A DNA stretch of 64,000 bases, taken from the IMG/VR virus record IMGVR_UViG_3300029922_000014, positions 86,437-150,436 of that record; one strand, given 5' to 3'. Under the pieces are notes generated by a model. That model was not told where the DNA came from, ran no database searches, and was given only the letters and a program-made list of their open reading frames with translations. A program made the position numbers and the translations under genes. Below, piece by piece: positions 1-64,000 of this stretch (positions are counted from its first letter, which is position 1; each line of letters opens with the position of its first letter). The stretch is from a virus.

Positions 1-153
1 GTACGCGTCGCGGTGGTCAGTTCCGCGAACTCGGTCACCAGCCCGGTGAAGGCGTGGTTGAGGCGCGCGAGCAGGGGATCGACGATCCTGCCGCTGTGGG
101 GCGCTTCGGTGCGGATGGCGAGCGGGACGTATGACTTCCAGTCCATGTGATTC

Positions 154-546
154 CTAACGGGAGCGGGTTGGTCTGAGGGCAGAGAGGAGGATGCGCGTCG
201 CTTCATCGCGGTTGCGGTCACGGCTGCGGTGCTTCTCACAGGCGCCAGTGCGCCCGGTCACGGGATCTTTCACCTTACAGGCGGTCGCGTTCACGTTCAC
301 GCCTTCACCGAGGCGTCGGTAGTAGGTCACTTCAAACGGCGGAGGCTGGCCACCGTACTTGTCGATGTGCACACGCTGGTTGCCCCAACGCTTGATGGCA
401 CCCGCTTCCGTAGTGGCAATTGGGCCTGATGCACCACAGCGCCGGGAGGTGCAATCCACCCACCACACGTTGTCCCGACTGGACTGTATCTCAGTCTTTT
501 TGCTGCTGCAAAACGGGCAGCGGGCGAGCTTCTTCGTTTTCTTCAC
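154..546 (-). CDS. Lar-like zinc-finger protein fused to a degenerate release-factor (RF-1/ArfB-like) domain
   Basis: N-term CPFC...WVDC..CGASGP..TEAGAIKRW resembles Lar-family fingers. C-term ATACKVKDPVTGRTGACEKHRSRDRNRDEATRILL resembles RF-1 ([25 protein letters not shown]). GTG start overlaps the upstream stop. Confidence 0.5.
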   Translation of the reverse strand: MKKTKKLARCPFCSSKKTEIQSSRDNVWWVDCTSRRCGASGPIATTEAGAIKRWGNQRVHIDKYGGQPPPFEVTYYRRLGEGVNVNATACKVKDPVTGRTGACEKHRSRDRNRDEATRILLSALRPTRSR

Positions 547-3500
547 GGGCTGACACCAACGGAAACCTGCGCTTCGTACTGCTGCGCTGCCCACGTCTGC
601 ACGTAGTCCGCTTCTTCGTCCACGCCATCACAGACACGACGAAACTTCAGCAGGTGCAGGTGATGATTGCGCAGGTGAAATGCAACGATTTCAACAACCT
701 GCCGATCCGTCAACGGAGGATTCCAGCTTCGCGGATAGATCGGAAAGAAGTCCAGGAGTGCAAGCTTCGCGGTCACAAAAATCACCGGGTCGACACCAAG
801 CAATACACCCACGACGCTGTGGACCATCTTACCGTAGTTCCGGTCAGGTGCATCGCAGGCGCGACGATATTCCATTACGGCGGCGTCGATGTTCAGACTG
901 TTTGCTGCTGCGACACGGCACGCTTCCAGGTGTGCGCGCAATTCGTCAGCATGGCGCTGCTGCAAAGCAATGAGCGCTTCAAGAGCATTCTTCATGGTCA
1001 GGGTCCTTCGTAGGGGTGGCCAAGGTCTTCGCAACATTCACGCGCCGACTTGGCTTCGTCATCGCGTTCTTTCTCCACGCGCTCATCGCGGATCCGTTCC
1101 GCTTCCTTATCGCCTTCAGCCGCGAGGCATCGGAGTTCAGCAATCTCGGCCGGCGTGAACGACACCGCGGTATTGTCCAAGTCGTGATCGGTGAAGTTCG
1201 ATCCTTCACTCTCAAAGACGTGGCGTATGTACCGGCGCAGAAGACCGCGATAATCGTCGATCGCTTCCGTAGTCGTTCCGCGGATGGCCAAACCGGGTTG
1301 ATCTGCGCTCTGACTGACGACGTCGACAGATTCCAAGTTTACCCGTTCGATCAGCGTGCCGGGAAGATTGCCCGCCGAAAACAGGTTCCATCCTTTCATG
1401 CCGTAAACGTAGATGTCTCCGCCTTCGCGCCGGCTGTCGCCCAGCTTCGGGCCGCTGACGTACACAGGATCGTCGAGGGTCCATCCTTCGCTCCAATCGC
1501 GGTGACCGCGACAGGACGGACTCTTTTGCGCATGCTCGGAACGGCATTCACCCAGAAGCATGGCGCCGGTCTGTCCATCCATCTCCGGATGCGGATGGGT
1601 GATGGTGTCGAACACGGTGCAACAAACGGGACAGCGGGCGGTGGTCTGATAGGTCATTTTATTTTTTCGTCTTTGATGTCCTGCTGAACTTCGCCATCAT
1701 CGCTTCGCGCTCTTCGCGTCGCGCTTTCACGTTTGGGTGCTCACCAGCGGGAATCGTCGCGACTGGAACCGGAACCCAAAGCGGCTCTGATCCGTCGGAG
1801 GTCGCCTCGGCCATTTGTAGTTCGTCCGTGCTCTTGACGGAATAAAAACCGTGATCGCCGCCAGGACCGATGACGGTGTGGTCGTTGAACCGCGCGCTGA
1901 CGCGTTCCCAGGTCTGTTTGCGCAGAATGCGGAGCATGAGGGTCATGGCATACCGTGATCAGTTTGCGTGTGCTTTTTGAGTTCTTCCACGGTGGCGCAA
2001 CCCCAACCGCACCCTGAACAAATATAGGGATACGGCAGAGTGAAGGAACATTTGATGAACTCGAAGAAATGCCTGCCGTCAGCATCGAACTTGAGCACAG
2101 CACAATCGGGAATGTCGGCCGGTAGTACGGCGCCACATTCCGTGCGCAGTTGTCCTGCCGTCATGCCTCCCATTGTGCTTGGGAGTGTGTGCAGCGTAAT
2201 CGTCGCGGTCATGGACTTCGCGGTCATGGACTTCGCGGTCATGGACTTCGCGTCTGCTTTGTTTCCAGCAGATTCATTTACCGTCACGTGAAAGTCTTCA
2301 AGTCTGTTCATGGCGTTATGCGCTTATTCTCGCGCTATGCCATAAAGTCAATCCCCCAACAATTGACACGATGTCAATCGGCGTCGGTGCCCAGGAGAGA
2401 ACGAACTTGGGCGTACCCTTCCGCATGCTGTTGCTGACCCTTGATCACCGCAGAACGAAACAGCGGATCATATTCGATGTCGAACCAGTAGTGCTGCGAC
2501 TCGCGAACTATTGAAGAAAGGACCGCAGCGTCTTTCTGAAGTTCGATGACGGCCTGAAGGCGACGCGTAGTCATGATTGTACGGCGATTCGCAACGACAG
2601 GCAGACCCAAAGAAGCGGTTGATGGCGCAGTACTAACTCACAGAGCCTGCTGCATTTGCCCAGCGCCCGCAAGAGTGCCGTCGACAGCCGGTGCGTTGCC
2701 GCATTCAGCCCCGGCACCAGCGCCCTCAACCGAAATATTTGTGCGTCGTAGAAGCTCATCGGTCAGACGTCGCGACGGACGTAAACGGCGGACGGTTCGG
2801 TCAACCCGTCAGCAACCACACCGACGAATTGTAGTGGTCGCCCAGGCTCATCTTCCGGAACAACGCCACCGTCGATGCAGCGATAGATCCCAAACGTCAA
2901 ACTGGAAACGCTGGCATTCCGCGAATGCGCAGTCATCAGCACAACACTGCGGCGGTCGCAGTGCACAACGCCGAGAAACGTTATGTCACTCGGAAAGGTG
3001 TGCTCGACGTAATCGCCATAACCGACGTTGACGTTGATGGTGTCGATGCGCCGCAGCAGGTTTGTAGTCATGGCGCATCGTCCAACGGCAAACCCAACGC
3101 ATGCCGCTCAGCCCGGTTGAGTTTGGCCAGCCCGGACTTCTTGAGTTCAGCGGTGCGCTGCTTGTTGTCGACATCGACCGAAACCGGCTCCTGCTGCGCC
3201 ACGATGTACCATTCGGTGCGGGAATCTCCGCCCTCACGCGAAAGCGGATATTCGACCGGCACAGCATACACATTTTCGATGATGCCGTTCTGGTCCTGCT
3301 GCCCTGCAAAACCAGATTCGGCTTGTCCGGACGCTTCAATCTGCGCGCGGTGAATCGTCGAGTAGTAGCCGATCAACTTGCCGCAAACGCTGTTGCCGTC
3401 GGTGTCATGGCTGCGGTAGGAAACGCGATGGATCAAACGAACATAGCTCATGGGTCAGCCTTTCAGCAGGTCTTTGACGGTGGGGTCTTTCAGCTTTGCC

Positions 3501-4857
3501 AGAATGCGCGCAGCTTTCTTGTCGATCGTCGCTTTGGTCTTCTTGAGGTGTGCACTACATCCACCGGCGTCGCACGGATCGTGCTTGGTCAGATAGGCAG
3601 TGGCGGCGGCGTCCTGTGCGGCGAAGTGGGCGCGGTGTTCACGCATGTCCGGCATCGCCAATCGCTCCGCCACTTCGGCAGCAGACACTTCGATGAACAT
3701 GTCGGTGTAGTCGCGTGTCAGTCCGCGGATGGCCGGCGTGTCGTGGCCCAGCACCTTGTCCCAGACCTTGCCGCGGTTGTTCCATTCTCGCAGCGTCATG
3801 CCTTGCGGCAGGTCGGTGTTGTCCCAGTACGACCACTCCCTGACCAGCGGTGAACTGGTGAAGCTCGCGGACAGGTCCTTGTGCTCGCAGAAGACGAGCG
3901 CCGGTGTGTAGTCGTACGGCCCGGGAAAGATGGTGATGGCCAGTTCAAAGTCGAACGCGGGATTCCTGAGCCCGGTCCGCTTGATGTCGCGCGCCTGATC
4001 CTCAAGGAGGTTGCGCGCGCTTTGCAGAACGTTGGGCTTCTTCTCATGCAGAAGCGGAACGATGCACGCGGCCAGGGTGTCGATGCGCCGTTTCTTGGCA
4101 GCAATCGCATAGGCTTTCTGGACGTTGTCGAGCAGGTCGACGATGGCGCGGATGTTGCCGGTGTCGATCCGGTAACCGTTGTAAATCTTGGCGCTCATAG
4201 GTCCTTCTTCAGTTTCTCCGCTTCAGCGCGGGCAGCTTTCCACACCATTCGCAGCATGAGGCTGGCGGCAGTGAGCGATGAAAGCGTAGTGATGATGTCA
4301 GCGATGAGCGTCGCCCAGAGAACGAGGTTTGGGTCGAGGTGTGGCATGTTATTTCTTTTCAGCGCACAGCTTCTTGGCAATCCAAGGAGCGCACATGCGC
4401 AGAGCGCCGATTTCCCAGGACAATCAATAGCGCCGGCCATTCAACAGCGAGGAAGTGCATTACCGGAGTCCGCTCAGGATGCGCACGCGCCATTGGCGTT
4501 GGTGCTGGGTGACGATGGTACAGGCGATCCAATGCTTCCGTAGTACGGTTGCGGATGTTTGGTGTTCACCCGGGTGAAGCAACCACGCCGGAGGCAGAGG
4601 AAAGCGGATCATGCGACGGCAGGAGGTGCAGGGTGAGGGATCCAAACAGAACCAGGACCGGGCTGCTTGGTCTCCCATATAGGTGGACCGTTAGGAATGC
4701 CCCACCCAGGGGAAAGCCCTAACGTCCCGTGGAAATAATACCGGAACTGCCACCAGCCGACAGCCGGATCCCACACCATGGCCATGTCTTCTGCCCGTGG
4801 TGTTTCTTCGGCGCAGGAACGCAGTTGCGCACGGAGTTTGTAGTCGGGCAGGCTCAT
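543..4857 (-). other. Cluster of tightly packed small hypothetical phage genes (e.g. 543-995, 998-1657, 1659-1946, 1943-2311, 2374-2574, 2763-3071, 3068-3451, 3455-4198, 4609-4857)
   Basis: Head-to-tail minus-strand ORFs with overlapping start/stop codons and no recognisable families. Confidence 0.65.
2204..2252. repeat. 15-bp in-frame tandem repeat x3 (encodes AKSMT)
   Basis: cgcggtcatggactt repeated three times inside ORF 1943-2311. Confidence 0.9.
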
Positions 4858-5228
4858 GACCGCGTGACCTTATACGGACGATTGACGGTGGATTTGGAGG
4901 TGCGTTGAAACAGGCGTTCAAACAAACCATCGCCTCCTTCAGGGATGGCCACCCCCAGGACATACACCTCGCGAATGATCAGCAGGTCCTGACCTTCCGC
5001 TTTGACGTCGTTGCCCTCGTATTGCTTGAAGTAGACGTAGTCGCCCACCTGCACTTCGACGGGGATGCGGACGCCGCGCTTGTTGCGCAGGCCGGGACCG
5101 ACGGCGATCACGGTGCCTTCGAGGGTGAGCGCATGGAGGTTATCCGGCGCCAGGATGCGGCCGATGGTGATGACGTCGCGGGGCTTGGCGCGGCGGATGG
5201 CGAGGTTGTCGTCGATGAGAGTCAGCAT
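4854..5228 (-). CDS. groES: Co-chaperonin GroES/Cpn10
   Basis: EGTVIAVGPG...IPVEVQVGDYVYFKQYEGNDVK.EGQDLLIIRE..VLGV; AAGGA RBS before ATG 5228. Confidence 0.9.
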   Translation of the reverse strand: MLTLIDDNLAIRRAKPRDVITIGRILAPDNLHALTLEGTVIAVGPGLRNKRGVRIPVEVQVGDYVYFKQYEGNDVKAEGQDLLIIREVYVLGVAIPEGGDGLFERLFQRTSKSTVNRPYKVTRS

Positions 5229-5374
5229 GGGAGTCCTTCGTTGAGGCTGAGGCAGGTTGAACGATGGGATCACCCGCGGGATGGGCGGCAGCGGATCACC
5301 AGATCGGTGAAATAAAACGTCACGGCTCAGAAGAGTAGCCATGAATTACTTTCTGCGCTTCGTGAAGGCAGAGG

Positions 5375-5845
5375 TCAGCATGGAAGTCCTTCACAGGGAA
5401 TGTTGTGTTCTTTCATCAGTGCGCAGATCAATTCAAAGGCAGCACGGTCGCAGCAACCTGGACGGATGATGTCCCGATAGCGACTGGAACGCTCGAAGTG
5501 TCCGATCTCGGTAGTGGTATAGAACGAACCGCCACACGGCCACCAGCGCACAGGAGATGTCGATGGCAGCATGGATGAGTTGTACGCATCCCACGGAACT
5601 TCGTTCTCGTCTTGGAATGACAAGTCATCATCGTTTGCGCTGCGTGCCCAGGTGAACAATTGATCCGGAAAGGTGCTGGCGTGGTGCGGTAGTGCGGCAA
5701 TGCACTCGTCGAAGTCCGGGCGATCATTCAGAATCGCAGCGGTGCAGGCGTCCATGAATGAATCACGGAAGTGCTCACCGCGATGTTTGCCGCAGTCGAA
5801 GTATTGTTTCCGCTTCGCGTCGATGATGTAGTAGAAGACGCCCAT
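5375..5845 (-). CDS. Hypothetical protein flanked by 18-bp direct repeats
   Basis: 156-aa ORF between two copies of ttactttctgcgcttcgt (5346-5363, 5849-5866). Confidence 0.65.
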   Translation of the reverse strand: MGVFYYIIDAKRKQYFDCGKHRGEHFRDSFMDACTAAILNDRPDFDECIAALPHHASTFPDQLFTWARSANDDDLSFQDENEVPWDAYNSSMLPSTSPVRWWPCGGSFYTTTEIGHFERSSRYRDIIRPGCCDRAAFELICALMKEHNIPCEGLPC

Positions 5846-5848
5846 GGG

Positions 5849-6334
5849 TTACTTTCTGCGCTTCGTAAAAGTGGAATTGTTCCAATTGTCGGTGTACAGG
5901 AGCAGGCCGCCATTGCGACCGCAGCGACTCCGCATGCGGTCTTCTGCGCTGCACAGGTCATGCAAAAAGGTCCTGCGCTGTGGGCTTTCGCTGTCTAACC
6001 ACAGCGCAATCACATTCCGGCCGAGCAACACGCGTTCGTCGATGTCAGTCAGAAAGGTGACTTCCAGACCATAGCAGGACGCTTCAAACCGATGCGTTAC
6101 GCCGCGATGCGCATGGATTCCGTAGGCGGTCAGCGCTGTGATCATCGCCTCCACATATCGGGCAGGGACGACCACGCATGCATGCTGTCCGGATATCATG
6201 GTGGCGGCGGTGTGCTTGATGGACTTCATCAAGAGCGGAATCGCCACCGCGATTTTATCTGCGGGCAGGTTGACGAAGGGAAGATCGAAGTTGTAGCCGT
6301 CGACGATCCGCTGATCTTCGGATGAAAGCGTCAT
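5849..6334 (-). CDS. Hypothetical protein
   Basis: ORF collinear with neighbours. Confidence 0.6.
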   Translation of the reverse strand: MTLSSEDQRIVDGYNFDLPFVNLPADKIAVAIPLLMKSIKHTAATMISGQHACVVVPARYVEAMITALTAYGIHAHRGVTHRFEASCYGLEVTFLTDIDERVLLGRNVIALWLDSESPQRRTFLHDLCSAEDRMRSRCGRNGGLLLYTDNWNNSTFTKRRK

Positions 6335-6336
6335 GG

Positions 6337-6915
6337 CTAAAGCTCCCACGCGTCATACATGCGCTCTGCCTCGAACCAGTCCGCCTCAGCAAACCCGTCG
6401 ACGCGTCCACGCTTCTCGTACAGGCCATAGGCGATCACTGCGATTTGTGCGTGTCGGTAGCGCGCGTACTGGTGATGAGCACCGCGCCGCGTCGCCTCTT
6501 CGGCTACGTAGTCGACGGCGCGCTTCTCCATCGCTGCAAGAATGCCCTGACGCTCTTCGGCGCTCAGGGCAGGTGCCGGGGCTTCCATTTCATCCAGCCC
6601 CGTAGTGGCCTCTTCCTCGTCTTCGTCGCGCGCAAGGATCTCCGGCACCTTGGCGAACTCCGCCAGCAGGATGGCCATCACTTCGTCGACGCTCATCCAC
6701 CCATGCGACGGGTCGTGCCCATCAGCGTGATGGACCATCTGCTTCTTCGGCCAGACAGGGTCGTCTCCCGGACGCACGACCTGCAACGACCAGTCCCCAT
6801 GCCGCGCACGGAAATAGAACGGGAAGCCGTGCATGGTGCCACTGGCTTGCGCGGGACAGGCGCCGCCAATGTCGGTGATGACAAGGCCGGCGGGGAGAGT
6901 TTCGAGACTGATCAT
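6337..6915 (-). CDS. Protein with C-terminal DUF2934-like domain
   Basis: RHAQIAVIAYGLYEKRGRVDGFAEADWFEAE matches the I..RAY..YE.RG...G....DW..AE pattern. Confidence 0.65.
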   Translation of the reverse strand: MISLETLPAGLVITDIGGACPAQASGTMHGFPFYFRARHGDWSLQVVRPGDDPVWPKKQMVHHADGHDPSHGWMSVDEVMAILLAEFAKVPEILARDEDEEEATTGLDEMEAPAPALSAEERQGILAAMEKRAVDYVAEEATRRGAHHQYARYRHAQIAVIAYGLYEKRGRVDGFAEADWFEAERMYDAWEL

Positions 6916-7222
6916 CGTAGTGCCTTCTTGAGTTTGTTGCGGGTCTTGCGGTACGCCTTCTTGTCGATCGGCTGCTTGCCGGTGCCCTTTCGGTAAAAGC
7001 CGGATCGGCGCAGGTCATCTTCCTTCGCCGCCTGCACGTTCATGTCCACACCGTTCATCCAGGTGATGAAGTGGGCGTTGGTGGTTTGGCGAAAGTGGCC
7101 GCCCTTGGCATGCAAAGCCTCCGCCTCATCCGCGAATGCCATCGGCACGGGGTAACCGTAGTAGGACGGAACGGGATCGACGGTCTCTTGCATGACACTT
7201 CCTCGGATTGACACGATGTCAG

Positions 7223-7531
7223 TTAGCGATTCTCGACTTGCTCAGGCAGCGCTTCGATCTCGGCGGGAAAGAAGCGGATCTCCTGGAACCGCGGCGTGGC
7301 TTGCGGTCCGTTGTCGATGCGACAGATAAACACGTAACCGGAATCGGCCAGTTCCGACTTCATGATCGTCGCTTGCGCGTGGCTGGACTTGATGACTACG
7401 ACCTGCCCGACGGTAAATACGTGGCGGTTCCGTATCAGCACGATGGCCGGAATAATCATTCCGGCGATGATTGCGAGGATGCTGATGACGATCAGCAGTT
7501 CGATGATGGTGAAACCTTTGATCGTTTTCAC
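7223..7531 (-). CDS. Prepilin-type N-terminal cleavage/methylation domain protein
   Basis: MKTIKG|FTIIELLIVISILAIIAGMIIP class III signal peptide (G|F...E5 plus hydrophobic helix). Confidence 0.85.
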   Translation of the reverse strand: MKTIKGFTIIELLIVISILAIIAGMIIPAIVLIRNRHVFTVGQVVVIKSSHAQATIMKSELADSGYVFICRIDNGPQATPRFQEIRFFPAEIEALPEQVENR

Positions 7532-8722
7532 GGGTGCAGCCCTTGGGTGTTGAGCGCTTTGATGCGCGCTTCTTTTTCAAAGCGCTGCTTCGTTTCGATG
7601 TCGCGATAGTTCCAGCGCGGCGCGATGGTGCCATCCGGCCGCAGCCGAAACTCATCCACTGACCACCACGTCAGCGAACCGACGACGGCCCAGCGTTCGT
7701 GTGCCCAGCGCATGCTGTCACCGACGAGGTCAACATAGGTGATGATGAAGCCGCGGTGGCGCGGGAGCGGAACGTAGTTGGGCGAGAGGAAGATGGATGC
7801 TGGCGGATCGGGACGGCGGTCTTTGATCAGCAGACCTTCAGCGATCCAGCGCCAGCCCAGTTCGGTCAGGTGCTTCGGCGCTTGGCCCTCCCAGCGTAGT
7901 CCTTCCGGGCTGTTCCACAGCCAGTCCCAGGCTTCGCGGTCATCCGTGGCAACCGCGTCGATGAGCATGGCGCCCATGTCCTGCGCGCTGTGCCGGTAAC
8001 GGTCGCAACTGAACTCGAACACTTCGCCTCGGTCGAGGTCTGCGAGACTGCGAGCGTCGGTCATTGGAGCTTCCCGTCGACGACATGCGCGCAGACGTGC
8101 GTCTCGTACGAGGGGATGTATGCCGGGCAGGTTGGGCAACGAACCACCGGGGTGATGCGGATGGCGCCGGTGAACCCAAGAGGAGGGTTGTCGATGAGGG
8201 CATGAGCCTCCTTATGGCTTACCGCCATGTCCCACAACCCTTGGCCTTTAATCCAAGCCACTTCGGTGGTGTTGCGAACAAGCCCCTCAACGCGGTACAT
8301 CTCTTCGCGCTTGGGCTCCGTAGTGGCTTCCATACGTGCCACCGCAGCCAGCCCTGCGTCCAGTTCTGGCTGGGTCGGGCGGCCGAGCGTGTGCAGGACC
8401 TTGCGGATGATGTCGGCGTCGGTCATGACGCAAACTCCCCGCGCCACGCTTCGTCGCGGTCAGTGTATGGATCCGGTTCAACGCTGATGATGCGGCAGCC
8501 ACAGAAGCGCATGGGCTTTCCATCCACAATCGCTTCGTAGTCGAACTTGTCAGCGTCAGGAGCAGCTGCCAGTACGGCAGCAAGCTGTCGGCGCCATTGT
8601 TCTAACAACGCAGACACGCTGGTATCAATGTGCTGTTCAATCATATCATTTCTCGCGTAGTGCACGATATGGACCGGAACGAACTGTCAACGACCAGTGA
8701 AAGAACTTCGCCCGCTGCATGT

Positions 8723-8928
8723 TGTTTCCCGCGTCATGCGACGACATGGACAGGATTCCTGCGCGTGGATGTACATAGCGCACTATGCGTTATTTCTCCC
8801 CTGGACAATATTCCTGTTTCCCGCGTCATGCGACGACATGGACAGGATTCCTGCGCGCGTGTTTTCATAGCGCATGACGCGACATTCTGCACCTGGATAT
8901 AATTCCTATTTACCGCGCTATGCGGTAA
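8723..8928. repeat. Intergenic ~92-bp tandem duplication carrying five Box B palindromes
   Basis: tgtttcccgcgtcatgcgacgacatggacaggattcctgcgcg at 8723 and 8815; Box B at 8729, 8778, 8821, 8870, 8913. Confidence 0.85.
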
Positions 8929-10049
8929 TGGCGAGCACGAAGAGGGAAGGCTTAACCGATATCCAGGTGCGTCCGTAGTCGTCACCTGATTGACATCGTG
9001 TCAGTTGCCTGCATGCCCGAGAGTGCCGTCAGCCGCAGGCGGAGCCCAGTGACAGAACCCACAAATCTTGTTTCCGTCATCCAGCTTCGCGGCGACTGGC
9101 CAACCCCCCATCGCTTTGATGGCACTGTTCAGTAGTCCGAGAGCAGACAGGGAGTCGTTGCCGGTTCCGCTGATCAGTTCGGGATCGGAGCCCAGCACGG
9201 TGCCGATGGTAACGCGGTTGCGGACCACGGCACCAAAGCCGTCAGGATCGAGGGGGAGGAGGCGATTGAAGAGGTCGATCACCGGCTGCGAGATGCCCTT
9301 GGCGGTGCGATCGGTGAGGTCTTTGTCTTCGTGCATGGGATGTCCTTCAGGATTGATTCGGCAATAGATTGAGCGACGTGGGCAACGTAGTGTGCGTCCT
9401 GATGCTGGAAGATGTAGTCCGCGAAGTCTTTGAGTTCATCGGATGGGGTCGAAGCCGGAAGCCAGTTCATCACCTGTTCGACGCGGTAGCCTTCGACCGT
9501 GTTCCAGGCGTCGAGGAGCGCTTGGGCCTCTTTGCGGCTGTGGACGTTGTAGGGCTGGTGGGTTTGTTCGACGGCCTTGAGATAGTCGTCGCGGGTGATG
9601 GTCATGGTGTCCTACCTTTGGCGTTCTTGTGCTTGACGCAGTTCCACCATCCAACCGACTTGCAGCGCCGACAGTCGTCAGGCGGAAGGATCTTGCGGCA
9701 GGCGGTGGCGTACTTCTCCGCTTCCTTTTGCGCCTTCGCCCGATCGGGGCGGGGCTTGGCCTTGTGGATGGTGCTTCCTGTCAGTTGCTTGGGCATCTTC
9801 GCATTCCAGACCTTGACCAGGACGGTGTCCCGGCGCTTGGTCAGTCTGCGGATGAGCTTGGTCAGTTGATGGGCCTTCTTGGCTTGCGCCTGCCATGCTT
9901 CGTAGTCGCAGGGGCGCACCCGGGTCATGGCAGAGAGTTGCCGGGCGATGGTCCCACGAATGGTGTGCATGCGGGCATGAATGCCCTTCAGGTCTGCATT
10001 GGCTGAGTCGATCTGCTGCTTCAAGACGGACGGGGTGAGGTTCACGGGG

Positions 10050-10349
10050 TCACGCCTTGCCGTTGCAGGTCTTGCACGGGCGTTGGTGTGGCTCCAGGCG
10101 GTATTGAAATGGGTCAATGCCCGTTCCGATACAGTCCTTGCACACGCCGGCCAGGGCTGGCTTTCCAGTCTCGGCCTCAACAGCCTCTTGATGAGACTTG
10201 AGCACTGGGGTGTTGTCAGCGGTCAGGCGGCGGCCTCGGCCGAGGCAAGCGTCACAGCGGGTCATACTTCCATGCCCGGTGTCGATGTACGCTTTGCCTT
10301 GGCAGGCGGTGCACTTCGCTTTGTAGTCGATGGTGTTGCCGGCCAGCAT
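10050..10349 (-). CDS. DnaJ-type CxxCxGxG zinc-finger protein
   Basis: CTACQGKA, CDACLGRG, CKDCIGTG, CKTCNGKA. Confidence 0.7.
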   Translation of the reverse strand: MLAGNTIDYKAKCTACQGKAYIDTGHGSMTRCDACLGRGRRLTADNTPVLKSHQEAVEAETGKPALAGVCKDCIGTGIDPFQYRLEPHQRPCKTCNGKA

Positions 10350-10750
10350 ATCCCCGGCGATGAGCATGAGCGCCAACAATTGCTGATCAGTCAGGCGGTC
10401 AAAGTGCGGGGCGTCATGGGATTGTTCATGCGTTGGCCTTGAGGAGGTTGTCCATGTCGGCCAGGAAGTTGGCTTCCGTGATGTAGCCGTAGAGTGGTTT
10501 GGCGCCTGGGGTAACGATGGCGGCGCCTTTCATCTCTTCCTGCGTGCCCCAGATAAGATCCCCTCCGAATGTTTCGATCAGGATGATCGGTTCTTTGCCG
10601 CCGGTGATCAGGAGAATGGAATGGGCGTGGGCTCTGATCGACTTGAACAGGATCTCCTGAAGGTCGGGCAGGTCGCTGAGCGAAGCAGAGGCGGCTTCGA
10701 GTTCTTCAAAGGGAGGGAGCGTCACGTCAGGTCATCCAATTGACACGGTG

Positions 10751-11140
10751 TCAGTCCGTGTAGCAGGCATGATGGGCGGTTCCGGGTTGCCGGTCCTCGT
10801 TGTGAGGCTCCACAGAGGCGCTGGAAGGCTGTTGTACGGACTTTCCTGTCTTCTTGGCCACGCGGGGAGGGTCTGACTGTTTCATAGCCTTTGCGGGGCT
10901 TGCAGCAGGTTCTTTGGAATCAGCCGAAACGGCATAAGGGGCGGGCTTGTTGATGGGCATCCAGGCAGTTATTGACCGCGCAAGCTTGCAAACGATACGA
11001 GGACCGCCCACGGTGAGGAAGAGCGGGTGTAAAGCATGGAACGTCGCCCACTCCACACACCCGTTACGCGTGATCCAGCACTCCTGCCCATCGTCAGGCA
11101 GCCGTTCCGCAATCGGGATCCAGAGTTCGGTGGTGCTCAT
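10751..11140 (-). CDS. DUF551-like phage protein
   Basis: WIPIAERLPDDGQECWI ... ITAWMPINKP. Confidence 0.7.
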   Translation of the reverse strand: MSTTELWIPIAERLPDDGQECWITRNGCVEWATFHALHPLFLTVGGPRIVCKLARSITAWMPINKPAPYAVSADSKEPAASPAKAMKQSDPPRVAKKTGKSVQQPSSASVEPHNEDRQPGTAHHACYTD

Positions 11141-11223
11141 GGCTGTGAGGAAGAGCGTACCAGATCGAATGGCGCGTCAACCAGTATTTTCCGCATCATG
11201 CCGGAAGTATGTTCAGAATCCAA

Positions 11224-11390
11224 AGTCGGAATCAGGCACGGCGCTGTTGTCCTAAGTTCACGTATTCACCGTGCAAATAGGTTCCTGCTTCACAGACGGT
11301 AGTTTCGTCCCGGTCTTACGACCAGGGCCAGAGCTTCCATCTCCACAGGCGTTTATTCCCGCGCAACTCGCGGTATGGATATTTTTTGCG
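11224..11390 (-). ncRNA. Putative TnpB omega-RNA scaffold plus 3' guide
   Basis: Overlaps the tnpB 3' end (aacgcctgtggaga...gtgaagcaggaa...ggacaacag), the usual location. Boundaries are inferred. Confidence 0.55.
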
Positions 11391-12451
11391 GCATTCAGAT
11401 CACGGTCGAGCGTGAAGCCACATGCAGTACAGGAAAAGACCCGCTCTGCGAGCGGAAGGGAATCTTTCTTGTGACCACAGCTTGAACAGGTCTTTGACGA
11501 AGGAAACCAGCGGTCGACGACAAACACCGATTGCGCTTTGTATTCCAGTTGACGTCGAATCTCACTGAATCCCACGTCATTCAAGGCGCGTGAAAGATGG
11601 CGGTTTGCCATCATGCCTTTCACGTTGAGGTCTTCGAGACCGACAGAACCATACTGCTTGGCTATCGCCGTAGTGGTCTTGTGCTGCCAGTCTTTTCTGA
11701 TTTGAGCTATCCGCCAATGCTGACGACTGAGACGAGCAACGGCTTTCTTCCGGTTGCTGGATCCTTTGACTTTGCGAGAGACGAAACGAGAGAGACGCTT
11801 CAAACGTTCGAGAGCAGACTTGAGCGGTTTGGGAGACTGAAAGGTAGTGCCGTCGGAGAGAACCAGAGCAGTCTTCAATCCGAGGTCGATGCCGACAGCG
11901 GGCTTTGACACGATGTCAGTTGGCGGATCGGGAAGTTCGACTTGAACGGAAAGCCACCAGCGTTGACCGACAAAAGACAAAACAGCGGAGAGTGGTTTGC
12001 CGTCGAAGCGGAGTTCTTCGTGGGTATCAACCCAACCAATATTCGGTAGTTTAACAGCTTTACCGGCGAACGAAAATGTTCCAGGTCCGTTGTCGAGACG
12101 TGCTGATTGCTTGGATTTATGTTTGCTCTTGAAGTCGGGCGGGGACATCTTTGGTCCCTTGCGCTTGCCTGAGCAGGAGTCGAAAAAGTTTTGGTAGGCG
12201 GTGCCGAGGTTGATGATCGCCTGCTGAACAACGCGCTTTGGCACATCCAACATCCAAGGGAACTCTTCACGCTTGATCGTATTCAAACTCTTCCGCAACG
12301 ATCCGTCGTTCGGCTTGTACCCAGCGGCAAACTGAGCACGCCAGTGACATAATGCCCAGTTAAAGGCAAAGCGCGCCGCTCCGACGCACTGCCGGAAGAA
12401 TGCTTCCTGCTTTCGCGTGGGGGCAAGCTTGATGATGTGGGCGCGGATCAC
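11258..12451 (-). mobile_element. tnpB: TnpB RNA-guided endonuclease, solo element with no TnpA in the window
   Basis: N-term HIIKLAPTRKQEAFF..CVGAARFAFN; RuvC-I GIDLG; RuvC-II LEDL; CSSC/CTAC zinc finger; RuvC-III DRDLNAAKNI. Confidence 0.95.
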
Positions 12452-12489
12452 TGCACACACAATAACAAAAAACACAGGCGTGGCCAGTA

Positions 12490-12540
12490 TCAGGTATTTC
12501 CTGGCGGATTGATCGGATCAAGTGGTATGGGGAGCTTCGG
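12490..12540. repeat. Diverged copy of the 3' end of the LamG gene (partner at 15972-16022)
   Basis: 38-bp identical core ggcggattgatcggatcaagtggtatggggagcttcgg. Confidence 0.9.
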
Positions 12541-13253
12541 CGTCCCATCCGTAGTGGTCCTGGCCCCGGATGATCTTCCATCCGCGTTCACGTGCATAGG
12601 CGGACTTGAAGCGGCGCGCGGCGACGCGGGTAAAGAAACTGCCACCGACGCAGTGGGCTGCCTGGATTCGGAGCGGCTTGGCCTTGGGGTCTTTGACGTC
12701 CTGGTGGACGGTGTAGTAGCCGTCGCCTGACACTTGCGGCTTCTGGTCGAGGTCGGCAGTCACCCTGCGGACGTGCAGGCTGGTCGATTCCTTCTTGTCT
12801 TCCTTCGGGTCGGTGTTGTGAACGATCCAGCGGTATGGCGCGGGGTAAGTCATTGGTCAATGAGTCCAGAGAGGCGGATGCCTGATTATCAGAACAGGTC
12901 GGTTTGAGGAACAGCGTCGTCGTCTGACCCCTCCACCTCCACAGGTTCAGGTGCACGGACCGCTTGCATGGCTTCGTAGGCGTTGGCGGGTCTATTCTGT
13001 TTTCTGATCTCGTCGCGCTTGGCGCTGACTTGCGCCAGGACCGCGGCCGGCAGGCGTTCGAGCAGGATGCGTTTGTAGTAGATACTCACGAGCGCCTTGG
13101 ACTGCTTCTCGCTCCACTCTTCGACGTTCCCAGTTCCGAGTGAACAGAGATTGGCGATAAGGTCCGACTCGAATGGGGTGAGCTTGGCGAAGTTGTCAGG
13201 CGCGGTGAGGGAATGGAGCATTCCTACGGACTGGGCGGGGGTCAGGCGCATGT

Positions 13254-13607
13254 TCAATCCTTAACCGTGATGGTCATGTGCCGTCGGCCCCACTGCACAG
13301 CTTCGGCGTGGGTTTTGAATCTGAGGTCGATGTGAACGATTCCGCGCTTGGCATCCTTGCGCATGGCGCCGCCGGTATCATCGACCTTTGCCCAATTGCC
13401 GTTGTTGTAACCGGTGACTTTGATCAGGGTTCCGTAGGGCAGGATGGTCGGGGCTGCGGCGATGCCGGTGGGATGATCGTCGGTATCGACATCGGTTGAG
13501 GTGATGCCGGAGAAGTCTGAACCACAGTAGCCGGTGACGATCGCCTGGAGTTCGACGGCTGGGGCGGTGGCGCACAGGACGAGCAGAGCGACGAGCTTGA
13601 TTGACAC
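13254..13607 (-). CDS. 3D-domain (MltA-like) secreted cell-wall enzyme
   Basis: Signal peptide; VTGYC, GIAAAPTILPYGT, VDDTGGA, HIDLRF, AVQWGRR; GTG start lies within Box A. Confidence 0.85.
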   Translation of the reverse strand: MSIKLVALLVLCATAPAVELQAIVTGYCGSDFSGITSTDVDTDDHPTGIAAAPTILPYGTLIKVTGYNNGNWAKVDDTGGAMRKDAKRGIVHIDLRFKTHAEAVQWGRRHMTITVKD

Positions 13608-14107
13608 GATGTCAGTCCTTCCCGAATCCGCCGGGCTTGTACGCGGCGAGGTTCTTGAAGTGTTCGAGCTTCGGGCTCGTGCCGTGGTTAACGCGGACCA
13701 GCCGGCAGAGTTGCTTCACGTCGCGGCCGGTGGCGCGGGGGAAGGCTTCGACCAGGGACAGCACCGTCGCCTTGGTGAGCTTCATTCCGTAGTGGGTGCT
13801 CAGGATCGACCAGAGGTCTTCCTTGTCCTTGGCGCTATCCGGGACGCCATAGCTGACTTCCGCGATGCAGCGGCTTCGGATGGCGTCGTCGACATCGTCC
13901 CCGCGGACTCTTTTCGTAGTGGTCGTGCGCCACCTGCTTGAGGCAGAGCAGGTCCTTCTTGGTGAACAGCCGGGAGTCGAACGATTTGGGCTCGCCGTCG
14001 TTGTAGTTCCAGCCCCACTGGTCAGGGGGATCCATGAACTTGGGGCGGGAATACTGCGCGATGTAGGATTCCGCGATGGCTTTGGTGATGAACAGTTGCA
14101 TGGGTTC

Positions 14108-15091
14108 TCAGAGTTCGCAGGCGTAGTGGGTGAGCAGGGGCTTCCAGGAATCGAAGTCGTTCGGGCAGTTGGTCGCGAGGTTCTTCAGCACACGGACCGT
14201 GGCGCGGTTGAGGAAGATCACCCGCGGGTTGTTGACCCCACCGCCAACGTAGTTGCTTTCGATGCGGAAAGGGCAGTCGAACCCCCTTGTCATCAGCGCC
14301 GCGTGGATGTCCGAGCGAGCACGAACATAGGTTGCGGTCGTTGCCGACAGGCCAGTGAAGTTATCCAATACCGCTTCGACAGCGTCGCTGGCTTCCTTCG
14401 TGACGTCCTCGAACGACGTCAGGTTTCTGATCCGGTTCATCCGATCCTGGTGAAGGTCTTCGTCGTCGCCCGGGAATGACAGCTTCCCGATAAACGTGAC
14501 GCCGTCGCTATTGTCGCTGTCGCTCATTCCGTCGCTCATGGCATTCTCCGGTTTGTCGGTCGGTTAGTGGTGGGAGTTGGCAACGCCGAGCGCGGCCTTC
14601 GCCATCACAGACGACAGGTAGTCGATCTCGCCTTGGGAGAGCTTGCCGAGACCGTAGCCGTAGGAGGAGAGCATGGCGGCGATACGGGCTTTCGCTTCAG
14701 CCGGCGCGTCCTCGTATTGCAGCGGGTTGTCCTTGGCGCCGATGCTCGCGAGCTTCAGGCCCAATGCCCGGAGGTAGGTCACCGCCTTTTCCTCGCCGTA
14801 GGCGTGAATGTAGGTCTTGTCCTTGGTCACGTCGTCTTCGGTGAGGATCGCACGCACCGGCGTGTCGCTCCAGTCGATATCGATCACGCGCTTGCGCCAG
14901 CCGAGTTCGATCAAGCCCCACGGGGTCTTCACGAGCCACCAGGGGCTGCGGTGCCGGTAGACGGCTTCCTTGAGGATGTCGGCGTCGGATTCACCGTCGC
15001 GGGTCGTGATGTAGCCGTTGGGCAACCGCCAATGCTTGGTCACGGGGATACCGGCGAGGGTGAAGATGCCGAGGAGGGTGAGTTCGTTCAT
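14108..15091 (-). other. Two hypothetical genes (14108-14539, 14564-15091)
   Basis: Collinear ORFs downstream of the cassette at 15199-15284. Confidence 0.6.
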
Positions 15092-15198
15092 GTGCTTTTC
15101 TAGGGCTGGTGCATGGCGCGGCGGGCGATGGCGAGGCTGCGCAGGCAGATGGCGTCGGTGATCTGAGCGTTCATGGCGATGGTCATGGGAGACTCCTT

Positions 15199-15284
15199 GG
15201 TCCTTTGGACCGCTGGTTGGTTGTTGTACCCGCATCATGGTGCGGACTGACATCGTGTCAATTGCTGTTTTCCGCGTTATGCGG
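15199..15284 (-). promoter_or_regulatory. Promoter cassette: Box B, -35/Box A, -10, Box C, RBS
   Basis: Box C 15199, -10 CATGAT 15234-15239, Box A 15248, Box B 15272. Confidence 0.8.
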
Positions 15285-15615
15285 AACTTCCGCTGGGATG
15301 ACCGGAACGTTCGCCAGGATTTCGGCCTTGCGCAGCACAATGGCTTCCGCTTCCTGTTCGATGGTGTCGGTGATCAGCTTGGCGAGGTCCTGGAGGGTGT
15401 TGACCTTGACCGTGCGACGGTCGAGCGCCTTGATCAGCTTGGACACGACGGTTTCGCGCAGAAGCAAGCCACGATGCCCGGCACGCAGGGCGGGTTCGGT
15501 GGCGGCTTTGGCGCTGGTATATAATCACCGCCGGTGGGCTTGATCGCGTGCAGGGCGTTGCGGAACTTGTCCTGGACGGTGATCGGAGTCTTGTGCATGG
15601 CCATTGGATGCTCCT

Positions 15616-15696
15616 GGTCCATTGGACCGTTGGCGTTATGGCTGCATCCTGACATGGATTGACACGATGTCAATCGAGACTTTCCGCGTAACGCGC
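15616..15696 (-). promoter_or_regulatory. Promoter cassette (B-A-C)
   Basis: Box C 15616, -10 CAGGAT 15646-15651, Box A 15660, Box B 15684. Confidence 0.8.
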
Positions 15697-15784
15697 GTTT
15701 TCCGTGCCTTGAGCACCTTGGCGTACGCAGGACAGAGGTCGGATACAATCGAGCCTGGAAACGCCTTACAGGTGCCAGTAAACG

Positions 15785-15935
15785 GCAAACCCGACCCCAA
15801 CAAGGGATCGGGTCTGGCGTGTTCGCCCGCGGTGCACTTTCACAGGGGAGGGGGGAACTCCAGCCGAAAAGATCAACGCGCTGCCCAAAGGAAGGAGTGC
15901 ACGGGGGGACGTGCGGGCAGTGGCAGAACGGTAAG
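15785..15935 (-). ncRNA. Candidate structured small RNA with C-rich/anti-SD single-stranded segments
   Basis: TTGACA 15968-15963 and CAAGAT upstream; CUGCCC/GGGCAG and GCACG/CGUGC stems; terminator-like hairpin 15789-15813; no convincing ORF. Confidence 0.5.
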
Positions 15936-15971
15936 CGCGCATCTTGCGCACTACGCAGAGTCTGTCAACGG

Positions 15972-16721
15972 TCAGGTGTGGCCGGGCGGATTGATCGGAT
16001 CAAGTGGTATGGGGAGCTTCGGAGGGCGCAGGATTATACTCCCGTAGTTCGGTCCTGGACCGTTACCAGTCTGCAAAAGGATCGTCGATGCGGCCATGTG
16101 CCGACCGTTGCCGCTGTGGTCGGTGAGGTCGCGGGCGGTGGGTAGTGGCCAATAGGCGTATGGACTGCCAATGATGGGCGGGTTCGAGTTGGCTTCCGCA
16201 ACCAATTGGGTCGGGGTCATGGCGACCTGCCAAATCTTGACCGATTCGAGACTACCGACGAACTGCGCATGTGCGGTCGACGAGAACAACACGATGCGAT
16301 CGAACGGGAAGCGGTTGCGGACATCCAGAAGCTGCAAGCTCAATTGCCCGTCGAAGTAGTAACTGCTGAGGGAACCATCGGAGATGAACCCCCAGTGATG
16401 CCAGCGTGTGTCGAGGCTTGGCCACTGCCCCGTAGTCTGGATGCGGTCACCGACAAAGAGTTCAGGAGTCAGGCCGGATTCATCGGATCCCAGGTACAGT
16501 GACTCGGGGCCGCCTTCCGTGCAAATGGCGATGGCGGCGGCGCGCGCGTTGGTGGGCTTCTCCCAACGCACCCACATGGACACTGTCAGAGGTCCGGTCC
16601 CTGGCCCTGCCTGCGGTGACGCGAAAACGCCGCCATAAGGCCATTCCAGGTGGCACTCCCGGAAGATCGCGTTGCCGATCCCCGGGCCGTAACCGATGAC
16701 TGCGATGGTCGTGACGCTCAC
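15972..16721 (-). CDS. LamG/concanavalin A-like jellyroll domain protein
   Basis: LTVSMWVRW, RWHHWGF, YYFDGQL, FVGSLESVKIWQVAMTPTQL, LTDHSGNGRH. Confidence 0.8.
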   Translation of the reverse strand: MSVTTIAVIGYGPGIGNAIFRECHLEWPYGGVFASPQAGPGTGPLTVSMWVRWEKPTNARAAAIAICTEGGPESLYLGSDESGLTPELFVGDRIQTTGQWPSLDTRWHHWGFISDGSLSSYYFDGQLSLQLLDVRNRFPFDRIVLFSSTAHAQFVGSLESVKIWQVAMTPTQLVAEANSNPPIIGSPYAYWPLPTARDLTDHSGNGRHMAASTILLQTGNGPGPNYGSIILRPPKLPIPLDPINPPGHT

Positions 16722-19700
16722 TTCTTGCCCATGGTCCCAAGCGACGTCTTCATGCCGGTATGGTGTTCGATGGTGCGGTGCAGGTCGTCGGCGTAGACGC
16801 CGTCCGCGGAATGCTTCACGGTGTACTTGCCGCCGCTGATCTTGCCAAAGTCCACCTTGTAGGTGTCGTCGGGCTTGAGGTGCACCTTGATGTGGTTGAC
16901 GTTCTTGGCGTTCTTGCCGATCTTGAACTGGTAGGATGGCATGCCGGTGCCGGGAACGTGGGTCTCCTTGCCGTCCTCACCTTTGGTAGTGTAGCCCTGC
17001 CCGTGGTCGACCATCATGTTCTTGGCGCCGAGCATGAAGTGCGCCTTGGCACCGATCTGCTTGTGGATCGCGTGCGCCTTCTCCAGGCCTTCCTTGGCGG
17101 CCTTCTCGTTGATGGCTTCGGTAAGGGATTCTTCCTTCTTGCCGAAACCGGGGGCGGCGCGGACGCCGTGCTTCTCGCGAACCTTGGCTCGGGCTTCCGG
17201 GTCCTGCTTGTGGCCCATGTGCCCCTTGTCGGGCGTGCTGCCGCCCCACTTGCCGCTGTTGATGTTCTTGAGGATGTCGGAGTACTTGATCTCCATCTTC
17301 CCCGGCTTGTGGCCATCCTTGATCGCGTAGGTAGAGACGACGAGCGTCGCGCGGTCCTTATCCAGGTCGCGGGACTTGATCGTCCACCAGACGTTCTTGA
17401 TGACTACGGACTTGTTCGGAACGAAGTACTTCCGCAGGTCCTTGTCGTTGAGTTTGCCTTCGGTCAGCGATTCGTTGTGCAGGTGGATGTGGACGTGCTT
17501 GGCCTTGTCCTCGGGGCCTTCGTCTTCGTCGTCGTCGTCTTCATCACCCTTGCTGTTGGCACCGCCTTCCTCTTCTTCTTCGTCCTCTTCGTCGGGAACG
17601 TCGTCGGTACCGGTAGCGCCGGGAGCCGGCGGCGGGACAACGGTCGGGTTGGGCAGTTCGTTGGCGCCCTGCGCACCAGCACGGGTCATCATCTGTTCGC
17701 CCATCTTCGGGACGGAGATGTAGCCGGTGGGGCTGGCCTTCCATTCGTTGGGCTTGAGCCCAAAGCGCTCTTCGATGCGGACTTCCATCGCGTCGATGTC
17801 GCAGTCGGCGCACAGGAGCATATCGTAGTAGGTCTGAACGTCGGCCACGGTGAAGTTCTTGGGATCGACACCCTCCGCCAGGATCTTGGCCTTCGCGTCG
17901 TCGAGCCGCGTCTTGGCTTCCGTGGTCAGGTTCTTGGACAGCCCAACATACAGCTTCAGCCGCGCGGCGGCGGTCTTGGCGTTGGGTGACGATTCCAGGA
18001 GCCCCTTGGCGATCGACGCGGCAGAGCCCTCAAAGAAGTTCTCCGGCGGGGTCCAAGATTCGCCCAGTTGGACGAAGTTCTTGCCCTTCATCGCCTGCAT
18101 CGCGTTGCCCTTGGTCGTGGCGCGCACGCAGGAGACAACCAATTGCCCGTCGGCGTCCATGGTCTGCTGCATCAGCGATTCGGCTTGATCCATGGTCAGA
18201 GCGTTGTTGTTCACCAATTCCCAGCCGTCCTTGGTCTTCTGGCAGATCCAGTAGTCGCAGGAGGCTTTGCCAGCGGCTTCGGTAGTGGCCTTCTTCGCGA
18301 AGCCATGCTCATCGTGGTGGACCTTGTCGAACGTCTTGGCCCGGAGCTTCCCCATGGCTTCGCTGTGATCCTTGGCCTTGATGTATGCGGCGAAGTGCGG
18401 CTTACCGTGAGGGTAGGTCTTCTCGTTGTTTGGACCGGTGTGCGGCGTCAGCGCGTTGTCGATCGTGCGCTCCAATTCGCCCTTGGTCTTCTTGCCCTGG
18501 CCCAGAATGGGCTCATGCATCGTGGTGCCCTTGGCGCCCCGACCGATCACAGGGTAGTGCATGGTTTCGTCGATTGACGCGATGTCAGTGGCCTCAGTGA
18601 TGCTCTTCACATGGACGCGGGAATCGTTGTGGACCGGATCATGCGACTGCACCGACGTCGCAAACATCTCGGCGTGTTTCTTCGCACCGAACTTGAAGGC
18701 GTGATGCTGTTCCTTCGTGTCGCCGCGCGTGCTGGTTCCAACATGCTCACCGGACCGATGACCCATGGCACCGGCGGCCTTCTTCAAATGATCGACCGTG
18801 AACGGCTTGCCCGACGAATGCTTGGCACTGTGGGCCACCAGCACGTAGTGAGCTTCGTCGATGCCTTCGTTGCGGCGCTTGAGCATGTTGCGGGCGGTGC
18901 CGCGCTTGCGCTTGCCGAGCATGCCGTACTTGGACGGGAAGCTGGCACGGACGGGAGCGAAGGAGGCAGAGGCGAATCCGCCTACGGTGCCGGAGCGGGT
19001 CATCTCGTCGATGTAGTCGAGGAATGATCCGGGAAGCTCCACCTCTGCGCCCTCAGCATTGAGGAAGATCAGGTCACCGTTGACGTCTTCCGACATGGAA
19101 CAGGTGTCGCCGGCCGGGGAGATGACGGTCACACCTTCGGTGCCGATGACAAGCTTCCAGGTCTGGTCTGATTCGACGGATTCCTTGACGGAAAAGTCGC
19201 CCATCAGAAAGTTCATGATGTCGACGTGGGCGGCGGTCGAATCGCCATTGTGCTTGGTCAGGATCTTGTCGATCCCACTACGGTAGAGAACCATGTCGCC
19301 TTCGTCGACGTAGCGGAACACATTCTCGTCATCGCGGATGGTCACGGAGACGACGCCGGGTTCGATCTCGACTACTTCCCAGGCCGGCTGCTCCAGCGAT
19401 TCGCGGACCTTGGTCGCGGCGTCAGCGGGCTGTTCGTCGGCGTTGGGGTCCTTGATCTTCTTCGGCGGGACGGGCTGCTTGCCGAGCGGGGTACATTCGA
19501 TGATCGACACATCGGAGACGCGGTCGTTGGCGATGTCGGTGGTGCCGGCGGTCAGGGACAGCTTGTATTTGAGGAACTGTGCTTCCCCCAGCTTGCCGGT
19601 GTCGTCGCGGGTCAGGGCGCCCTCGAAGATGGCGGTGAAGCTCTTGGGGCCGACTACGGTCTCGACGAGCTTCGCGTAGAGCGAGGCGGATTCCTGCATC

Positions 19701-19936
19701 AGCCAGGACTCGAACTGCAACGCGCACAAGCCGACGTCGGTCGCGGTGAAGATCGGATCGCGGGCGAGGAACTGCGCGGCGAAGGTCTTCGGATCGTCCT
19801 GCACGCCGGCCCACTCCAGGACCTTGTTGATGACGGCGCGCGGATGGGCGATGGTGTCGCCGGTCTCGATCAGGTCGAGTTCAGCGCGGAGCGCGGCGAT
19901 GTCTTCGGTCTTCGGTTGGATCGTGAGCTTCTTCAT
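16718..19936 (-). CDS. Large (~1070 aa) modular protein, possibly a protease-processed virion head/internal protein
   Basis: Long ORF with alternating acidic and His/Lys-rich modules separated by recurring ESLTE/SITE/GIDE-type motifs. Confidence 0.6.
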   Translation of the reverse strand: MKKLTIQPKTEDIAALRAELDLIETGDTIAHPRAVINKVLEWAGVQDDPKTFAAQFLARDPIFTATDVGLCALQFESWLMQESASLYAKLVETVVGPKSFTAIFEGALTRDDTGKLGEAQFLKYKLSLTAGTTDIANDRVSDVSIIECTPLGKQPVPPKKIKDPNADEQPADAATKVRESLEQPAWEVVEIEPGVVSVTIRDDENVFRYVDEGDMVLYRSGIDKILTKHNGDSTAAHVDIMNFLMGDFSVKESVESDQTWKLVIGTEGVTVISPAGDTCSMSEDVNGDLIFLNAEGAEVELPGSFLDYIDEMTRSGTVGGFASASFAPVRASFPSKYGMLGKRKRGTARNMLKRRNEGIDEAHYVLVAHSAKHSSGKPFTVDHLKKAAGAMGHRSGEHVGTSTRGDTKEQHHAFKFGAKKHAEMFATSVQSHDPVHNDSRVHVKSITEATDIASIDETMHYPVIGRGAKGTTMHEPILGQGKKTKGELERTIDNALTPHTGPNNEKTYPHGKPHFAAYIKAKDHSEAMGKLRAKTFDKVHHDEHGFAKKATTEAAGKASCDYWICQKTKDGWELVNNNALTMDQAESLMQQTMDADGQLVVSCVRATTKGNAMQAMKGKNFVQLGESWTPPENFFEGSAASIAKGLLESSPNAKTAAARLKLYVGLSKNLTTEAKTRLDDAKAKILAEGVDPKNFTVADVQTYYDMLLCADCDIDAMEVRIEERFGLKPNEWKASPTGYISVPKMGEQMMTRAGAQGANELPNPTVVPPPAPGATGTDDVPDEEDEEEEEGGANSKGDEDDDDEDEGPEDKAKHVHIHLHNESLTEGKLNDKDLRKYFVPNKSVVIKNVWWTIKSRDLDKDRATLVVSTYAIKDGHKPGKMEIKYSDILKNINSGKWGGSTPDKGHMGHKQDPEARAKVREKHGVRAAPGFGKKEESLTEAINEKAAKEGLEKAHAIHKQIGAKAHFMLGAKNMMVDHGQGYTTKGEDGKETHVPGTGMPSYQFKIGKNAKNVNHIKVHLKPDDTYKVDFGKISGGKYTVKHSADGVYADDLHRTIEHHTGMKTSLGTMGKK

Positions 19937-20003
19937 GCCCCGAAACGTAGTGGAGGCGTACGAGCGGGGAAGGCAGAAACAACGAACCTCGGGAACCTCA
20001 GGA

Positions 20004-20546
20004 TCAGATATGTGCCCAGCGCCTGGGAGCGCCACCGCGAAAAGGAGCAATAGCACGAATCGCCCGCGGTGAAACTCCGTATTTCGACGCTACTGCAATT
20101 ACGGCGCCGTCTCGCCATGTGCGGTGTTTCAATATATCACGAATTGCCAGAACATCTGCTTCACTAAGCCGGGCTGCGCCATGTTTTTCCCCATGTGCGT
20201 GACGACGCTGTGCCACAGTATCTGCAATATTATCAATTTGTGTCCCAAGCACGAGATGCTGCGGATTCACACAAGCGGGGTGGTTGCAACGATGCCTAAC
20301 AACTGCGCCATCCGGAATATCCCCATAGGCCATTTGCCAAGCCCACCGATGCGCTTTGACCGGCCACGATGAAATAATTCGAGACGAAACAGGACGAAAC
20401 TCGCCATACCCATTCGGATTCTTAGCGCCCGTCCAGAGCCAGCAGGTATCGGTTTTTTGCACCTTCGCGTAAAATCGCTTCCGCGCGGTCAAATAACCTG
20501 CATCTGTACGTTGCTGTACCGTCAAACGCTTCCGCACCATATTCAA
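20004..20546 (-). CDS. HNH homing endonuclease
   Basis: CWLWTGAKNPNGYG, AHRWAW, VVRHRCNHPACVNPQHLVLGTQIDN, C-terminal HTH. Confidence 0.9.
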   Translation of the reverse strand: MNMVRKRLTVQQRTDAGYLTARKRFYAKVQKTDTCWLWTGAKNPNGYGEFRPVSSRIISSWPVKAHRWAWQMAYGDIPDGAVVRHRCNHPACVNPQHLVLGTQIDNIADTVAQRRHAHGEKHGAARLSEADVLAIRDILKHRTWRDGAVIAVASKYGVSPRAIRAIAPFRGGAPRRWAHI

Positions 20547-20548
20547 CC

Positions 20549-21514
20549 CTAACCCTCCATGAGACAGGTGTCAGCGAAGTCCACAGCGAGTTTGACAACA
20601 TCGGCTTCACGTGCAATCACACGCTGCCATTCCAGCGGCAGCGCCTCTGCACCATGGATCCATCCGGACAGCGCGCCGGTAATCGCCGCCGTCGTATCAG
20701 TGTCAGACCCTAAGTTCACTGCGGCCAGGACGCTATGCGCAAATGCTTCGGTACCAACCAGACCCAAGGTCTCTGTCTGGTGCAAGCACCACACTGCGGA
20801 TTCCAGCGAATGGATGCAGTACCCTCCGCTCTGAATGTCCCTGCGCGCGGCAGCGAAAATCGAACCATCCTCAAGGCGAGCAAACTCGCGCTTATCCTCG
20901 GTCCCGAGCAACATGCCGCCGACAGCCATGGCCAACGCTTCGCGAATGCTGCGCCCGTTAGCCAGCGGCGAGAGCATGCGCGCATGCGTAACACACGTAT
21001 AGGTCGAACGGTCGTGGGCGTGCGTCAGGGCGGACCCCTCGCGGGCAAAACGTTCGATATGGTGCGGATTGCTGAAAAGGGCATACACGTTCAAGGGCAT
21101 GCAACGCATCAAGCTGCCATTGCCGTTGCTGCTCAGACTGGTGCCGCCGCACTGACTGGCAGGAAAACCGGCTTTGCGCTTGGCAATCGCTGCGCGCGTC
21201 GCATTTCCACAGTCGAAGTTCACACCGTGGGCGGTCCAAGTCGCATGGTCATACCAGGAAACAAACGAATCCATGACGGCTTCGAGGTCCCAGCCCTTGC
21301 GGACCAGAACGTCAGCGGCGGCCAGGGTCATGGAGGAGTCGTCAGACCACGTCCCAACCGGTTGATTCCAGGTGCCGTGTCCACGCATCTCTTTAATCGG
21401 ATCCGCATCGCGTGCTTCACGGGTGCTGAACTCTGCATAAACCCCAAGAGCGTCGGAAATGCAGGTGCCGATGATCGAACCGATGATGCGCGAGCGAAGG
21501 GTGGGGGTCGACAT
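20549..21514 (-). CDS. ADP-ribosylglycohydrolase (DraG/ARH family)
   Basis: SDALG, GTWSDDSSMT, NGNGSLMR, ALTH, GSDTDTTAAITGAL. Confidence 0.92.
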   Translation of the reverse strand: MSTPTLRSRIIGSIIGTCISDALGVYAEFSTREARDADPIKEMRGHGTWNQPVGTWSDDSSMTLAAADVLVRKGWDLEAVMDSFVSWYDHATWTAHGVNFDCGNATRAAIAKRKAGFPASQCGGTSLSSNGNGSLMRCMPLNVYALFSNPHHIERFAREGSALTHAHDRSTYTCVTHARMLSPLANGRSIREALAMAVGGMLLGTEDKREFARLEDGSIFAAARRDIQSGGYCIHSLESAVWCLHQTETLGLVGTEAFAHSVLAAVNLGSDTDTTAAITGALSGWIHGAEALPLEWQRVIAREADVVKLAVDFADTCLMEG

Positions 21515-21525
21515 GGCAGGCTCCA

Positions 21526-21604
21526 GGTCCGGGGGACCGTTGGGGTATGGCTGCATCATGGCGGGATTGACACGATGTCAATCGCTGTTTTCCGCGTCAT
21601 GCGG
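21526..21604 (-). promoter_or_regulatory. Promoter cassette (B-A-C) driving the ARH gene
   Basis: Box C 21526, CATGAT 21555-21560, Box A 21568, Box B 21592. Confidence 0.8.
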
Positions 21605-22424
21605 AAAGCACCGCATCAGCGACGGGGGACGCCCGGTCCTTGGATCCTGGCGCTCTGGGCCATGTGCTGCTTGAACTGTTCCGACAGCACATCGGCAAAC
21701 TGGCGATTGCCGTCGTTCTGGGCGGTCTGGCAGCAGGGTCCGTAGTAGGCGATGGCCTCGTCGAGGTTGTTCGCGCCGATCAGCGGGAAGTCCAGCATGG
21801 CGTTGGTCTTGCGCACGCGGCCGAGCGGATCCTTGGCCGTCAATTCCATCTGCTGGCGCCCGATGAAGGGGTGGAACTCCAGCGGGAAGATGCCGGTGAT
21901 CACACGGCGATGGATGATGCGCGCCACGGGGCCATAGCCGTAGACGTGCTCCTCGTACGTGAAGGCCTGCGCGAGCCCCGCCAGAGCCTCCAAAGACAGC
22001 CCGGTGCCTTCGGGAGGGGCCGCCGCTTCCGGTGCCGTCTGAGAGGCTTCCTGTGGCTGCACGGGAGCTTCCGGGGCGGTGGTATCGGCGGCGTTCTCGG
22101 TGTTCATGGGGATGCCTTGACTGATGGCTTGTGGTTGATGCGCGGACGGCGCACGGGGGTCTGACGGAGGTTGCGGGATTCGTTGTACTGCCGGATCAGG
22201 TCGACGTAGACATCGACGTTCTCTGCCAGCGTGATGATCGCTTTGCGGATGGCCTTCTCGGACATCGTCTTCGGCATGGTGACGGCGACCTTGATTGGGC
22301 AATTCTCGAAGCTCAGGAAGTCGACAGTGAACGTCGCACCGTCGTCATCACGGACGATGACGCCTGCATCATTTTCCTCTTCAGTCAAGATGGTCTTGTT
22401 CACGGGTTCAGATTGTAGTAAATG

Positions 22425-22994
22425 TCAATAGTGTTTCAATAGATTGTTTCGCGCGCAATTGCCTGCAAATAGTTTGAGGAGGCTTTCGACATCTTTCACC
22501 ATGTCCATTTCACGTAGCGGATTGAAATGAATGGCGTGGCCGCCGTTCTGGATGAACTCGCGCACGTTGGTGCGATTGTCGTCGATCAGAATCGTATTCG
22601 ACTGGGCCAGGAAACGGCGATGGCTGGTGATGTAGTACGGCGCCCCGGCGGCATTCTTCTTGAACCACAGCATCATTCCGCGCGGCGCCCACAGGTAATC
22701 ACGCGGGTCGGTGACAAAGCGCAATTCGCCATAACGGACAACGGCACGAAACAGTTCTCCGTAGTGGGCGAATGGCTTCATCTCAGACCAGAACGTGATG
22801 CCTTTGGCGTCGATGATCTCAACCAATTGAGGGTAGGTCATGCCGAATGAGTTCTGCACATTCTGACGGTCGAGGTCGGGGTGCGCGTACAGTTCTTCAC
22901 GCCCAACCAATCGCAGACATTCTCGCATCCACGGTGCGCAGACATCATGCACGTCCAGGTAGATCACCGGCGGAGGTGGATCATGAAGCGGCAT
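22425..22994 (-). CDS. HAD-superfamily 5'(3')-deoxyribonucleotidase-like protein
   Basis: IYLDVHDV (DxDG-like), FWSEMKP, ILIDDNRTNVREF..GGHAIHF. Confidence 0.7.
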   Translation of the reverse strand: MPLHDPPPPVIYLDVHDVCAPWMRECLRLVGREELYAHPDLDRQNVQNSFGMTYPQLVEIIDAKGITFWSEMKPFAHYGELFRAVVRYGELRFVTDPRDYLWAPRGMMLWFKKNAAGAPYYITSHRRFLAQSNTILIDDNRTNVREFIQNGGHAIHFNPLREMDMVKDVESLLKLFAGNCARNNLLKHY

Positions 22995-24051
22995 CGGTGT
23001 CCTTAACGGCGAGCGCCACAACGCGCCCGTAGGGGGAGCGGCCAAAACGTCGAGAGACGATCTTGAACGGGGTGCGCCAGAGGAACCATGCCAGGATCCG
23101 TAGTGGGCGGGGGTACATGTCGACGGCGCGGGCAACACCAACCACCTTGAATCCAGGCGGGGCTTTTGGTGCTCCAATGCGCGGTTTCACAGTGCCCTCA
23201 ACTGGTCCAGGCGGAAGAAGTCCGTCTTCCAGGCCGGGGCATTCGTTTGCGGGTCCATGTACGGGATCTTGAGATACACCGCATGCGCCTTGTCGCTGTC
23301 GTAGGTGAAGCTCATGATCGTGCCCAACATACGGAAGCTCAGACTCTTTTCGTCGAGCACACGCATGCGCATGCCAACACGGAGATTCGCGCGGTCGGGA
23401 ATGTCCAGGGTGACGTTCATAGGGATCGAATCTCGCCTTCGCCAGTGGACAGGTATGCTTTTGCGCGTTCCGCTTCAACGGACATTCGGTGCAGGTATGC
23501 CCGTCCGTCCTCCATGCAATAGACCGTAGTGGTGATGCGCCGCCCGGCGCCGGCATCAACGACCAGTCGCCGTTCCTGCGGAAGACAGTTGCACACCGCA
23601 CACAGTTTCTTTTGTGCCGGTGTGACATTTTCGACTTCGATGGAGATTGACCGAAACCATAGCCCCGGCTTGCGGCGGGAGGTCATCAGTTATCGAACCA
23701 TATGACAACCAGAGGATCGCGCGTGAGCTTGCGCGCATCGGCCAGAACCTGAACGAACGACACCTCGTCATCGGATGGATCCGGGGGATCGAAGTGATGA
23801 GGCTCTGCCTGCCTGACCGTGGCCTCAAGCTCATCAGGCGTCAGCGCCTGGATTCCAAAAAAATCGTACTCCATAAAATCTGCAAGCCCATCGACGTAGT
23901 GCCAGTGGTCACGCTCTGCATTGAGAAGGGCAGGAAAAATATTGACGTACCGTGGCAAATGGTAGTCGGAATGCGCCGACGGCCATATGCGAGGATACTT
24001 CCCGTACTCATCTTTCTGGATGAGTTTGATGTTGATGTCAGTGCCCATGGC

Positions 24052-25008
24052 TCAGGAGACCGTAGTGATGCCGACGCGGGTTTCCGGCTTCTCGGATGCA
24101 GCCTGGATACCTTCGACGTAAGCGGCCTCATCGAACGGGACGCCCTGCACGGTGGCGAGTTGCTGGGCGGTCGTAGTGGCGACTTCCTTCCACTTCGGAC
24201 GGCGGCCAGTGGTTTCCTCGACGAAGGGGGCGAAGCGGCCGGGCTCGAAGGACAGGCCCTGGTCGGTGGCGGCCTTGATCTGGATCTGGATGTGCTTGAA
24301 GGCCTTCTCGGCTTCGCCGCGTAGCGCATTCAGCAGGTACGCGGCTTCGAGCGAATCCTGACTGGTGACATCGCCAGGAGCGGCGTTGCCGAGCGCTTCC
24401 AGGACGTTGACGAGATTGGAAACGCTGGCCTCGACGCGCCGGGCCAGGGTCGGCTTCTTGGGTTTGACTGCGGGAACGGTGGCGAGCTTGCGGACGGCCA
24501 TGGCGTATTCCTGGTAATGTGGTGCAACACTGAAGCCCATCCGCCATGACAGCGGATGGGCCAGGAACAGAGCGGATGATCAGACCTTGAACTTTTCCAA
24601 GAGCAGGTTGAAGGCGAAGGCATAGGCCTTGGCCTTGGTTTCCTTGGTCGGGACCAAGCCCTTGATGGCCTTGTACTGGGCGTGGCCTTCGGGGCAGGTC
24701 ACCTTGAGAAGATCCGCGATGTTGTGGGCAAAGAAGTCGACCGCCTTGGCCACCTTCTCCGGAGTGGCACCTTCGGGCATGACGGTGGGATATTTCTCCC
24801 CGTCGGTGGTCTGGGCAGCCGGGACGGTCGCCTTGGCAGCGGTTTTGGCCTTGGCGTCCGCGATGGCGTTGACGGTCGGCATGAAGATGACCTGTTCATC
24901 GGCGGTCATGGGCGCGAAGCCCTTTTCCTGGAGTTTCGCGTTGATTTCCGCGAGGGGCTTGGCCATCTCGACGAGGAGGGTGATGATGTCGGTACGGGTG
25001 GCTTTCAT
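24052..25008 (-). other. Two hypothetical genes (24052-24501, 24580-25008) with a hairpin between them (24535-24562)
   Basis: ORFs with phage-like codon usage; gcccatccgc...gcggatgggc inverted repeat. Confidence 0.6.
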
Positions 25009-25020
25009 GGGAGGCTCCTT

Positions 25021-25100
25021 GGTCCATTGGACCGTTGGTGTGATGAGCGAAGCATATGCGGACTGACATCGTGTCAATGCCTCTTTTCCGCATAGCGCGT
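25021..25100 (-). promoter_or_regulatory. Promoter cassette (B-A-C)
   Basis: Box C 25021, TATGCT 25051-25056, Box A 25064, Box B 25088. Confidence 0.8.
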
Positions 25101-25957
25101 AAAATGCTCTTTAAGCAATGCGGTCCTGGTCCAGCAGAGCAAAAACCACCGGTTCTTGGGTGGTCGGGCAGACAGAATAGAAATTGAAGACACTGGGGCG
25201 GGTAAAACGCCGAGCGAGAAGACCGTGCCGCAAACTGCAACGGGGGCAGGATTCGACGACGATATTTACCGCAGTAAGAGGAATGCGAATAACAAACTCT
25301 TTCTTAGGTTCAGCCGCTGGTTTGGTTGCGGATCCCATCCATCCTTGCAGGCTTCTGCAACGGTGACGGCAAACAGGACAACATCCGAATCTTCAAAGAC
25401 GCGGTTGTCGATGCTCCGAGACAGGATTTTGTAGTCGAGCATCAGACTTCCGCGCGATCAGTGCTTTTTTGCGCGCTCACGCGGATCGGTGGCCTTGACC
25501 GATTCGTCGGCGTGGCCGTCGGTGGTCTTCGGACGGATCACGGGGGCGTTGGTGGCAGCATCATGGCCGCCGACGGAGTCCAGGTCTTCGACGATGGGTC
25601 CGCGGGCGGGCGGTGGGATCTGGCGCTTCTCGTTCATGGGTTCTCCGGGCGACAGTATCCGCGCCATGCGTCAGTGTGCAACGTAGTCGTTGCCGAATAG
25701 CTCGTCGAGCAGCGAACGGTCACCGGTACAGGACCATTCCCGGCACTGATGCGGGGCGGTGCTGTAACACCACACGAAGCCTTCCCGGCCATCGTCGTGC
25801 TGGAACCCCCAGGACGCGCCGACCTTGTCAGCATCGTCCAGGGCAGTCGCATTCGGCATGCCGAGGATGGTGATCAGCGTGCGAAAGTCGGCGGTGATGG
25901 TACCGGTGCGGGATGCGCCGGTCTTCGGGATGGGGTTGATCATGGCGGCAATCGCGC

Positions 25958-26497
25958 TCACAGCAGCACCGGTTCCAGGCCAAAATCCGCGTCATCAGAA
26001 GGGGACGCGTCCAGCACGATCTTCCGCTTGCGGCGGTTCTTCCTGCCCTTGTCCGCGCGCGGGGTCTGTTCGTGATCGAACCAGGAACCGTACAGCCCGG
26101 AACCGGGGTGCAGAGCCTGCTGCAAGGCGTTTCCGAGCCCCCAAACCTTGTGGAGGAGGTCCAGGTACCCTTTGCGCTCCGGAATGTCCTTGGCGCGTTC
26201 TTTGGCGGCGTCCTTGAAGTTGGAATAGTCGATGGCCTCCGCGAGGTGCGACATGACCAGCATCAGTTCGACCTTGGTGACGAAGATGCGGAAGGCGTAA
26301 TCGCGGCCGGGGATCTCGTGGATCTCGCGACCATCGAGCAAAGGGACAACGCGGATGAGCGTGACCATGCTTTCGAGGGTGCGCGCACGGATGACGCGTT
26401 CGTCGGGAGACGCCCGGGTGAAGGACACCTTGCCGCGGGTGATGGTCTCTTTCTCAGCGACGACTGAGAACATCCCGAAAGTCGTTAGAACCCACAT
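25958..26497 (-). CDS. Hypothetical phage protein
   Basis: MWVLTTFGMFSVV...IRAR...RDYAFR...IDYSNFKD; AAGGAG RBS. Confidence 0.7.
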   Translation of the reverse strand: MWVLTTFGMFSVVAEKETITRGKVSFTRASPDERVIRARTLESMVTLIRVVPLLDGREIHEIPGRDYAFRIFVTKVELMLVMSHLAEAIDYSNFKDAAKERAKDIPERKGYLDLLHKVWGLGNALQQALHPGSGLYGSWFDHEQTPRADKGRKNRRKRKIVLDASPSDDADFGLEPVLL

Positions 26498-26509
26498 TTT
26501 TGACTCCTT

Positions 26510-26587
26510 GGTCCTTTGGACCGTTGGTGTGATGAGCAAAGCGTATACAGACTGACACGATGTCAATCAAGTTTCTGCATAGCGCGG
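26510..26587 (-). promoter_or_regulatory. Promoter cassette (B-A-C)
   Basis: Box C 26510, TACGCT 26540-26545, Box A 26553, Box B 26575. Confidence 0.8.
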
Positions 26588-27142
26588 CAAATGCCGATAA
26601 GTTTGACCGCGACGGATGTATTCGATCACATCGCGTGACACTCCGTACGTTTGGGCTAACGCTGTGATCGAATCAGCAGAAGCAATGATCTCCGCAGCCT
26701 GCGCATTGGTCAGGAGCGCTTTGCAATGCTCCTCGCCCCAGGGCATGCGCCCGTTGCGTATAGCATCAGCAGCATTGGCCGCCTGTGTGTCGTATCGCAA
26801 ATTGTCTAGACGGTTGTCAAATGGGTTGTCGTTCGCGTGGCACATGACCGCCCTGGAAGGGCGCGGGCCGACAAACGCCCGTAGAACAATCAGCCCAACC
26901 GGCCTGACGAGTCTATTTGCGCGCCCGTTACGCAAATTGCAAATCGGAATCGCGCGACGCCTGTACCCAACCCGTGCAACAGTCAATTTCAGTTCAGCCG
27001 GCTCCTGATCCAGTTCGATCGTCGAAGTCCTGAACCCCTGGTGCTTGAACGAAAACACACGCCCGTGATCAGTAACGTAATAACCGTCCCAGCCCACAAC
27101 CGGAAGCTGGTGCTCACCATCTCGAAGATGAGCAATCCACAT
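26567..27142 (-). CDS. NUMOD4-type HNH homing endonuclease
   Basis: GWDGYYVTDHGRVFS, LRAFVGPRP, CHANDNPFDNRLDNLRYDTQAAN. Confidence 0.88.
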   Translation of the reverse strand: MWIAHLRDGEHQLPVVGWDGYYVTDHGRVFSFKHQGFRTSTIELDQEPAELKLTVARVGYRRRAIPICNLRNGRANRLVRPVGLIVLRAFVGPRPSRAVMCHANDNPFDNRLDNLRYDTQAANAADAIRNGRMPWGEEHCKALLTNAQAAEIIASADSITALAQTYGVSRDVIEYIRRGQTYRHLPRYAET

Positions 27143-27153
27143 ATAAGACTCCT

Positions 27154-27233
27154 GGTCCAGGGGACCGCTGGTGATGGGGGGTCATCATGCACGGACTGAC
27201 ACGATGTCAATCGCTGTTTTCCGCGTCACGCGG
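27154..27233 (-). promoter_or_regulatory. Promoter cassette (B-A-C) driving the HNH gene
   Basis: Box C 27154, CATGAT 27184-27189, Box A 27197, Box B 27221. Confidence 0.8.
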
Positions 27234-27738
27234 GAAGCGGGTAACTGGCGCGGTCGGCGTTCCGGATCAGGTTGCAACGCATGACGTACAGCGCCATTTC
27301 CATGTCGCGGCGGTTTGGGCGACTCGGGCGCGGCTTGGAACGCCGCCCGCCTGCCCGACGGTGGTTCTTCATGTACTGGCTCAATATCTTGCCGCAGACG
27401 TCCCAGTCGGGGATGGTCTCGCGGGCGACGCGCATCTGCCATTGGTAGTTGGCGTAAAAGGCCACGTGTGCGCAAGACGGTGCACCGTACTCGACGCGCA
27501 GTTCGTTCTTGCACGGACGCGGACCGAATTGCCCGAATCCCGGAATGGTCACCGGTCGGCCGAGCACTACCTGTTCCATGATCGCTTCGCACAGATAAGT
27601 CAGCGCGATGCCCATCTCGTATTCGTTCTTGCCGGAGGCGCGGGCGGCTTGAACCAGCGCATCCCCAAGCCCGTCGATTGGATTCGAGCGGACGCTGGTG
27701 ATGCGGGTGGTATTGTTCTGTGGAATGCCTTTGGGCAT
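27226..27738 (-). CDS. HU/IHF-like DNA-binding protein
   Basis: EAIMEQVVLGRPVTIPGFGQF. Confidence 0.6.
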   Translation of the reverse strand: MPKGIPQNNTTRITSVRSNPIDGLGDALVQAARASGKNEYEMGIALTYLCEAIMEQVVLGRPVTIPGFGQFGPRPCKNELRVEYGAPSCAHVAFYANYQWQMRVARETIPDWDVCGKILSQYMKNHRRAGGRRSKPRPSRPNRRDMEMALYVMRCNLIRNADRASYPLPA

Positions 27739-27740
27739 GA

Positions 27741-30700
27741 CTACGCCTTCTTGGCGCGGAGTGTTTCCAAGTCTTCGTTCAACTGCTTGCGCTCTTCGGA
27801 ATCTTCGATGCCGTCGGTGATGTCCTGACCCATCCACAGCGGGGGCAGGGTCGACGGGTCGGTCTGCTGCACGATCTGATCGTCCAGGTGTGCTTCTGCG
27901 ATGTCACCGATGATCTTGCGCAGCGCAGGGGAACGGTGGATCGACTCGGCAATGCGCTTCTTCTCCCCTGACGACAGGCAGTAGTAGCCTTCGGTACCAG
28001 TCATGCGCGCCGCTTCCAGAATAGCCTTCTGATTCGTCAGCGACTCCTCAGGCGTGTTTCCGCCGCCCGTCACACTGGTAGCTTCGGGACCGGCCACCTC
28101 TTTCGAGAGCAGACGCAAGACGACGTCTTCGGGAAGCTTGGCGTATTGGGTGAGGATGTAGACGCTCCACACCTTGGGATTCACGCCGAGGGTCTGGCCA
28201 AACTGGGCCATCGCACCCATGAGTTCGCTGCGAAGCTGAATCAATTCGAGGCGTTCGAGTTCGTCGAGGTAGGAGCTTGGCGGGACGCAAACGAGGTAAC
28301 GGTTCTCTTCGGCGGTGGGATCGTAGTCGGAGTTTCCGACGGCGAGCAGGGTGTAATGGATGTCGAGGGTCTGACGGATGCCGTATTTGTAGGCCTTCTG
28401 AATGCGTTTGATGGTGCGGGCAAAGCGCACATCCTGCTGGAGCAGGGTAGCTTTTGCGTTGACATCCCCTTCAAAGCCGATATAGGCAGCCGGAATCTTC
28501 GCCACACCGCAGAAGATTTTCCGGTTCATGTCCACGTCTTGGATCTCACCGGCATTGCCAGCACCAGACATCGGTTCGATGCGCGTTTCGGAGTCGGCAC
28601 CGCGCACAGGCAGGAAGACATCTTCCCACGGGGTCAGGGGATTGAATTGTTTCCTGTAATTGGGGCTCGCCGGGTCAATATACTCGTTCTTCCGAAAGGC
28701 TTTCTTAAATTGATTCACGTAGTCCATCGCCTCGGACTCTTCCATATTACCAACATCAACAAGCACCATGTTACGGTCTGGCGCACGGCGAAGGCGATAC
28801 ATAAGCACAGCATCCATGCTCAGCGTATTGTGTGAAACAACGCCATTAGCAACGAAGTTGTGAAGATCGTCGGCAACGGTGATGTCATACGTCTCCCCTT
28901 CCCCTATAGGCTCGACGTGCGTTACAGGTTCGTAGACAACAGGAGCATCAGTCGCCTCGTCACTGACAAAAATACGGAATGCGCGCAGCGCCTTGGCGCG
29001 CTTTCCGCGAATTGTGGTCTCCCTGTCGATTGACTTGATCTCGCGACTGACTCTGTATCCCGACATCTGCGCCAACGTCCAGCAGCCCCGCATCAGTTCT
29101 TCGTTGGAAAGCCCAAGACGCCAACCGTTGCTCTGGAAACCTGCGTCGGCATCAAACATCCCTTGCAAGAAAGCACGCCGCACTTCCAGAGACATCCCAT
29201 AAAGCCACGACGGAACACGCTTCTTCGCAAAACCGTGAATGAAACCAACAGATTCCAACATGCGCTTAATCCCAAGCCCGAGAACCTGCACATGCCCGGC
29301 GCCGAGCGCATTGAAGGTTGCCGCCCCCCGAGGCTCTGGGGTGCAATTGAACAATTCACGACACAGGTCGATGTAGTAGGTGTTGCAGCCATCGTCCTCG
29401 CCCAACGCAAATGCGATGCCTTTCGACTCGAACCATCCGTCGCCAAGCATGAAGCCGAGAAACCGTGCAAAGCGCGCATCGACTTCAAAAGAAAGCGTAT
29501 CCAGGTCAACCCCGTGCACCGGATTTTTCCCTGTGCGAACCACAAGATCAACCGGAGGAACATCAATACCGGCAGCGCGCAAGCGCAGATAGTTCGCATG
29601 TGATATGCCGTTCTTGCCACGCAAAAAGGCATGCGCAACCTTCTGAATATGCTTATGTCCGACGAGTTGGGCGGAACGCAGCTTATCCATAATCCCAGGA
29701 GGGGTTTCGACAGGCCCGCGCGGGAGCACTGACCATGCATCACCACTCAGCGTAAACCTCCGCGTAGCGTCCCCATCAACCAAACGAGGGAGCACAAGCG
29801 AATCACGATCCCGATAGGCAGGCCAAACCGTCCGATCGGGCGCCGCGACCAGATGATCGGCACGCTTGTAGAGAAAGTTGCCGTCCTTGTCGCGCGCCAA
29901 CATCCCATGATTGGCAGTAACGACAATCTGCCGATGCGCGGTCCGAATCCGAACCAGCTTCTGCACACCCTGCTTCAAGACCGCAACAATCTCTGTCTTC
30001 CGCGTCTCACCCGTAGCCGGGTCGTGAGCGTAAGTGACCTGTCCACGACAAACACTCTCGGCTGTCGTGGGGCCGTCAGTGGTCCAGATAAGAGTTCCGG
30101 CAGCGATGCAATAGGTGCGCCACGGGTTGAACCACGTGTCGAGCAGCGCCGTGCCGTATCCAGTCTCTTCGTCTTTGCCGAGCAGGCGGAAATGCGTGTA
30201 GTCCCAGGGCCAGGAGGTCGCGCGTTTGCCGTTGCGAAACTGGACGCCGTCCTGACGGAATCCGACGAGGCGGCCGTATTTGTCCTCGACGCGGTGCATC
30301 TTGTCGGTGCGGCAGTACTTCCACCCGATGACACCTTTTCCAGCTTGGTAGATGTTGCGCTGGAAGCCATCGCCCATCTTGCACATGCGCCGGACCAGCG
30401 GGGTGCCGCGGTCTTCGATCATGATGTTGTGCAGGCATTCGTTGCCCGCCTTGATCATCTTCTCGTTCTTCGATTCGATCCAGACGTGGCGCCCACGTTC
30501 ATGGTCGGGCTGGGTGGCCTCTTCCGCGTAGATGTCGAGGAAGCTCGACACCATGCCGCTGCCATCCATCTCCTCGAAGATGCGGTAGCGTTCGAGCCTG
30601 GACCCGGCGATGTGGAAGAGGCGGCGCCACCATTCCTGCGCCTGTTCTTCCGCGTCACTGCGCTGTTCACCGTCGGTGTCGTATTGGGTAGCGTGGGTCT

Positions 30701-30812
30701 GCTTGTCGTACAGCCCGAGCAAACGCCAGTACCACGCCTGCTTGTGCGGGGTTCCGACCAGTTCGGACTGACCGTTTGTCGAACCTACGGGAGAATCGGG
30801 CATCTGCGGCAT
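27741..30812 (-). CDS. Portal protein (T4 gp20-like) with intein
   Basis: DAVLMYRLRRAPDRNMVLVDVGNM, EDVFLPVRG, KIPAAYIG, QQDVRFARTIKRIQ. Confidence 0.9.
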   Translation of the reverse strand: MPQMPDSPVGSTNGQSELVGTPHKQAWYWRLLGLYDKQTHATQYDTDGEQRSDAEEQAQEWWRRLFHIAGSRLERYRIFEEMDGSGMVSSFLDIYAEEATQPDHERGRHVWIESKNEKMIKAGNECLHNIMIEDRGTPLVRRMCKMGDGFQRNIYQAGKGVIGWKYCRTDKMHRVEDKYGRLVGFRQDGVQFRNGKRATSWPWDYTHFRLLGKDEETGYGTALLDTWFNPWRTYCIAAGTLIWTTDGPTTAESVCRGQVTYAHDPATGETRKTEIVAVLKQGVQKLVRIRTAHRQIVVTANHGMLARDKDGNFLYKRADHLVAAPDRTVWPAYRDRDSLVLPRLVDGDATRRFTLSGDAWSVLPRGPVETPPGIMDKLRSAQLVGHKHIQKVAHAFLRGKNGISHANYLRLRAAGIDVPPVDLVVRTGKNPVHGVDLDTLSFEVDARFARFLGFMLGDGWFESKGIAFALGEDDGCNTYYIDLCRELFNCTPEPRGAATFNALGAGHVQVLGLGIKRMLESVGFIHGFAKKRVPSWLYGMSLEVRRAFLQGMFDADAGFQSNGWRLGLSNEELMRGCWTLAQMSGYRVSREIKSIDRETTIRGKRAKALRAFRIFVSDEATDAPVVYEPVTHVEPIGEGETYDITVADDLHNFVANGVVSHNTLSMDAVLMYRLRRAPDRNMVLVDVGNMEESEAMDYVNQFKKAFRKNEYIDPASPNYRKQFNPLTPWEDVFLPVRGADSETRIEPMSGAGNAGEIQDVDMNRKIFCGVAKIPAAYIGFEGDVNAKATLLQQDVRFARTIKRIQKAYKYGIRQTLDIHYTLLAVGNSDYDPTAEENRYLVCVPPSSYLDELERLELIQLRSELMGAMAQFGQTLGVNPKVWSVYILTQYAKLPEDVVLRLLSKEVAGPEATSVTGGGNTPEESLTNQKAILEAARMTGTEGYYCLSSGEKKRIAESIHRSPALRKIIGDIAEAHLDDQIVQQTDPSTLPPLWMGQDITDGIEDSEERKQLNEDLETLRAKKA
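28827..30110 (-). mobile_element. Intein (428 aa) with LAGLIDADG endonuclease, in the portal
   Basis: Y|CIAAGT start; block B VTANH; LGFMLGDG and FLQGMFDADA; TYDITV..HNFVANGVVSHN|T end. Confidence 0.92.
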
Positions 30813-30868
30813 GGCTCAGAGCGTAGTAACCGTGAAGCATGCGGCAATTGACATCGTGTCAGTCCATC

Positions 30869-32998
30869 TCACAGATTTTTTTCCAGCGACTGCCAATCCA
30901 TCTTCCCGCCCTCGCCGGTGATGATCGGCGGCTGACGCGATTGCAGTGCAGATTCGGTACGCGGGTCGACCATGTGCGTGTTGGTCTTGATGTCGTTGCT
31001 GTAGTGGGCAGCGATGGCAACCTGACTGTGGAGCGCATTCCAGACAGACCCACAGCAACTATCAGCTACGTCTTTGCTGCCTTTTCCGCCCTTCGCATTC
31101 TTCACTGGGTGATCGACCTTGCCCTTTCCCTTGATGTCGCGGGTGAGGTCCAGGACTTCTTCAATGAAGGGTTCGTAGCGGTACGTGTGAATGCGCCGCT
31201 CAGAGAACGCAGCGCGCAGACCGACGTATTTAATGTCGTCCCGGTCGACGCTGATCTCCTTCGCCATGATTCCCATCTTGTTCAGGATCTGTTGACTGTC
31301 CTCCGATTCGTAACCGTCGAAGGTGACAACATGGACTGGAAAGAACTTGGTCAGGTATGCAACGAATGAGCGGATCTTCGAGAGGTCAATACGACTACCG
31401 GGCGGCGGCCGGATACGCAGCATGAAGTCCACCATCGCCACCGGCAGGTTCTCTGTGGTCGTGATCCCGAGGTTCGCGGGATCGGTACGCTTGACGCTCT
31501 TAAAACCCGCGAGGTGCGACATCGCGATGCCGGCACAGTCCCCCGTCAGTGCGATGTCGACGTGGAGGTAGCGGGGAGCGCCTCGGTTAAGGCGCGGCGT
31601 CCACTTGCCATCAACGACCTGACACACGCGCTCAACATTGAACGCATCTTGCAGGTGGAAGTCGGTGGCGATGTCGATGGTCAGTTCTTCGCGATCAAAC
31701 GGACATGGGATCTGATCGGTGATCGCGTCGAAGATCGAAGCGCGGTCGTGGATAAGCGGACTGACATTGAAGGTGGCAACGCCTGCGATGTCACGCAGCG
31801 CTTGGTCGGTGTCTTCGATGAACTGCTTGTAGTAGTCCTGGGGGATCTCGACGAGCTTGGCGCCGTCGCGCGGCTTCTCATCGGGCTTCAGGATGCGACT
31901 GCGCGCAATACGGTCACCGACTTCGACCTTGAACCACGACTGCTTGGCGAACTCCTTGGGCTTGAGGTCCCAGATGGCGTAGTCGCTGACGTACACCGCT
32001 GAATCATTCTTCGTCAACTTGATGCGCTCTTCGAGGAAGGCGCCCAAACCTGCACGCGATGAACCCAGCAACATGATGCCCGGAATAGTCCCACCGGGGC
32101 GCTTGAAACGACTCAAGACACGCGTGCTGGTGTTGTCGTAAAGCTTCTTGGCCTGCCCGACTTCGCCTTCAATCTCCGCCTTGGTCTTTCCTGGCATGTG
32201 CATGAAGTTGACTTCGTCCATGACGAAGCTGTAGAGGTCGAGACCGAGAGCATGAAACTCCCGAGAACCTAAAATGATTTTCACGTTCGACTTATCGAAC
32301 TCGATTTCCGATGAGAGCCGCAGATTGTGCGGAAACTCCTGTTGAAAGTACGGACTGCTTTCCAGATAGCTGCGAAGTTTGGCATAAGCACTATCGGTGA
32401 CTTGTTTCTTCGTAATCGAATAAATGCCAAACGTGATGAACGAATCAATCATCAGTCCGTAGTATTGCGCGGGATTCCGCATACAGGACATGTAATAGAT
32501 TTTGTACCCGAGCGCGCCTCCCATCATGCTCGTTTTTCCAGTTCCTATGCCCCCAGTTAGTAGCCACTCAGTAATTCCTGAGTTCGGATGCAGCACCGTG
32601 CACAGGTCGTGCATCCACTTGTCGTAAATCTTGGAGAAGTTGCGCCCAAAGTATTTCTGGTCAGTGAAGAATACTTCTGGCATCACCGGCTTGTGGATGA
32701 AGTCGATCTCCCAGATGGCATCGTGGATGACGTTGTAGGCGTCGCCTTCGCCCAAGCTGCTGACCAGCCATTCGATCACCAGCTTGCGCTCATAGGAGTT
32801 CAGCGCATCAAATGCCGTGCGAATGTCATCGCCACTGCCGTTGATGACGTCTTCAGCGAACTTGTCGAAGAGCGCGATGGTGTCGGCGTTCGCTTCGGTC
32901 GGCCGGATGCCGTTCGCGGGGTTGCCCGGCCGCGGACGCGCGTGCTGATCAGTTCCGCCAAAGACGGGATTCTTGGGAGGGAGCCTGCGAACAGCCAT
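30869..32998 (-). CDS. terL: Terminase large subunit
   Basis: Walker A TGGIGTGKT; Walker B VMDEVN; nuclease HVDIALTGDCAG; KVDHP...SKDVADS; adjacent to portal. Confidence 0.9.
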   Translation of the reverse strand: MAVRRLPPKNPVFGGTDQHARPRPGNPANGIRPTEANADTIALFDKFAEDVINGSGDDIRTAFDALNSYERKLVIEWLVSSLGEGDAYNVIHDAIWEIDFIHKPVMPEVFFTDQKYFGRNFSKIYDKWMHDLCTVLHPNSGITEWLLTGGIGTGKTSMMGGALGYKIYYMSCMRNPAQYYGLMIDSFITFGIYSITKKQVTDSAYAKLRSYLESSPYFQQEFPHNLRLSSEIEFDKSNVKIILGSREFHALGLDLYSFVMDEVNFMHMPGKTKAEIEGEVGQAKKLYDNTSTRVLSRFKRPGGTIPGIMLLGSSRAGLGAFLEERIKLTKNDSAVYVSDYAIWDLKPKEFAKQSWFKVEVGDRIARSRILKPDEKPRDGAKLVEIPQDYYKQFIEDTDQALRDIAGVATFNVSPLIHDRASIFDAITDQIPCPFDREELTIDIATDFHLQDAFNVERVCQVVDGKWTPRLNRGAPRYLHVDIALTGDCAGIAMSHLAGFKSVKRTDPANLGITTTENLPVAMVDFMLRIRPPPGSRIDLSKIRSFVAYLTKFFPVHVVTFDGYESEDSQQILNKMGIMAKEISVDRDDIKYVGLRAAFSERRIHTYRYEPFIEEVLDLTRDIKGKGKVDHPVKNAKGGKGSKDVADSCCGSVWNALHSQVAIAAHYSNDIKTNTHMVDPRTESALQSRQPPIITGEGGKMDWQSLEKNL

Positions 32999-33688
32999 TC
33001 ATTCTACTACTTTCGCGGCTTTGATCTCGCGGGCAGCCTGCCTGACCGCCCGTGGCTTCTGCATCTTCTGCTGAATCGCCTTGGCCAAGTCGGCAGCGCG
33101 GGGTCCGAGCTTTTCGATCAGGTTGCGCACACGTTCACGCGCCAGGGCTTGTTCCTTCGGATCCAGGCCGCCGGTATCTTCCACGTCGATGCGTGCGCTG
33201 GCAATCTCCGCCGGCTTCATGAGCACGTCGAGGTTGCTGTCGGCACGGATGTCGATGCGGACCTTGGATTCTATGCCAAGGCACTCCATGACCTTTTCCG
33301 CGGCGCGAAGCTGCGTTGGGGTGATCCCAGCATCGCGCGTCAGCGGATTGCCGTGGCGGTCCTGCATGATCCTGCCTTCAGGATCGCGGATGTATGTCGG
33401 TCCGGCCATGGCCCGGTTGAGGGTAGACACCGCAGTCGGCGCCAGCCGCGCCAGCCCGCGCTTGGTGCTGAACTGGACACGGGATTGGATCGCCTCCTGA
33501 TTGTCGAACTCGTGCTTGAGCAAGTCGAGTTGCGTCCGCACCTCAGGACGATTGAGGAAGTCGCTGACCTGCGTGATGGTCCAGCCAAGCTCGACAAGAA
33601 CAGACGCCCCACGCGAAAAGAGTTCGACGACTACGCCTCGCTCTTCCGGTGAAAGCTGCGCCTGTGCAATGGCGACTTCGGACGACAT
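32999..33688 (-). CDS. Hypothetical protein, terminase small subunit candidate
   Basis: Helical protein immediately upstream of terL; position only. Confidence 0.4.
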   Translation of the reverse strand: MSSEVAIAQAQLSPEERGVVVELFSRGASVLVELGWTITQVSDFLNRPEVRTQLDLLKHEFDNQEAIQSRVQFSTKRGLARLAPTAVSTLNRAMAGPTYIRDPEGRIMQDRHGNPLTRDAGITPTQLRAAEKVMECLGIESKVRIDIRADSNLDVLMKPAEIASARIDVEDTGGLDPKEQALARERVRNLIEKLGPRAADLAKAIQQKMQKPRAVRQAAREIKAAKVVE

Positions 33689-34089
33689 CAGATTTTCTTT
33701 TCCTTGAGCGCTTGCTTGAGGCTGGTGGCCGGGATGAACCGAACATACCGACGCGCGGGAACACGCCGCAGGGTATCGCCGCCGGCCTCGCGATAGTTGG
33801 TCGGCTTCTTGACGTACGGTTCGAGCGTGCCGACGTTGACCAGTGACACGGTGCGACCGGTCTGGATGGCCTCCGTGATCACGCCGAGCAATGCGGTCCA
33901 GGCAGCGGTCGCTTGCAGCTTGGTGCAGGCCTTCTTGCCCAGGGTATGGCGCAGGACCTTTTCGAGGTGCCCACTACCGACCCGGCCGCCGACGGGGATG
34001 TCCGTCAGAAGGTCAGGGGCATCAGTGTCGGTGTCGGCATCAGCATCGTCCGCCACTGCGGTATCGACTTTGTCTTCGTCTTCGTTCAT
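33688..34089 (-). CDS. HU-like DNA-binding protein
   Basis: ITEAIQTGRTVSLVNVGTL...RRVPARRYVRFIPATSLKQAL. Confidence 0.8.
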   Translation of the reverse strand: MNEDEDKVDTAVADDADADTDTDAPDLLTDIPVGGRVGSGHLEKVLRHTLGKKACTKLQATAAWTALLGVITEAIQTGRTVSLVNVGTLEPYVKKPTNYREAGGDTLRRVPARRYVRFIPATSLKQALKEKKI

Positions 34090-34096
34090 GGGGATC

Positions 34097-34597
34097 TCAC
34101 AGGGTAGAAGGAGGGGTGGATGACGTCAGAACGTCCAGTGGCAACACGACAGCATCATTGAACATAATCCGCGGTGTTGGTTCAGGACCAATGCGGTGCA
34201 TGTTGAAAAACGCTGCCTTGGACAACAGGGCAAGATCGGGTGACCGATTCTTGGAAAAGATAAGGAGTGGCGTGAGTTCAGCTTCTACGGCTTGCCGCTT
34301 CGCCTGTTCCCACCACATCCACGGCCCCCACTTTGAACTGGTCATCGCAATGCCCAAGTCCCAATTGGCTTCCACTTTCTTGAGTTCAATGCACCACGGC
34401 ACCTTGATGCGTGGATCATGAATCAGGTCCCGGCCCCCCACCCAGGTACTGATCAGATTGCTGTCGTCCGCTTCCCTCCGCCGAAACAAAAGATTGGTCG
34501 TCGACATATCCTTGAACGACGGTCCCCCATACCAGATCGACATCTTTCGTGCGATCTCGTTCTCGTAGCTGTTTCCCTTGCGTCGTCCGTCGGTCAT
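34097..34597 (-). CDS. Holliday junction resolvase (Hjc-like PD-(D/E)XK)
   Basis: GRRKGNSYENEIA, GRDL, CIELKK, WWEQA, PLLIFSKNR. Confidence 0.8.
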   Translation of the reverse strand: MTDGRRKGNSYENEIARKMSIWYGGPSFKDMSTTNLLFRRREADDSNLISTWVGGRDLIHDPRIKVPWCIELKKVEANWDLGIAMTSSKWGPWMWWEQAKRQAVEAELTPLLIFSKNRSPDLALLSKAAFFNMHRIGPEPTPRIMFNDAVVLPLDVLTSSTPPSTL

Positions 34598-34601
34598 ATG
34601 G

Positions 34602-36491
34602 TCAGTGTGCCGCGGAGAGCGTAGTGGTTTTCGCGCCATGCGCAACAACAACGGAAGAGCCGCCGCGGTCGACCACAGAGAACACGACATCCGCCGCAGC
34701 TTTTATGCGTTCGTCGTGGGTCACCATGATCACCGGGCAGGTCGCTGCGGTTTCTTTCAGAATGTCGATCACGTAGGAGCAACCCTGACGATCGAGCCCG
34801 TCAAAAATCTCGTCGACGAAAAGCTGGTTGAATGGCTTGACGGTCCGGGACGCCAGGAGGTCCCGGAAAGCGCAGAGAAGCGAAACATCGAACCGGCGCT
34901 TCTGCCCCTTGCTCGCGCCGTGGTACAGGTCGGTCTTGCCGGGAATGACGGCCTCGACGGACAGTTCCTCGCGGTAGACATCGCGCTTGGTCTTGAGTTC
35001 CCGGGTAGCATGGAGGCGCAGGATCGCCCCGGGTCCGAGGAGACGTTGCGCGTAGGCCGTGGCCCTGCGGTTGATCTCAGGTATCTCGGATTCGATCAGG
35101 AAGCTCTTGATCCCGGAGTTGCCAAATGCTTCGATCCAGAACAGGAGTTGATCCTGGCGCCCGCGCAGTTCGGCCTGTTCTTCGGTCAGCTTGAGGAGCT
35201 TGTTGCGCCCAATGGCGATCTCGGATTCAAGTGCAGTCACAGCGGCGCGGTCCTGGGACATGCGAGACTTCAACGATGCCACGCGTTCGCGCAGGGTGGC
35301 AGCTTCGGCCCGGAGGCGGCTCAACTCTTCGTCTTTGTGGGCAATTGCAGCCGCGTAAAGGCCTGCCCAGCGATCATTCGGTTGCAGCACGTCCGCCAGG
35401 GAGTCCTGCGCCGTTCTGGCCTCTGTGAGCCTCCGTTTGGCATCTGCAAGCTGGGGCGCCAAAGCTTCGATCGAATCACGCAGGGCGCGGACGTTCATGT
35501 CCGCGTGGCTGGCTTTGACTTCCTGCTCGCAAGCGGGACAGCGACTGCCGGTCATGTTCGCCCACGACGCCATCTCTTTCTTCTGCGCACTGAGCCTGAC
35601 TTCGGTGCGAGCGATCTCACCAGAGATGGTGGAGATGATGTCGGTGTGCGCACTGCGCTGCGCGTTGATGGCGGCCTGCTTGACCGCGACTTCACGGCGG
35701 CGAATGGTGATGGCAGCGGCGGCTTTTTGCTGACGCTCGACAAGACGAGCACGATCGACGGTCGTTCGGATTGACATCGCGTTAGTCCGACGAAGCCGAG
35801 CCTGCGCACGGATGAAGTCGAAGGACACTTCGCTATTGTCCTGGTTCGCCTTCTCCTGAAGGACTTGCAGGCGCACGTTCTGATTCTCCAGCACCGCAGT
35901 CACCGACGCGATCTCCGTGTCGATGCGGTCGAGGTTCGGCTGGATCATCTTGGAGTCAGAAGCGGCGAGCTTGCGCGCATCCTCATACAGTTCGAGGCAC
36001 AGCATCTTGTCAAAGATGCGTTTACGGTCGCTGTCGTCGGCGGAGAAGAACGACTTCACCTCTTCGCGCACGCCGAAAGCGACCACGTTCATGAAGCTCA
36101 GGTAGTCGACACCGATCATCTGCACGATCGCGGCGTCGGTCTGCGCGTTGGTTCCGCGAGTGACTTCAACGTCATCGACGAAGAGGCGCACGTTGTCGCG
36201 GTGCTTCGGGTGCTTGCGGTAACGGATGCAGCGGATCCTGGTTTTTCCGTCGGTGATGTTGACGGACACATACGTACCGCCCGTGGAGTCGTGCCGGATG
36301 ATGTTGTCGCCGTCGTACTTCGGCCGAATACACTTACTATAGAGTGAAAAACTAATACCGTCGAACAGGGCACTTTTGCCCATGCCGTTATCACCCTCAA
36401 TGAGGGTCAATCCAGTCTTCGCAAAGTCGAAGCTCGTCTGCTCGAAGAACATGAAGTTGCCGTAGTCGACCAACCCAATGACAAAGCTCAC
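34602..36491 (-). CDS. SbcC/Rad50/gp46 recombination ATPase
   Basis: GDNGMGKS, coiled coil with CPAC hook, SKGQKRR signature, LFVDEIFDGLD, VTH. Confidence 0.92.
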   Translation of the reverse strand: MSFVIGLVDYGNFMFFEQTSFDFAKTGLTLIEGDNGMGKSALFDGISFSLYSKCIRPKYDGDNIIRHDSTGGTYVSVNITDGKTRIRCIRYRKHPKHRDNVRLFVDDVEVTRGTNAQTDAAIVQMIGVDYLSFMNVVAFGVREEVKSFFSADDSDRKRIFDKMLCLELYEDARKLAASDSKMIQPNLDRIDTEIASVTAVLENQNVRLQVLQEKANQDNSEVSFDFIRAQARLRRTNAMSIRTTVDRARLVERQQKAAAAITIRRREVAVKQAAINAQRSAHTDIISTISGEIARTEVRLSAQKKEMASWANMTGSRCPACEQEVKASHADMNVRALRDSIEALAPQLADAKRRLTEARTAQDSLADVLQPNDRWAGLYAAAIAHKDEELSRLRAEAATLRERVASLKSRMSQDRAAVTALESEIAIGRNKLLKLTEEQAELRGRQDQLLFWIEAFGNSGIKSFLIESEIPEINRRATAYAQRLLGPGAILRLHATRELKTKRDVYREELSVEAVIPGKTDLYHGASKGQKRRFDVSLLCAFRDLLASRTVKPFNQLFVDEIFDGLDRQGCSYVIDILKETAATCPVIMVTHDERIKAAADVVFSVVDRGGSSVVVAHGAKTTTLSAAH

Positions 36492-37492
36492 GACAGCCCC
36501 TTCGCTCTCTCCAGCAGTTCATTGCCGAGTTTGGACAGGTGCCCACCCGGATCAGGCAGATCGCGGTATTTCAGATAGGCGGTGATGATGTCGCCGTGGG
36601 TGTGGCTGGTGCGGATGTCGATCCGCGGCGGGGCTCCTGGCGCTTCGGAATAGCTCGACCTGACGATGCGGGCATGTTCGACCTTGGCCTTGATCTTCAG
36701 GTAGGTCGCGTGGTCCGGAGCGTCGATCCAGATGAAGTCGTTTTCGCCAACCTCCGGGACCGCGAAGGAGTCGGTGATCTTATAGAACCGCGGGCTGACG
36801 GTGTTCTCGACGAATGACAACGTGTCAGTCTCGGTATCGAGGATGCGCACCCCGCGCTTCCCGCCGCAGTCACCAAAGTCCAATTGCATCGGGGAGCCGA
36901 TGTAGTGGATGTTGTCGGTATCCTTCGGTGCGTGCACGTCACCCAGCAGAACACGCTTCCAGGACCGGGGCTTGAGCGCTTCGATCGGCAGAGTTTTGGC
37001 GGACTTGTGGACGGCGCCGTCGATCAGGGCATGCGCCAGCAGGTAGTCGCAATGCGATTCCTCGGCGGCCTGGGCGATGTCTTCGGCCAGTTGGGTGTTG
37101 TCGTCCGTCCAGGGCATGAGCATGAACGGCGGCATCATGAATGGCTGATCAATCACCTCACCGCTGCCGAGAAAAATCTGCATCGAATTGATGCCGGGCG
37201 TACGCAGGTAAGAATCGTGGTTCCCGACGATGAAGCACAGATCGACGCTTTGCGATGTTTCATGCACGACGCGGCAGAGGCGGTCCAGCACCGACATGTC
37301 GATGCTGGTGCGGGAGTCGATGAAGTCCCCGACCACGAAGATACGCTCGCACTTCTGGTCGATCGCGATTTTGGTCATCCACCGCCAGCAGTCGAGCATA
37401 TCGGTCAAACGCGTCGAAACGCCGTCGACGCCGATCGTCGAAAGACCGGCGTAGGTATCGAACTGCCAGTCGGCGGTGAGCAGAACTTTCAC
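36488..37492 (-). CDS. SbcD/Mre11/gp47 metallophosphoesterase nuclease
   Basis: TADWQ, VGDFID, VGNHD, LGDVH, YIGSPMQLDFGD. Confidence 0.9.
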   Translation of the reverse strand: MKVLLTADWQFDTYAGLSTIGVDGVSTRLTDMLDCWRWMTKIAIDQKCERIFVVGDFIDSRTSIDMSVLDRLCRVVHETSQSVDLCFIVGNHDSYLRTPGINSMQIFLGSGEVIDQPFMMPPFMLMPWTDDNTQLAEDIAQAAEESHCDYLLAHALIDGAVHKSAKTLPIEALKPRSWKRVLLGDVHAPKDTDNIHYIGSPMQLDFGDCGGKRGVRILDTETDTLSFVENTVSPRFYKITDSFAVPEVGENDFIWIDAPDHATYLKIKAKVEHARIVRSSYSEAPGAPPRIDIRTSHTHGDIITAYLKYRDLPDPGGHLSKLGNELLERAKGLS

Positions 37493-37688
37493 GGCACCAC
37501 CACAACAGTCAGGTTCCGCGCCATCCGCATCCAACGCCCATCAGCGCTCAACACATCGCGACGCAGGTCGGTAGGCAGATAACCTGGATACTCCGCGCTG
37601 CCGCGGACCGTGCGAACCGGCGGAAGAATCCTGCCATTTTTTGCCACGACACGAAACTTGTCGCCGGGCTTGAGGTCATTGAGCGCCG

Positions 37689-38078
37689 TCATGCGAACTG
37701 CCCGATGCGCATGTCCAAGCCGACGCGCTGGGACACTTCGTCCCACTTATCGGCGGTCGCCTTGCCAAGGTCGATGCCGAGACGGAAGGCGAGGATGTCG
37801 AGGTAGACCACGACATCGGCCAGTTCCTTCGCCAGCATGATCCTCCGTGACTCCTCGGGCAGATTGTCGAGGTCGCCGCGCCGGATCTTCTTCTTGAGGT
37901 TGGCGTATTCCCCCAACTCACCCAGCACCGCTTCGAGCCATTCGGCGTCGGACCAGTCGGAACCGTCCGCCACGTGGACCACCTTGCCGAGGGCATCCTT
38001 GAAAAGCGGGAGGCGCGCGACGTTGGCACGGCGCAGGGCGGCGAAGGTGAGGGGGTTGAGTTCGTCGGAGATGGACAT
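37689..38078 (-). CDS. MazG-like NTP pyrophosphohydrolase
   Basis: GELGEYANLKKK...KELADVVVYLDILA. Confidence 0.85.
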   Translation of the reverse strand: MSISDELNPLTFAALRRANVARLPLFKDALGKVVHVADGSDWSDAEWLEAVLGELGEYANLKKKIRRGDLDNLPEESRRIMLAKELADVVVYLDILAFRLGIDLGKATADKWDEVSQRVGLDMRIGQFA

Positions 38079-38080
38079 GG

Positions 38081-39082
38081 TTATTTCCTGTCGGGCCATG
38101 CGCAGTTGACGGTCTCGAAGATGACGGCTTCTGAGACAAAGTCGTTCTTGCGAATCTTCTTGGCAAACTCGTCGAAGCGACGCTGACTCCAACCGGCATT
38201 CTCAATCGCGATTCGCGCGCAGTGACAACCGGCAAGCATCCCACCCAAAATCAACAACTCCACCTTGCTGAGATTGATACCGTCGATGAAGTGGTCTTTG
38301 TAGCTGGCCCATGCAGCAGGAAACAGCACTTCCGTGACGCGAGCAATGGCATCAGCGAACACGCGAATCTCAAACTGCGCATGCTTATCTGTGCGCAGAC
38401 GCAGGTAGTTCAGCAGATTCTTGAGGTCGCACTTCCACACGCACTGGGTGTAAATGTTCACACCGAGAACCATGCGGGCTTGCTCACGGGCAATTCCCGG
38501 AATCTTGAGACCGCTGGCACCGTGTTCATCGTTGATACCGCTGAGCAACGCCTGATAGAGCCCGTAGCTGTTGTCGTTATGCTCCTTGAGCCAATCGTAG
38601 AGCCTATGCGCAATCTTCGGATCCAGTTCATATTGAATGGTGGCCTGCTTGTTCACCGTCGTATTCATCGCCCAGTGCTCGGGCTTCGGAACGTAGAAGT
38701 CGCTGGCCAGTTCTGAATATCGCGCGCTCTCCTCATTCAAAGAGGCAGTGCGATGACGAACGTGCTGCCGCATAACAAAGATCGGCAGACGGATGTGGAA
38801 CTTCAACTCCCCCATCTCAATCGGGCTGGTGTGTTGGTTTCGGATGAGGTGGTCAATAAGGGCAGCGTCGGCGCTTACCTTGCGGGTACCTTTCTGGTAA
38901 CTGATACGCGCAGCGTCGGCCAGAGCAAAGTCGCAACCAACAGCGTCAGTCGGAATCAGACGCGGCATGCAATCCAGCACCTTGACGAATCCATGATCGA
39001 GGCACGGCTGATCAAGCAAATTGACAGGCAGACGCGAGAGAGCGTCAACAACAGCGTCGCCAGTAATCGGATCAGTGAACAT
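38081..39082 (-). CDS. thyX: Flavin-dependent thymidylate synthase
   Basis: AARISY, HTSPIE, RHRTASLNEESARY, AREQARMVL, HAQFEIR. Confidence 0.95.
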   Translation of the reverse strand: MFTDPITGDAVVDALSRLPVNLLDQPCLDHGFVKVLDCMPRLIPTDAVGCDFALADAARISYQKGTRKVSADAALIDHLIRNQHTSPIEMGELKFHIRLPIFVMRQHVRHRTASLNEESARYSELASDFYVPKPEHWAMNTTVNKQATIQYELDPKIAHRLYDWLKEHNDNSYGLYQALLSGINDEHGASGLKIPGIAREQARMVLGVNIYTQCVWKCDLKNLLNYLRLRTDKHAQFEIRVFADAIARVTEVLFPAAWASYKDHFIDGINLSKVELLILGGMLAGCHCARIAIENAGWSQRRFDEFAKKIRKNDFVSEAVIFETVNCAWPDRK

Positions 39083-39091
39083 AATATTTCC

Positions 39092-39700
39092 TTACAGCCA
39101 AGGTGCGGTTTGAACGATGGACTTGAACACGATCTCGGCGGAGAAGGTCGGCACGCTGGTGTCGTAATAGTCGATGGTGAAGTCGTGCGCCGCGAGATAG
39201 GCGAGGATGTTGTAGACCATCGGAATGTCACCATGCAGCCGCGCCTGCGCCAGCTTCATCCGCTCTGTATCGAGTTCGTCACGGGCAGTGACGCGCTTCT
39301 CGCGCACGTCGGGCGGTGCCCAAAGATGCACGAACATGCTGCGGTAGGGCAGCGCGATGGCGTCGTGCATCTGCTGCCAATCCCGCGGCTGCCCGTCGAT
39401 CAGAATGACCTTCTTGCCTGCGGCGGTGTGGGCGCTGATCCCATCGACACACATCTTCCACGCTTCAACCGCGGTGTGCGCCGGGGCTGCTTGGCCTTGA
39501 AAGTGGGATGGCGGATACTTCGCCCGCATCATCTTTCCGACTTCGACCAGCCCGACGGTGGACTTCTTGCCCAGTTCCGCCAGGAGCGTGGTCTTGCCGA
39601 CACCGTTCGGTCCCAGGATCCACGCCAACACAGGGCGCGTCCAAAAGGCCATGTCGACTTCGTAGGGGGATATTTTGGGTTCAGCGGTCGCGGTGTTCAT
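39092..39700 (-). CDS. Nucleoside monophosphate kinase (adenylate kinase-like)
   Basis: GPNGVGKTT, VGKMMR, ILIDGQPR. Confidence 0.75.
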   Translation of the reverse strand: MNTATAEPKISPYEVDMAFWTRPVLAWILGPNGVGKTTLLAELGKKSTVGLVEVGKMMRAKYPPSHFQGQAAPAHTAVEAWKMCVDGISAHTAAGKKVILIDGQPRDWQQMHDAIALPYRSMFVHLWAPPDVREKRVTARDELDTERMKLAQARLHGDIPMVYNILAYLAAHDFTIDYYDTSVPTFSAEIVFKSIVQTAPWL

Positions 39701-39706
39701 GGGTCC

Positions 39707-40612
39707 TCAGATGTCCAAGCGGATCTTGTAGCGGCGACCGTCCATCTCGGTTTCGGTCGGGCCAACCCACGTGGCAGGGATGATGACGGTCTTGCCCTTC
39801 ATCGCGGAATAGCGCTCTGCGTTGTAGGTGCGGAAGTGCCGGCGGCGGGCATGGGAACCCGGGCTGCTATGTGAACCGCGCAGGCTGGGAAGCAGATGCT
39901 GGATCTCGCGAGGGTACAGCGTGGTGTAGCGCGGGCGGTCGTCGCTGCGCAGGATCTTTCCGGCCTTCTTCGCCTTATCGGGTGACCGCGCCTTCATGGA
40001 CAGGGACTCAACCACGAAGCGCGCTGGCTGGTTGAACCAGCACACCTCTTCGATGGCAGCCCCGACGTTGCGGATGGCGCTTGCTTCGATGCCTGCGAAT
40101 GCAGTCACGGAGCGGTTGCGCTGCTGCGGCAGGATGATCTGGTCCTTGGTCACTGCCGCCCACCATTCGAGGTTGCCGGCGAGGGTGACGGGGTTGCGTT
40201 CGGCAGTCGGCTGGAATTGATAGCTGGACAGGGTTCCAACGGTGATGACGTAGGTGTCGGAGGGAACACCCTTGTCCTTGAAGAACGCGGTGCTGGGGCT
40301 GGGAGTCGAATCTGCGAACTCGCCTTCCGTGCCGAAGATCGGGTAGCATTCGATGAACGTGCGTGGTTTTGAAAAACCGACCTGCGCTTCATCCTCGTCT
40401 TCGATCAGGATGCAGGAGGCAGTGTCTTCGATCGCGGTGCAGTGGAACGGGAGGAAGAAGCTGTCGACCAGTTCTTTCACATCGCCATATTCCATTTCTT
40501 TCAGGATCTCGTGCGCGCGGCCAGGGAAGCTGAAGAGGGCGGCGGATTCGCACATCGCCCGGAGTGGCGGGATATGACGTTCAGCAAAGCCGCAGAGTTT
40601 ATCGAAAATCAT
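39707..40612 (-). CDS. Hypothetical protein
   Basis: 301-aa ORF with C-terminal SPGSHARRRHFR...WVG, under a Box A/B promoter. Confidence 0.7.
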   Translation of the reverse strand: MIFDKLCGFAERHIPPLRAMCESAALFSFPGRAHEILKEMEYGDVKELVDSFFLPFHCTAIEDTASCILIEDEDEAQVGFSKPRTFIECYPIFGTEGEFADSTPSPSTAFFKDKGVPSDTYVITVGTLSSYQFQPTAERNPVTLAGNLEWWAAVTKDQIILPQQRNRSVTAFAGIEASAIRNVGAAIEEVCWFNQPARFVVESLSMKARSPDKAKKAGKILRSDDRPRYTTLYPREIQHLLPSLRGSHSSPGSHARRRHFRTYNAERYSAMKGKTVIIPATWVGPTETEMDGRRYKIRLDI

Positions 40613-40627
40613 GGTTACCTGGGGGGA

Positions 40628-40677
40628 ATGATAGTTGAACTGACACGGTGTCAATCATTGTTTTCCGCGTAGTGCGG
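40628..40677 (-). promoter_or_regulatory. Promoter with Box A and Box B
   Basis: TTGACA 40654-40649, 15-bp spacer, TATCAT 40633-40628; Box B 40665. Confidence 0.8.
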
Positions 40678-41614
40678 AGATTCGCGCAAAGGGCGCAACA
40701 AACTTGCTGCGATGGGCGATGACATTGTCGAGACCGATCTTCGCCGCGAATCGCAAGAATCGCGTCTGATCGAACTCAAGTTCTTTCCCCTTCGCTTCGC
40801 AGTAGCAGGACTCGGAAAGGTCGATCCCGCGCATTTCATTCTCAAGTCGGCTGTGACTGTTGATGATGTTCGTGTATGCCTTCGCGCGTCCTTTAGCCGC
40901 GATTCCCGCCAAGCGTTTCACGAGCATTTCAAGCTGTTGCAGTGGAGTCAGATAGGTGACGTCGGTTCCCTCTTCCGCTTCGATCTCTGCCCACTCCATC
41001 ACGAGCTTCGGGGCGATCTTCTTGCCGCAACCGGCGGCGCCTCCGAGAGAGTCCGACGGGTCACCCAGCAGGGTCTTCATCAGCAGGTAGAGGTATGGAG
41101 GAACCCCAGCGTTCTCGCGAAAGTTGAGATGATCCGTCAGGCGTTCGCCGTCAAACACGGAACCACCCATGCCGACCACCTGGAACAGGTCACGATCGTT
41201 GCTGTAGACCACCGGTCTGCCCGTCGCCATGTTCTGCCTGACGATCGACGCACAGAGGTCATCGGCCTCAAAACCCAGCATCTTACAGACGGGAATACCA
41301 ACGGCGCGGCACAGGTCCTCACAGTTGACAAGCTCCTCATGGATCGCTTCGAGCACTTCGGGCGCGAGTTCCTTGCGGTTCTTGATCCGGCTCTCTTTGT
41401 AGTTGGGAATGAGGTCGGTGCGGTGCTTGGGAACGCCATTGTCGAAGCAGGCGTAAATCTGCGTAGTCTCCGGATGCAGTTCGAGAAAGCCGACAATAGC
41501 GCGCAAGAAGGCGTTCGGGCCACCGGACCTGACCTGCGCAACGATGTCGCCATCTATTGCAGCCATAATTCCACGCATTGCCAAATTATTGGAGTCGAGG
41601 ATCAAAACGGTCAT
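40655..41614 (-). CDS. 5'-3' exonuclease / T4 RNase H-like flap endonuclease
   Basis: LILDSNNL, CFD, NYKESR, FEADD, SNDRDL, LGDPSDSLGG..GCGKKIA. Confidence 0.9.
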   Translation of the reverse strand: MTVLILDSNNLAMRGIMAAIDGDIVAQVRSGGPNAFLRAIVGFLELHPETTQIYACFDNGVPKHRTDLIPNYKESRIKNRKELAPEVLEAIHEELVNCEDLCRAVGIPVCKMLGFEADDLCASIVRQNMATGRPVVYSNDRDLFQVVGMGGSVFDGERLTDHLNFRENAGVPPYLYLLMKTLLGDPSDSLGGAAGCGKKIAPKLVMEWAEIEAEEGTDVTYLTPLQQLEMLVKRLAGIAAKGRAKAYTNIINSHSRLENEMRGIDLSESCYCEAKGKELEFDQTRFLRFAAKIGLDNVIAHRSKFVAPFARISALRGKQ

Positions 41615-41708
41615 GTGTCTCTCCCGAAAGAAATGTCTCACCCAAAAGAAACTCCGGGTGGTTCGCACCCGGAGCTTGAACAACCAACAAAACCAGACGA
41701 TTTTCCGA

Positions 41709-42899
41709 TCAGGTCGCCGCAGCGGCCTCGGCCGCTTCCGCACCTTCCGTGGCAGCCGGAGCCGGCGGGGTGTACTTCTTCGCCTCGGCCTTGACGGCGT
41801 TGGTGAAGAGGGCCACGACCTTCTTGTCCTGGGCGGACTCGGGGTTGTGGGCCGGCAGGACCGGGGTTTCGAGGGTGCCGCGGTCCCAGAAGGCGAAGGC
41901 GAGGTTGCCGCGCATCTCGTGGAACTCGCTGGTCCCTTCCTCGTTGGTGCCGAGGGCCTGGATGTAGTAGTAGGCGATCTTGCTGATCATCTCCTGCTTG
42001 GCCTTGCTGGACTTCCAGGTGACCAGATTCGCCGCGCGGTCGGCCCCGGTGCGCCGGTTGTTGGCCTTGCCGTCGGTGGTCGTGGTGTCGGCGCCGGCCG
42101 CCGCCTGCGCGGTGCGGGCGATTTCCTTGGCGGCCTGACGGATCTTCGGCGCGGTGACCGCGTCCTTGAGGCGTTCGGCCACCGCGGTGCGGGTGGTCTC
42201 GTCGAGCTTGGACAGTTCCAGGGCGCTGGCGACCGGCAAGGAGCCGTCGGCCACGCGGGTCTGGATGTCGGCCGGGGCCTCGACGATGTTCAGGCAGCGA
42301 CGGACCTTGCCGATGTTGTGGCCGGTTTCCTTGGCGATGTTCTCGGGGGTCCAGTCGTTCGCCTTGCCGAGGTCACGGAAGACGTTGCCGAGTTCGATCG
42401 GGTTGAGGGCGACGCGGAGACCTTCATTGTTTTCCGCGATGGCGATGGCCTTCGCCTTGGCCTTGTTTTCGGGCGCGTCGTCGAGGTCGGTGCGGACGGT
42501 GGTGTTGATGGTTTCCCAGCCCAATTTCTGGGCGGCCAGGAGACGCCGATGGCCGGCGACGACATAGAACTTGCCGACGGTTTTCGGATGCGGACGGACG
42601 ACGATGTTCTGCAACTGCCCGTGGCGCTTCATGTTGTCCGCGAGTTCTTCGACCGCCGCCTCGTCGATGGTCTTGCGCGGGTTGAAGTTGGCTTCGACCG
42701 CGATCAGCGCGACGGGGAGGAGGGTGGCGAGCGTTTTCTTCGCGCTGCCGCCGCCCTTAACGTCGCCGGATTCGATGTTGACGCCGTTGACGGTGACTGC
42801 GACCGGCGCGGAGGCTTCGGCTTTCGCGGGGGCGGGGGTGGGTTTCTTCGGGGCTGCCGCAGGGGCGGCGGTGGTGGTTTCGTCCTTGGCCTTGGCCAT
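41709..42899 (-). CDS. ParB/Spo0J/KorB-family protein (CTPase domain plus HTH)
   Basis: NFNPRKT, HGQLQNIVVRP, VVAGHRRLLA, AIAENN.R..LNPIE, HTH WTPENIAKETGHNIGKVRRCL. Confidence 0.9.
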   Translation of the reverse strand: MAKAKDETTTAAPAAAPKKPTPAPAKAEASAPVAVTVNGVNIESGDVKGGGSAKKTLATLLPVALIAVEANFNPRKTIDEAAVEELADNMKRHGQLQNIVVRPHPKTVGKFYVVAGHRRLLAAQKLGWETINTTVRTDLDDAPENKAKAKAIAIAENNEGLRVALNPIELGNVFRDLGKANDWTPENIAKETGHNIGKVRRCLNIVEAPADIQTRVADGSLPVASALELSKLDETTRTAVAERLKDAVTAPKIRQAAKEIARTAQAAAGADTTTTDGKANNRRTGADRAANLVTWKSSKAKQEMISKIAYYYIQALGTNEEGTSEFHEMRGNLAFAFWDRGTLETPVLPAHNPESAQDKKVVALFTNAVKAEAKKYTPPAPAATEGAEAAEAAAAT

Positions 42900-42969
42900 G
42901 GCGGACTCCTTTGCCGGTGTTCCGGCGACTTTGGGCTGTTGCAGCGGGTTTGCTGCGTTGAGGACGTGG

Positions 42970-43018
42970 ACTGTACGCGGATTGACATCGTGTCAATCGG
43001 ATTTGCCGCGTTACGCGG
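42970..43018 (-). promoter_or_regulatory. Promoter of the ParB-like gene, with Box A and Box B
   Basis: TTGACA 42996-42991, 15 bp, TACAGT 42975-42970; Box A 42983; Box B 43006. Confidence 0.8.
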
Positions 43019-44186
43019 AATCAGCGCTCGCAGCCTCTTCGTTTTCTTCGGAACCTTCTTCTCCGCGCGTTGGCTTCTCGTCGCCCGTCGCTGCGGCGTA
43101 CTTCTCCATGAGGTCAGCGAACGCTTCGTCCGCGCCTTTGCGGAAACTGGGGTCGTTTTTGTAGCGGTGCATCCAGTCGGAACGGGTGAATCCGAGCGGT
43201 GACCACTTGGCTTTGTATTCTCCGCCGCCTGATTTGAACTGCTTCGCATCGAAGAGGTGCTGGAAGATCGTCATCTCTTGAGACGGTCCGTAGTTGAAGT
43301 CCAGAACCCAGTTCGAGTGGCGCAGCGGCGGCGCGCACTTGTTCTTCTTGGTGATGCACCGGATCAGGAACCCCAGGGCAGGTCCACTGGTGCCAACCTT
43401 CAGCGTGGCGATCTTCACGCAGCGAACACGCAAAGACGCAGCGTAGCGTACGGCGGCGCCGCCAGGATTGACCTTGTTGTCACCGAATCCGGAGAATCCT
43501 CCGACCTTGTCGCGCTCCTGATTCACAAACAGCATGTGCGCGCGAACCTTCGGGATGCGCAGGAACATGCGGCGGCACCCTTTGCCCATCGCACGCGCGG
43601 TTTCTCCGACGGTCGCCTTTGAGGTGCTGGTGGCGAGACGTTCAGCGCGTGGTTGTGCGGCTGCAATCGAATCCCAAACGATCAGCGTCGGCGCATCCGG
43701 CTTGGTCGATTCGATATTCTCCAGCGCTTCCCAGATGAGGTCCCATCCTTCTTCAATGTCCATGGGCTGGACGTAGACCAACGCATCGGGGTTGATGCCA
43801 AGCGTCGCCATCTTCTCCAGATCGAGCGAGTTTTCGTAGTCGAGCAGGATCGGAACGCCCCCAACCTCCTGGCACGCTTTGATCGCGCGGTGGGTGATGG
43901 CTGACTTTCCCGCAGCTTCCTGTCCGTACACCTCGGAACAGCGACCAACGGGCCACCCTCCACCAAGGATGCGGTCGAGGTCTGGAAAACCAGTCGGGAT
44001 CCACTCCTCTACGGCTGCGGTGACGCTGTCGTCGGAGAGCAATGAAACGGTGCCGTCTGACTTTTCGCCAATCTTCTTTCGCAGCCCTTTGACCAAGGAC
44101 TTTGCGAGCGCGGTTTGGCTTGCGCTGATGACTACTTGATTGCTGGCGTCATCGCCTTCGGCTTCGATCGCCTCCGGAACTGACAC
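43011..44186 (-). CDS. recA: RecA/UvsX recombinase (start GTG 44186 inside Box A, or ATG 44315)
   Basis: IPTGFPDLDRILGGGWPVGR, GQEAAGKS, VWDSIAA, FVNQ, GGAAVRYAASLR, KNK. Confidence 0.92.
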   Translation of the reverse strand: MSVPEAIEAEGDDASNQVVISASQTALAKSLVKGLRKKIGEKSDGTVSLLSDDSVTAAVEEWIPTGFPDLDRILGGGWPVGRCSEVYGQEAAGKSAITHRAIKACQEVGGVPILLDYENSLDLEKMATLGINPDALVYVQPMDIEEGWDLIWEALENIESTKPDAPTLIVWDSIAAAQPRAERLATSTSKATVGETARAMGKGCRRMFLRIPKVRAHMLFVNQERDKVGGFSGFGDNKVNPGGAAVRYAASLRVRCVKIATLKVGTSGPALGFLIRCITKKNKCAPPLRHSNWVLDFNYGPSQEMTIFQHLFDAKQFKSGGGEYKAKWSPLGFTRSDWMHRYKNDPSFRKGADEAFADLMEKYAAATGDEKPTRGEEGSEENEEAASADSA

Positions 44187-44199
44187 GATGTCAGTGTCC

Positions 44200-44568
44200 T
44201 CAAGCTGGCTTGCGGGCGACTCGGCGGGGTCCTGCTTTTGCAGGCGGCGCGGCGACTTCGGCTGCGGTTTCTTCGGACTGGTTTGAAGTTCCGCTCGCAG
44301 ATCCTGGATGCTCATAGCCGATCTCTTTCTGGCAGAATGCCGCGAGACCTTCGACACCGTCCTTGAGGGCGGATGAGAGGTCATTGATGATGTTGAGTTC
44401 AACCAGCACAGCACGGCAGACGATCCGCCGCAGTTGCGCCTCCGCCTTGGCCATGTCCCCCTCAAAGTCGCCGGTCGCATCGAACGCGACGGTCGCGCCG
44501 GGCTTGACGAATTGATAGGGGGCGATTTGCACGCTGGGGTTGATGGAGACAGAAATGCGTTCCGACAT
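44200..44568 (-). CDS. Hypothetical protein
   Basis: ORF between SSB-like gene and recA. Confidence 0.6.
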   Translation of the reverse strand: MSERISVSINPSVQIAPYQFVKPGATVAFDATGDFEGDMAKAEAQLRRIVCRAVLVELNIINDLSSALKDGVEGLAAFCQKEIGYEHPGSASGTSNQSEETAAEVAAPPAKAGPRRVARKPA

Positions 44569-44593
44569 GATAGGACCTTTCAGGGTCAAACGA

Positions 44594-44626
44594 CAAACCC
44601 GCACCCCTGTGAAGAGGTGCGGGTTG
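44594..44626 (-). terminator. Intrinsic terminator
   Basis: aacccgcacctc-ttcaca-ggggtgcgggtt followed by T residues. Confidence 0.7.
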
Positions 44627-44632
44627 CCGAGG

Positions 44633-45898
44633 TCACTTGCTGTTGCGCAGGGCGGCCTTGAGGCTGCTGCCGGCCGGGGTCGGCTTGGGCTTGGGCTTCG
44701 CGGTGGCGGCGGCGGCCTTGGCGGCTTCCTCCGCGGCGACGCGTTCGGCTTCGGCGGTTTCCTCCGCGGCGCCGGTTTCCGCAGCGGTGCTGGCTTCGGT
44801 GTCCTGAGTCTCGGCGCCTTCCTCGGGGAGGATGGTCATATCACCGAATCCGAGCGCCCAATCGACGCCATCGGGATCGGTGATCAGGTAGTCGCCGCCG
44901 TCATCGACGGACATCACCGTGCCGGTCTTCGCTTCCTCGCCATCCACGAAGGACACGCGGGTCACGCCCAGGATGACGCCGTTGGCGTCCGGTTCGGGAG
45001 CGGTCTGTTCCTCGACGGCCGGCTGTTCCACCACCGGCGCGGGCGTCGGCTTCTTCGGGGTCGCGGGGGCGGGCTTCGCCGGGGCCGGTTTGGCAGCGGC
45101 AACCGGGGCCGGTTTGACCAGGGTTTTGGCCGGGGCGGCAGCGGGCTTGACCAGGGTTTTGGCGGTGACCGGCGGCGCCGGTTCCGGCTGCGCGTTGGGG
45201 TCCTGGCTGAGGTATTCCTTGGGCACCGATTCGCCGGTGAGTGCCTTGTAGATTTTCTCCAGCTTCTCCCAGTCGACGCGGAAGCGATGGGCGCGCATGT
45301 TGAAGGCGTCGATGGCCGCCTGGACTGCGTCGATGAAGTCCTGCTCCTCGCCCACGGGCTGACGGTCCATGAACTCATGGACCCACGTGGTCTTGCCCTG
45401 CTTGACGACCTTTTCGACCTTGACGGTCCAACCGGAGACGAGGTCGGTGATATCCTCGCTGTGGTCGGGGTCGAGCATGCGCTTGACCACCGCGGTGAAG
45501 ATGGTCTTGGTGGCGCGGAAGATTTTCAGGTTCGGGGCTTCGGCGGTGCCGGGATCGCCCATCGGGATGACGAGCATCCAGTAGTCCGAGTTGGCGCGGA
45601 CGATCTTCTTGACGGCTTCCATGTCGGTGACGCCGTCGTCCTTGACCGATTCGAGGAAGTCGAAGATCGGGTCCTTGAGCCCGAGCGTGCGGGGCGAGGT
45701 GACGCCGAAGTTCAGCGATTCGGAGAAATACTGCTCGACTTCGAGGCCGGGGGTTTCCGCATCGTCGAAGGTGCAGAAGTGGAAATTGGCGCTGGTGAAC
45801 GACTTGTTGTCGATGATGGCGCCGGTCGAAAGCTTGCGCAGGCGGTCGTTGAGGCGCGCGCGCATTTCCGGGCTGATGGGGGTCTTGGAGGAAGCCAT
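44633..45898 (-). CDS. Probable ssDNA-binding protein (gp32-like) with Pro/Ala-rich extension
   Basis: DPIFDFL, YWMLVI, KIF..TKTIF, DITDLVSGWTVKVEK; context between pol and recA. Confidence 0.55.
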   Translation of the reverse strand: MASSKTPISPEMRARLNDRLRKLSTGAIIDNKSFTSANFHFCTFDDAETPGLEVEQYFSESLNFGVTSPRTLGLKDPIFDFLESVKDDGVTDMEAVKKIVRANSDYWMLVIPMGDPGTAEAPNLKIFRATKTIFTAVVKRMLDPDHSEDITDLVSGWTVKVEKVVKQGKTTWVHEFMDRQPVGEEQDFIDAVQAAIDAFNMRAHRFRVDWEKLEKIYKALTGESVPKEYLSQDPNAQPEPAPPVTAKTLVKPAAAPAKTLVKPAPVAAAKPAPAKPAPATPKKPTPAPVVEQPAVEEQTAPEPDANGVILGVTRVSFVDGEEAKTGTVMSVDDGGDYLITDPDGVDWALGFGDMTILPEEGAETQDTEASTAAETGAAEETAEAERVAAEEAAKAAAATAKPKPKPTPAGSSLKAALRNSK

Positions 45899-45970
45899 GA
45901 TAGTAACCTTTCAGATTACGTGGGGTTGGGTGAAGCTGGGTTGTTGAGGCAGAGTCGAAACTGGGTCTGG

Positions 45971-46495
45971 TCAGGTTGTTTGTTCACGTTCGCGGCTCAC
46001 CAGTCGTTTCAGGACCCAGAGGCGGTTCCGTAGTGCGTCCGATGTTTCGCGTAGGACACCATATTGCCGTCGTTCTGAGTTCAAGTTCTTTCTCGCGGCA
46101 GCAACGGGATCATCAATGTCCAAGCATGCGCGCACGTGATGATCGCTGATGCGCATCCCGCCATTTTGTGTCGAACCTGCTTCGTCCTCAAGATACGTGC
46201 GAAAGGTGAGGAAGGCTTTTCCTTCAACTTCTGCCAATTTTCGCTCGCATTCACGCACTTTTGCAAGTTGCTGTTCTGCCTGATACGCCCAGAAGGCAAT
46301 CCGCTCCGGCGCATTGGTAAACTCTTCGATCATTTCGTCGGGATCGTCCGGGATGCGCAGTTCAGCGCGCAGATTGAAGGTGGCGACGGTGCCATTCTCC
46401 AACGTGATCTTGATCGCAGCGGTGGAAGCAAGGTAGTGCTCCCCGTGTTTTGCCGGAAGTCTTTTCACTTTTTCTTCATCTTGAACACAAGGCAC
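45971..46495 (-). CDS. Possible UvsY-like recombination mediator
   Basis: Coiled-coil protein next to the SSB-like gene and recA; start uncertain. Confidence 0.35.
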   Translation of the reverse strand: MPCVQDEEKVKRLPAKHGEHYLASTAAIKITLENGTVATFNLRAELRIPDDPDEMIEEFTNAPERIAFWAYQAEQQLAKVRECERKLAEVEGKAFLTFRTYLEDEAGSTQNGGMRISDHHVRACLDIDDPVAAARKNLNSERRQYGVLRETSDALRNRLWVLKRLVSREREQTT

Positions 46496-49400
46496 TGGCC
46501 CAGTTCATCCTCGTTGACGGGCTTGCGGAGAATGTCCATCTTGCCCTTTTCGTTCAGCCCGATCAGCGGCTGGTCCGAGGTCTTGCCGTCTTGCAGGTCA
46601 GCCGGCTCAAACTCCTGCATCTGTCCCCAGTTCAATCCGGCTTCAACTTCCGCGATGATCGGGATGTCGATCCAGTTCCAGTCAAGCCCTGGAAGGACTT
46701 CGTCGGAGAGCGCCGGCAGGTTCTCCATGATGTCCTTCGCCAGGATCGCAACGGCGAGGTATTCGTCCAAGACGCAGTCGAACATGATGGAGTCGTGGAC
46801 GGTCAGGATCAGCTTCGACTTGAAGCCGCCGTTTTTCAGAGCGCGCGTGATCAACACCAATGCCATCAGGGTCATGATGGCGGCCCCCGACTGGATCGGA
46901 AAATTAATACTTTGGCGGACGGCGCGCGACACCAGCGATGGATCAGAACTTCCAACTTCGGGAACGCGCCGACGGTGCCCGGTAAAAGAGTCGAGGTATC
47001 CGAGCTTAGTGACCTTGCGTTCCAGTTCATCCATGCCAGCACGAAGACGCGGAAAGCCTTTGAAAAAGTTTTCAAGAAACTTTTCACAATCTTCCAGCGA
47101 AACAAAGATACCGTCCTTCTTGAGCGCACTGCGGATTCCAGGAGCTTCGCTGCCGTACAAACTGTTGCCGGTCACCATGATCTGATTCCGGTGACGCATC
47201 ACCCAGTTAGAAGTCGCGGTCTGCAAACACCAAACAGCAGTTTCGCGCTCACCCGTCTTCTTCAGCCGTTGTCCCGTAACAACCGGTTTTCCGTAGCGGA
47301 GTTTCAGCGAAACATTGTCTTTGTACGTATCAGATTCCACTTCCCGCGGAAAGTAACCGGCAAGAAAAATGGCCAATTTCAGCGCATCCGCAGTAGGTCC
47401 ACGATTCTGCGTAACGATTCGCGTACCTTTATGATCAAGGTGCCCTTCTGCCTGAAAAGCGGCCTCAACGAAGGCACGCAATTCGGCCGTTCCGAGACGA
47501 AGAACAAACTCCTCTAGGGTGATGGAATGCAACTCTGCGCGTTTCCAGAGATCATGGGTGTAACCTGAACGCAGCCGAAACTCGTGAATATCAGTAACAG
47601 GACGGACGTGGAGCGTGTGCGGAAAATGTGAAAAAAGTTCTTTCAGCGCGGCAACACCGGCAGGCTTACTTTGATAGACACCGCCAAAATGCTTCTGCCG
47701 CCACCCATCCCGCCCCTGACTCGCTGCGCCCGTGAGTTCACTAAAAAAGAAGTGACCATCGGTAAATAGCCACGCGACCAAGGCAGCCTCGTAAACAGAA
47801 ATCGGAAGCAAACAAGTAGACTGAATCGGAGCGGATAGAAAAATACGATGCTCGTGTTTAATGTCTGCCGTACTGACGATACATGGAACCATCTTCCGCT
47901 TACCTGCGACAACAACACGCTTCTCCGCCATCCAACGATGGTCCTCAGTAGTCTCCATGCTGAAGTTTTTCGTCGCCAGCGTCACCACTTTCGCAACGGG
48001 GTGATAAACAATCCCAGTAACAGGAACCCACTTAGTCACCCCATTCTCCATCCCCAACACTTCATCGCCAACCTTGATCTGGCCATAGCCACGCCAACCA
48101 TCCCGAGTCAACGCTTCTGTATCCAACGGCACACAGCCAAAGTTGGTCCGCTTAGCGCTGGTACGCATCTTCTTCTTCGTGTCCTTGTCGAGCTTTGCAA
48201 ACTCTTCAACGGGCACACCAGAAACAATTGAGGCGGTGAGCGTATGCAGGTCACCACGCTCAAGGTACACTTGCTTCATCTTCGGTTCATCGAACAAGCA
48301 CGCAGCAATGCGCAGTTCAATCTGAGAAAAGTCGCAGTTGAGGAGAATGCCGTCATCCCCGAAACGCGAAACGTAGCAGGTTTTGATGTTCCAACGCGGG
48401 TTGTTACTAATGTTCTGCAAGTTCGGGTCTGAACTGGAGAGGCGGCCCGTCGCCGTCCCGCTGATCCAGAAGCTGCTGTGCAGCAAACCAAACTTGTCGC
48501 ACATCGTTTTTAACGCATTGATGAACGTCCCCTGGAGCTTGATCGCTTCGCGCGATGAGAGGATGAGCGTCGCCAGTTCGCTATCGTGGTCCCGCTCGAA
48601 ACTGTGCATCGTTTCGGCGTCGGTGGTGAAGTAGGACCACTCCTGCGCTTCGATCGCCTCGCGGCGCATGTCGTCCATCTTCGGGAAGCGCGTTCCGTTC
48701 GCCCGGCATTCATCCTGGCGTTGACGTAGTCGATAGCGGAGGTTCTTGCTTCCGGTCTCGGTCAGTTCTCCGGGCGGGTACCCCAGAAGCCCAAAGAAAA
48801 TCTCACCGACCTGTTTCCCTGAATTGGGGTTGAACTCGAAGGCGAATGGCTTGCGGCGACGCTTTCCAGTAGCCACGTCCTTTTCAGCTTCCCGCTGCAT
48901 TTTTTCGTCGACGTATTGCTTCACCGACGCATCTTCCTGGATCGCTTTGTCCAGCCGTTCGATCTCTTCGGTCAGGCGCTTGTCGATGCGATCAACCGCT
49001 TCCGGATCAATCTTTGCGCCGGCTGTTTCCATGTCGGCCAGGGCGGCGGAGAGGTGCGGAAAGAACTGTTCTGCCAGGATACGCAAGCGCGGGTTGTCGC
49101 GATATTCCGGCTCCTGGAACAGAAGAGGAGCAACGCGCCACGTGACGTCGGCGTCCATCGCGGCGTAGGTGAAAAGAATGGATCCTGGAATGTTCGCGTA
49201 ACTTCCGCCCTTCTTCGGATCGGCTTCCGGATGCGCAGCCTTGTAGTCTTCGAGCGGTCTGTCGTAACCGCCCATCCCCGTGTATTGGTACGCGAGCTTG
49301 TCGAGACCGTGCGTTCCGCGCTGCTCATTGATGACGAGATGCGTCGTCATCGTGTCAGTTTTGAAGATGGGGAGTTCGATGCCGATCGCTTCGCGGATGT

Positions 49401-50478
49401 GCTGACGGTCGAACTTTTCGTTCTGTCCGATCCAGTCGATCTCCGCCTGGAACAGATCGCGCAGGAGTTCGATCAATTCCGCACGCTCATGCTCCAGTGG
49501 GCCGCCAACACACCACGGGCTTTCGGAATGATCGAATGGGACCACATAGGCGGTATTGTCGCCGTTGGAAAAGCTGAAGCACACGAGTTTTGGGAACTTG
49601 TCCTGGTATATTTGCAATGATCCGGTTTCGGTATCGACGGAAACCGGGCGTCCCCAGGTCTTGAACTTCTCGAAGGTCTCCTTCACAACTGACATCGTGT
49701 CAATCGTGATATAGGTTCCGAACCCGGGTTTGCTCAGGTCCTCGCCAGCGAACAATCCCAGCGCCACGGTGATGGCGTTGGTGAAGCGGGTCATCTCATG
49801 ATCAAAGCGGAGCACGTAGGCCGGGTGCAGGCAGGCCACCACAGGGATGCCTTCGAGTTCCGGATGGCTGCCCTTGAGCGGTTGCCCGTTGAGGTGGCTG
49901 ATCCCAGAGGTATCCGTCAGAAACTCCAGCGGCGTGTTGCCCAACGCCAGGATGACCTTCGGCTTTCGGTCGACGATCTGCTGGATGAGTTGATGCGAAC
50001 AGCTTTGGACTTCCGTCTTGGCCGGCGAGCGATTCATCGGTGGCCGGCAGTTGACGACGTTGGCAAATCCGATCCGTAGTTCACCGACCTGCGCCTGCTC
50101 TGCACACATGTCGATCGCTTCACGCAAGAGCTTGCCTGAGCGCCCAACAAACGGCAGCCCTTGCCGGTCTTCGTCCTGGCCGGGAGCTTCACCAACACAC
50201 AGGATGTCCACCTCGGTCTGGTCTTCGACCACGTTCCGGGACTGGATCAGATGCCCTTCCTTGGCTGCTGCGCGGATCTTTATTGCATCGCGCTGGTAGA
50301 CGGCCTCGAAGTCAGGAAAGTCTTCGTGAAAGGCTGCCAGGGGGCAATGCAGACACCCCGATTTGAGCACGCCAGTGCATGGTGGAACAAGCGGTCTGGC
50401 GCCTGGGCGGAGTTCGGCTTTCCCGCGCGTGTCGATGAGCGCCTGCGCAACGCGATCTGCAAGACGACGAACAGCCAT
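46465..50478 (-). CDS. polA: Family A DNA polymerase with N-terminal family-4 UDG domain, 3'-5' exonuclease and intein
   Basis: UDG GEAPG, PFVGRSG, NCRPP.NR, HPAY; Exo DTET, YAAMD; Pol TATGRLSSSDPNLQNI, DFSQIELR, R...K..NFG..YG, LTVHDS. Confidence 0.95.
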   Translation of the reverse strand: MAVRRLADRVAQALIDTRGKAELRPGARPLVPPCTGVLKSGCLHCPLAAFHEDFPDFEAVYQRDAIKIRAAAKEGHLIQSRNVVEDQTEVDILCVGEAPGQDEDRQGLPFVGRSGKLLREAIDMCAEQAQVGELRIGFANVVNCRPPMNRSPAKTEVQSCSHQLIQQIVDRKPKVILALGNTPLEFLTDTSGISHLNGQPLKGSHPELEGIPVVACLHPAYVLRFDHEMTRFTNAITVALGLFAGEDLSKPGFGTYITIDTMSVVKETFEKFKTWGRPVSVDTETGSLQIYQDKFPKLVCFSFSNGDNTAYVVPFDHSESPWCVGGPLEHERAELIELLRDLFQAEIDWIGQNEKFDRQHIREAIGIELPIFKTDTMTTHLVINEQRGTHGLDKLAYQYTGMGGYDRPLEDYKAAHPEADPKKGGSYANIPGSILFTYAAMDADVTWRVAPLLFQEPEYRDNPRLRILAEQFFPHLSAALADMETAGAKIDPEAVDRIDKRLTEEIERLDKAIQEDASVKQYVDEKMQREAEKDVATGKRRRKPFAFEFNPNSGKQVGEIFFGLLGYPPGELTETGSKNLRYRLRQRQDECRANGTRFPKMDDMRREAIEAQEWSYFTTDAETMHSFERDHDSELATLILSSREAIKLQGTFINALKTMCDKFGLLHSSFWISGTATGRLSSSDPNLQNISNNPRWNIKTCYVSRFGDDGILLNCDFSQIELRIAACLFDEPKMKQVYLERGDLHTLTASIVSGVPVEEFAKLDKDTKKKMRTSAKRTNFGCVPLDTEALTRDGWRGYGQIKVGDEVLGMENGVTKWVPVTGIVYHPVAKVVTLATKNFSMETTEDHRWMAEKRVVVAGKRKMVPCIVSTADIKHEHRIFLSAPIQSTCLLPISVYEAALVAWLFTDGHFFFSELTGAASQGRDGWRQKHFGGVYQSKPAGVAALKELFSHFPHTLHVRPVTDIHEFRLRSGYTHDLWKRAELHSITLEEFVLRLGTAELRAFVEAAFQAEGHLDHKGTRIVTQNRGPTADALKLAIFLAGYFPREVESDTYKDNVSLKLRYGKPVVTGQRLKKTGERETAVWCLQTATSNWVMRHRNQIMVTGNSLYGSEAPGIRSALKKDGIFVSLEDCEKFLENFFKGFPRLRAGMDELERKVTKLGYLDSFTGHRRRVPEVGSSDPSLVSRAVRQSINFPIQSGAAIMTLMALVLITRALKNGGFKSKLILTVHDSIMFDCVLDEYLAVAILAKDIMENLPALSDEVLPGLDWNWIDIPIIAEVEAGLNWGQMQEFEPADLQDGKTSDQPLIGLNEKGKMDILRKPVNEDELGQCLVFKMKKK
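47164..48135 (-). mobile_element. Intein (324 aa) in PolA motif B
   Basis: NFG|CVPLDTE start; TEDHRW; WLFTDG and AFQAEG LAGLIDADG-like; VWCLQT..MVTGN|S end. Confidence 0.9.
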
Positions 50479-51119
50479 CAGGTCTTGACCTTGGCATCAG
50501 CAGGAAGTGGCTTTGGCTTGGGGCGTCCGCGGCGCGGTTCAGCATTGATCTCAGCGCGGATTTTATCCTTGAGCCCCGCGCGCAGTTCGACCTTCAGTGC
50601 TTCGGTCGCGGCGGCGCGATCGGCAGACATGGCAGCGACGATGCGATCTGACAGGCGATTGATCGTAGTCGTCACCTCGTCCAGCTTCGCAGCCAGCATC
50701 TCGGCGGTGCTGCTGGTGATGCTGGCATGGGACGAATAGGCTAGAAGCAGGTTGTGCAGGTTGTGTCCGAAGTAGCCCCGGAGCCGCCAACGCGGACCCG
50801 TCTGCTTGGACTCCTTGCCCGGGTTGACGTACTTGAGGTCAGGCACGAAGCGCTGCATCAGGTTGTATCCCGATTCATCGCATTCGATGCGCCAGTCCTC
50901 ATCCAAGGCGATGAAGATCCCTGGATCCTTCGCCGGCGTTTCGGGGGTCGGCGGAAGCGCCAGGGCTGCCCTGATCTGATCCCGCAGTCTCGGCGTGGAC
51001 TTCACGCACACGCGGGAGGAGATAGACGGCTTTCCCGGTGTCGTGGCAGTCGAATCGGACGCCGCAGCGGACGCATTCGTGGCATCGGGCGGGGTGGCCG
51101 AAGCAGGATGGACGGGCAT
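50478..51119 (-). CDS. Hypothetical protein
   Basis: ORF whose stop overlaps the polA start. Confidence 0.6.
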   Translation of the reverse strand: MPVHPASATPPDATNASAAASDSTATTPGKPSISSRVCVKSTPRLRDQIRAALALPPTPETPAKDPGIFIALDEDWRIECDESGYNLMQRFVPDLKYVNPGKESKQTGPRWRLRGYFGHNLHNLLLAYSSHASITSSTAEMLAAKLDEVTTTINRLSDRIVAAMSADRAAATEALKVELRAGLKDKIRAEINAEPRRGRPKPKPLPADAKVKT

Positions 51120-51122
51120 GTG

Positions 51123-51932
51123 TCACCTTTTGATGAAGCTGTCGCGGAGGGCGTTGAAGCTGGATGCCTTGGGCTTGGTCATGGTGATCATGACCGTCCT
51201 GATGCCAGTGCCGGACTCCTGGAACGTTCCCTCGGGAAGTTCTTCGTAGCTGCCGTGCCGGGCGACGAAGTCGCGGAAGCTGACGGACACCTTGTCCTCC
51301 GCAAAAGTGAAGTGCGGGGAGGCAATGGCCACAAGCCTGCCGCCGGCTTCGAGAAAGTTCCAGGCGTGGAGGATGTGCCGGATGTCGGCGTTCTTGGTGA
51401 AGGGCGGGTTCATCAGCACCGCCTTGAAGGTGCCGATCTCTTCCGGGGTCACCGTGAGAAAGTCCCGCTCAAAGACGCGGGCGACGTGCGAGGATCTGCG
51501 CAACTTGGCACAAGCTTCCGGACGTATCTCAACGCAGGTGACGTGTGTGCCGCCCATACCAGCGATAATGGCAATATTGCCGTCGCCGGCAGACGGTTCG
51601 AGCACGCGTCCTTGCAACGTCGCTGCTTCCCCGGCGCGAAAAATCATCGCGTGTGCCACGTCGATTGGCGTCAAGAACACCTGGAAGGTCTGCTGCTGAT
51701 TGATGGCCTTGCCGCGTTCCAGCGCTTCCTTGAGGATGTCGCGGGGATCGCTGGGGAAGGTGTGGCACTTGCGACCGCGGTTCCATTTGCCGCCATAGGC
51801 CTCCAGCACCTTGTTCACGTCCTGGTAGAGCTTGCGGTCAAGCTGACCGTTCAGGGTGACGGTTTCCTGATCCATCGTTGCCTGCTTGAGCACGTCGGCA
51901 ACGGCGTCGGAGATGGTGAATGTGGCGGCCAT
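51123..51932 (-). CDS. Class I SAM-dependent (N6-adenine type) DNA methyltransferase
   Basis: FLTP, VLEPSAGDG, VEI, DFL, VLMNPPF. Confidence 0.85.
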   Translation of the reverse strand: MAATFTISDAVADVLKQATMDQETVTLNGQLDRKLYQDVNKVLEAYGGKWNRGRKCHTFPSDPRDILKEALERGKAINQQQTFQVFLTPIDVAHAMIFRAGEAATLQGRVLEPSAGDGNIAIIAGMGGTHVTCVEIRPEACAKLRRSSHVARVFERDFLTVTPEEIGTFKAVLMNPPFTKNADIRHILHAWNFLEAGGRLVAIASPHFTFAEDKVSVSFRDFVARHGSYEELPEGTFQESGTGIRTVMITMTKPKASSFNALRDSFIKR

Positions 51933-52150
51933 TTTATTCTTTCGTTGTCCGGTCTATGCGAAGAGATTCACGCGGTGTGAACCTTCCGACTAATCACCAT
52001 CAGGTCATCACGAATGCGCGCAAAGCGCAGAGCGGAGAGCGGAGTACTGCTGGCGATTCCGCCTTGCCGCACTTTGGCGGTCGTGCTGCGTGAACACGAA
52101 GTCGTAACAGATGCGCTTTTGACGAGAGTTCACGATCGTGTCCAGAGTAG

Positions 52151-52180
52151 AAAAACCCTGCCGGAGGTTATCCGGCAGGG
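52151..52180 (-). terminator. Intrinsic terminator
   Basis: ccctgccgga-taacc-tccggcaggg-ttttt. Confidence 0.8.
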
Positions 52181-52189
52181 CAGGTGCGT

Positions 52190-53257
52190 TCAGTTCAGCA
52201 AGTCGTTGCCGAAGGCGCGCAGGGCGGCGTAGCCCATGCCTTCGAGCGAGGTCTTGCGCTGGACGTTTTCGGTGTCGTGGGCGTGCTGGGTGATGCCGTT
52301 GACGAGGTTCCAGAGGGTCAGTTCACCCTCGGGGCGACCGTCGGATTCGGCCTCGTCGAGCGCATAGCGGGCGACCTTCGACCACAGCGCGTCGCTGCCG
52401 CCGTTGCGGCCGGACTTGACGAAGGAGGCGAAGTCGTCCACCTCGTTCGTGGTCATGAGGTGTTGCGCACTGGCCTGGATCACCGGGAGCACCAACCCGG
52501 TGCGGTGGGCCGCCACCACGATCGCCTGCTGCGACAGCATGTTGGCGTCACCGATGTGCTTGATGTGGTTGGCGTTCGATTCGCTGGCCACCGCACCATT
52601 GGTGCAGCGGAGGCGTTCGATGTAGTCGGCCACCACGGTCCGCGAATCCCCGGCGATCGAGTTCTCCAGGTTGATGCCGAAGCGGACGGCATCACCCACC
52701 TTAGCTTCCGCGGTCGAGGTTTCGCCCACGACGAGGCGCATGTACGGACCAGAGAGCCAGCCGCGGATGAAGTCGAGGGTGGGCGCGGCCGAGGCGAGAG
52801 CATCGAGCAGGTCGTTGTTGGCCACCGGGGTATAGGTGTCGGCGGTGACGATGCCGTAGACCATGCGGCTGGTGCCGTCGACGATCATGTGTTTGGGGCT
52901 TCCCTGATGCAGCGCGCTGGTGATGCAGGTGTGCAGGACGTCGAGGGCCTGGGCTTCATCGAAGGCGGCGAGTTGGCGGATGAAGCCGACCGGCACGCGG
53001 GAGAAGTGGCAGAGGTCACCGAATGCCTTCTGGGAAAGGCGCAGGTCGGTGTTGAGGATGTTGCCGGAGATGTCGATGCGGTTGAGTTCCTGGACGTCGA
53101 TCTGGGCGAGATGGGTCGCCTGGGTGTCCACTGCTTCGCGGAACTTGTGCTTGTCGCGGAAGTTGATGGAAGGCGGCGAGGGGAGGGAGAAGGCGTCGAG
53201 TGTGCTTTTGCCGTGGTTCGCACAGTCGGCGGCGAGGCGGGAGGCGATGGAAGCCAT
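52190..53257 (-). CDS. DUF932-like protein
   Basis: YTPVANNDL, GINLENS, RLRCTNGA, TLWNLVNGITQHAH. Confidence 0.6.
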   Translation of the reverse strand: MASIASRLAADCANHGKSTLDAFSLPSPPSINFRDKHKFREAVDTQATHLAQIDVQELNRIDISGNILNTDLRLSQKAFGDLCHFSRVPVGFIRQLAAFDEAQALDVLHTCITSALHQGSPKHMIVDGTSRMVYGIVTADTYTPVANNDLLDALASAAPTLDFIRGWLSGPYMRLVVGETSTAEAKVGDAVRFGINLENSIAGDSRTVVADYIERLRCTNGAVASESNANHIKHIGDANMLSQQAIVVAAHRTGLVLPVIQASAQHLMTTNEVDDFASFVKSGRNGGSDALWSKVARYALDEAESDGRPEGELTLWNLVNGITQHAHDTENVQRKTSLEGMGYAALRAFGNDLLN

Positions 53258-53405
53258 GATGTTTTCCTTGCAGCCCGGGTACAGGGTTTGGTTTGGTCCC
53301 GGTTGGTTACTGCGCCGTCAAGGTTACGAAGGGTTTTTCCCCATTGCAAGCTGTTTTTTCCGCGTCATGCGGGAAGTTCCGTGTGGGAACTGACACGATG
53401 TCAGT

Positions 53406-54422
53406 TCAAGCCACCGCGTACTTCGAGCGACGGGCACGGATCTTGGCGCGGAGGCGTGATGATGGCGATGGACCACAGCGGCCTTCGAGCAGGGTTGTGA
53501 TCTCGGCGCGGCGATCGTGCGGGTCTCCGTAGTCGAGATACAGGATGCTGACCGTCGGCGCCCGCCCGACGAGTGCGTCGTACAGGGCTTCAGCGTATTC
53601 CTGCGCATCGGGGTCGAGAGCGATCACCAGTTCTTCTGTTCCAGCCTTGACCAATTCGTCGAGGAGTGCCAACTGCTTGTCTCCGATGGTCTTGCCCAAA
53701 AGCGCGACGGCGTGCGGAAAGGCCATGCACGAGAAAGCCCCTTCGGTCACAGCAACCAGGGGCGCTCCGACGCAGCGATCAAAGTTCATGAGCACGTCGG
53801 TCTTGTGGAAGCATTGCTCCATGTTCGGCGGGTTGAGTGCTTTGGCGTAATGGTCGCCGCAATAGCGCGTGGTGAAGTATACGTGCTTGCCGTGGGTGGT
53901 GATCGGAAAGATCAGCCGGTTCTGATAGGTCCCGGTCGACGCGTAGTGGATCTGGAACTCTTCGATCTGACTGTCGGGGATACCGCGTTTCGCGAGGTAC
54001 TTGATGCCGGTCATGGCGCTGTAGGAAACGTCCTTCCAGAGCGGTACGGCTTCCTTCGGCATCTTGATCGGTACGAGGTATTGCTTGGTCTGCGGGGCCG
54101 CCTTGCGCAGGCGTTCGATGATGGCGGATCGTAGGTCGCCTTCAGGCAGTTCCGCGGTGTCGCGTGCCAGCAACTGACGCTCGACGAACAGGAGCTTGCC
54201 GTTGTTAAGGTCTTTGAAGAGCCCTTCGAGCCCGGTGCCGTAGTCGCAGCGAAAGCAATGGCCGACGCGGTTGTGCAGGTCGAAGCCAAAGTTCGGATGG
54301 GTGGATTCACTGCCGACGCGGTCGATGCACTTGGGGCAGTGGAACCGGCGCTGGCCGCCGCTGCCGACGGACTTGCCCAGACGTTTTTCCAGGTATTCAA
54401 GGAGAGCCGGGGCTGGTTTCAT
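53406..54422 (-). CDS. DNA primase (zinc finger plus TOPRIM)
   Basis: CPKC..HCFRC, YLAKRGI, RLIFPI, VTEGAFS, ALDPDA. Confidence 0.88.
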   Translation of the reverse strand: MKPAPALLEYLEKRLGKSVGSGGQRRFHCPKCIDRVGSESTHPNFGFDLHNRVGHCFRCDYGTGLEGLFKDLNNGKLLFVERQLLARDTAELPEGDLRSAIIERLRKAAPQTKQYLVPIKMPKEAVPLWKDVSYSAMTGIKYLAKRGIPDSQIEEFQIHYASTGTYQNRLIFPITTHGKHVYFTTRYCGDHYAKALNPPNMEQCFHKTDVLMNFDRCVGAPLVAVTEGAFSCMAFPHAVALLGKTIGDKQLALLDELVKAGTEELVIALDPDAQEYAEALYDALVGRAPTVSILYLDYGDPHDRRAEITTLLEGRCGPSPSSRLRAKIRARRSKYAVA

Positions 54423-55876
54423 GGCTTTCTTTCTGGATTCGGGCGACGCGGAGGTTGCTGCGGTTTGACCAAGCCGACCCTGGCGCGCAGTTCAGCCGGG
54501 TTGGCGGCTGCGCGCATCTTCGGGCGCTCACCTGTAGCAGCGGGCAGGTCGATTGCACCGCAGTCGATGCGTTGCTTGGCGGCGTTCATGAGCTTGAAGG
54601 ACTTGAGCAAACAGCGGTTCCGTTCGATGCGGCAGTGGACTGTCACATTACCCTCAGCACGACGAATCTTCAAGAAATGCAAGCGTGCTTCCTGTGAAAT
54701 GACTTCGTCTTCGTTCTGGCACAGTGCTCCGGCAATGTCGACGATTGACCCCTTTTCTTTGGCCTCGGCAAAGCCACGCATGTTCGGGCGGTCCGGGTCA
54801 AAGTCGCCGTTGACCTGCGACGCAGTCCAGACCCCGGCATTGAAGTCGTTGCCAGCACGGCGCAGGGCGCGATAGGTCTTGGCGATCTCATGTCGAAGCG
54901 CATCCGAATGCTCGCTCATCTCCAACAGGTCTGCGTAGTCGAGAAGGATGAGGTCTGGGCGATACTTCTGCGCGCGCATCAGTTCGAGGTGGCTGCGGAT
55001 CGACTGAAGGCTGGCGGCAGAGTTCAGGTATCCCTTGATCATCACGTTGCCGCGGACAAGGCTCCGCAGGCGCTTCTTCATCAACTGCCCGTATTCGGCA
55101 CCGTTGGTGGTCTTGAGCTTGATCAGGTTGCCCATCATGCGGTCGTCGTACCGCTTTTTGATGTCATCCTGGTGCATTTCCAGGCTGTAGTGGACGACTT
55201 TGTGCCCCGCGACCATGGCACCGAATCCAAAGTTTATTAAGGCTGTGGTTTTCCCGACTCCTGTTTGTGCAAGGACGCAGCCGAGTTCACCGCGCCGGAT
55301 GCCGCCCTTCAAAGCGCGATCGACGTGTTCGATGCCGGTCGGAATGCGTTCGGGATCTTCCGTCTCCACCACAGGATCGGCGTACTGGATCGCGCGTGCT
55401 TCAGCGTCCTCCTGATAATTCACACCGACGTCAAGAATGTCTTCACCGACCATCAACGCGGCCTGCATGCGATTGATGATCTTGTTCGGTTCGCCGGCTT
55501 CGATCAGATCCATGGATTCGATGACGGCGAGCACAGCGGCCTGGACCTTCCCAAATCCAATAAGCTTGGCCCCGACGGCTTCTGCGTCGTGGATGTCGGC
55601 GGCGTAGAGCTTTTCGATCAGCCCTTGAACATGGCCGAATGACGCAGGATCGCAAATCTCGCGGCAGTTCTCTTCGAGGAGCGATTGTCCCGGAATCGCC
55701 TTGTATTCATCAACGTGGTCGATGAGCGCACGGGCAACGATCGCATGAACTTTGGAGTTCCAATACTTCGGATTGATCGCGGTTCGGAAGCGAAGCGCAA
55801 ACTGCGGCTGCCGGCAGAGCACTGCCAGGGCATGCTGTTGGAAACGCTCACCGAATTGCTCAGAGTAATTGGTCAT
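54419..55876 (-). CDS. DnaB/gp41-type replicative helicase
   Basis: IPTGI, AQTGVGKT, SLEM, LLDYADL, WTASQ. Confidence 0.9.
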   Translation of the reverse strand: MTNYSEQFGERFQQHALAVLCRQPQFALRFRTAINPKYWNSKVHAIVARALIDHVDEYKAIPGQSLLEENCREICDPASFGHVQGLIEKLYAADIHDAEAVGAKLIGFGKVQAAVLAVIESMDLIEAGEPNKIINRMQAALMVGEDILDVGVNYQEDAEARAIQYADPVVETEDPERIPTGIEHVDRALKGGIRRGELGCVLAQTGVGKTTALINFGFGAMVAGHKVVHYSLEMHQDDIKKRYDDRMMGNLIKLKTTNGAEYGQLMKKRLRSLVRGNVMIKGYLNSAASLQSIRSHLELMRAQKYRPDLILLDYADLLEMSEHSDALRHEIAKTYRALRRAGNDFNAGVWTASQVNGDFDPDRPNMRGFAEAKEKGSIVDIAGALCQNEDEVISQEARLHFLKIRRAEGNVTVHCRIERNRCLLKSFKLMNAAKQRIDCGAIDLPAATGERPKMRAAANPAELRARVGLVKPQQPPRRPNPERKP

Positions 55877-55877
55877 G

Positions 55878-56786
55878 TCACCACGTGATGCCGAGGTCGA
55901 TTGAAGGGGTTGCCATCAGACGCGCCGAACGCGGAGACAGATCCTTCAACAGGTTTGCGAACTGTTTGTCGTCCCAGGTCTTAAACCCGATGAGCGCAGG
56001 AAACATGGGATTATATCCAGAAGCAACAGCAACGGCAGCACGAAGACGTGCAAGGTGCGCCACGTGTCCGATGGTCGGGTAGGTCTGACGCAGGCGTTCG
56101 AGGAGCCGGTTCGCCGCCACGTTCCGCGGTCCGAAAATGGCTTGGTATTCATCGGAATGGTCAGCATAGACCGCCAGTGGTTGACCATCACCATCGGTCA
56201 CGGAGCGACACAGCAGCCACAGCCGCTCCTCTTCCTCCTCCGCCATGCGATTGACGAGTCGGTCGAGTTCGGTGTTGCCGAGGTTGCGCCCGTCGGGATA
56301 GGCGAAGGTCCGCTGGCAAGTCAGCAGGTAGGACTGCCAGCGTCCGATCGCCGCCTTCTCCACGAGCACGATGGTCTGGAAGTCCGAAAACCTCCCCACT
56401 TCCTGGGATTGGATGTACGTGCGCCTTGCGTGCATCTGCACGGCGATCCACGCCACCGGTGACGCCCCGTATTTCGTGCACATGCGGGAGACCGTGGCGA
56501 GGGCATCATGTTCGGTGACCGGTTCGCAGCGGTCGTATCCGAAAATCTCCCGATGGAGTTGGTGATAGACCTGATGCAAATCGTCGTTGTCGGACGGCCA
56601 GACGAAGACCTTGGCTTCCTGCTCTGCAAGCATTTCTGACAGGCTTTTTCGATTCGTCCAGGTCTCCTGGATTTTCGCACACAGCACCCGGGCATGACAA
56701 CGATCGCAGGCGTCTGGGGCGTTTCCAGAGCCGTAGCAGGCCGGACGTCCGCGAGGGACGGGTGCTGGTTGGCGGTCAATTGACAT
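55878..56786 (-). CDS. Hypothetical protein with N-terminal Cys cluster; ATG lies within Box A
   Basis: PACYG...CDRCHARVLC; start ATG 56786 coupled to the helicase stop. Confidence 0.6.
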   Translation of the reverse strand: MSIDRQPAPVPRGRPACYGSGNAPDACDRCHARVLCAKIQETWTNRKSLSEMLAEQEAKVFVWPSDNDDLHQVYHQLHREIFGYDRCEPVTEHDALATVSRMCTKYGASPVAWIAVQMHARRTYIQSQEVGRFSDFQTIVLVEKAAIGRWQSYLLTCQRTFAYPDGRNLGNTELDRLVNRMAEEEEERLWLLCRSVTDGDGQPLAVYADHSDEYQAIFGPRNVAANRLLERLRQTYPTIGHVAHLARLRAAVAVASGYNPMFPALIGFKTWDDKQFANLLKDLSPRSARLMATPSIDLGITW

Positions 56787-56790
56787 CGTG

Positions 56791-58572
56791 TCAGTCCTTG
56801 CGGGAACGCGAACGACGGCGCCGGTTGTCATCATGAAGCTTTTGCATCGCATCCTCCCAACGCAGAAACGGCCACAGCAGCGAATCCCGATTCTCAGGGA
56901 CCGCGGGCCAAGCGTAGAGCGGAAACACCTCATACCCTTCGCCCTCATACACACGGACCCGATCCAGTCCGTGCTGTGTCAAGGTCTCGTGCGAGGTGGG
57001 GATGATGTCCACGACCCACACTTCGTTGTCGCCGTCTTTCTTGCGTCTCGTACCGCGGCCGACGCGTTGAATCGCGTTGGTGTTGACGCTGACGCCTTCG
57101 GCCATGACCAGTGCTTCGATGCCTTCAACATCAGAGCCTTCGTCCAGGACGTTGTTCGCGATCAAGCACTTCGCCTTGCGTTCGGTGAAAGCCTTCTTGG
57201 CAGCCTCGCGATCCTCCTGTTTCGTCGCACCCCAGATCGCCACGGTGCTGATGCCTTGCGCCTCGGCCATGTCCTTCAACCGCTTCCACTGCTCTTTCTT
57301 GCGGGTGAACACCACGGTGCGCTTGCCATGATCGGTCAGCCACGCCACCACCCGGATCACCGCCCGGTTGTGGTAGTCGTTCTCCACGATCCCGAGGCGG
57401 TATGCGTCGGCATACGGCAGGTCGATCTCCTTGGTGAAGGAACGCTTCCCGATGAAGTATTCCTTCTGGCCTTTCGGAAGCGTCGGACCACTGACAGCGT
57501 CGGAAAGGATCGCAATGATCTTGGGCTTCGCCGCTGCACCGATTTCGATCAGTTCGTTCAGTTCAACGTTGCTGATGATGTCACCGGTAGCACCCATCAT
57601 GGTGGTGTCGTCGATCGCAGATTCTTTCAGAGGCGAACCACTGAACCCGAACCTGCGAATAGCTTTTGAGCGCAGACAAAACTCGGACCATGACTCCGAA
57701 CTGGCGTGATGTACTTCATCAAGAGCGAGAACTTGCCGCGTTTCCATCAATTGACGGATCACGGGATCGTACGGCACTTGTTCTATCCGCGTCCGCGTCA
57801 TTGGCTTGCCATCCGGACGTAGCACGGGTTTGCCGTTCGCCCCTTTGAGCGGTTCGCGAACCTTCTTCTCGCGGTCCTGAAATTGGATCAACGTCTGCGC
57901 GGTGACGATCGTGATGTCACCCATCTCCCGATTCTTGACACCATTTTTCTTCTGGCCGCCGCCGCAGATCCCGACGGTTGGCTCCGTTTCACTGATAAAG
58001 TATTTTGCGCAGCGCGCAGCAAACTGATGGACCAGATCAGCCTTGGGAACGACGACCAGTGTCTGCCATCCTAATTCCTCCCACAGGTACTTCGCAGCCA
58101 CGATGGCACATTCCGTTTTGCCGGCGCCTGTACTGGCCTTAACGATCCCACGTTGATTGGTCAGAATCGCCCGGATGGCATCCATCTGATCGGGGCGCAG
58201 GGTGATACCCGGCAGGTATTGATCCGTCAGCCGGGAAAGATCGACCTGATGGAAGTCCCCGAGTTCCTGCACGGTGACGGGCACAGCGCAGTTCGAGTAG
58301 TAACGCGTGACGCGGCTGACGAGTCCAGCAGGAAAGGTGAAGATACTCGGATCGCGACGGTCTTTACGATAAAAGCGGTGGAATCCATCCCAGCGCCCTT
58401 CCTTGAACGCCGGAGAAAAAAAGTGATTCGGGTGGATGATGCGGAGACATTCGTCGAGGTCAGCCTGGAGCGCACCACGGATTCGTGCGTATGCGCCATC
58501 AACAACGATGGAAATATCACTGCGAATTGCAGTAGTAGAATCCCGTACTTCGTTGCTATTTGCAGTATTCAT
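56791..58572 (-). CDS. SF2 DNA helicase (UvsW-like)
   Basis: WDG, LRPDQ, STGAGKT, DEVHH, SGSP, QRVGRGTR. Confidence 0.9.
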   Translation of the reverse strand: MNTANSNEVRDSTTAIRSDISIVVDGAYARIRGALQADLDECLRIIHPNHFFSPAFKEGRWDGFHRFYRKDRRDPSIFTFPAGLVSRVTRYYSNCAVPVTVQELGDFHQVDLSRLTDQYLPGITLRPDQMDAIRAILTNQRGIVKASTGAGKTECAIVAAKYLWEELGWQTLVVVPKADLVHQFAARCAKYFISETEPTVGICGGGQKKNGVKNREMGDITIVTAQTLIQFQDREKKVREPLKGANGKPVLRPDGKPMTRTRIEQVPYDPVIRQLMETRQVLALDEVHHASSESWSEFCLRSKAIRRFGFSGSPLKESAIDDTTMMGATGDIISNVELNELIEIGAAAKPKIIAILSDAVSGPTLPKGQKEYFIGKRSFTKEIDLPYADAYRLGIVENDYHNRAVIRVVAWLTDHGKRTVVFTRKKEQWKRLKDMAEAQGISTVAIWGATKQEDREAAKKAFTERKAKCLIANNVLDEGSDVEGIEALVMAEGVSVNTNAIQRVGRGTRRKKDGDNEVWVVDIIPTSHETLTQHGLDRVRVYEGEGYEVFPLYAWPAVPENRDSLLWPFLRWEDAMQKLHDDNRRRRSRSRKD

Positions 58573-58645
58573 CGGATGGACCGGTGTTTGTAATCACTTC
58601 CGGCCAGTGTCAACATCCGACTTTGTGCGCTATGCAGAAAAGCGG

Positions 58646-59110
58646 TCAGCCGCGCAATACACCGTGCTTGGCAGAACCAAAACATACTTTTTTCGTTACT
58701 GGGCGCGTATGTCGTTTCAGAACCGCATCAGCTTCGTAGTGCTTGAAGCGTCGCAGGCAGTATGGGCACACCAGGGAAGTTGCAGCCCGCGCCGACTCCG
58801 GCTTGAGCTTTCCCAGTTCGATCGGATGCCTTGGCGCGAAGGTCAAGGTGCTGACACGGGCCGATTCGATGCGATCGACGCGATAGGAGCGCAGGAGTCC
58901 GTTTTTGACGCGCACTCCATACAGCAACGTGTTCCCGGCCGCGGTCTTGCGAATGCTGTAGGGTTCGATGTACCGGACGCGCCCGCGATATTGCAGGCGG
59001 ACCTGATGGTGGCGAATCGCCGCGTTTCGGATGATGCCGAGGTTGAGGTCTTTGCCCCAAACTGGCGCCGGCAGCCGACGGGCGACTTCCAGCAATGTCG
59101 TGGCGATCAC
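58646..59110 (-). CDS. WYL-domain protein with C-terminal Cys/His finger
   Basis: VRLQY..RYIEPYSI...LLYG....LRSYRVDRI; CPYC...H...C. Confidence 0.8.
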   Translation of the reverse strand: MIATTLLEVARRLPAPVWGKDLNLGIIRNAAIRHHQVRLQYRGRVRYIEPYSIRKTAAGNTLLYGVRVKNGLLRSYRVDRIESARVSTLTFAPRHPIELGKLKPESARAATSLVCPYCLRRFKHYEADAVLKRHTRPVTKKVCFGSAKHGVLRG

Positions 59111-59457
59111 GAACCGACTACCTGCGGCGGGTTGGTGCCTTCCCAGACGAACTCAGAAACGGGAAAGTGCTTGCCACACGCGCAGCAGAACGTGCTCCCG
59201 TAGTAGCGCGGGTCTCTTGAATACGTTTCTGCCAGCTTGCGCGCCATCGTGGTGATCGACTTGCACCTGTTGTGGATGTAGGACTGGCGCACTGGACGGA
59301 TGAAACCACGCGAGCGCTCTTCATCGGACAAGATCCAATAATCCCCGTGCATGCCGGTTACTGGATCGAGCGGCTGCGGGGCCGGTTCATGCTCCATGCC
59401 AGGAGCGGGCGGTTGGCCAGAGAGCGTCGTGCGTTTGGGGAGGTCGGACATGGCCAC
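59107..59457 (-). CDS. Hypothetical phage zinc-binding protein
   Basis: GFIRPVRQSYIH.RC..ETYSRDP.YYGSTFCCAC. Confidence 0.65.
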   Translation of the reverse strand: MAMSDLPKRTTLSGQPPAPGMEHEPAPQPLDPVTGMHGDYWILSDEERSRGFIRPVRQSYIHNRCKSITTMARKLAETYSRDPRYYGSTFCCACGKHFPVSEFVWEGTNPPQVVGS

Positions 59458-59763
59458 AGACTACGGGCGGGAAACCGCCGGGGCAAGCTGGACTGACACG
59501 ATGTCAGTTGTCAGGCGCGGTCCTCGCGCGCGCTGTCAGTGCCCGCTGTTCCGCATCCCACAAAGCCATTTGATGCACGATCATCTGTTCACAGTGATCT
59601 GCAATCGCCACGACGGTTTCTGGATCAGTGCTGCCCTCAAGCCGCTGAAGCGCATGCAGCAGACCGCAGGTGCAGATGTGACCAAGCGCATACACGTGGC
59701 AGTCCCCGTCGTGGGTTGGCCCAGTAGTCTTGCGATACCAGCGTGTGAGGTCGTCGATCAAGA

Positions 59764-59807
59764 GCTTGGTCAGTGCTTGGTCAGTGCTTGGTCAGTGCTT
59801 GGTCAGT
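59764..59807. repeat. 11-bp tandem repeat x~4
   Basis: gcttggtcagt repeated, intergenic. Confidence 0.85.
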
Positions 59808-60109
59808 TAGACGGTGACCAAGCTCTTGACGCGGCGGGCCTCGCGACGGGCTGCCCGTGCCACCCGCTTCTGCTGCTTGGTGAGGTCGGCACTGGTTACA
59901 GGAAAGTTCCGGCGCTCGAACCCTTCGACGAGGTTGGTCTGCTGTTGGATGGCCGCGGTCAGGACTGACTGCATCGACATGAGCTTACGCAGGTGACTGA
60001 TGCCCACCTGATGCCCCGCTGCATTGAGCACCGGCAGGGTGGCGAGCAGGCCGGTTGCGGCCCAGTCGGTCAGGACATTCTCGAAGTCGTCAGCCATGTG
60101 AACCTCCAA

Positions 60110-60960
60110 AGTTCATAGATGGGTCATGCAATGACCCATCATGAAACGGCGAATCAAAGTCAAGGGGCGACTACGGTTTCCGATTGACATCGTGTCAATC
60201 CACGGGGAGGGGGCCGGCGGCATCGGGGTGGGGAGACTTCGAGCTTCTGGCTTCGGTCTTCACACTTCGACATGCGAGCTTCGAGTGTGGTTTTCGAGAG
60301 GGCTTTTGCTTTGGGTTTCGACGGCTTTTGTCGGTTGTATTCGGCCGTTTCTCAAAAGTATTTTGTATTCGCAGCACATGCGCCGAACGGAGTGAGTGCG
60401 CTTTTTCTTTGTCTTTTTTTATAGGAAGAGAGGGAAGGATGAGGGAGGTATACGTAGTATACCCCCCGAAGACTGAAGAGGGGATGCAAGGGGAGAGGGG
60501 GAGGAACCTGCCCTTTTTTTCTATTTCTTTTGTTCGCCGTCGTCGACCCTACCGGTCAATCGTCGAACCGATCATCGAATCAATCGCCGCCCGAACCGAC
60601 TACCGCTTCCCCGCCGCACCCCGAAACCGATGATCACCCCGGCGTCGAACCGGTCATCGAATCCGCTGAACCGACACCGAACACCAGCGAACGGCCAAAA
60701 CAGTTGAGGCTCTGAATAGGCTGTTTTTAGCCTCTGGAATTGCTGATGGTTCTCGTGGGTACCCCCCGGTGTCTAAAGTCGATTAAACAGCCTCCCAGGC
60801 TTAGTTTCAGGCCACTCTGGAAGCGCCAGTCTGGCTCAAAAATACCAAAAACCGTCAATCTTCTGCTAACCCCATTAGCAGTTGGCGATTGACATCGTGT
60901 TAATCCAAAACAGAACCCCCATCCACAGAGCACCATGGATGGGGGTCAGGAGCTTCAAAA
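60110..60960. other. ~850-bp non-coding region, candidate replication origin or genome end
   Basis: No credible ORF; polypyrimidine/polypurine tracts; 21-bp repeats at 60561 and 60643; Box A at 60185 and variant at 60890. Confidence 0.45.
60907..60947 (-). terminator. Intrinsic terminator after RecQ
   Basis: acccccatcca...tggatgggggt followed by tctgtttt. Confidence 0.7.
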
Positions 60961-60971
60961 CAGAGGGCGGC

Positions 60972-62723
60972 TCATGACTCGAAGTACCGCCGGATGTACC
61001 CCCGCTTGTCGATCGCGGAGATGTACCCGCACATGATCTGGAGACGCATCTTTTCCCTCCGCCGCCGGGCTTCGATGTTCTCGACCGGGATCATCTCGGT
61101 GATGGCCCCGGCGAAGAACTCCGGCTTGACCTTGGTCGTCTTGCCGCGGAAGACCGCACCCAGTTCCAAGATGCCCGCGTCGCGCAGCGTCTTGAGCGCC
61201 GAACTGACCGCGGTCTGGCTCAGGCTGCATGCCAGCCCCAGCGCGTCACGATCGACCAGGAAGTCGACGATGCGCGGACGCTCGCCAGCCTGAACGCCTT
61301 CAGCACCGATCACCACAGGCGCGACGGCTTCAGCGTCATAGCGCGCGCAGAGGTTGGTCAGCACCGCCATCTTGCTTTCGCTGAGTTCCGCCTGGGCCAA
61401 GGCGAGCTTGCCCTTGTCACCGACGAAGGACACGGTCAGGCCGGCATCACAGGCACGGCGTTCGATGATCTGGTAGCTGTCCATGGTGTGCAGGGCGCCG
61501 AGCACCTGTTCCGGCGGCAGTGTCAGGTTCATCGTCCGGGCGATCTCAATCGAGATGGTCTCGCCGGTCAGCGAGATGGTTTCCCCGAACTCATGCACGG
61601 TGGTCAACCATTTCCACACGACCTGGAAGGCGGTGTAGGGCGGGTTGCCGTTGTCGATGAACTTCTGGCGCATGTCGACGGCGTATTCGTCGTGGATCAG
61701 GATCACCGTCGATGGTTTGCCATCGCGCCCCGCCCGCCCGGCCTCCTGGCAATAGTCCTCCAAGCAGCCAGGGATGCCAAAGTGGCAGACGGTCCGGATG
61801 TCGGGGATGTCGATCCCCATGCCGAAAGCATTGGTGGCGACGACGGTGGTGAAGAGACCGCGCTTGAACTTGTCCTGCGTCTCCTCGCGTTCGAGCTTGT
61901 TCATGCCGGCGTGATAGACCCCGACCTTGTGGCGCATCGTGGGGTTCTGGCGGACGATGTCCTCTGCAAGGTTTTCACACTTCTTGCGCGTGCCGCCATA
62001 GATGATGTGTCGGCCTTCGCCGGTGATGTACGACTTGGCGTACCGGGAGAAGTTGTGGTTGGGGTTGCCGTTCCAGACGACGTAGTCGAGGTTCGGCCGG
62101 ACGGGGTCGCCCACCACGCGACGATAATCACCCATGCCGAGCGACTTGACGATGTCGCCTTCGATTTCCTTGGTCGCAGTCGCGGTGACAGCAATAATGC
62201 GGGCGCCCCCTTGAATGGACGCCTTGATCTGGCCGATGCGCATATACGCCGGACGAAAATCATGTCCGTTTCTGGATATGCAGTGAACTTCGTCCACAAC
62301 CAGAAAGTTGATGGGGGTGACGTCGACGGCGTCGCGGAAGCGATGACTGTCCAAACGCTCTGGCGACACGTAGAAGACTTTGTATTCGCCATAGCGGAAG
62401 TTGTTCAGGCGATCTTCGATCTCGGACTCGTCGAGCGAGGAGTTGATGAAGCTCGCCGGAATCTTGCGCTTGTGGCAGTCTTCGACCTGATCCTTCATCA
62501 AGGCGATCAGTGGGCTGACCACGATTGCGGTTCCGGGATAGAGAAGAGCAGCGATCTGGAAGATGGCCGACTTGCCATTCGCGGTCGGCAAGATCGCCAG
62601 GAGGTCAAGTCCTGCGATGATTGCTTCGAGCGATTCTTCCTGCGCTTTTCGGAGCGTGTCGAAGCCCCAGTGTTTTTGGAGCAGCACCAGGGCGTCGTCC
62701 ATGGTTGGTTGATGATCGGTCAT
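60972..62723 (-). CDS. recQ: RecQ-family helicase
   Basis: LQKHWGFDTLRKAQ, PTANGKS, SPLIALMKDQV, VDEVHCIS..GHDFRP.Y, ATNAFGMGID, QEAGRAGRDG. Confidence 0.93.
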   Translation of the reverse strand: MTDHQPTMDDALVLLQKHWGFDTLRKAQEESLEAIIAGLDLLAILPTANGKSAIFQIAALLYPGTAIVVSPLIALMKDQVEDCHKRKIPASFINSSLDESEIEDRLNNFRYGEYKVFYVSPERLDSHRFRDAVDVTPINFLVVDEVHCISRNGHDFRPAYMRIGQIKASIQGGARIIAVTATATKEIEGDIVKSLGMGDYRRVVGDPVRPNLDYVVWNGNPNHNFSRYAKSYITGEGRHIIYGGTRKKCENLAEDIVRQNPTMRHKVGVYHAGMNKLEREETQDKFKRGLFTTVVATNAFGMGIDIPDIRTVCHFGIPGCLEDYCQEAGRAGRDGKPSTVILIHDEYAVDMRQKFIDNGNPPYTAFQVVWKWLTTVHEFGETISLTGETISIEIARTMNLTLPPEQVLGALHTMDSYQIIERRACDAGLTVSFVGDKGKLALAQAELSESKMAVLTNLCARYDAEAVAPVVIGAEGVQAGERPRIVDFLVDRDALGLACSLSQTAVSSALKTLRDAGILELGAVFRGKTTKVKPEFFAGAITEMIPVENIEARRRREKMRLQIMCGYISAIDKRGYIRRYFES

Positions 62724-63039
62724 GACACAGGGTCCTTTGGCTTGTCGCCGTTGGTTGGTTTGGGCTGAGAGTGTATATCCCGCGTCACGCGGACAATCGT
62801 TGTTTTGACGTCAGAAAACGATGCAGTCGCCGCGAAGGCAGCGCCAACCATACCAGGGACCATTGTACCGGCTCATGCGACGCTTACCGCAAGCGCAAAC
62901 TGCCCGCCGCCGTTCACCGTAGCGCGGCTGTTTGTACCTCCGCGGGTTGAAGACCTGGAAGCGGGGCATCCGGTCGACCATCTCTTCGTATTGGCGCAAA
63001 AGGCTGTTCGGGAAAACCGTGTTCATGATTGACGCCGTG

Positions 63040-63702
63040 TCAGTTCGGGGTGCTGAGGATGAGGGTCACGACGCGGTCATATCCCGCTTCGTTGAGGTGG
63101 ATGCCAGCCGGTTGGCTGTATTGCGGATCGCACCAGCCCGACGGCAGCACCACCGCTGGCCATAGGTTGAGCCACTGCGCGTTGCGCCCGTTGGCCACGT
63201 CTTGCAGTTGCGCCGTCAGGGTGCCAAAGTCCGCCGGTCCCAAGTTGTTTCCCGTCGCCCACGGATACTGAGGGGCGAGCGGCATCGGGGACAGGCAGAT
63301 GACCGTCGTTGCGCCCTTTGCGCGTACGGTGTCGATGAGTGTTCCATACTCGGCCATCGTCACATCGCGAGGCGTTCTGGTCTGAAGATCGTTGATTCCG
63401 CACCAAAGGTACACCGTCGGCGGGAGGCTGGGCTGCGCCTGCACGCGAGCAAGGACCATGGCGACGGTATCGCCTCCGACGCCAAGATTCTCTGCCCCTG
63501 GGAGCCACGTTTGCCACGCCCCCAGATAGACATAGCTGTCACCGATGACCGCCTTGGTCGTCGGGTTGGGAACCGAGTCATCGTGAGCGTCATAGGTCGT
63601 CGGGAACGCCGCTGCCCCGGGAGCGTGGTACGGTTCGTGATGGAGTCCACCGTATCCGCAGCCGGCGAGCATGATGATGGCGATGGTGAGGATGAAGCGC
63701 AT
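63040..63702 (-). CDS. SGNH/GDSL hydrolase lipoprotein
   Basis: Lipobox LAGC; GDSY, NLGVGGDT, GIND, GIHLNEAGY. Confidence 0.85.
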   Translation of the reverse strand: MRFILTIAIIMLAGCGYGGLHHEPYHAPGAAAFPTTYDAHDDSVPNPTTKAVIGDSYVYLGAWQTWLPGAENLGVGGDTVAMVLARVQAQPSLPPTVYLWCGINDLQTRTPRDVTMAEYGTLIDTVRAKGATTVICLSPMPLAPQYPWATGNNLGPADFGTLTAQLQDVANGRNAQWLNLWPAVVLPSGWCDPQYSQPAGIHLNEAGYDRVVTLILSTPN

Positions 63703-63913
63703 GGCGTGTTCCTTTGGAACGTCGAGTGGAAGGGGGCTGAAGGGCAGGATCAACGGGCGGTGGCCATTTCCTCTGCACACGCTTCGACGAAGGTCAGGAA
63801 CTCGGGATCGTTCAGGGCGACGAAGGCGACTTCGTATTGCGCGCAGAACTGACGGACCAGGAAACCGATTTCCGCGTTGGTATGGGTCTTGAAGAGGTTC
63901 ATGGCTGACTCCG

Positions 63914-63992
63914 GGTCCGTGGGACCATTGGGGTATGGCGGCCAGCGTACCCGGATTGACACGATGTCAATCCTATTTCCTGCATGACGCGG
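63914..63992 (-). promoter_or_regulatory. Promoter cassette (B-A-C)
   Basis: Box C 63914, TACGCT 63944-63949, Box A 63957, Box B 63980. Confidence 0.8.
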
Positions 63993-64000
63993 AAAGTCTG

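Follow-up and report, generated by a model that had tools for sequence, protein, structure and literature searches.

Noc, a ParB paralogue of Bacillus subtilis without a ParA partner, binds the palindrome NBS, many copies of which are dispersed along the chromosome, and spreads from there. The L5 stoperators (gp71) comprise at least two dozen copies of an early-promoter operator at gene junctions, with the -35 hexamer inside the site; they are asymmetric 13-mers oriented with transcription, and their reader is the immunity repressor of a temperate phage. The closest published cases to the array described here are KorB/OB on the RK2 plasmid, which carries 12 OB copies, and the dyad repeat of Cluster O mycobacteriophages. 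KorB of RK2 (IncP-1) is a global regulator with a ParB-CTPase fold and an HTH, and OB is a single palindrome present in many copies, some at core promoters and others kilobases off (PMC11790492). The KorB clamp loads at OB and slides up to 1.5 kb to promoters, and its partners are the ParA-type IncC and the clamp-locking co-repressors KorA and TrbA (PMC11790492). Cluster O phages (Corndog and relatives) carry more than 30 copies of the 17-bp dyad repeat TGTTCGG-N3-CCGAACA, with a 3-bp spacer and one dominant central triplet, located in intergenic sequence, close to gene starts and within genes, and showing no bias in orientation towards transcription (PMC4351075, PMC6439249). These phages are not obviously temperate, lack an integrase and parAB, and encode a protein with a ParB-like domain; their authors predicted a dimeric DNA-binding reader and left the function of the repeat unexplained, considering the ParB-like protein unlikely to act in genome stability and not naming it as the reader (PMC4351075, PMC6439249).

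The palindrome studied here, Box A, is carried by an uncultured T4-like phage (G000) represented by a virus record of 150,436 bp with a terminal repeat of 127 bp; the window is the whole stretch of DNA taken from it, its last 64 kb. The 17-mer AYTGACACGATGTCART occurs at 27 distinct places in the window with at most two mismatches (29 matches with both strands counted), compared with a mean of 0.03 matches in the shuffled window, and none of 100 shuffles reached 29. This mismatch scan recovered, at the same coordinates, all 24 places listed in an earlier sequence-only reading of the window, and found three copies absent from that list, whose cores start at 36815, 60185 and 60890, while a further, weak copy lies at 49345. 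Across the whole genome, the 13-mer core has 39 exact copies against none for the reversed control, and TGACA-N3-TGTCA occurs 51 times, or 50 once the duplicate in the terminal repeat is removed, where shuffles give 0.09. The total is about 55 copies genome-wide, with a palindrome length of 17-19 bases. Box A is by far the most over-represented palindrome in the genome. The palindrome is imperfect; its centre is always C-G-N (A in 39 copies, G in 8, C in 3 and T in 1). The window contains the following copies, together with the gene of the candidate reader:

2362..2378, plus strand: Box A, exact; gene junction
7207..7223, plus strand: Box A, exact; junction, 1 nt past the upstream stop, next ATG 15 nt on
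8989..9005, minus strand: Box A, exact; junction, TGA is the stop of gene 9001-9336
10739..10755, plus strand: Box A, CGG centre; junction, TGA is the upstream stop, next start 15 nt on
11904..11920, plus strand: Box A in the TnpB-like gene (11258-12253), in frame T-D-I-V-S-K
13600..13616, plus strand: Box A, exact; TGA is the upstream stop, GTG the start codon of gene 13254-13607
15246..15262, minus strand: Box A, promoter cassette; the sole cassette also flagged by a sigma-70 scan (16-nt spacer)
15658..15674, plus strand: Box A, promoter cassette
18573..18589, plus strand: Box A, 1 mismatch; about halfway along the 1072-aa gene
21566..21582, plus strand: Box A, promoter cassette upstream of gene 20549-21514
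25062..25078, minus strand: Box A, promoter cassette
26551..26567, plus strand: Box A, promoter cassette
27195..27211, plus strand: Box A, promoter cassette
30847..30863, minus strand: Box A, exact; intergenic between large terminase and portal
35770..35786, minus strand: Box A variant, 2 mismatches; within the SbcC-like gene
36813..36829, minus strand: Box A variant within the SbcD-like gene (T-D-T-L-S-F); newly listed
40639..40655, plus strand: Box A, CGG centre; cassette, 1 nt past the 5'-3' exonuclease stop
41709..42899, minus strand: candidate Box A reader, ParB/KorB/Noc-like protein, 396 aa (Pfam, PDB, Foldseek, synteny)
42981..42997, minus strand: Box A in the ParB promoter cassette, left arm is the -35; 83 nt upstream of the ATG
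44179..44195, plus strand: Box A, exact; N-terminal part of the RecA-like ORF or its alternative start
49688..49704, minus strand: Box A, exact; polA, between the UDG and exonuclease domains (I-D-T-M-S-V)
53389..53405, plus strand: Box A, exact; junction, 2 nt past the upstream stop
56779..56795, minus strand: Box A, exact; junction, TGA is the stop of helicase gene 56791-58572
59492..59508, plus strand: Box A, exact; intergenic, next start 42 nt on
60183..60199, minus strand: Box A, exact; intergenic, newly listed
60888..60904, minus strand: Box A, 1 mismatch; intergenic, newly listed
63028..63044, minus strand: Box A variant, 2 mismatches; junction, TGA is the upstream stop
63955..63971, plus strand: Box A, cassette in the 127-bp terminal repeat; same copy as genome position 84

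Spacing of the copies is even, with a CV of 0.54 compared with 0.97-1.01 in nulls, including a junction-restricted null (P < 1e-4), and the largest gap genome-wide is 6.4 kb. Only 12 of the 50 exact-arm copies are intragenic in a genome that is 82% coding (P = 9e-19), and all 12 share one frame, which is compatible with coding. By its count, its bias outside genes and its spacing, the array is genuine and under selection.

The three settings proposed earlier for the copies (-35 overlap, gene junctions and positions within coding sequence) hold in the window. A conserved promoter-like cassette, with the left arm as its -35, holds nine of the window copies. Over the whole genome, approximately 13 copies cover the -35 and the spacer of such cassettes, which also contain two further palindromes, Box B and Box C. 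About a quarter of the copies overlap a -35, and most have no -10 at the right distance. Most of the remaining window copies are at gene junctions, where often the stop codon of the upstream gene is the TGA of the motif, or the start codon of the next gene is the ATG or GTG of the centre. Intragenic hosts are the TnpB-like gene, the 1072-aa gene, SbcC, the SbcD-like gene and polA, where the copy has arisen by substitutions in a variable linker, without insertion. The copy at 44181, previously assigned to a junction, lies inside the 434-aa RecA call and is junctional only with a shorter 391-aa start; this shorter start is seen on other contigs.

Positions +/-7 of the palindrome vary independently, the non-pairing C..A being commonest (18 of 50), and the centre occurs in either orientation along genes (23 TCG and 15 CGA), from which Box A is predicted to behave as a dimer site on duplex DNA. 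The stoperator analogy drawn in the sequence-only reading is not supported, as the sites are symmetric and their centres face both directions relative to transcription.

The best candidate for the Box A reader is the product of 41709-42899. Its assignment to the ParB family in the sequence-only reading was borne out by ParB_N (PF02195; 54.5 bits, cut-off 26.3) and HTH_ParB (PF17762; 30.1 bits, cut-off 22.6) in Pfam and by a ParB/KorB/Noc fold. Sequence matches in the PDB include Caulobacter ParB (6t1f) and Noc, with the alignment running through the HTH, and a Foldseek search with the AF2 model (pLDDT 76) matched 6t1f (TMt 0.81, rmsd 3.0), KorB 8qa9 (TMt 0.76) and 7nfu (TMt 0.64). The nucleotide motifs, checked as box I (xPR), box II (GxRRxxA) and box III (ENxxR), are retained, with N73-P74-R75, G116/R118/R119, E156-N157 and R162 invariant or nearly so in 11 orthologues; box II reads GHRR in G000 and GERR in most relatives. 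The orthologues have Lys/Ala/Pro-rich N-terminal tails, and a conserved, helical C-terminal domain predicted for the G000 protein (residues ~296-375, pLDDT ~86) lies outside all PDB matches. As had been noted, a Box A copy overlaps the promoter of this gene, covering its -35. No parS, OB or NBS was found at up to one mismatch anywhere in the G000 genome, which therefore offers no canonical alternative ParB site.

The segregation or plasmid-prophage role once suggested for the array was not upheld, as no ParA, ParA-binding motif, integrase or recombinase was found. Neither of the two marks of a ParABS partition system, the ParA partner and the LG(R/K)GL motif, was found: the ParA-binding motif is absent from all 11 ParB orthologues, and no ParA-type family was found by Pfam among 174 proteins of up to 450 aa, 17 larger ones and ten window proteins. 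Pfam sweeps of the G000 proteins likewise found no integrase, recombinase or lysogeny genes, and the phage appears to be lytic and T4-like.

Relatives with 36-50% polA identity to G000 were compared. The RecA-ParB-exonuclease synteny is kept in every relative locus that covers the region, and ParB belongs to the core genes of this clade of T4-like phages, whose genomes measure roughly 150 kb. Most relatives carry a palindrome array of their own; its sequence changes from one genome to another, yet each of the best-sampled genomes has a single uniform version, which fits a co-evolving phage-encoded reader. The arrays of G003 (17 copies, CGC centre, 11-bp arms) and G004 (31 copies, TTG centre) keep the TGACA arms of G000 and are evenly spaced (CV 0.40 and 0.57), while other palindromes have TGACC arms (L355), TTACG arms (L262) or the form TTGACG-CGC-GGTCAA (L358), and the arms are asymmetric in L256 and L356. 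In about 9 of 11 genomes, among them G000, L257, L355, L356, L357, L358, L359 and L361, the ParB start is preceded by a copy at a distance of 77-93 nt; the copy is nearby in L256 and G004 and abuts the 3' end of the gene in G003. No core gene other than ParB shows an upstream copy at a fixed position. The array and the gene are co-inherited across the clade, and the co-occurrence check that had been proposed found no relative with an array but without the gene; L357, L364/G005, L365 and L366 carry ParB, but their sampled 18-23 kb show few repeated palindromes or none at all. Co-occurrence cannot single out ParB, since it is a core gene like other conserved proteins of the clade, which include a small terminase candidate, an HU-like protein and uncharacterised ones. 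TGACA-N3-TGTCA also occurs 18 times, almost always as TTGACA-N3-TGTCAA, in G001, an unrelated phage of 61.5 kb with no ParB_N match, so such arrays can have other readers.

The G001 array is one reason to give some weight to the reading, unlikely on balance, that the reader of Box A is a different dimeric DNA-binding protein of the phage and that ParB is just one of the targets it regulates. Candidates would be a Cro-like XRE, a MerR, an HU-like, a putative small terminase or an unannotated core protein. In G000 there are genes for two HTH_3 proteins (at 75005-75565 and 79957-80565 of the genome), for a MerR protein (63384-63956) and for HTH_30-like, HU-like and WYL proteins; the ATG of the 186-aa XRE gene falls within a Box A copy, and a 17-bp operator with an odd centre is classic Cro/CI geometry. 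However, in a genome-wide comparison only ParB and the HU-like protein among the DNA-binding candidates have homologues in both G003 and G004, whereas the two XRE, the MerR and the HTH_30-like proteins have none there, even though those arrays keep the TGACA arms. None of the unannotated conserved proteins has a DNA-binding family match, and no HU or terminase protein is known to read short, strict palindromes. Reading by a host factor whose site the phages copy, either RNA polymerase through sigma region 4 at the -35-like TTGACA arms or one of the host's global regulators, is improbable: relatives have arms that depart from the -35 consensus (GTGACA, TGACC, TTACG, AGACA) and genome-specific centres, their GC of 52% to 67% suggests different hosts, and most Box A copies lack a properly placed -10. 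The TTGACA consensus within the arms, the left arm serving as -35 in the roughly 13 cassettes and the recurrence of TTGACA-N3-TGTCAA in G001, of similar GC, would all suit such a factor, but among the matches listed from a scan of 185,579 species genomes, for which chance alone was estimated to give about 280 matches, there were only singles per 8-kb stretch.

Nearly all genes lie on one strand, so that transcription crosses all copies one way, many junction copies stop short of the next start codon by 5-50 nt, and the predicted stem of 5-8 bp closes a 3-nt loop. An RNA hairpin in long one-strand transcripts, acting in processing, stability or translation immediately upstream of ribosome-binding sites, is nevertheless very improbable given the lack of pairing covariation at +/-7, where a non-pairing combination is commonest, the random use of UCG or CGA as the loop and the conservation of sequence rather than merely structure. 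The asymmetric arms of L256 and L356 would break pairing in one orientation, and the evenly spaced copies within long genes have no obvious RNA role. We attach the least credence to Box A as a selfish or mobile short repeat, or as a site that is cut, nicked or methylated by an enzyme. The genome does encode a Dam-like methyltransferase, the TnpB-like protein and several HNH endonucleases, and the CpG of the centre is always kept; but the in-place origin of the polA copy and the single coding-compatible frame of the 12 exact-arm intragenic copies speak against insertion of a repeat, a target of 17-25 bp is too long for ordinary methyltransferases, and even spacing with deep-clade conservation points to selection on the phage rather than the spread of a parasite.

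The reading to which we give slightly better than even weight is that Box A would serve as the operator and loading site of the phage's own ParB-like clamp. A dimer of the ParB/KorB/Noc-like protein, without a ParA partner, would bind Box A as duplex DNA and repress the cassette promoters, including its own, which would amount to autoregulation; as Box A covers the -35 and spacer, the bound protein would exclude RNA polymerase. The other 35-40 copies, no more than 6.4 kb apart and some in frame within long genes, would be places where the clamp is loaded before it spreads or slides along the entire chromosome, in the manner of KorB at distal OB sites. What the analysis shows is the array with its even spacing, the fold of the protein, and the co-inheritance and positional link across the clade; we infer binding, CTP dependence, repression and spreading. 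Coverage of the chromosome could serve transcription timing, compaction or the marking of phage DNA. Points against ParB as the reader are that the upstream copy may just make it a target of another regulator, that it might bind Box B or Box C instead, that box II is GHRR in G000, that some ParB-bearing relatives have few or no palindromes, and that an odd centre and 17-19 bp are unlike known ParB-family sites. We found no printed description, for phages, of a ParB-type clamp paired with a phage-wide palindrome array.

Like the L5 stoperators, Box A lies at junctions with the -35 inside the site, but it is symmetric, has centres in both orientations (23:15) and also occurs within genes, and no lysogeny genes were found in G000. 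In both sequence and fold, Noc chains rank with the best matches of the G000 protein; Noc differs in its membrane-targeting N-terminal helix and cell-division role, where the phage orthologues have their Lys/Ala/Pro-rich tails, and the viral G000 genome contains no NBS-like sequence. KorB is matched by the model of the G000 protein (8qa9), with a low identity of 19% in the Foldseek alignment, but works with the ParA partner IncC, for which no counterpart was found in G000. OB is 13 bp long compared with 17-19 bp for Box A (PMC11790492), and the approximately 55 evenly spaced copies, some inside coding sequence, are on a lytic-looking phage. The Cluster O repeat is unrelated in sequence, has few copies at promoters, whereas about a quarter of Box A copies are on a -35, and belongs to 70-kb siphoviruses of Mycobacterium rather than a T4-like phage. 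Box A follows the same pattern of more than 30 inverted-repeat copies with a 3-bp spacer over the whole genome, inside and between genes, with 50 exact-arm copies, 12 of them intragenic.

The 17-mer AYTGACACGATGTCART occurs at 27 distinct places in the window with up to two mismatches, compared with a mean of 0.03 in shuffled sequence. All 24 copies of this palindrome (Box A) listed in the sequence-only reading are present, and three that it had overlooked have core starts at 36815, 60185 and 60890. The window is the final 64 kb of the 150,436-bp record of this phage (G000), which has 59% GC and a 127-bp terminal repeat. Genome-wide, the 13-mer core has 39 exact occurrences, with 0 for its reversed control, and TGACA-N3-TGTCA occurs 51 times (50 excluding the terminal duplicate; 0.09 in shuffles). 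The extended consensus in gene direction is G-A-Y-TGACA-(C-G-N or its complement)-TGTCA-R-T-C, with a CpG at the centre of every copy (CGA/TCG 39, CGG/CCG 8, CGC/GCG 3, CGT/ACG 1). With a CpG thus fixed in its C-G-N centre, Box A is a palindrome of 17-19 bp that is asymmetric at a single, fixed position.

Gap lengths among the 50 copies have a coefficient of variation (CV) of 0.54 and reach 6.4 kb at most, whereas random placement gives a CV of 0.97 with gaps of up to 13.5 kb (P < 2e-4 for the observed evenness). A null in which 38 copies were confined to gene starts gave a CV of 1.01 (P < 1e-4). This evenness points to a process needing a site every few kilobases, whatever the gene content.

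Genes were called with an ad hoc crude caller, which placed 145 of the 148 first-pass genes of G000 on the minus strand. About 13 Box A copies genome-wide lie within a long conserved cassette, nine of them in the window (15248, 15660, 21568, 25064, 26553, 27197, 40641, 42983 and 63957; cassette span 15199-63992), with examples on the minus strand at 42960-43040 and 21510-21620.

Order of the cassette elements in gene direction
Box B, a short GC-rich palindrome (CCGCG-N3-5-CGCGG) upstream of the -35, then an A-tract (AAAA)
Box A, with left arm TTGACA
After a further 15 nt, a TAnnnT or CATGAT hexamer
Box C, a GGTCC-N3-GGACC hairpin in the leader (11 copies genome-wide), then, directly 3', a ribosome-binding site

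Box A spans the -35 and the greater part of the spacer in these promoter-like cassettes. The 15-nt -35/-10 spacer is unusual, and since the sigma-70 scan accepts only 16-18-nt spacers, it flagged one cassette and missed the others; from the conserved -35/-10 spacing alone, we infer that the cassettes are promoters. Box B followed by TTGACA is also seen where no complete Box A is present, for example at genome positions 66532 and 79508 and near window position 53391.

Copies that are neither in cassettes nor intragenic lie at gene junctions, many ending 5-50 nt before a start; the TGA of Box A is the upstream stop codon in seven cases, and the ATG or GTG of its centre is the next start codon in three. 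Exact-arm copies within genes make up only 12 of the 50 in a genome that is 82% coding (P = 9e-19), and all are read in a single frame as x-D-(I/T)-(V/L/M)-S-x. A copy is present in 7 of the 13 genes that encode 700 aa or more. The copy in polA lies in a gap-free alignment with 26 homologues and so arose by substitutions within a variable linker, not by insertion.

Genes and regions of G000 (window positions unless stated)
1-16000 and 22000-26000, accessory genes: ADP-ribosylglycohydrolase, GroES (Cpn10), DnaJ-type zinc-finger protein, pilin-like N_methyl protein and several HNH endonucleases
11258-12253, minus strand, TnpB-like gene (OrfB_IS605 and Cas12f1-like TNB domain) with an in-frame Box A inside
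27741-30803, minus strand, portal gene (gp20 family) split by an intein that carries a LAGLIDADG-like domain
41709-42899, minus strand, gene for the ParB-like protein
46465-50478, minus strand, polA fused to a family-4 uracil-DNA glycosylase (UDG)
Genome 62000-87000 (L253, L254), upstream of the window, accessory region with long intergenic gaps, two XRE genes and one MerR gene
Genome 70831-72144, plus strand, HTH_30-like gene in this accessory region, the only sizeable plus-strand gene

The 396-aa ParB-like protein, the candidate reader of Box A, has ParB_N and HTH_ParB domains that exceed Pfam cut-offs, and Caulobacter ParB and Noc align with it across both. Its AF2 model (pLDDT 76) matches 6t1f (ParB, TMt 0.81), 8qa9 (KorB, TMt 0.76) and Noc. 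The nucleotide-binding motifs are conserved among 11 orthologues, with GHRR in the G000 protein and GERR in most relatives. The N-terminal tail is of low complexity and Lys-rich in several relatives, and the C-terminal domain is conserved, predicted to be helical and without known family. The protein has no ParA-binding motif, which is lacking in all 11 orthologues, and no parS, OB or NBS sequence occurs anywhere in the G000 genome, even with one mismatch allowed. No ParA, integrase or recombinase turned up when Pfam families were sought in 174 proteins no longer than 450 aa, 17 larger ones and 10 initial window proteins, and G000 carries T4-like structural genes for gp23 capsid, gp20 portal, sheath, baseplate and prohead protease, so that it looks lytic. 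The sequence-only reading had paired this protein with Box A and suggested a plasmid-prophage or partition role; the pairing is strengthened by clade-level evidence, but that role is unsupported in a lytic-looking phage with this gene content.

Relatives were recovered only by protein-level and alignment-based searches: no close one is evident at the DNA level, a distant blastn search with 8 kb having matched none of 50,697 phage records, and single-protein searches of IMG/VR with ParB and polA also found none. About 500 homologues share 36-50% identity with the UDG-exonuclease-PolA fusion, and the contigs that carry them reach 155 kb. The G000 polA product, at 1337 aa, exceeds most relatives (919-1055 aa) by about 300 aa and thus has an extra segment without Pfam coverage. 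The gene order RecA, ParB_N protein, 5'-3' exonuclease is kept wherever a relative's locus spans the region, with the partial exception of L356, in which a methyltransferase and a large gene separate ParB from the exonuclease. The relatives' motifs come from palindrome-specific counting, de novo k-mer counts being dominated by codon-bias repeats.

Palindrome arrays of relatives (G003 and G004 are full IMG/VR genomes, the others shorter loci)
G003, 156 kb, 67% GC: GYCCAGTGACA-CGC-TGTCACTGGAC, 17 copies, none degenerate, CV 0.40, P < 2e-4
G004, 124 kb, 53% GC: TTTGACR-TTG-TGTCAAA, 31 copies, CV 0.57, P 0.001
L255: TTGACA-N3-TGTCAA, 7 in 15.5 kb
L355: GATTGACC-GCT-GGTCAATC, 8 in 23 kb
L358: TTGACG-CGC-GGTCAA, 15 copies
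L356: TGACA-CAG-CGTCA, 13 copies
L262: GATTTACG-CAG-CGTAAAT, 6 copies
L256 and L359: TTGACA-N3-TGTTAA, about 8 in L256 and 1-2 in L359

The outer TTGAC...GTCAA of the motif is widely retained in the clade, and the inner five bases vary among genomes and are uniform inside the best-sampled ones (G000, G003, G004, L355 and L358). Few or no repeats were found in the 18-23 kb sampled of L357, L364/G005, L365 and L366, all of which have ParB; these fragments may belong to sparse arrays like that of G003, and they limit the array claim. G005 has two tandem ParB paralogues (L353/L364, about 8999-11149) and no repeated palindrome in its 22-kb fragment. In G003 (L338-L345) a second motif, (G)TGTAGAC, lies 20-40 nt from several palindrome copies, for example around 33, 25110, 39809, 57216 and 89455.

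Exact-motif scans of IMG/VR gave chance-level single matches, except for two small contigs and G001 (IMGVR_UViG_3300036791_000517, L108-L111; 61,573 bp, 60% GC), a phage unrelated to G000 at the protein level. G001 has 18 TGACA-N3-TGTCA sites, nearly all TTGACA-N3-TGTCAA and mostly right 5' of ribosome-binding sites; a ParB_N search of it gave no match.

A Box A-like copy lies upstream of the ParB start at 83 nt in G000 and at 82 (L257), 87 (L355), 90 (L356), 77 (L357), 93 (L358), about 91 (L361) and about 85 nt (L359) in relatives, and persists whatever the local motif sequence. L256 and G004 have copies near the ParB start; the G003 copy directly adjoins the ParB gene at its 3' end, and the promoter of that gene has a half-site only. 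The upstream copy is the -35 of a recognisable promoter in L359, L361 and L256/L367. For the other core genes (polA, RecA, exonuclease, DnaB, helicases and SSB), an upstream copy is present in at most two of six loci each. The ParB-upstream copy looks as one would expect from ParB-family autoregulation, or from a parS kept beside parB, which is an indirect indication; the pattern would be no different if ParB were always under the control of some other conserved regulator.

On this evidence the balance tips slightly towards the ParB-like protein as the reader of Box A. A different phage protein is an unlikely but appreciable alternative, as ParB is not the sole DNA-binding protein of G000, which also encodes:
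two HTH_3 proteins, one with its ATG inside Box A
a MerR protein, an HU-like protein and a WYL protein
the HTH_30-like protein
Among these candidates, homologues in G003 and G004 exist for ParB (32-35% identity) and the HU-like protein alone; the XRE, MerR and HTH_30 genes, and the entire 62-87-kb accessory region, have none in either genome. ParB could also bind Box B or Box C rather than Box A. As a weak lead, the recognition-helix residue that precedes V/I-R/Q-R is K or R in proteins whose motif has TGACA in both arms, and T, D or S where the inner arm base is different, a post hoc correlation that ignores kinship.

A host factor as reader is very improbable: a co-evolving reader encoded by the phage would be expected to leave variation between genomes with uniformity within them, and neither a host factor nor the -35 consensus would yield this. 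A motif scan of species genomes gave single matches per stretch among the matches listed, and no host lead. That Box A acts as an RNA hairpin is about as improbable, since its patterns do not fit a conserved stem. Positions +/-7 show no covariation (Fisher odds ratio 0.30), the non-pairing C..A being their commonest combination (18/50), and the centre in gene direction is TCG in 23 copies and CGA in 15. Position -7 is mostly C in junction copies and always T in cassette copies, as the -35 requires T. They agree with a duplex-DNA site whose two halves are constrained independently of each other and presumably read by a symmetric dimer. Least probable of all is a selfish repeat or an enzyme target. 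Chi-like, pac-like and nick-site roles were rejected, Box A being too long and too symmetric and having no supporting gene. A phage thymine dioxygenase depends on a ParB without DNA-binding domain (PMC13229309); a 5mYOX-associated ParB activator of that class was rejected for the G000 protein, and no Tet/JBP family was found in G000.

If the ParB-like protein is the reader, its dimers would bind Box A and, at cassettes, occlude the -35, shutting those promoters including ParB's own, while the remaining evenly spaced sites would serve for clamp loading and spreading along the chromosome. Evenness held even within essential genes implies a process reaching every few kilobases of the viral chromosome. 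Such coverage may serve temporal shut-off, compaction of replicating DNA or self-marking of phage DNA. A tentative wider proposal, which we consider possible rather than probable, is that in a clade of ~150-kb T4-like lytic phages a partner-less ParB-CTPase clamp and an even palindrome array coat, organise or silence the phage's own chromosome, with the genome-specific inner bases as a barcode marking self-DNA against co-infecting relatives and the host.

Were the pairing true, phage palindrome arrays would gain a reader, CTP-clamp biology would reach lytic viruses, beyond plasmids and chromosomes, and G000, G003, G004, L355 and L358 would supply natural protein/site pairs of differing specificity for the study of specificity change in the ParB family. 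According to a 2025 survey, ParB-CTPase proteins with a canonical HTH are almost exclusively found on plasmids and chromosomes (PMC12704722), and our literature search found no paper connecting a phage ParB with a genome-wide array. Phage-wide palindrome arrays have been published since 2015, without reader or function, in Cluster O mycobacteriophages, which carry a 7-3-7 dyad repeat in more than 30 copies, lack lysogeny and parAB genes and encode a protein with a ParB-like domain; a dimeric reader was the authors' prediction, with the function left open (PMC4351075, PMC6439249). Box A and this repeat share their distribution and an unoriented bias at the centre (PMC4351075, PMC6439249). The KorB clamp of RK2, which is loaded at OB, can travel as far as 1.5 kb by sliding and represses proximal and distal promoters, provides a precedent for clamp action of the kind proposed for the ParB-like protein (PMC11790492).

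Follow-up and report, generated by a model that had tools for sequence, protein, structure and literature searches.

In this uncultured phage, some two dozen bacterial-type promoters of ordinary appearance would drive the early and replication genes, and their -35 and -10 hexamers are set 15 bp apart. Judged from the sequence, this 15-bp rule is real, its regularity being too great for chance. The spacing appears to be a selected optimum specific to this phage, and not a by-product of the palindrome that often lies over the -35. The phage record comprises 150,436 bp and has almost all its genes on the minus strand; the window, i.e. the whole stretch of DNA analysed, is its last 64 kb.

Promoter sites and spacer census

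An earlier note on the window listed ten minus-strand sites with a spacer of exactly 15 bp (N15; 8690, 11180, 21581, 25077, 26566, 27210, 40654, 42996, 62796 and 63970) and three with 16 bp (N16; 15261, 15673 and 15968). All were re-read as listed, the weakest being 15968, where the palindrome is absent. A further N15 site, at 58613, was not on that list. The sites, together with the ParB-like gene, are given below; Box A and Box U are palindromes described in the next section.

63944..63970, minus strand: promoter TTGACA-N15-TACGCT; the left arm of Box A forms the -35; Box U centred at 63986
62770..62796, minus strand: promoter TTGTCC-N15-TACACT; no Box A; upstream of helicase gene 60972-62723
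58587..58613, minus strand: candidate promoter TTGACA-N15-TACAAA (final base A, not T); Box U centred at 58631
53321..53349, minus strand: candidate TTGCAA-N17-TAACCT, the sole 17-bp one; Box U centred at 53366; upstream of gene 52190-53257
42970..42996, minus strand: promoter TTGACA-N15-TACAGT; Box A and Box U; upstream of the ParB-like gene
41709..42899, minus strand: ParB-like gene (ParB_N domain); candidate Box A binder
40628..40654, minus strand: promoter TTGACA-N15-TATCAT; Box A and Box U; 15-nt leader
27184..27210, minus strand: promoter TTGACA-N15-CATGAT; Box A and Box U; upstream of HNH endonuclease gene 26567-27142
26540..26566, minus strand: promoter TTGACA-N15-TACGCT; Box A and Box U
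25051..25077, minus strand: promoter TTGACA-N15-TATGCT; Box A and Box U; a 5'UTR hairpin and GGAG come next
21555..21581, minus strand: promoter TTGACA-N15-CATGAT; Box A and Box U; upstream of ADP-ribosylglycohydrolase gene 20549-21514
15941..15968, minus strand: weak candidate TTGACA-N16-CAAGAT; no Box A; degenerate Box U in the spacer
15646..15673, minus strand: promoter TTGACA-N16-CAGGAT; Box A and Box U
15234..15261, minus strand: promoter TTGACA-N16-CATGAT; Box A and Box U
11154..11180, minus strand: promoter TTGACG-N15-TACGCT; no Box A; Box U centred at 11197; 13-nt leader
8664..8690, minus strand: promoter TTGACA-N15-TATCGT; no Box A; downstream of a six-copy Box U array (about 8650-8950)

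The spacer of promoter 62770..62796 contains a copy of Box U (CCGCGTGACGCGG), and 14 nt past candidate 58587..58613 stands the ATG of a helicase gene of SNF2 type, 56791-58572. Promoter 63944..63970 is located inside the terminal repeat and is the same as that at genome position 97.

The N15 pattern held when the spacer distribution was computed over the whole genome. On the minus strand TTGACA was followed by TANNNT at exactly 15 bp 14 times, versus 0 at any other spacing between 12 and 21 bp, and the plus strand of the genome contained no such pair at N15. The minus strand carries 48 TTGACA hexamers in all, with an N15 partner reading TANNNT in 14, or the broader YANNNT in 16. Because TANNNT occurs at just 0.33% of positions, about 0.16 matches are expected by chance; in 50 simulations under a first-order Markov model, N15 matches averaged 0.56 and never exceeded 2. 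Within the window, YANNNT followed TTGACA on the minus strand in 8/19 cases at N15, 3/19 at N16 and 0/19 at N17, and the plus strand had no TTGACA/YANNNT pair at N15. Looser hexamers bring the genome-wide total to about 21 promoters (18 N15 and 2-3 N16), with a single doubtful N17 candidate, at window 53349. That no comparable 17-bp arrangement exists at these promoters, as the earlier note had observed, is borne out: in 19/21 the hexamer found at a 17-bp spacing has no A at position 2 or no T at position 6.

The -35 hexamer is TTGACA in 17/21 promoters, and so perfect in most (the rest being TTGACG twice, TTGTCC and TTGCAT). The -10 hexamers, with G+C-rich cores (TAYGMT), have A at position 2 in 21/21 and T at position 6 in 20/21. 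The TGn of an extended -10 promoter stands directly upstream in only 2/21, and the 15-bp spacer falls outside the 17 +/- 1 bp of sigma-70 promoters. In four promoters the ATG of a long ORF is found exactly 7 nt past the -10 hexamer (P about 3e-4), a leaderless layout that supports the -10 assignment. Read in this way, the sites appear to be genuine sigma-70-type promoters (TTGACA, N15, TAnnnT) with a predicted start about 7 nt further on, and together would constitute the early and replication-gene regulon of the 150-kb phage. The familiar consensus motifs of sigma-32, sigma-S and sigma-28, and that of Caulobacter sigma-73, were rejected as matches, the phage -10 ending in T, with no C at -13 and no CCCCAT. 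The sigma-73 consensus, GCtANAWC, ends in C, unlike the phage -10.

Palindromes and relatives

Box A is a 17-bp palindrome with 51 exact copies in the genome, mostly away from promoters, at gene junctions or within genes. In 13 promoters it lies over the -35, which is often its left arm; the palindrome spans the whole hexamer, and its dyad centre falls on the second base of the spacer rather than in the middle. Box A is lacking in eight N15 promoters, whose spacer sequences are unrelated, which indicates that this palindrome does not determine the spacing. The 13 cassettes with Box A are alike over about 60-100 nt, and the bases that separate Box A from the -10 differ in sequence but not in number (5 nt in 11 cassettes, 6 nt in 2). 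The phage shows the KorB/ParB-type arrangement of a ParB_N protein and a candidate palindromic operator, both at promoters and at distant sites, and ParB and Box A-like palindromes are common to the phage and its relatives. Box A would be an independent addition, most probably an operator through which the ParB-like protein shuts genes off.

Box U is a near-universal upstream palindrome centred at about -50, and 18 promoters pass the Box U filter. It was rejected as an intrinsic terminator in this phage, in which the hairpin has a T-run on its 5' side and an A-run on its 3' side whichever strand is read. Some relatives have the opposite flanks, which are terminator-like. Box U is not tied to the short spacer, since relatives using 17 bp carry it too. 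An A-tract is also found just upstream of the -35, at the place of a proximal UP subsite.

Relatives whose terminases are 36-54% identical contain the same cassette genome-wide with a spacer of 16-17 bp, so the 15-bp shift is specific to this phage. Five orthologous genes are preceded by promoters of 16-17 bp in the relatives versus N15 here. For instance, the promoter of the ParB-like gene (42996) has orthologous promoters of 17 bp in relatives G006, G007 and G009; that at 40654 corresponds to one of 16 bp in G006, and that at 26566 to N16 in G006 and N17 in G009. Taken with the genome-wide spacing in the relatives, this indicates that the whole regulon was shifted in place. Relatives with Box A over the -35 likewise use 16-17 bp.

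A search of the phage collection for near-identical phages found none, and PolA and the terminase share only about 30% identity with those of cultured phages. Six relatives lack any homologue of the 62-103 kb early region, the MerR-type and GerE-type regulators included. Scanning IMG/VR for the cassette pattern returned 104 single matches, a chance level to which relative G006 was the sole exception, and a scan of JGI metagenomes returned six, all unrelated. IMG/VR yielded no close relatives when the ParB-like and the MerR-like protein were each used as a single query.

Candidate readers of the promoters

The earlier note had raised a phage sigma or a polymerase-remodelling factor. The former was not found across the genome: the phage proteins gave no match to Sigma70_r2 or PF00940 and none to TIGR02937 above cut-off, and the sole region-4-like match was a 69-aa GerE/LuxR HTH. 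The latter is retained in the explanation favoured below, although no match to AsiA or MotA (PF09010, PF09114) was found among phage proteins at E <= 1. Nor did these proteins include a match to a T7-type RNA polymerase or a type II topoisomerase. They do include a MerR-family HTH protein of 190-204 aa (genome 63384-63998; PF13411 and PF00376 above cut-offs), whose HTH is nearest to CarH/LitR and CueR; its single-sequence AlphaFold model was poor (mean pLDDT 46.8) and was left out. No separate 17-bp immediate-early promoter class is evident, and inspection by eye revealed no obvious common motif upstream of late genes.

The explanation we favour, at slightly under an even chance, is that the host primary-sigma RNA polymerase reads the N15 promoters with phage-encoded help. 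The host enzyme is the probable reader because the hexamers match its consensus and no phage sigma or polymerase was found. Its optimum is probably the usual 17 bp, and a phage-encoded function would enable or help it on 15-bp promoters. Such help could take the form of a factor that changes the position of sigma region 4 with respect to region 2, as in sigma appropriation, which we regard as a tentative possibility, or of an activator bound at Box U, which is about half as probable. Either would give a private phage promoter class with host-consensus boxes. The combination of a G+C-rich -10 with a mostly perfect -35 fits the pattern of a promoter that needs help. A narrower version, a little less probable than repositioning in general, is that a putative phage factor, possibly delivered with the virion, brings region 4 about 2 bp nearer to region 2, such that N15 promoters are preferred and host 17-bp promoters neglected. 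If so, host-consensus boxes would make a private class set apart by spacing alone. Given that no 17-bp immediate-early class was seen, the hypothetical factor would need to be injected, or the N15 promoters would need to be basally active.

Unaided use by the host polymerase is possible in principle, since E. coli consensus promoters work with high expression from 15 to 19 bp and drop below 15 (PMC8695583). It may be that the shortest still-functional spacer was kept for regulation: KorB/KorA repression exploits unstable promoter complexes (PMC11790492), and short-lived open complexes could let ParB-like or other repressors shut genes off, in keeping with Box A over the -35 in 13 promoters. 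Moreover, 15-nt spacers are favoured by, or insensitive to, relaxation (PMC9303308), and the promoters might be unaffected when supercoiling is lost on a relaxed phage genome, the phage having no type II topoisomerase of its own. The first round of transcription would also require no unknown factor. However, relatives with the same genome type, ParB and Box A use 16-17 bp, and tolerance alone predicts a spread of spacers, not 14 versus 0. On relaxed DNA, G+C-rich -10 boxes would be expected to be hard to melt, and the eight N15 promoters noted above carry no Box A. We consider this explanation unlikely.

Somewhat less likely again is a host trait. The early promoters of phages tend to follow the consensus of their host, and a host polymerase with an optimum of 15 bp, whose strongest promoter form the phage copies, would account for the sharp N15 optimum and for the lack of a 17-bp early class; the relatives may have other hosts. 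Against this, we know of no bacterial lineage with -35/-10 promoters that prefers 15 bp, and promoter counts in the candidate host family, Competibacteraceae, a weak lead resting on one mobile element, favour N17 over N15. In three genomes of this weakly assigned family, observed and control counts were 34 and 19 at N17 and 18 and 46 at N15; in 61 genomes, with the same weak assignment, they were 44 and 25 at N17 and 36 and 40 at N15. The family thus shows the canonical 17-bp excess and none at N15, and one N17 promoter is conserved in about 14/61 genomes. The 61 genomes contained no spacer-like perfect match to window bases 1-20000. No tRNA genes or Rfam families were found in the phage, and so these offer no clue to the host.

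A founder effect, by which a single ancestral 15-bp cassette gave rise to all the others and its spacing has no function, would suit the likeness of the 13 Box A cassettes. It is improbable, since the eight promoters with unrelated spacers are likewise N15 and the stretch from Box A to the -10 varies in sequence, not in length; orthologous promoters at N16-17 in the relatives further imply that the spacer changed in place. More improbable still is that a phage polymerase or a very divergent sigma reads the boxes. Several phage proteins of >1000 aa have no known function, but the hexamers are those of the primary-sigma consensus, with invariant A-11 and T-7, the searches for Sigma70_r2, TIGR02937 (above cut-off) and T7-type polymerase gave no match, and the sole region-4-like match is the GerE/LuxR HTH. 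Finally, the MerR-like correction proposed in the earlier note, in which a dimer on Box A in the spacer distorts the DNA and realigns under-spaced boxes, is highly improbable: a MerR-family protein is encoded and Box A overlaps the spacer in 13 promoters, but Box A is missing from eight N15 promoters, lies mostly elsewhere in its 51 copies, is not centred mid-spacer and is paired with 16-17 bp in relatives, and the known mechanism shortens the effective length of 19-20-bp spacers, the wrong direction for 15 bp (PMC8113463).

Significance and known systems

Few features of bacterial transcription vary as little as the promoter spacing of 17 +/- 1 bp. In this phage an entire regulon, some 21 promoters, is set at 15 bp, including genes whose orthologues in related phages keep 16-17 bp. 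Such a concerted shift points to a changed reader rather than to changes in single promoters; the change could lie with a factor from the phage, with a host polymerase of an unusual kind or with the template and its state. A phage factor, as in the phage-assisted reading preferred here, would represent a new viral way to separate own from host transcription and could also serve to build orthogonal promoters; were the host the cause, its lineage would be the first with an optimum of 15 bp. Either way the question is experimentally tractable, as N15 and N17 variants of one cassette can be compared directly.

The promoters resemble canonical sigma-70 promoters (TTGACA-N17-TATAAT) in their TTGACA -35, their TAnnnT -10, a predicted start about 7 nt further on and a sense orientation before genes. 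They differ in the spacer, which is 15 bp (rarely 16), and in the TAYGMT cores of the -10; the relatives keep 16-17 bp. T4 middle promoters depend on sigma appropriation by AsiA and MotA, with a MotA box (TGCTT core) centred near -30. Like these, the phage promoters would form a private class that keeps the host -10 and has an upstream element closer than a normal -35, the -35 hexamer being at about -33 to -28. However, TTGACA takes the place of the MotA box near -30, searches for AsiA and MotA homologues found none, and no separate canonical early class is evident. The gp39 protein of Thermus phage P23-45 displaces sigma region 4, abolishing use of the -35 and favouring extended -10 promoters. 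It sets a precedent for a small phage protein that alters the geometry of sigma regions 2 and 4 and so switches promoter class, whereas here the -35 is kept, 2 bp closer.

Promoters dependent on MerR-family proteins have spacers of 19-20 bp with a dyad in the spacer (PMC8113463). The phage promoters share with them mis-spaced boxes, a palindrome touching the spacer and a phage-encoded MerR-type HTH protein. Unlike them, their spacer is too short (15-16 bp), the dyad, centred on the second spacer base, extends over the entire -35, and the palindrome is missing from eight promoters and abundant elsewhere in the genome. The RK2 KorB/KorA promoters, such as PkorA (PMC11790492), are similar in that a ParB-family gene lies behind one of its own putative target promoters, in the palindromic operator at or next to the -35 with many distant sites (the operator role being predicted in the phage) and in near-consensus boxes with a built-in kinetic weakness (likewise predicted in the phage). 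In PkorA, the spacer is 17 bp and the weakness resides in the discriminator (PMC11790492); unlike in PkorA, the predicted operator of the phage overlaps the -35 itself.

A 15-bp spacer across the phage genome

All thirteen minus-strand sites of the earlier note, ten with a 15-bp (N15) and three with a 16-bp (N16) spacer, read as it stated, and the genome-wide count that it proposed extends the 15-bp rule to the whole phage genome. On the coding strand, TANNNT lies exactly 15 bp after 14 of the 48 TTGACA hexamers and YANNNT after 16; TANNNT occurs at 0.33% of positions and Markov simulations give a mean of 0.56 expected TTGACA-N15-TANNNT sites. No strict matches (TTGACA-Nx-TANNNT) were found at the other spacers from 12 to 21 bp on the coding strand of the whole genome, nor at 15 bp on the plus strand. 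When one mismatch was allowed in the -35 box the peak stayed at 15 bp and was confined to the coding strand. Including degenerate -35 boxes brings the total to about 21 promoters, of which 18 have 15 bp and two or three have 16 bp. The -10 hexamer has A at position 2 in 21/21 and T at position 6 in 20/21, with an extended TGn in only two. The absence of a 17-bp arrangement was likewise borne out, the conserved A or T being missing from the hexamer 17 bp off the -35 in 19/21. These counts show that the predicted promoters are a real, sharply 15-bp family with sigma-70-type boxes.

Further candidate sites
Window 58613, minus strand: further N15 candidate promoter
Window 53349, minus strand: possible 17-bp exception

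Few promoter-like sites break the 15-bp rule; one that does is the A+T-rich TTGAAA-N16-TACAAT (window 22418-22439, upstream of the gene at 21616-22302), which lacks Box U.

The promoters sit within a modular cassette, which closes with one of two endings.

Elements of the cassette
Box U: upstream palindrome, core CGCRTnAYGCG, T-run on its 5' side and A-run on its 3' side; centred 15-18 nt upstream of the -35, at about -50 relative to the inferred start
-35: TTGACA, in 13 promoters the left arm of Box A, a 17-bp palindrome (A[T/C]TGACA-N3-TGTCA[A/G]T)
Spacer: 15 bp
-10: TAYGMT
Ending 1: 5'UTR hairpin GGTCC-N3-GGACC abutting GGAG and ATG
Ending 2: short leader or no leader

In four promoters (genome 73243, 69094, 66499 and 43083) the ATG of a long ORF lies exactly 7 nt past the -10 hexamer (4/21, chance P ~3e-4); one of these ORFs is a GerE-type gene whose predicted N-terminus fits that ATG. 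Leaderless mRNAs have this geometry, which is the strongest indication from sequence alone that the true -10 is the N15 hexamer.

The conserved 5'UTR element CCAACGGTCC-N3-GGACC, a 5-bp stem with a 3-nt loop directly before GGAG and ATG and so beside the ribosome-binding site, was found at window 15183-15217, 25005-25039 and 26494-26528 and in about seven further cassettes; none was seen in those relatives inspected. Six Box U copies are packed into about 300 bp (window 8650-8950) upstream of promoter 8690 and a 73-aa gene. This array, which may serve as a regulatory hub, a set of tandem promoters or an origin, contains a 92-nt tandem duplication (82% identical, window 8723-8906) and a second N15 candidate, TTGTCC-N15-CATAGT (window 8782-8808). 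A direct repeat of about 30 nt, CCCATACCACTTGATCCGATCAATCCGCC, lies at window 12501-12532, just upstream of a TnpB gene, and at 15984-16013, just upstream of candidate promoter 15968.

Spacing in related phages and in a possible host

The 150,436-bp IMG/VR record, of which the window is bases 86437-150436, has direct terminal repeats, a G+C content of about 59% and, by a crude ORF selection, nearly all plausible genes on the minus strand. It encodes a 1337-aa family A DNA polymerase with a UDG-like N-terminal domain, a replication and repair set (RecA-like, primase, DnaB-like helicase, SbcCD-like, ThyX and flap nuclease), a Tail_P2_I-like protein and a T4-type portal whose gene (window 27741-30812) is split by an intein carrying a LAGLIDADG-type domain. 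Inteins are also present in several terminase homologues of relatives. Window 4854-5342 encodes a Cpn10 (GroES-like) protein that is extended at its N-terminus by about 40 aa. No near relative was found among cultured phages and metagenomic terminase homologues (36-54% identity) are common, many on contigs of 140-157 kb; the phage is therefore a member of a large uncultured clade.

A terminase profile retrieved 80 IMG/VR loci of relatives. Their coding-strand matches peak at 17 bp among the listed loci. With a Box U filter, 7/9 matches in relatives have 17 bp; the same filter on this phage gives 16 at 15 bp and two at 16 bp; two further matches, at 13 bp, are overlapping registers of these promoters. 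Several relatives have a T/A-flanked Box U, TTGACA (in some cases within a Box A-like palindrome) and then a -10 box at 16-18 bp.

TTGACN-Nx-TANNNT matches in relatives (listed loci L206-L238), by spacer
12 bp, 2; 13 bp, 3; 14 bp, 7; 15 bp, 2; 16 bp, 9
17 bp, 24; 18 bp, 8; 19 bp, 4; 20 bp, 8; 21 bp, 3

Strict matches in this phage and in four records of related uncultured phages
This phage, whole record: N15, 14; all others, 0
G007, whole record: N16, 3; N17, 3
G009, whole record: N17, 7; N16, 2
G006, whole record: N16, 3; N17, 2
G011, part of record: N16, 4; N17, 2

Promoters of five orthologous genes, N15 in this phage and 16-17 bp in relatives
ParB-like gene: N15; N17 in G006, G007 and G009
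Gene starting MIFDKLC: N15; N16 in G006
179-aa gene: N15; N16 in G006, N17 in G009
Helicase gene: N15; N16 in G006
Gene at genome 4814-5269: N15; N17 in G006

The regulon has therefore shifted in place, which argues for a change in the promoter reader and against a mere founder effect. Taken together, these comparisons show the predicted 15-bp spacing to be specific to this phage among known relatives.

No tRNA genes were found in the phage, and the only host clue is a stand-alone TnpB gene (window 11258-12475), whose best relatives (52-57% identity) are in Competibacteraceae. At least eight of 61 Competibacteraceae genomes contain multi-copy elements that match the 94-nt 3' end of this gene (window 11282-11375) with 73-84% nucleotide identity. 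Of 151 genomes sampled across the class, this 3' end matched two, both among those same genomes, with no match in other sampled Gammaproteobacteria. Competibacteraceae are a lead to the host, not a proven one. In three Competibacteraceae genomes the strict pattern occurred 34 times at N17, against 19 in the control, and 18 times at N15, against 46; with TANAAT as the -10, all 61 gave 44 against 25 at N17 and 36 against 40 at N15. An excess over control at N17, and none at N15, therefore points to canonical-looking spacing in this family. One N17 promoter is kept in about 14 of the 61 genomes. A promoter-like sequence with a 17-bp spacer, TTGACAG-N9-GGGGATCAA-TAGAAT, is conserved across the family and probably represents a housekeeping promoter; its carriers are G001, G024, G028, G033, G052, G059, G063, G064, G066, G068, G070 and others.

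Box A, regulated genes and candidate readers

Box A occurs in 51 exact copies in the phage genome, or 56 with one mismatch against about four expected at that stringency, and most copies lie at gene junctions or in gene interiors without a -10 box. Eight N15 promoters (window 62796, 11180 and 8690; genome 79472, 73243, 69094, 66499 and 43083), one of them driving an HNH homing-endonuclease gene, lack Box A, and their spacers are unrelated to one another. Where Box A is present, the stretch from it to the -10 varies in sequence, its length being 5 nt in 11 promoters and 6 nt in two. The spacing of these putative promoters is thus shown to be independent of Box A.

Non-promoter copies span window 2364-63969 (e.g. 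10741-10757, 13602-13618, 56781-56797, 59494-59510 and 63030-63046). On the coding strand, the C-bearing arm (ACTGACA) points upstream in about 20 cases versus three, and in about seven its TGA doubles as the stop codon of the gene upstream. Relatives have the same arms with different central triplets, e.g. CAA/TTG in G006.

Genes behind the promoters encode a helicase, ParB, HNH, an ADP-ribosylglycohydrolase and many small proteins of unassigned function; the conserved block at 8.5-62 kb is without these promoters, the HNH insertion excepted. Structural and replication genes match six related phage records at 25-63% identity. For some 75 consecutive ORFs at genome ~62000-103000 (window up to ~16700), tblastn (E <= 1e-5) gave no match in those records, and this early region looks like a fast-evolving host-takeover region.

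The search for a phage sigma factor, also proposed in the earlier note, came back empty: scanning all six frames of the phage genome with HMMs gave no match to Sigma70_r2 and none above cut-off to TIGR02937, nor any to AsiA, MotA, type II topoisomerase or a T7-type polymerase. Large proteins of unassigned function had no polymerase-like PHROG or Pfam match.

DNA-binding proteins encoded by the phage
Genome 73000-73209, minus strand: 69-aa stand-alone GerE/LuxR HTH (GerE E = 6.6e-18), the only region-4-like match
Genome 63384-63998, minus strand: MerR-type protein, 190-204 aa, in the early region; HTH nearest CarH/LitR and CueR, C-terminal part unassigned
Window 41709-42899: ParB-like protein, behind a Box A promoter and common to phage and relatives
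Two XRE-type DNA-binding proteins

The best PHROG of the GerE/LuxR-type gene is labelled 'sigma factor'; the gene itself is predicted to be leaderless, follows TTGCAT-N15-CATAAC and has Box A and Box U upstream. Neither the MerR-type nor the GerE-type gene has a homologue in the six relatives, and the same is true of the whole early region.

Possible causes of the short spacer

We infer that the host primary-sigma polymerase would read the N15 promoters, with a spacing optimum that may be set in trans. Phage-encoded help for this polymerase is the explanation we tentatively favour. One form, a factor repositioning sigma region 4, is conceivable if doubtful by itself; the other, an activator at Box U, is unlikely. 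The main weakness of this explanation is the lack of a distinct 17-bp immediate-early class that would make such a factor first. That an unaided polymerase faces deliberately under-spaced promoters seems somewhat unlikely. A host trait behind the 15-bp spacing, to be set beside the canonical-looking spacing of Competibacteraceae, we also consider unlikely. A founder effect is improbable, five orthologous promoters having shifted as a regulon, and a non-sigma-70 reader is highly improbable given the empty sigma and T7-type polymerase searches. The MerR-like correction through a spacer palindrome that the earlier note raised is scarcely credible, with eight N15 promoters lacking Box A and most Box A copies lacking a -10 box.

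Among known systems, MerR regulators turn on promoters of 19-20 bp spacing (PMC8113463), and KorB/KorA repression exploits unstable open complexes at near-consensus promoters (PMC11790492). Synthetic consensus promoters are best at 17 bp, remain high over 15-19 bp and fall below 15 bp (PMC8695583). In E. coli the commonest spacer is 17 nt, and 15-nt spacers are favoured by, or insensitive to, DNA relaxation (PMC9303308).

Follow-up and report, generated by a model that had tools for sequence, protein, structure and literature searches.

The window analysed here comprises 64,000 nt, corresponding to positions 86,437-150,436 of the IMG/VR record IMGVR_UViG_3300029922_000014, and all minus-strand features are given in window coordinates. 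The record represents an uncultured myovirus of about 150 kb (150,436 bp) which carries all of its genes on a single strand, and the ends of the contig share a 127-bp overlap. Searches with megablast and tblastn did not yield a near relative among cultured phages, the best cultured TerL match being 32% identical, and no relatives above about 55% protein identity were found. The relatives with promoters at matching positions exhibit 42-51% TerL identity; the relative L012 has a GC content of 49.5%. The phage looks lytic, with neither a match to a tyrosine integrase nor any obvious immunity module, and a phmmer search of a 1072-aa early protein against the PDB was empty. The features of the window relevant to this study are as follows.

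11154..11206 (-): B-only promoter with Box B at 11188-11206, TTGACG at 11175-11180, a 15-nt spacer and TACGCT
15184..15287 (-): full cassette 1, with Box B at 15269-15287, Box A/-35 at 15248-15261, the -10-like hexamer CATGAT at about 15235-15240, Box C at 15199-15211, GGAG, and ATG at 15186
15602..15699 (-): full cassette 2, with a degenerate Box B at 15681-15699, Box A at 15660-15672, Box C at 15616-15628 and ATG at 15604
20549-21514: ADP-ribosylglycohydrolase gene (Pfam PF03747, 1.9e-62), downstream of cassette 3
21512..21607 (-): full cassette 3, with a perfect Box B at 21589-21607, Box A at 21568-21580, -10 CATGAT at 21555-21560, Box C at 21526-21538 and ATG at 21514
25006..25103 (-): full cassette 4, with Box B at 25085-25103, Box A at 25064-25076, -10 TATGCT at 25051-25056, Box C at 25021-25033 and ATG at 25008
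26495..26590 (-): full cassette 5, with Box B at 26572-26590, Box A at 26553-26565, -10 TACGCT at 26540-26545, Box C at 26510-26522 and ATG at 26497
26567..27142 (-): HNH homing-endonuclease gene between cassettes 6 and 5 (Pfam HNH_3; PHROG HNH endonuclease, 1e-27)
27140..27236 (-): full cassette 6, preceding the HNH endonuclease gene, with Box B at 27218-27236, Box A at 27197-27209, -10 CATGAT at 27184-27189, Box C at 27154-27166 and ATG at 27142
40628..40680 (-): B+A promoter without Box C
41709..42899 (-): ParB-like gene, with PF02195 (ParB_N, 54.5 bits) and PF17762 (HTH_ParB, 30.1 bits) both above cut-off
42970..43021 (-): promoter of the B+A type immediately ahead of the ParB-like gene; Box C is absent, and other hairpins occur in the leader before the SD
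53357..53375 (-): Box B copy followed by a TTGCAA-type -35, with a Box A copy just upstream (53391-53403)
58587..58640 (-): promoter preceding a helicase gene, with a B-like site (4 mismatches) and TTGACA-N15-TACAAA
62780..62792 (-): exact copy of the Box B core, preceding a DEAD-box helicase gene and followed downstream by the remnant of a decayed Box C
63708..63720 (-): intergenic variant of Box C with compensated arms, GTTCC-AAA-GGAAC, situated 5 nt ahead of the ATG belonging to gene 63040-63702
63900..63995 (-): full cassette 7, with Box B at 63977-63995, Box A at 63957-63969, -10 TACGCT at 63944-63949, Box C at 63914-63926 and ATG at 63902

Cassette architecture and predicted promoter core

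All seven full cassettes of the window lie where a preliminary description of this DNA had placed them, and their minus strand reads Box B, A-tract, TTGACA/Box A, a -10-like hexamer, Box C, GGAG and ATG, with the start distances proposed there (22-24 bp from A to B and 42-49 bp from C to A) also evident from the coordinates. Genome-wide, ten unique full cassettes are present, the copy with Box C at 63914 being identical with genome position 41 because of the terminal overlap. GGAG and ATG follow every one of them, and in cassette 1 the stop codon of a small upstream ORF is the TGA of Box A. The two promoters described as carrying only A and B, at 40641 and 42983, are real. Among those described as B only, the ones at 11175 and 58608 indeed possess a B-like site without Box A, but these coordinates are those of the -35 hexamers; an exact B core occurs at 62791, whereas 8685 offers a distant half-B alone and 15963 a TTGACA with no recognisable B.

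The earlier reading of the cassettes as promoters is backed by sequence statistics as well as by positional conservation. The pattern TTGAC[AG]-N15-[TC]AnnnT is found 17 times on the coding strand and not at all on the opposite strand, and the same pair of hexamers occurs only 0-5 times at each spacer length other than 15 nt; TTGACA alone is about equally common on both strands (47 and 51 copies). The -35 is a perfect TTGACA in 10/10 full cassettes and in most B-only promoters, the -10 hexamer is either TAnnnT or CAnnnT (cassette 1 has CATGAT at a 16-nt spacer), and a conserved CA follows about 7 nt (6-8 nt) downstream of the -10, where transcription would be predicted to start. A promoter scan at 16-18-nt spacers, which misses spacers of 15 nt, recovers just one of these promoters. 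The short 15-nt spacer recurs in the relatives L006 and L007, and the promoters of orthologous genes in the relatives occupy the same intergenic positions; cassettes 4 and 5 have a promoter at the equivalent position as judged by synteny. From these features, the cassettes are predicted to represent sigma70-type promoters. Weak -10 hexamers and a spacer length (15 nt) that is unusual for E. coli-type sigma70 make a dependence on a factor or on another sigma possible; a search for the sigma70 region 2 family gave no match in the phage.

The combinatorial code suggested earlier stands insofar as subsets of boxes do define promoter classes. Box B only is seen at the predicted promoters of replication helicases and regulators, B+A at those of ParB and two others, and B+A+C at those of ten accessory early units, the cassette-driven genes being mostly ORFans. 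The code does not consist of three operators of one geometry, however, because Box B is most likely a 19-bp duplex site, Box A is a palindrome used genome-wide and Box C resembles an RNA hairpin. The 5-3-5 geometry attributed to all three boxes is only superficial, since Box B is a 9-1-9 palindrome (TTTCCGCRT-N-AYGCGGAAA) and Box A extends to GGAYTGACA-N3-TGTCARTCC.

Properties of the three boxes

The core of Box B, CCGCR-N3-YGCGG, occurs 8 times in the window versus 1.25 expected, and further copies carry 1-4 mismatches. The 22 copies of Box B are situated at early/middle promoters, with a distance of 15-18 nt, mostly 17, between their centre and the -35, and no copy at a promoter was found in the late block of the genome (8.2-62.5 kb, 54 kb). 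Box B recurs at this 17-nt spacing in L006, L012, L034 and L030, and its core is present in L008 and L011. The relative G005 has a 21-bp tile of its own but no Box B promoters. The strict pattern yields 0-3 sites per record in five relatives (whole records) versus 6 here, indicating that most Box B copies are degenerate everywhere. Mirror positions are kept up to one central base (T10/A12 paired in 16/22), and positions R9/Y13 vary independently (A.C 9, G.C 6, G.T 6), a pattern that should not be permitted in a hairpin. Box B therefore appears most likely to be the duplex-DNA site of a putative dimeric protein. The GerE-like and MerR-like proteins were considered as conserved binders and rejected, as five relatives, including two near-complete ones, contain homologues of neither; in databases, the GerE-like protein matches generic LuxR-type proteins of bacteria.

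Box A (TGACA-N3-TGTCA) is present 23 times in the window versus 0.04 expected, and 51 copies (50 unique) are listed genome-wide. They are evenly spaced (CV 0.54 versus 0.97 for random placement, P<5e-5). In 14 listed cases (13 unique) Box A lies over a -35, which is then provided by its left arm; the remaining copies are located within genes or at their ends, in some cases including the start codon. In L030, the -35 of the orthologous promoter belongs to that phage's own tile variant, TGACG-N3-CGTCA. The gene coding for the ParB_N+HTH_ParB protein is kept across the relatives, and a tile is present in its own promoter in this phage as well as in L006 and L007. The ParB-like protein may therefore be regarded as the leading candidate binder of Box A, on circumstantial grounds, although its recognition-helix residues (HTH alignment) do not track the Box A motif across the relatives. 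Cluster A mycobacteriophages contain stoperators, many-copy asymmetric 13-bp sites which occur in one orientation at promoters and gene junctions, often overlap stop and start codons, and bind a temperate immunity repressor (gp71 of L5). Box A resembles them as a many-copy 13-bp site at promoters and gene junctions, often over stop or start codons, but is symmetric, and the phage shows neither an integrase nor an obvious immunity module.

The window contains 7 copies of Box C (GGTCC-N3-GGACC), one per full cassette, versus 0.12 expected, and a count of 7 was attained in 0/100 shuffles. All ten copies (10/10) lie within cassettes and abut the SD. Folding predicts Box C as the centroid hairpin in 7/7 cases, with folding z-scores that are not significant, and 60/60 cells pair. 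Two variants in the right context replace G-C by A-U and by U-A and are thus compensated, with the reservation that they came from a palindrome search and carry its ascertainment bias. The orthologous leaders of L012, L034, L030 and L008 contain unrelated GC hairpins. Because Box C is transcribed, abuts the SD, has compensated variants and is replaced by unrelated hairpins in the leaders of relatives, it most likely acts as an RNA stem-loop and not as a DNA operator; the invariant stem of its 10 copies, with varying loop and flanks, is also compatible with a reader that recognises the sequence, possibly in DNA. Counted from the predicted start, the hairpin would begin at about +12 and so would not be positioned as a 5'-terminal mRNA stabiliser. 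The window contains no Rfam family, and no match to RegA or RegB families was obtained. The Box C arm GGWCC is neither generally avoided nor enriched, its counts being ordinary, and a further variant at 23778-23790 of the window was set aside as apparently inside a coding region.

Alternative explanations and the spread of the cassettes

Each box might still be a DNA operator with its own phage repressor or activator, Box C then serving as a downstream operator or roadblock at +11 to +23. In favour of this, each box forms a perfect or near-perfect palindrome whose position is fixed, the arms of Box C do not vary around a variable loop as expected for a dimer not contacting the centre, and HTH proteins of several kinds are encoded (two XRE-type, one GerE-type, one MerR-type, one HU-like and ParB). 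We consider this rather doubtful, as the Box C variants alter both arms in a compensating manner, no uncompensated variant was found next to an SD, one variant lies between two operon genes away from any promoter, and the relatives retain a hairpin but not its sequence.

Alternatively, the cassettes may mainly be PeSL-like mobile promoter modules, their uniformity reflecting recent copying or gene conversion; they would then matter chiefly as homology patches that shuffle accessory genes, and the boxes would need no binders of their own. They are indeed dispersed repeats of 40-78 bp with 87-95% identity and unique DNA between them, the nearest neighbours of the upstream half differ in part from those of the downstream half, and the genes behind them are mostly ORFans. 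Moreover, the HNH gene has no counterpart in five relatives (tblastn synteny), where the slot holds a gene of 287-339 aa or nothing. Its location between two cassettes in a variable slot partly supports a shuffling like that of PeSL cassettes, whereas other cassettes sit at positions conserved in relatives, leaving one clear case of a variable slot. As a general explanation, mobile modules are distinctly unlikely, since the inter-box linkers have diverged while the boxes are intact, and Box B and promoter positions are kept at about 50% protein identity and are far older than recent copying. Neither a circle nor a deletion junction was seen, the relatives compared being all at or below about 55% protein identity. 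Searches for composite A-C or B-A patterns in IMG/VR, JGI metagenomes and GTDB genomes returned nothing, or chance matches in unrelated low-GC DNA.

PeSL cassettes of T4-type phages combine a stem-loop with a near-consensus sigma70 early promoter and occur at variable slots (PMC2839356, PMC4122927). The analogy to them drawn in the preliminary description applies to the short conserved composites around such a promoter, dispersed in many copies before small accessory or ORFan genes and, in the single case of the two copies flanking the HNH gene, linked to a variable slot, but not to Box B, which is no terminator-like stem-loop. Here, furthermore, a genome-wide palindrome contains the -35, and the leader hairpin abuts the SD. 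It appears very improbable that Box B acts as a terminator or insulator, in the manner of the stem-loop in a PeSL-type terminator-promoter composite, by forming an RNA hairpin in transcripts that read through: it does directly precede the -35 like the PeSL stem-loop (PMC4122927), and TTTCCGC/GCGGAAA could give a 7-bp stem with a 5-nt loop, but a 3' U-run is missing (T-run 5' and A-run 3' on both strands), conservation reaches T10/A12 around a single central base, where pairing is impossible, and arm mismatches are uncompensated.

It is likewise very improbable that the 5-3-5 palindromes are extruded as DNA hairpins and serve, as in N4, as promoters for an RNA polymerase of the phage: the geometry of a 5-7-bp stem with a 3-nt loop would fit, as would several gene junctions with 18-33 nt between the beginning of Box A and the next start codon, which is compatible with initiation about 11 nt from the centre of the loop, but T7/N4-type RNA polymerase (PF00940) gave no match, though neither did the search controls, no sigma region 2 was found, the large unknown proteins of the phage lack polymerase matches, and twelve Box A copies lie inside genes, some holding the start codon. 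Box A was also rejected as a sense-strand promoter at gene junctions, as no -10 follows 15 nt downstream.

A proposed two-level expression unit and its relation to known systems

The cassettes are probably copies of a modular early-gene expression unit whose add-ons act at two levels, DNA and RNA. Its core would be a host sigma70-type promoter (TTGACA, 15 nt, TAnnnT). Box B, centred at about -50, would be the site of a dimeric protein at nearly every early or middle promoter, with its A-tract as a possible proximal UP-like element. A protein docked on the Box A palindrome would occlude the -35 and shut off that subset of promoters, while Box C, transcribed at about +12 to +24, would form an RNA hairpin (5 bp, 3-nt loop) directly 5' of AGGAG and may act on the mRNA via stability, processing or ribosome access. 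The subsets of add-ons would thereby sort genes into three classes, with the proteins and the direction of regulation assigned here being putative.

Such a sorting by a phage is tidy, but not unprecedented. In the kor regulon of the IncP-1 plasmid RK2, KorB with its 12 OB operators acts along with KorA, KorC and TrbA (PMC11790492, PMC13584720). As in that system, a ParB-family HTH protein is encoded (with ParB_N and HTH_ParB domains), one many-copy palindrome is found both far from promoters and within them, beside or across the -35, and different palindromic sites are combined per promoter into regulatory classes. The differences are a lytic-looking phage instead of a plasmid, 51 evenly spaced candidate sites versus 12, a second site at -50 and not over the -10, and no identified KorA-like partner. 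Chromosome-scattered palindromes with a ParB-family protein are also known from Noc and ParB, whose NBS and parS sites comprise 16 bp with abutting half-sites and are scattered along the bacterial chromosome (PMC7383237). The outer TTTCC...GGAAA half-sites of Box B resemble the NBS consensus TATTTCCC-GGGAAATA, so the ParB-like protein might belong to Box B rather than to Box A; however, an additional 9 bp separates the arms of Box B, and the sequence of Box A resembles neither site.

A bolder version, to which we would give little credence at present, regards the ten B+A+C units as a doubly marked immediate-early regulon with Box B as the obligatory docking site. A chromosome-wide ParB-type clamp loading on the tile over the -35 would turn the promoters off (DNA mark), and a sequence-specific phage factor, either a RegB-like nuclease or a translational repressor, would read the invariant GGUCC-N3-GGACC hairpin fused to GGAG (RNA mark), so that mRNAs already made would be cleared. 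A family-conserved factor at Box B would adapt host RNA polymerase to promoters with 15-nt spacers.

For a phage family known only from metagenomes, the cassettes provide a testable map of 22 promoters in three classes defined by their add-ons, together with a conserved 19-bp site and a direct connection of promoter control with a palindrome that tiles the chromosome. As compact modular parts, they could serve as regulatory parts for GC-rich hosts. If it is true that the ParB-type protein binds Box A, these promoters would be the first place to measure the effect of such a clamp on phage transcription.

Architecture of the promoter cassettes

The repeated promoter cassette is a real feature of this phage genome and had been well captured in the preliminary description, whose order of elements on the minus strand (Box B, Box A overlapping the -35 element, a -10-like hexamer, Box C, GGAG, and ATG) and distances between them are indeed read from the sequence. 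Box C (GGTCC-N3-GGACC) occurs seven times in the window versus 0.12 expected, exactly at the seven positions where it had been placed, accompanied by 23 copies of Box A (TGACA-N3-TGTCA; 0.04 expected) and eight of Box B, if written as CCGCR-N3-YGCGG (1.25 expected). Over the whole genome, the unique full cassettes number 10 and fall into two clusters, one at 101.6-113.7 kb and the other at 0-8.2 kb (genome coordinates referring to the complete record), and every one of them terminates with GGAG and an ATG opening an ORF. The promoter core TTGAC[AG]-N15-[TC]AnnnT is found 17 times on the coding strand versus none on the other, and spacers other than 15 nt give 0-5 occurrences; owing to the palindromes, TTGACA alone shows no strand preference. 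A conserved CA located 6-8 nt downstream of the -10 hexamer likely represents the transcription start.

The virus record of 150,436 bp, of which the window covers 86437-150436, shows a terminal overlap of 127 bp between its ends and is rated complete by CheckV. All long, codon-biased ORFs are located on the minus strand, coding for a T4-type portal with an intein, the large terminase, sheath and baseplate proteins, as well as a UDG-PolA fusion and RecA-like, DnaB-like, SbcC/Mre11-like, and ParB-like proteins. A search against cultured phages revealed no close one (best TerL match, 32% identity); the relatives form a large metagenomic family of 140-157 kb with a common gene order and TerL identities of 42-54%. 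They carry promoters at the same intergenic positions ahead of the orthologues of a 179-aa 'MW..FS' gene, a 142-aa gene, and parB. A profile search detected no sigma factor among the phage proteins, and a search for T7-type RNA polymerases gave no match for either the phage proteins or its own controls; therefore, the host RNA polymerase would be the default reader of these promoters. The only clear sigma70-like promoter of the late block (TTGACG-N15-TATAAT, minus strand, genome 43083, about 7083 in stretch L003) is devoid of Box B and lies upstream of a second free-standing HNH endonuclease gene.

The combinatorial three-operator code proposed initially holds in the sense of gene classes, since different genes are driven by different subsets of boxes: B+A+C units precede the genes for an ADP-ribosylglycohydrolase, an HNH endonuclease, a helicase, and several ORFans, B+A units precede parB and two other genes, and B-only units precede helicases and regulators. 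It probably does not extend to three operators, as Box C is more likely an RNA element.

Box B as a probable DNA site and Box C as a probable RNA element

An alignment of 22 copies of Box B yields a 19-bp palindrome, TTTCCGCRT-N-AYGCGGAAA, which replaces the 5-3-5 geometry assumed previously. The conserved mirror bases flank a single central base, which could not form the loop of a hairpin. This symmetry, the independent variation of the R/Y position between one arm and the other (9 of 22 copies with A.C), and the uncompensated arm mismatches fit two identical half-sites on duplex DNA, as would be bound by a dimer. Counted from the first T of the -35 element, the centre of Box B is located 17 nt upstream (range 15-18), at about -50. 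Nearly all sigma70-like promoters of the genome regions 62-150 kb and 0-8 kb carry the site; promoters of the late structural block (8.2-62.5 kb) are without it. Box B recurs at the equal 17-nt distance in the relatives L006, L012 (49.5% GC), L034, and L030 and as core only in L008 and L011, and appears to be missing in L007 and G005. Among the candidate binders encoded by the phage, conservation extends to the HU-like and ParB-like proteins; five relatives show no homologues of the GerE-like (genome 73000-73209) and MerR-like (63384-63956) ones. The binder may also be a host factor, albeit with less likelihood, because the phages retaining Box B differ in GC content and hence presumably in host. 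The GerE/LuxR-type HTH protein is a stand-alone protein of 69 aa (7003-7209 in stretch L005), encoded downstream of a B-type promoter, with a Box A copy a short way upstream, and its nearest database relatives are bacterial proteins from outside this phage family.

All 10 copies of Box C reside within cassettes and share an invariant stem with a variable loop, followed by AGGAG after 0-2 nt. Box C forms the centroid hairpin in seven of seven folds, with z-scores that are not significant for such short sequences. Two variants are altered in both arms together, namely GATCC...GGATC in a B-type promoter upstream of AGGAG-ATG (genome 79417-79429) and the intergenic GTTCC...GGAAC between two genes (window 63708-63720). 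In the resulting alignment of 12 sequences, 60 of 60 cells pair, and the covariation score is reached by 3 of 500 shuffles, a test biased by the recovery of the variants through a palindrome search. Independently of that test, the orthologous leaders of L012, L034, L030, and L008 contain GC-rich hairpins of unrelated sequence, and those at L012 17221 and L034 16881 share their flanks and differ in their stems, each of which is internally complementary. The compensated variants and the unrelated hairpins in orthologous leaders favour an RNA stem-loop, and a stem unchanged across 10 copies points in addition to a sequence-specific reader. A role as classical 5'-terminal stabiliser would not fit a hairpin that begins near +12 relative to the inferred start.

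Cassettes and possible gene exchange

Self-comparison of the genome shows the cassettes as repeats of 40-78 bp with unique DNA in between, and the nearest neighbours of the cassette halves are partly different. Behind the 170-aa gene that adjoins the portal gene, five relatives have a slot that is either empty or occupied by a gene of 287-339 aa; in this phage the slot contains an HNH endonuclease gene together with a cassette of its own, and the next gene's conserved cassette comes after it. This single case fits a promoter-plus-gene module inserted at a cassette and resembles the insertion of such modules proposed for the promoter-early stem-loops (PeSLs) of T4-type phages (PMC2839356, PMC4122927). 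PeSL-like shuffling, as suggested beforehand, is partly supported by this unit in a variable slot.

Further repeats and insertions were observed in the window. A perfect 38-bp direct repeat (12503-12540 and 15985-16022) flanks a 3.5-kb segment holding two full cassettes (15199 and 15616), with one copy just upstream of a TnpB gene (11258-12475; OrfB_IS605 and Cas12f1-like TNB) that includes an in-frame Box A copy at 11906. Another perfect direct repeat, 43 bp long (8723-8765 and 8815-8857, copies 92 bp apart), is located in the promoter-rich region around 8685-8930. Relatives align with the intein-bearing portal gene (27741-30812) as two separate blocks, one at 30087-30803 and one at 27759-28826. 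The UDG-PolA fusion (46465-50478) probably carries an insertion as well, because it comprises 1337 aa versus about 1011 aa in one relative; an in-frame Box A copy at 49690 lies at its UDG/exonuclease domain boundary.

Box A as a genome-wide tile

Promoters account for no more than 14 of the 51 copies of Box A listed (13 of 50 unique ones, one lying in the terminal overlap), and the remaining ones are found at gene ends or in gene interiors. At gene ends, the upstream gene uses the TGA of the motif as its stop codon in 11 cases or more, and all 12 gene-internal copies are in frame as GAC-AYS-RTG-TCA. The copies are spaced far more evenly than by chance (CV 0.54 vs. 0.97, P<5e-5), with a largest gap of 6.4 kb versus 13.5 kb. 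In two late intergenic regions (genome 47435-47485 and 24977-25026, in stretches L003 and L002), copies occur as pairs 37-38 bp apart, one of these copies being extended to a perfect palindrome with 12-bp arms, GGCGGACTGACA-TCG-TGTCAGTCCGCC. On the minus strand at window 136-309 (genome 86572-86745), a weak RF-1/GGQ-domain match, which contains one TAG and at 25 bits misses the Pfam cut-off, could represent an ArfB-like release or rescue factor, encoded in a genome in which many genes stop at the TGA of a conserved palindrome.

Judged from the sequences of the relatives, the tile element is family-wide and lineage-specific in sequence.

Tile variants in the metagenomic relatives
TGACA: several relatives
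CCAGTGACA-N3-TGTCACTGG: G005, 17 copies
TGACC/GGTCA: L007, TGA used as stop codon in 5 of 7 copies
TGACG/CGTCA: L030
GATTTACGC-N-GCGTAAATC: L045
GATTAAACG-N-CGTTTAATC: L032

G005 (L094-L101), L045, L032, L030, and L007 each possess their own gene-junction palindrome in about 5 to 51 copies per genome, often retaining GAT...ATC flanks and a TGA used as stop codon. A tile is present in the parB promoter of this phage, L006, and L007, and repression would be expected at promoter tiles, since a bound protein would cover the -35 element. An orthologous promoter of L030 and L034 combines a B-like site with the respective own tile serving as -35 element, which argues that the design of Box B plus tile is conserved in spite of changing tile sequences. 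The cassettes are akin to known designs, namely the early-promoter cassettes of phages and RK2-like regulons with several operators (PMC11790492).
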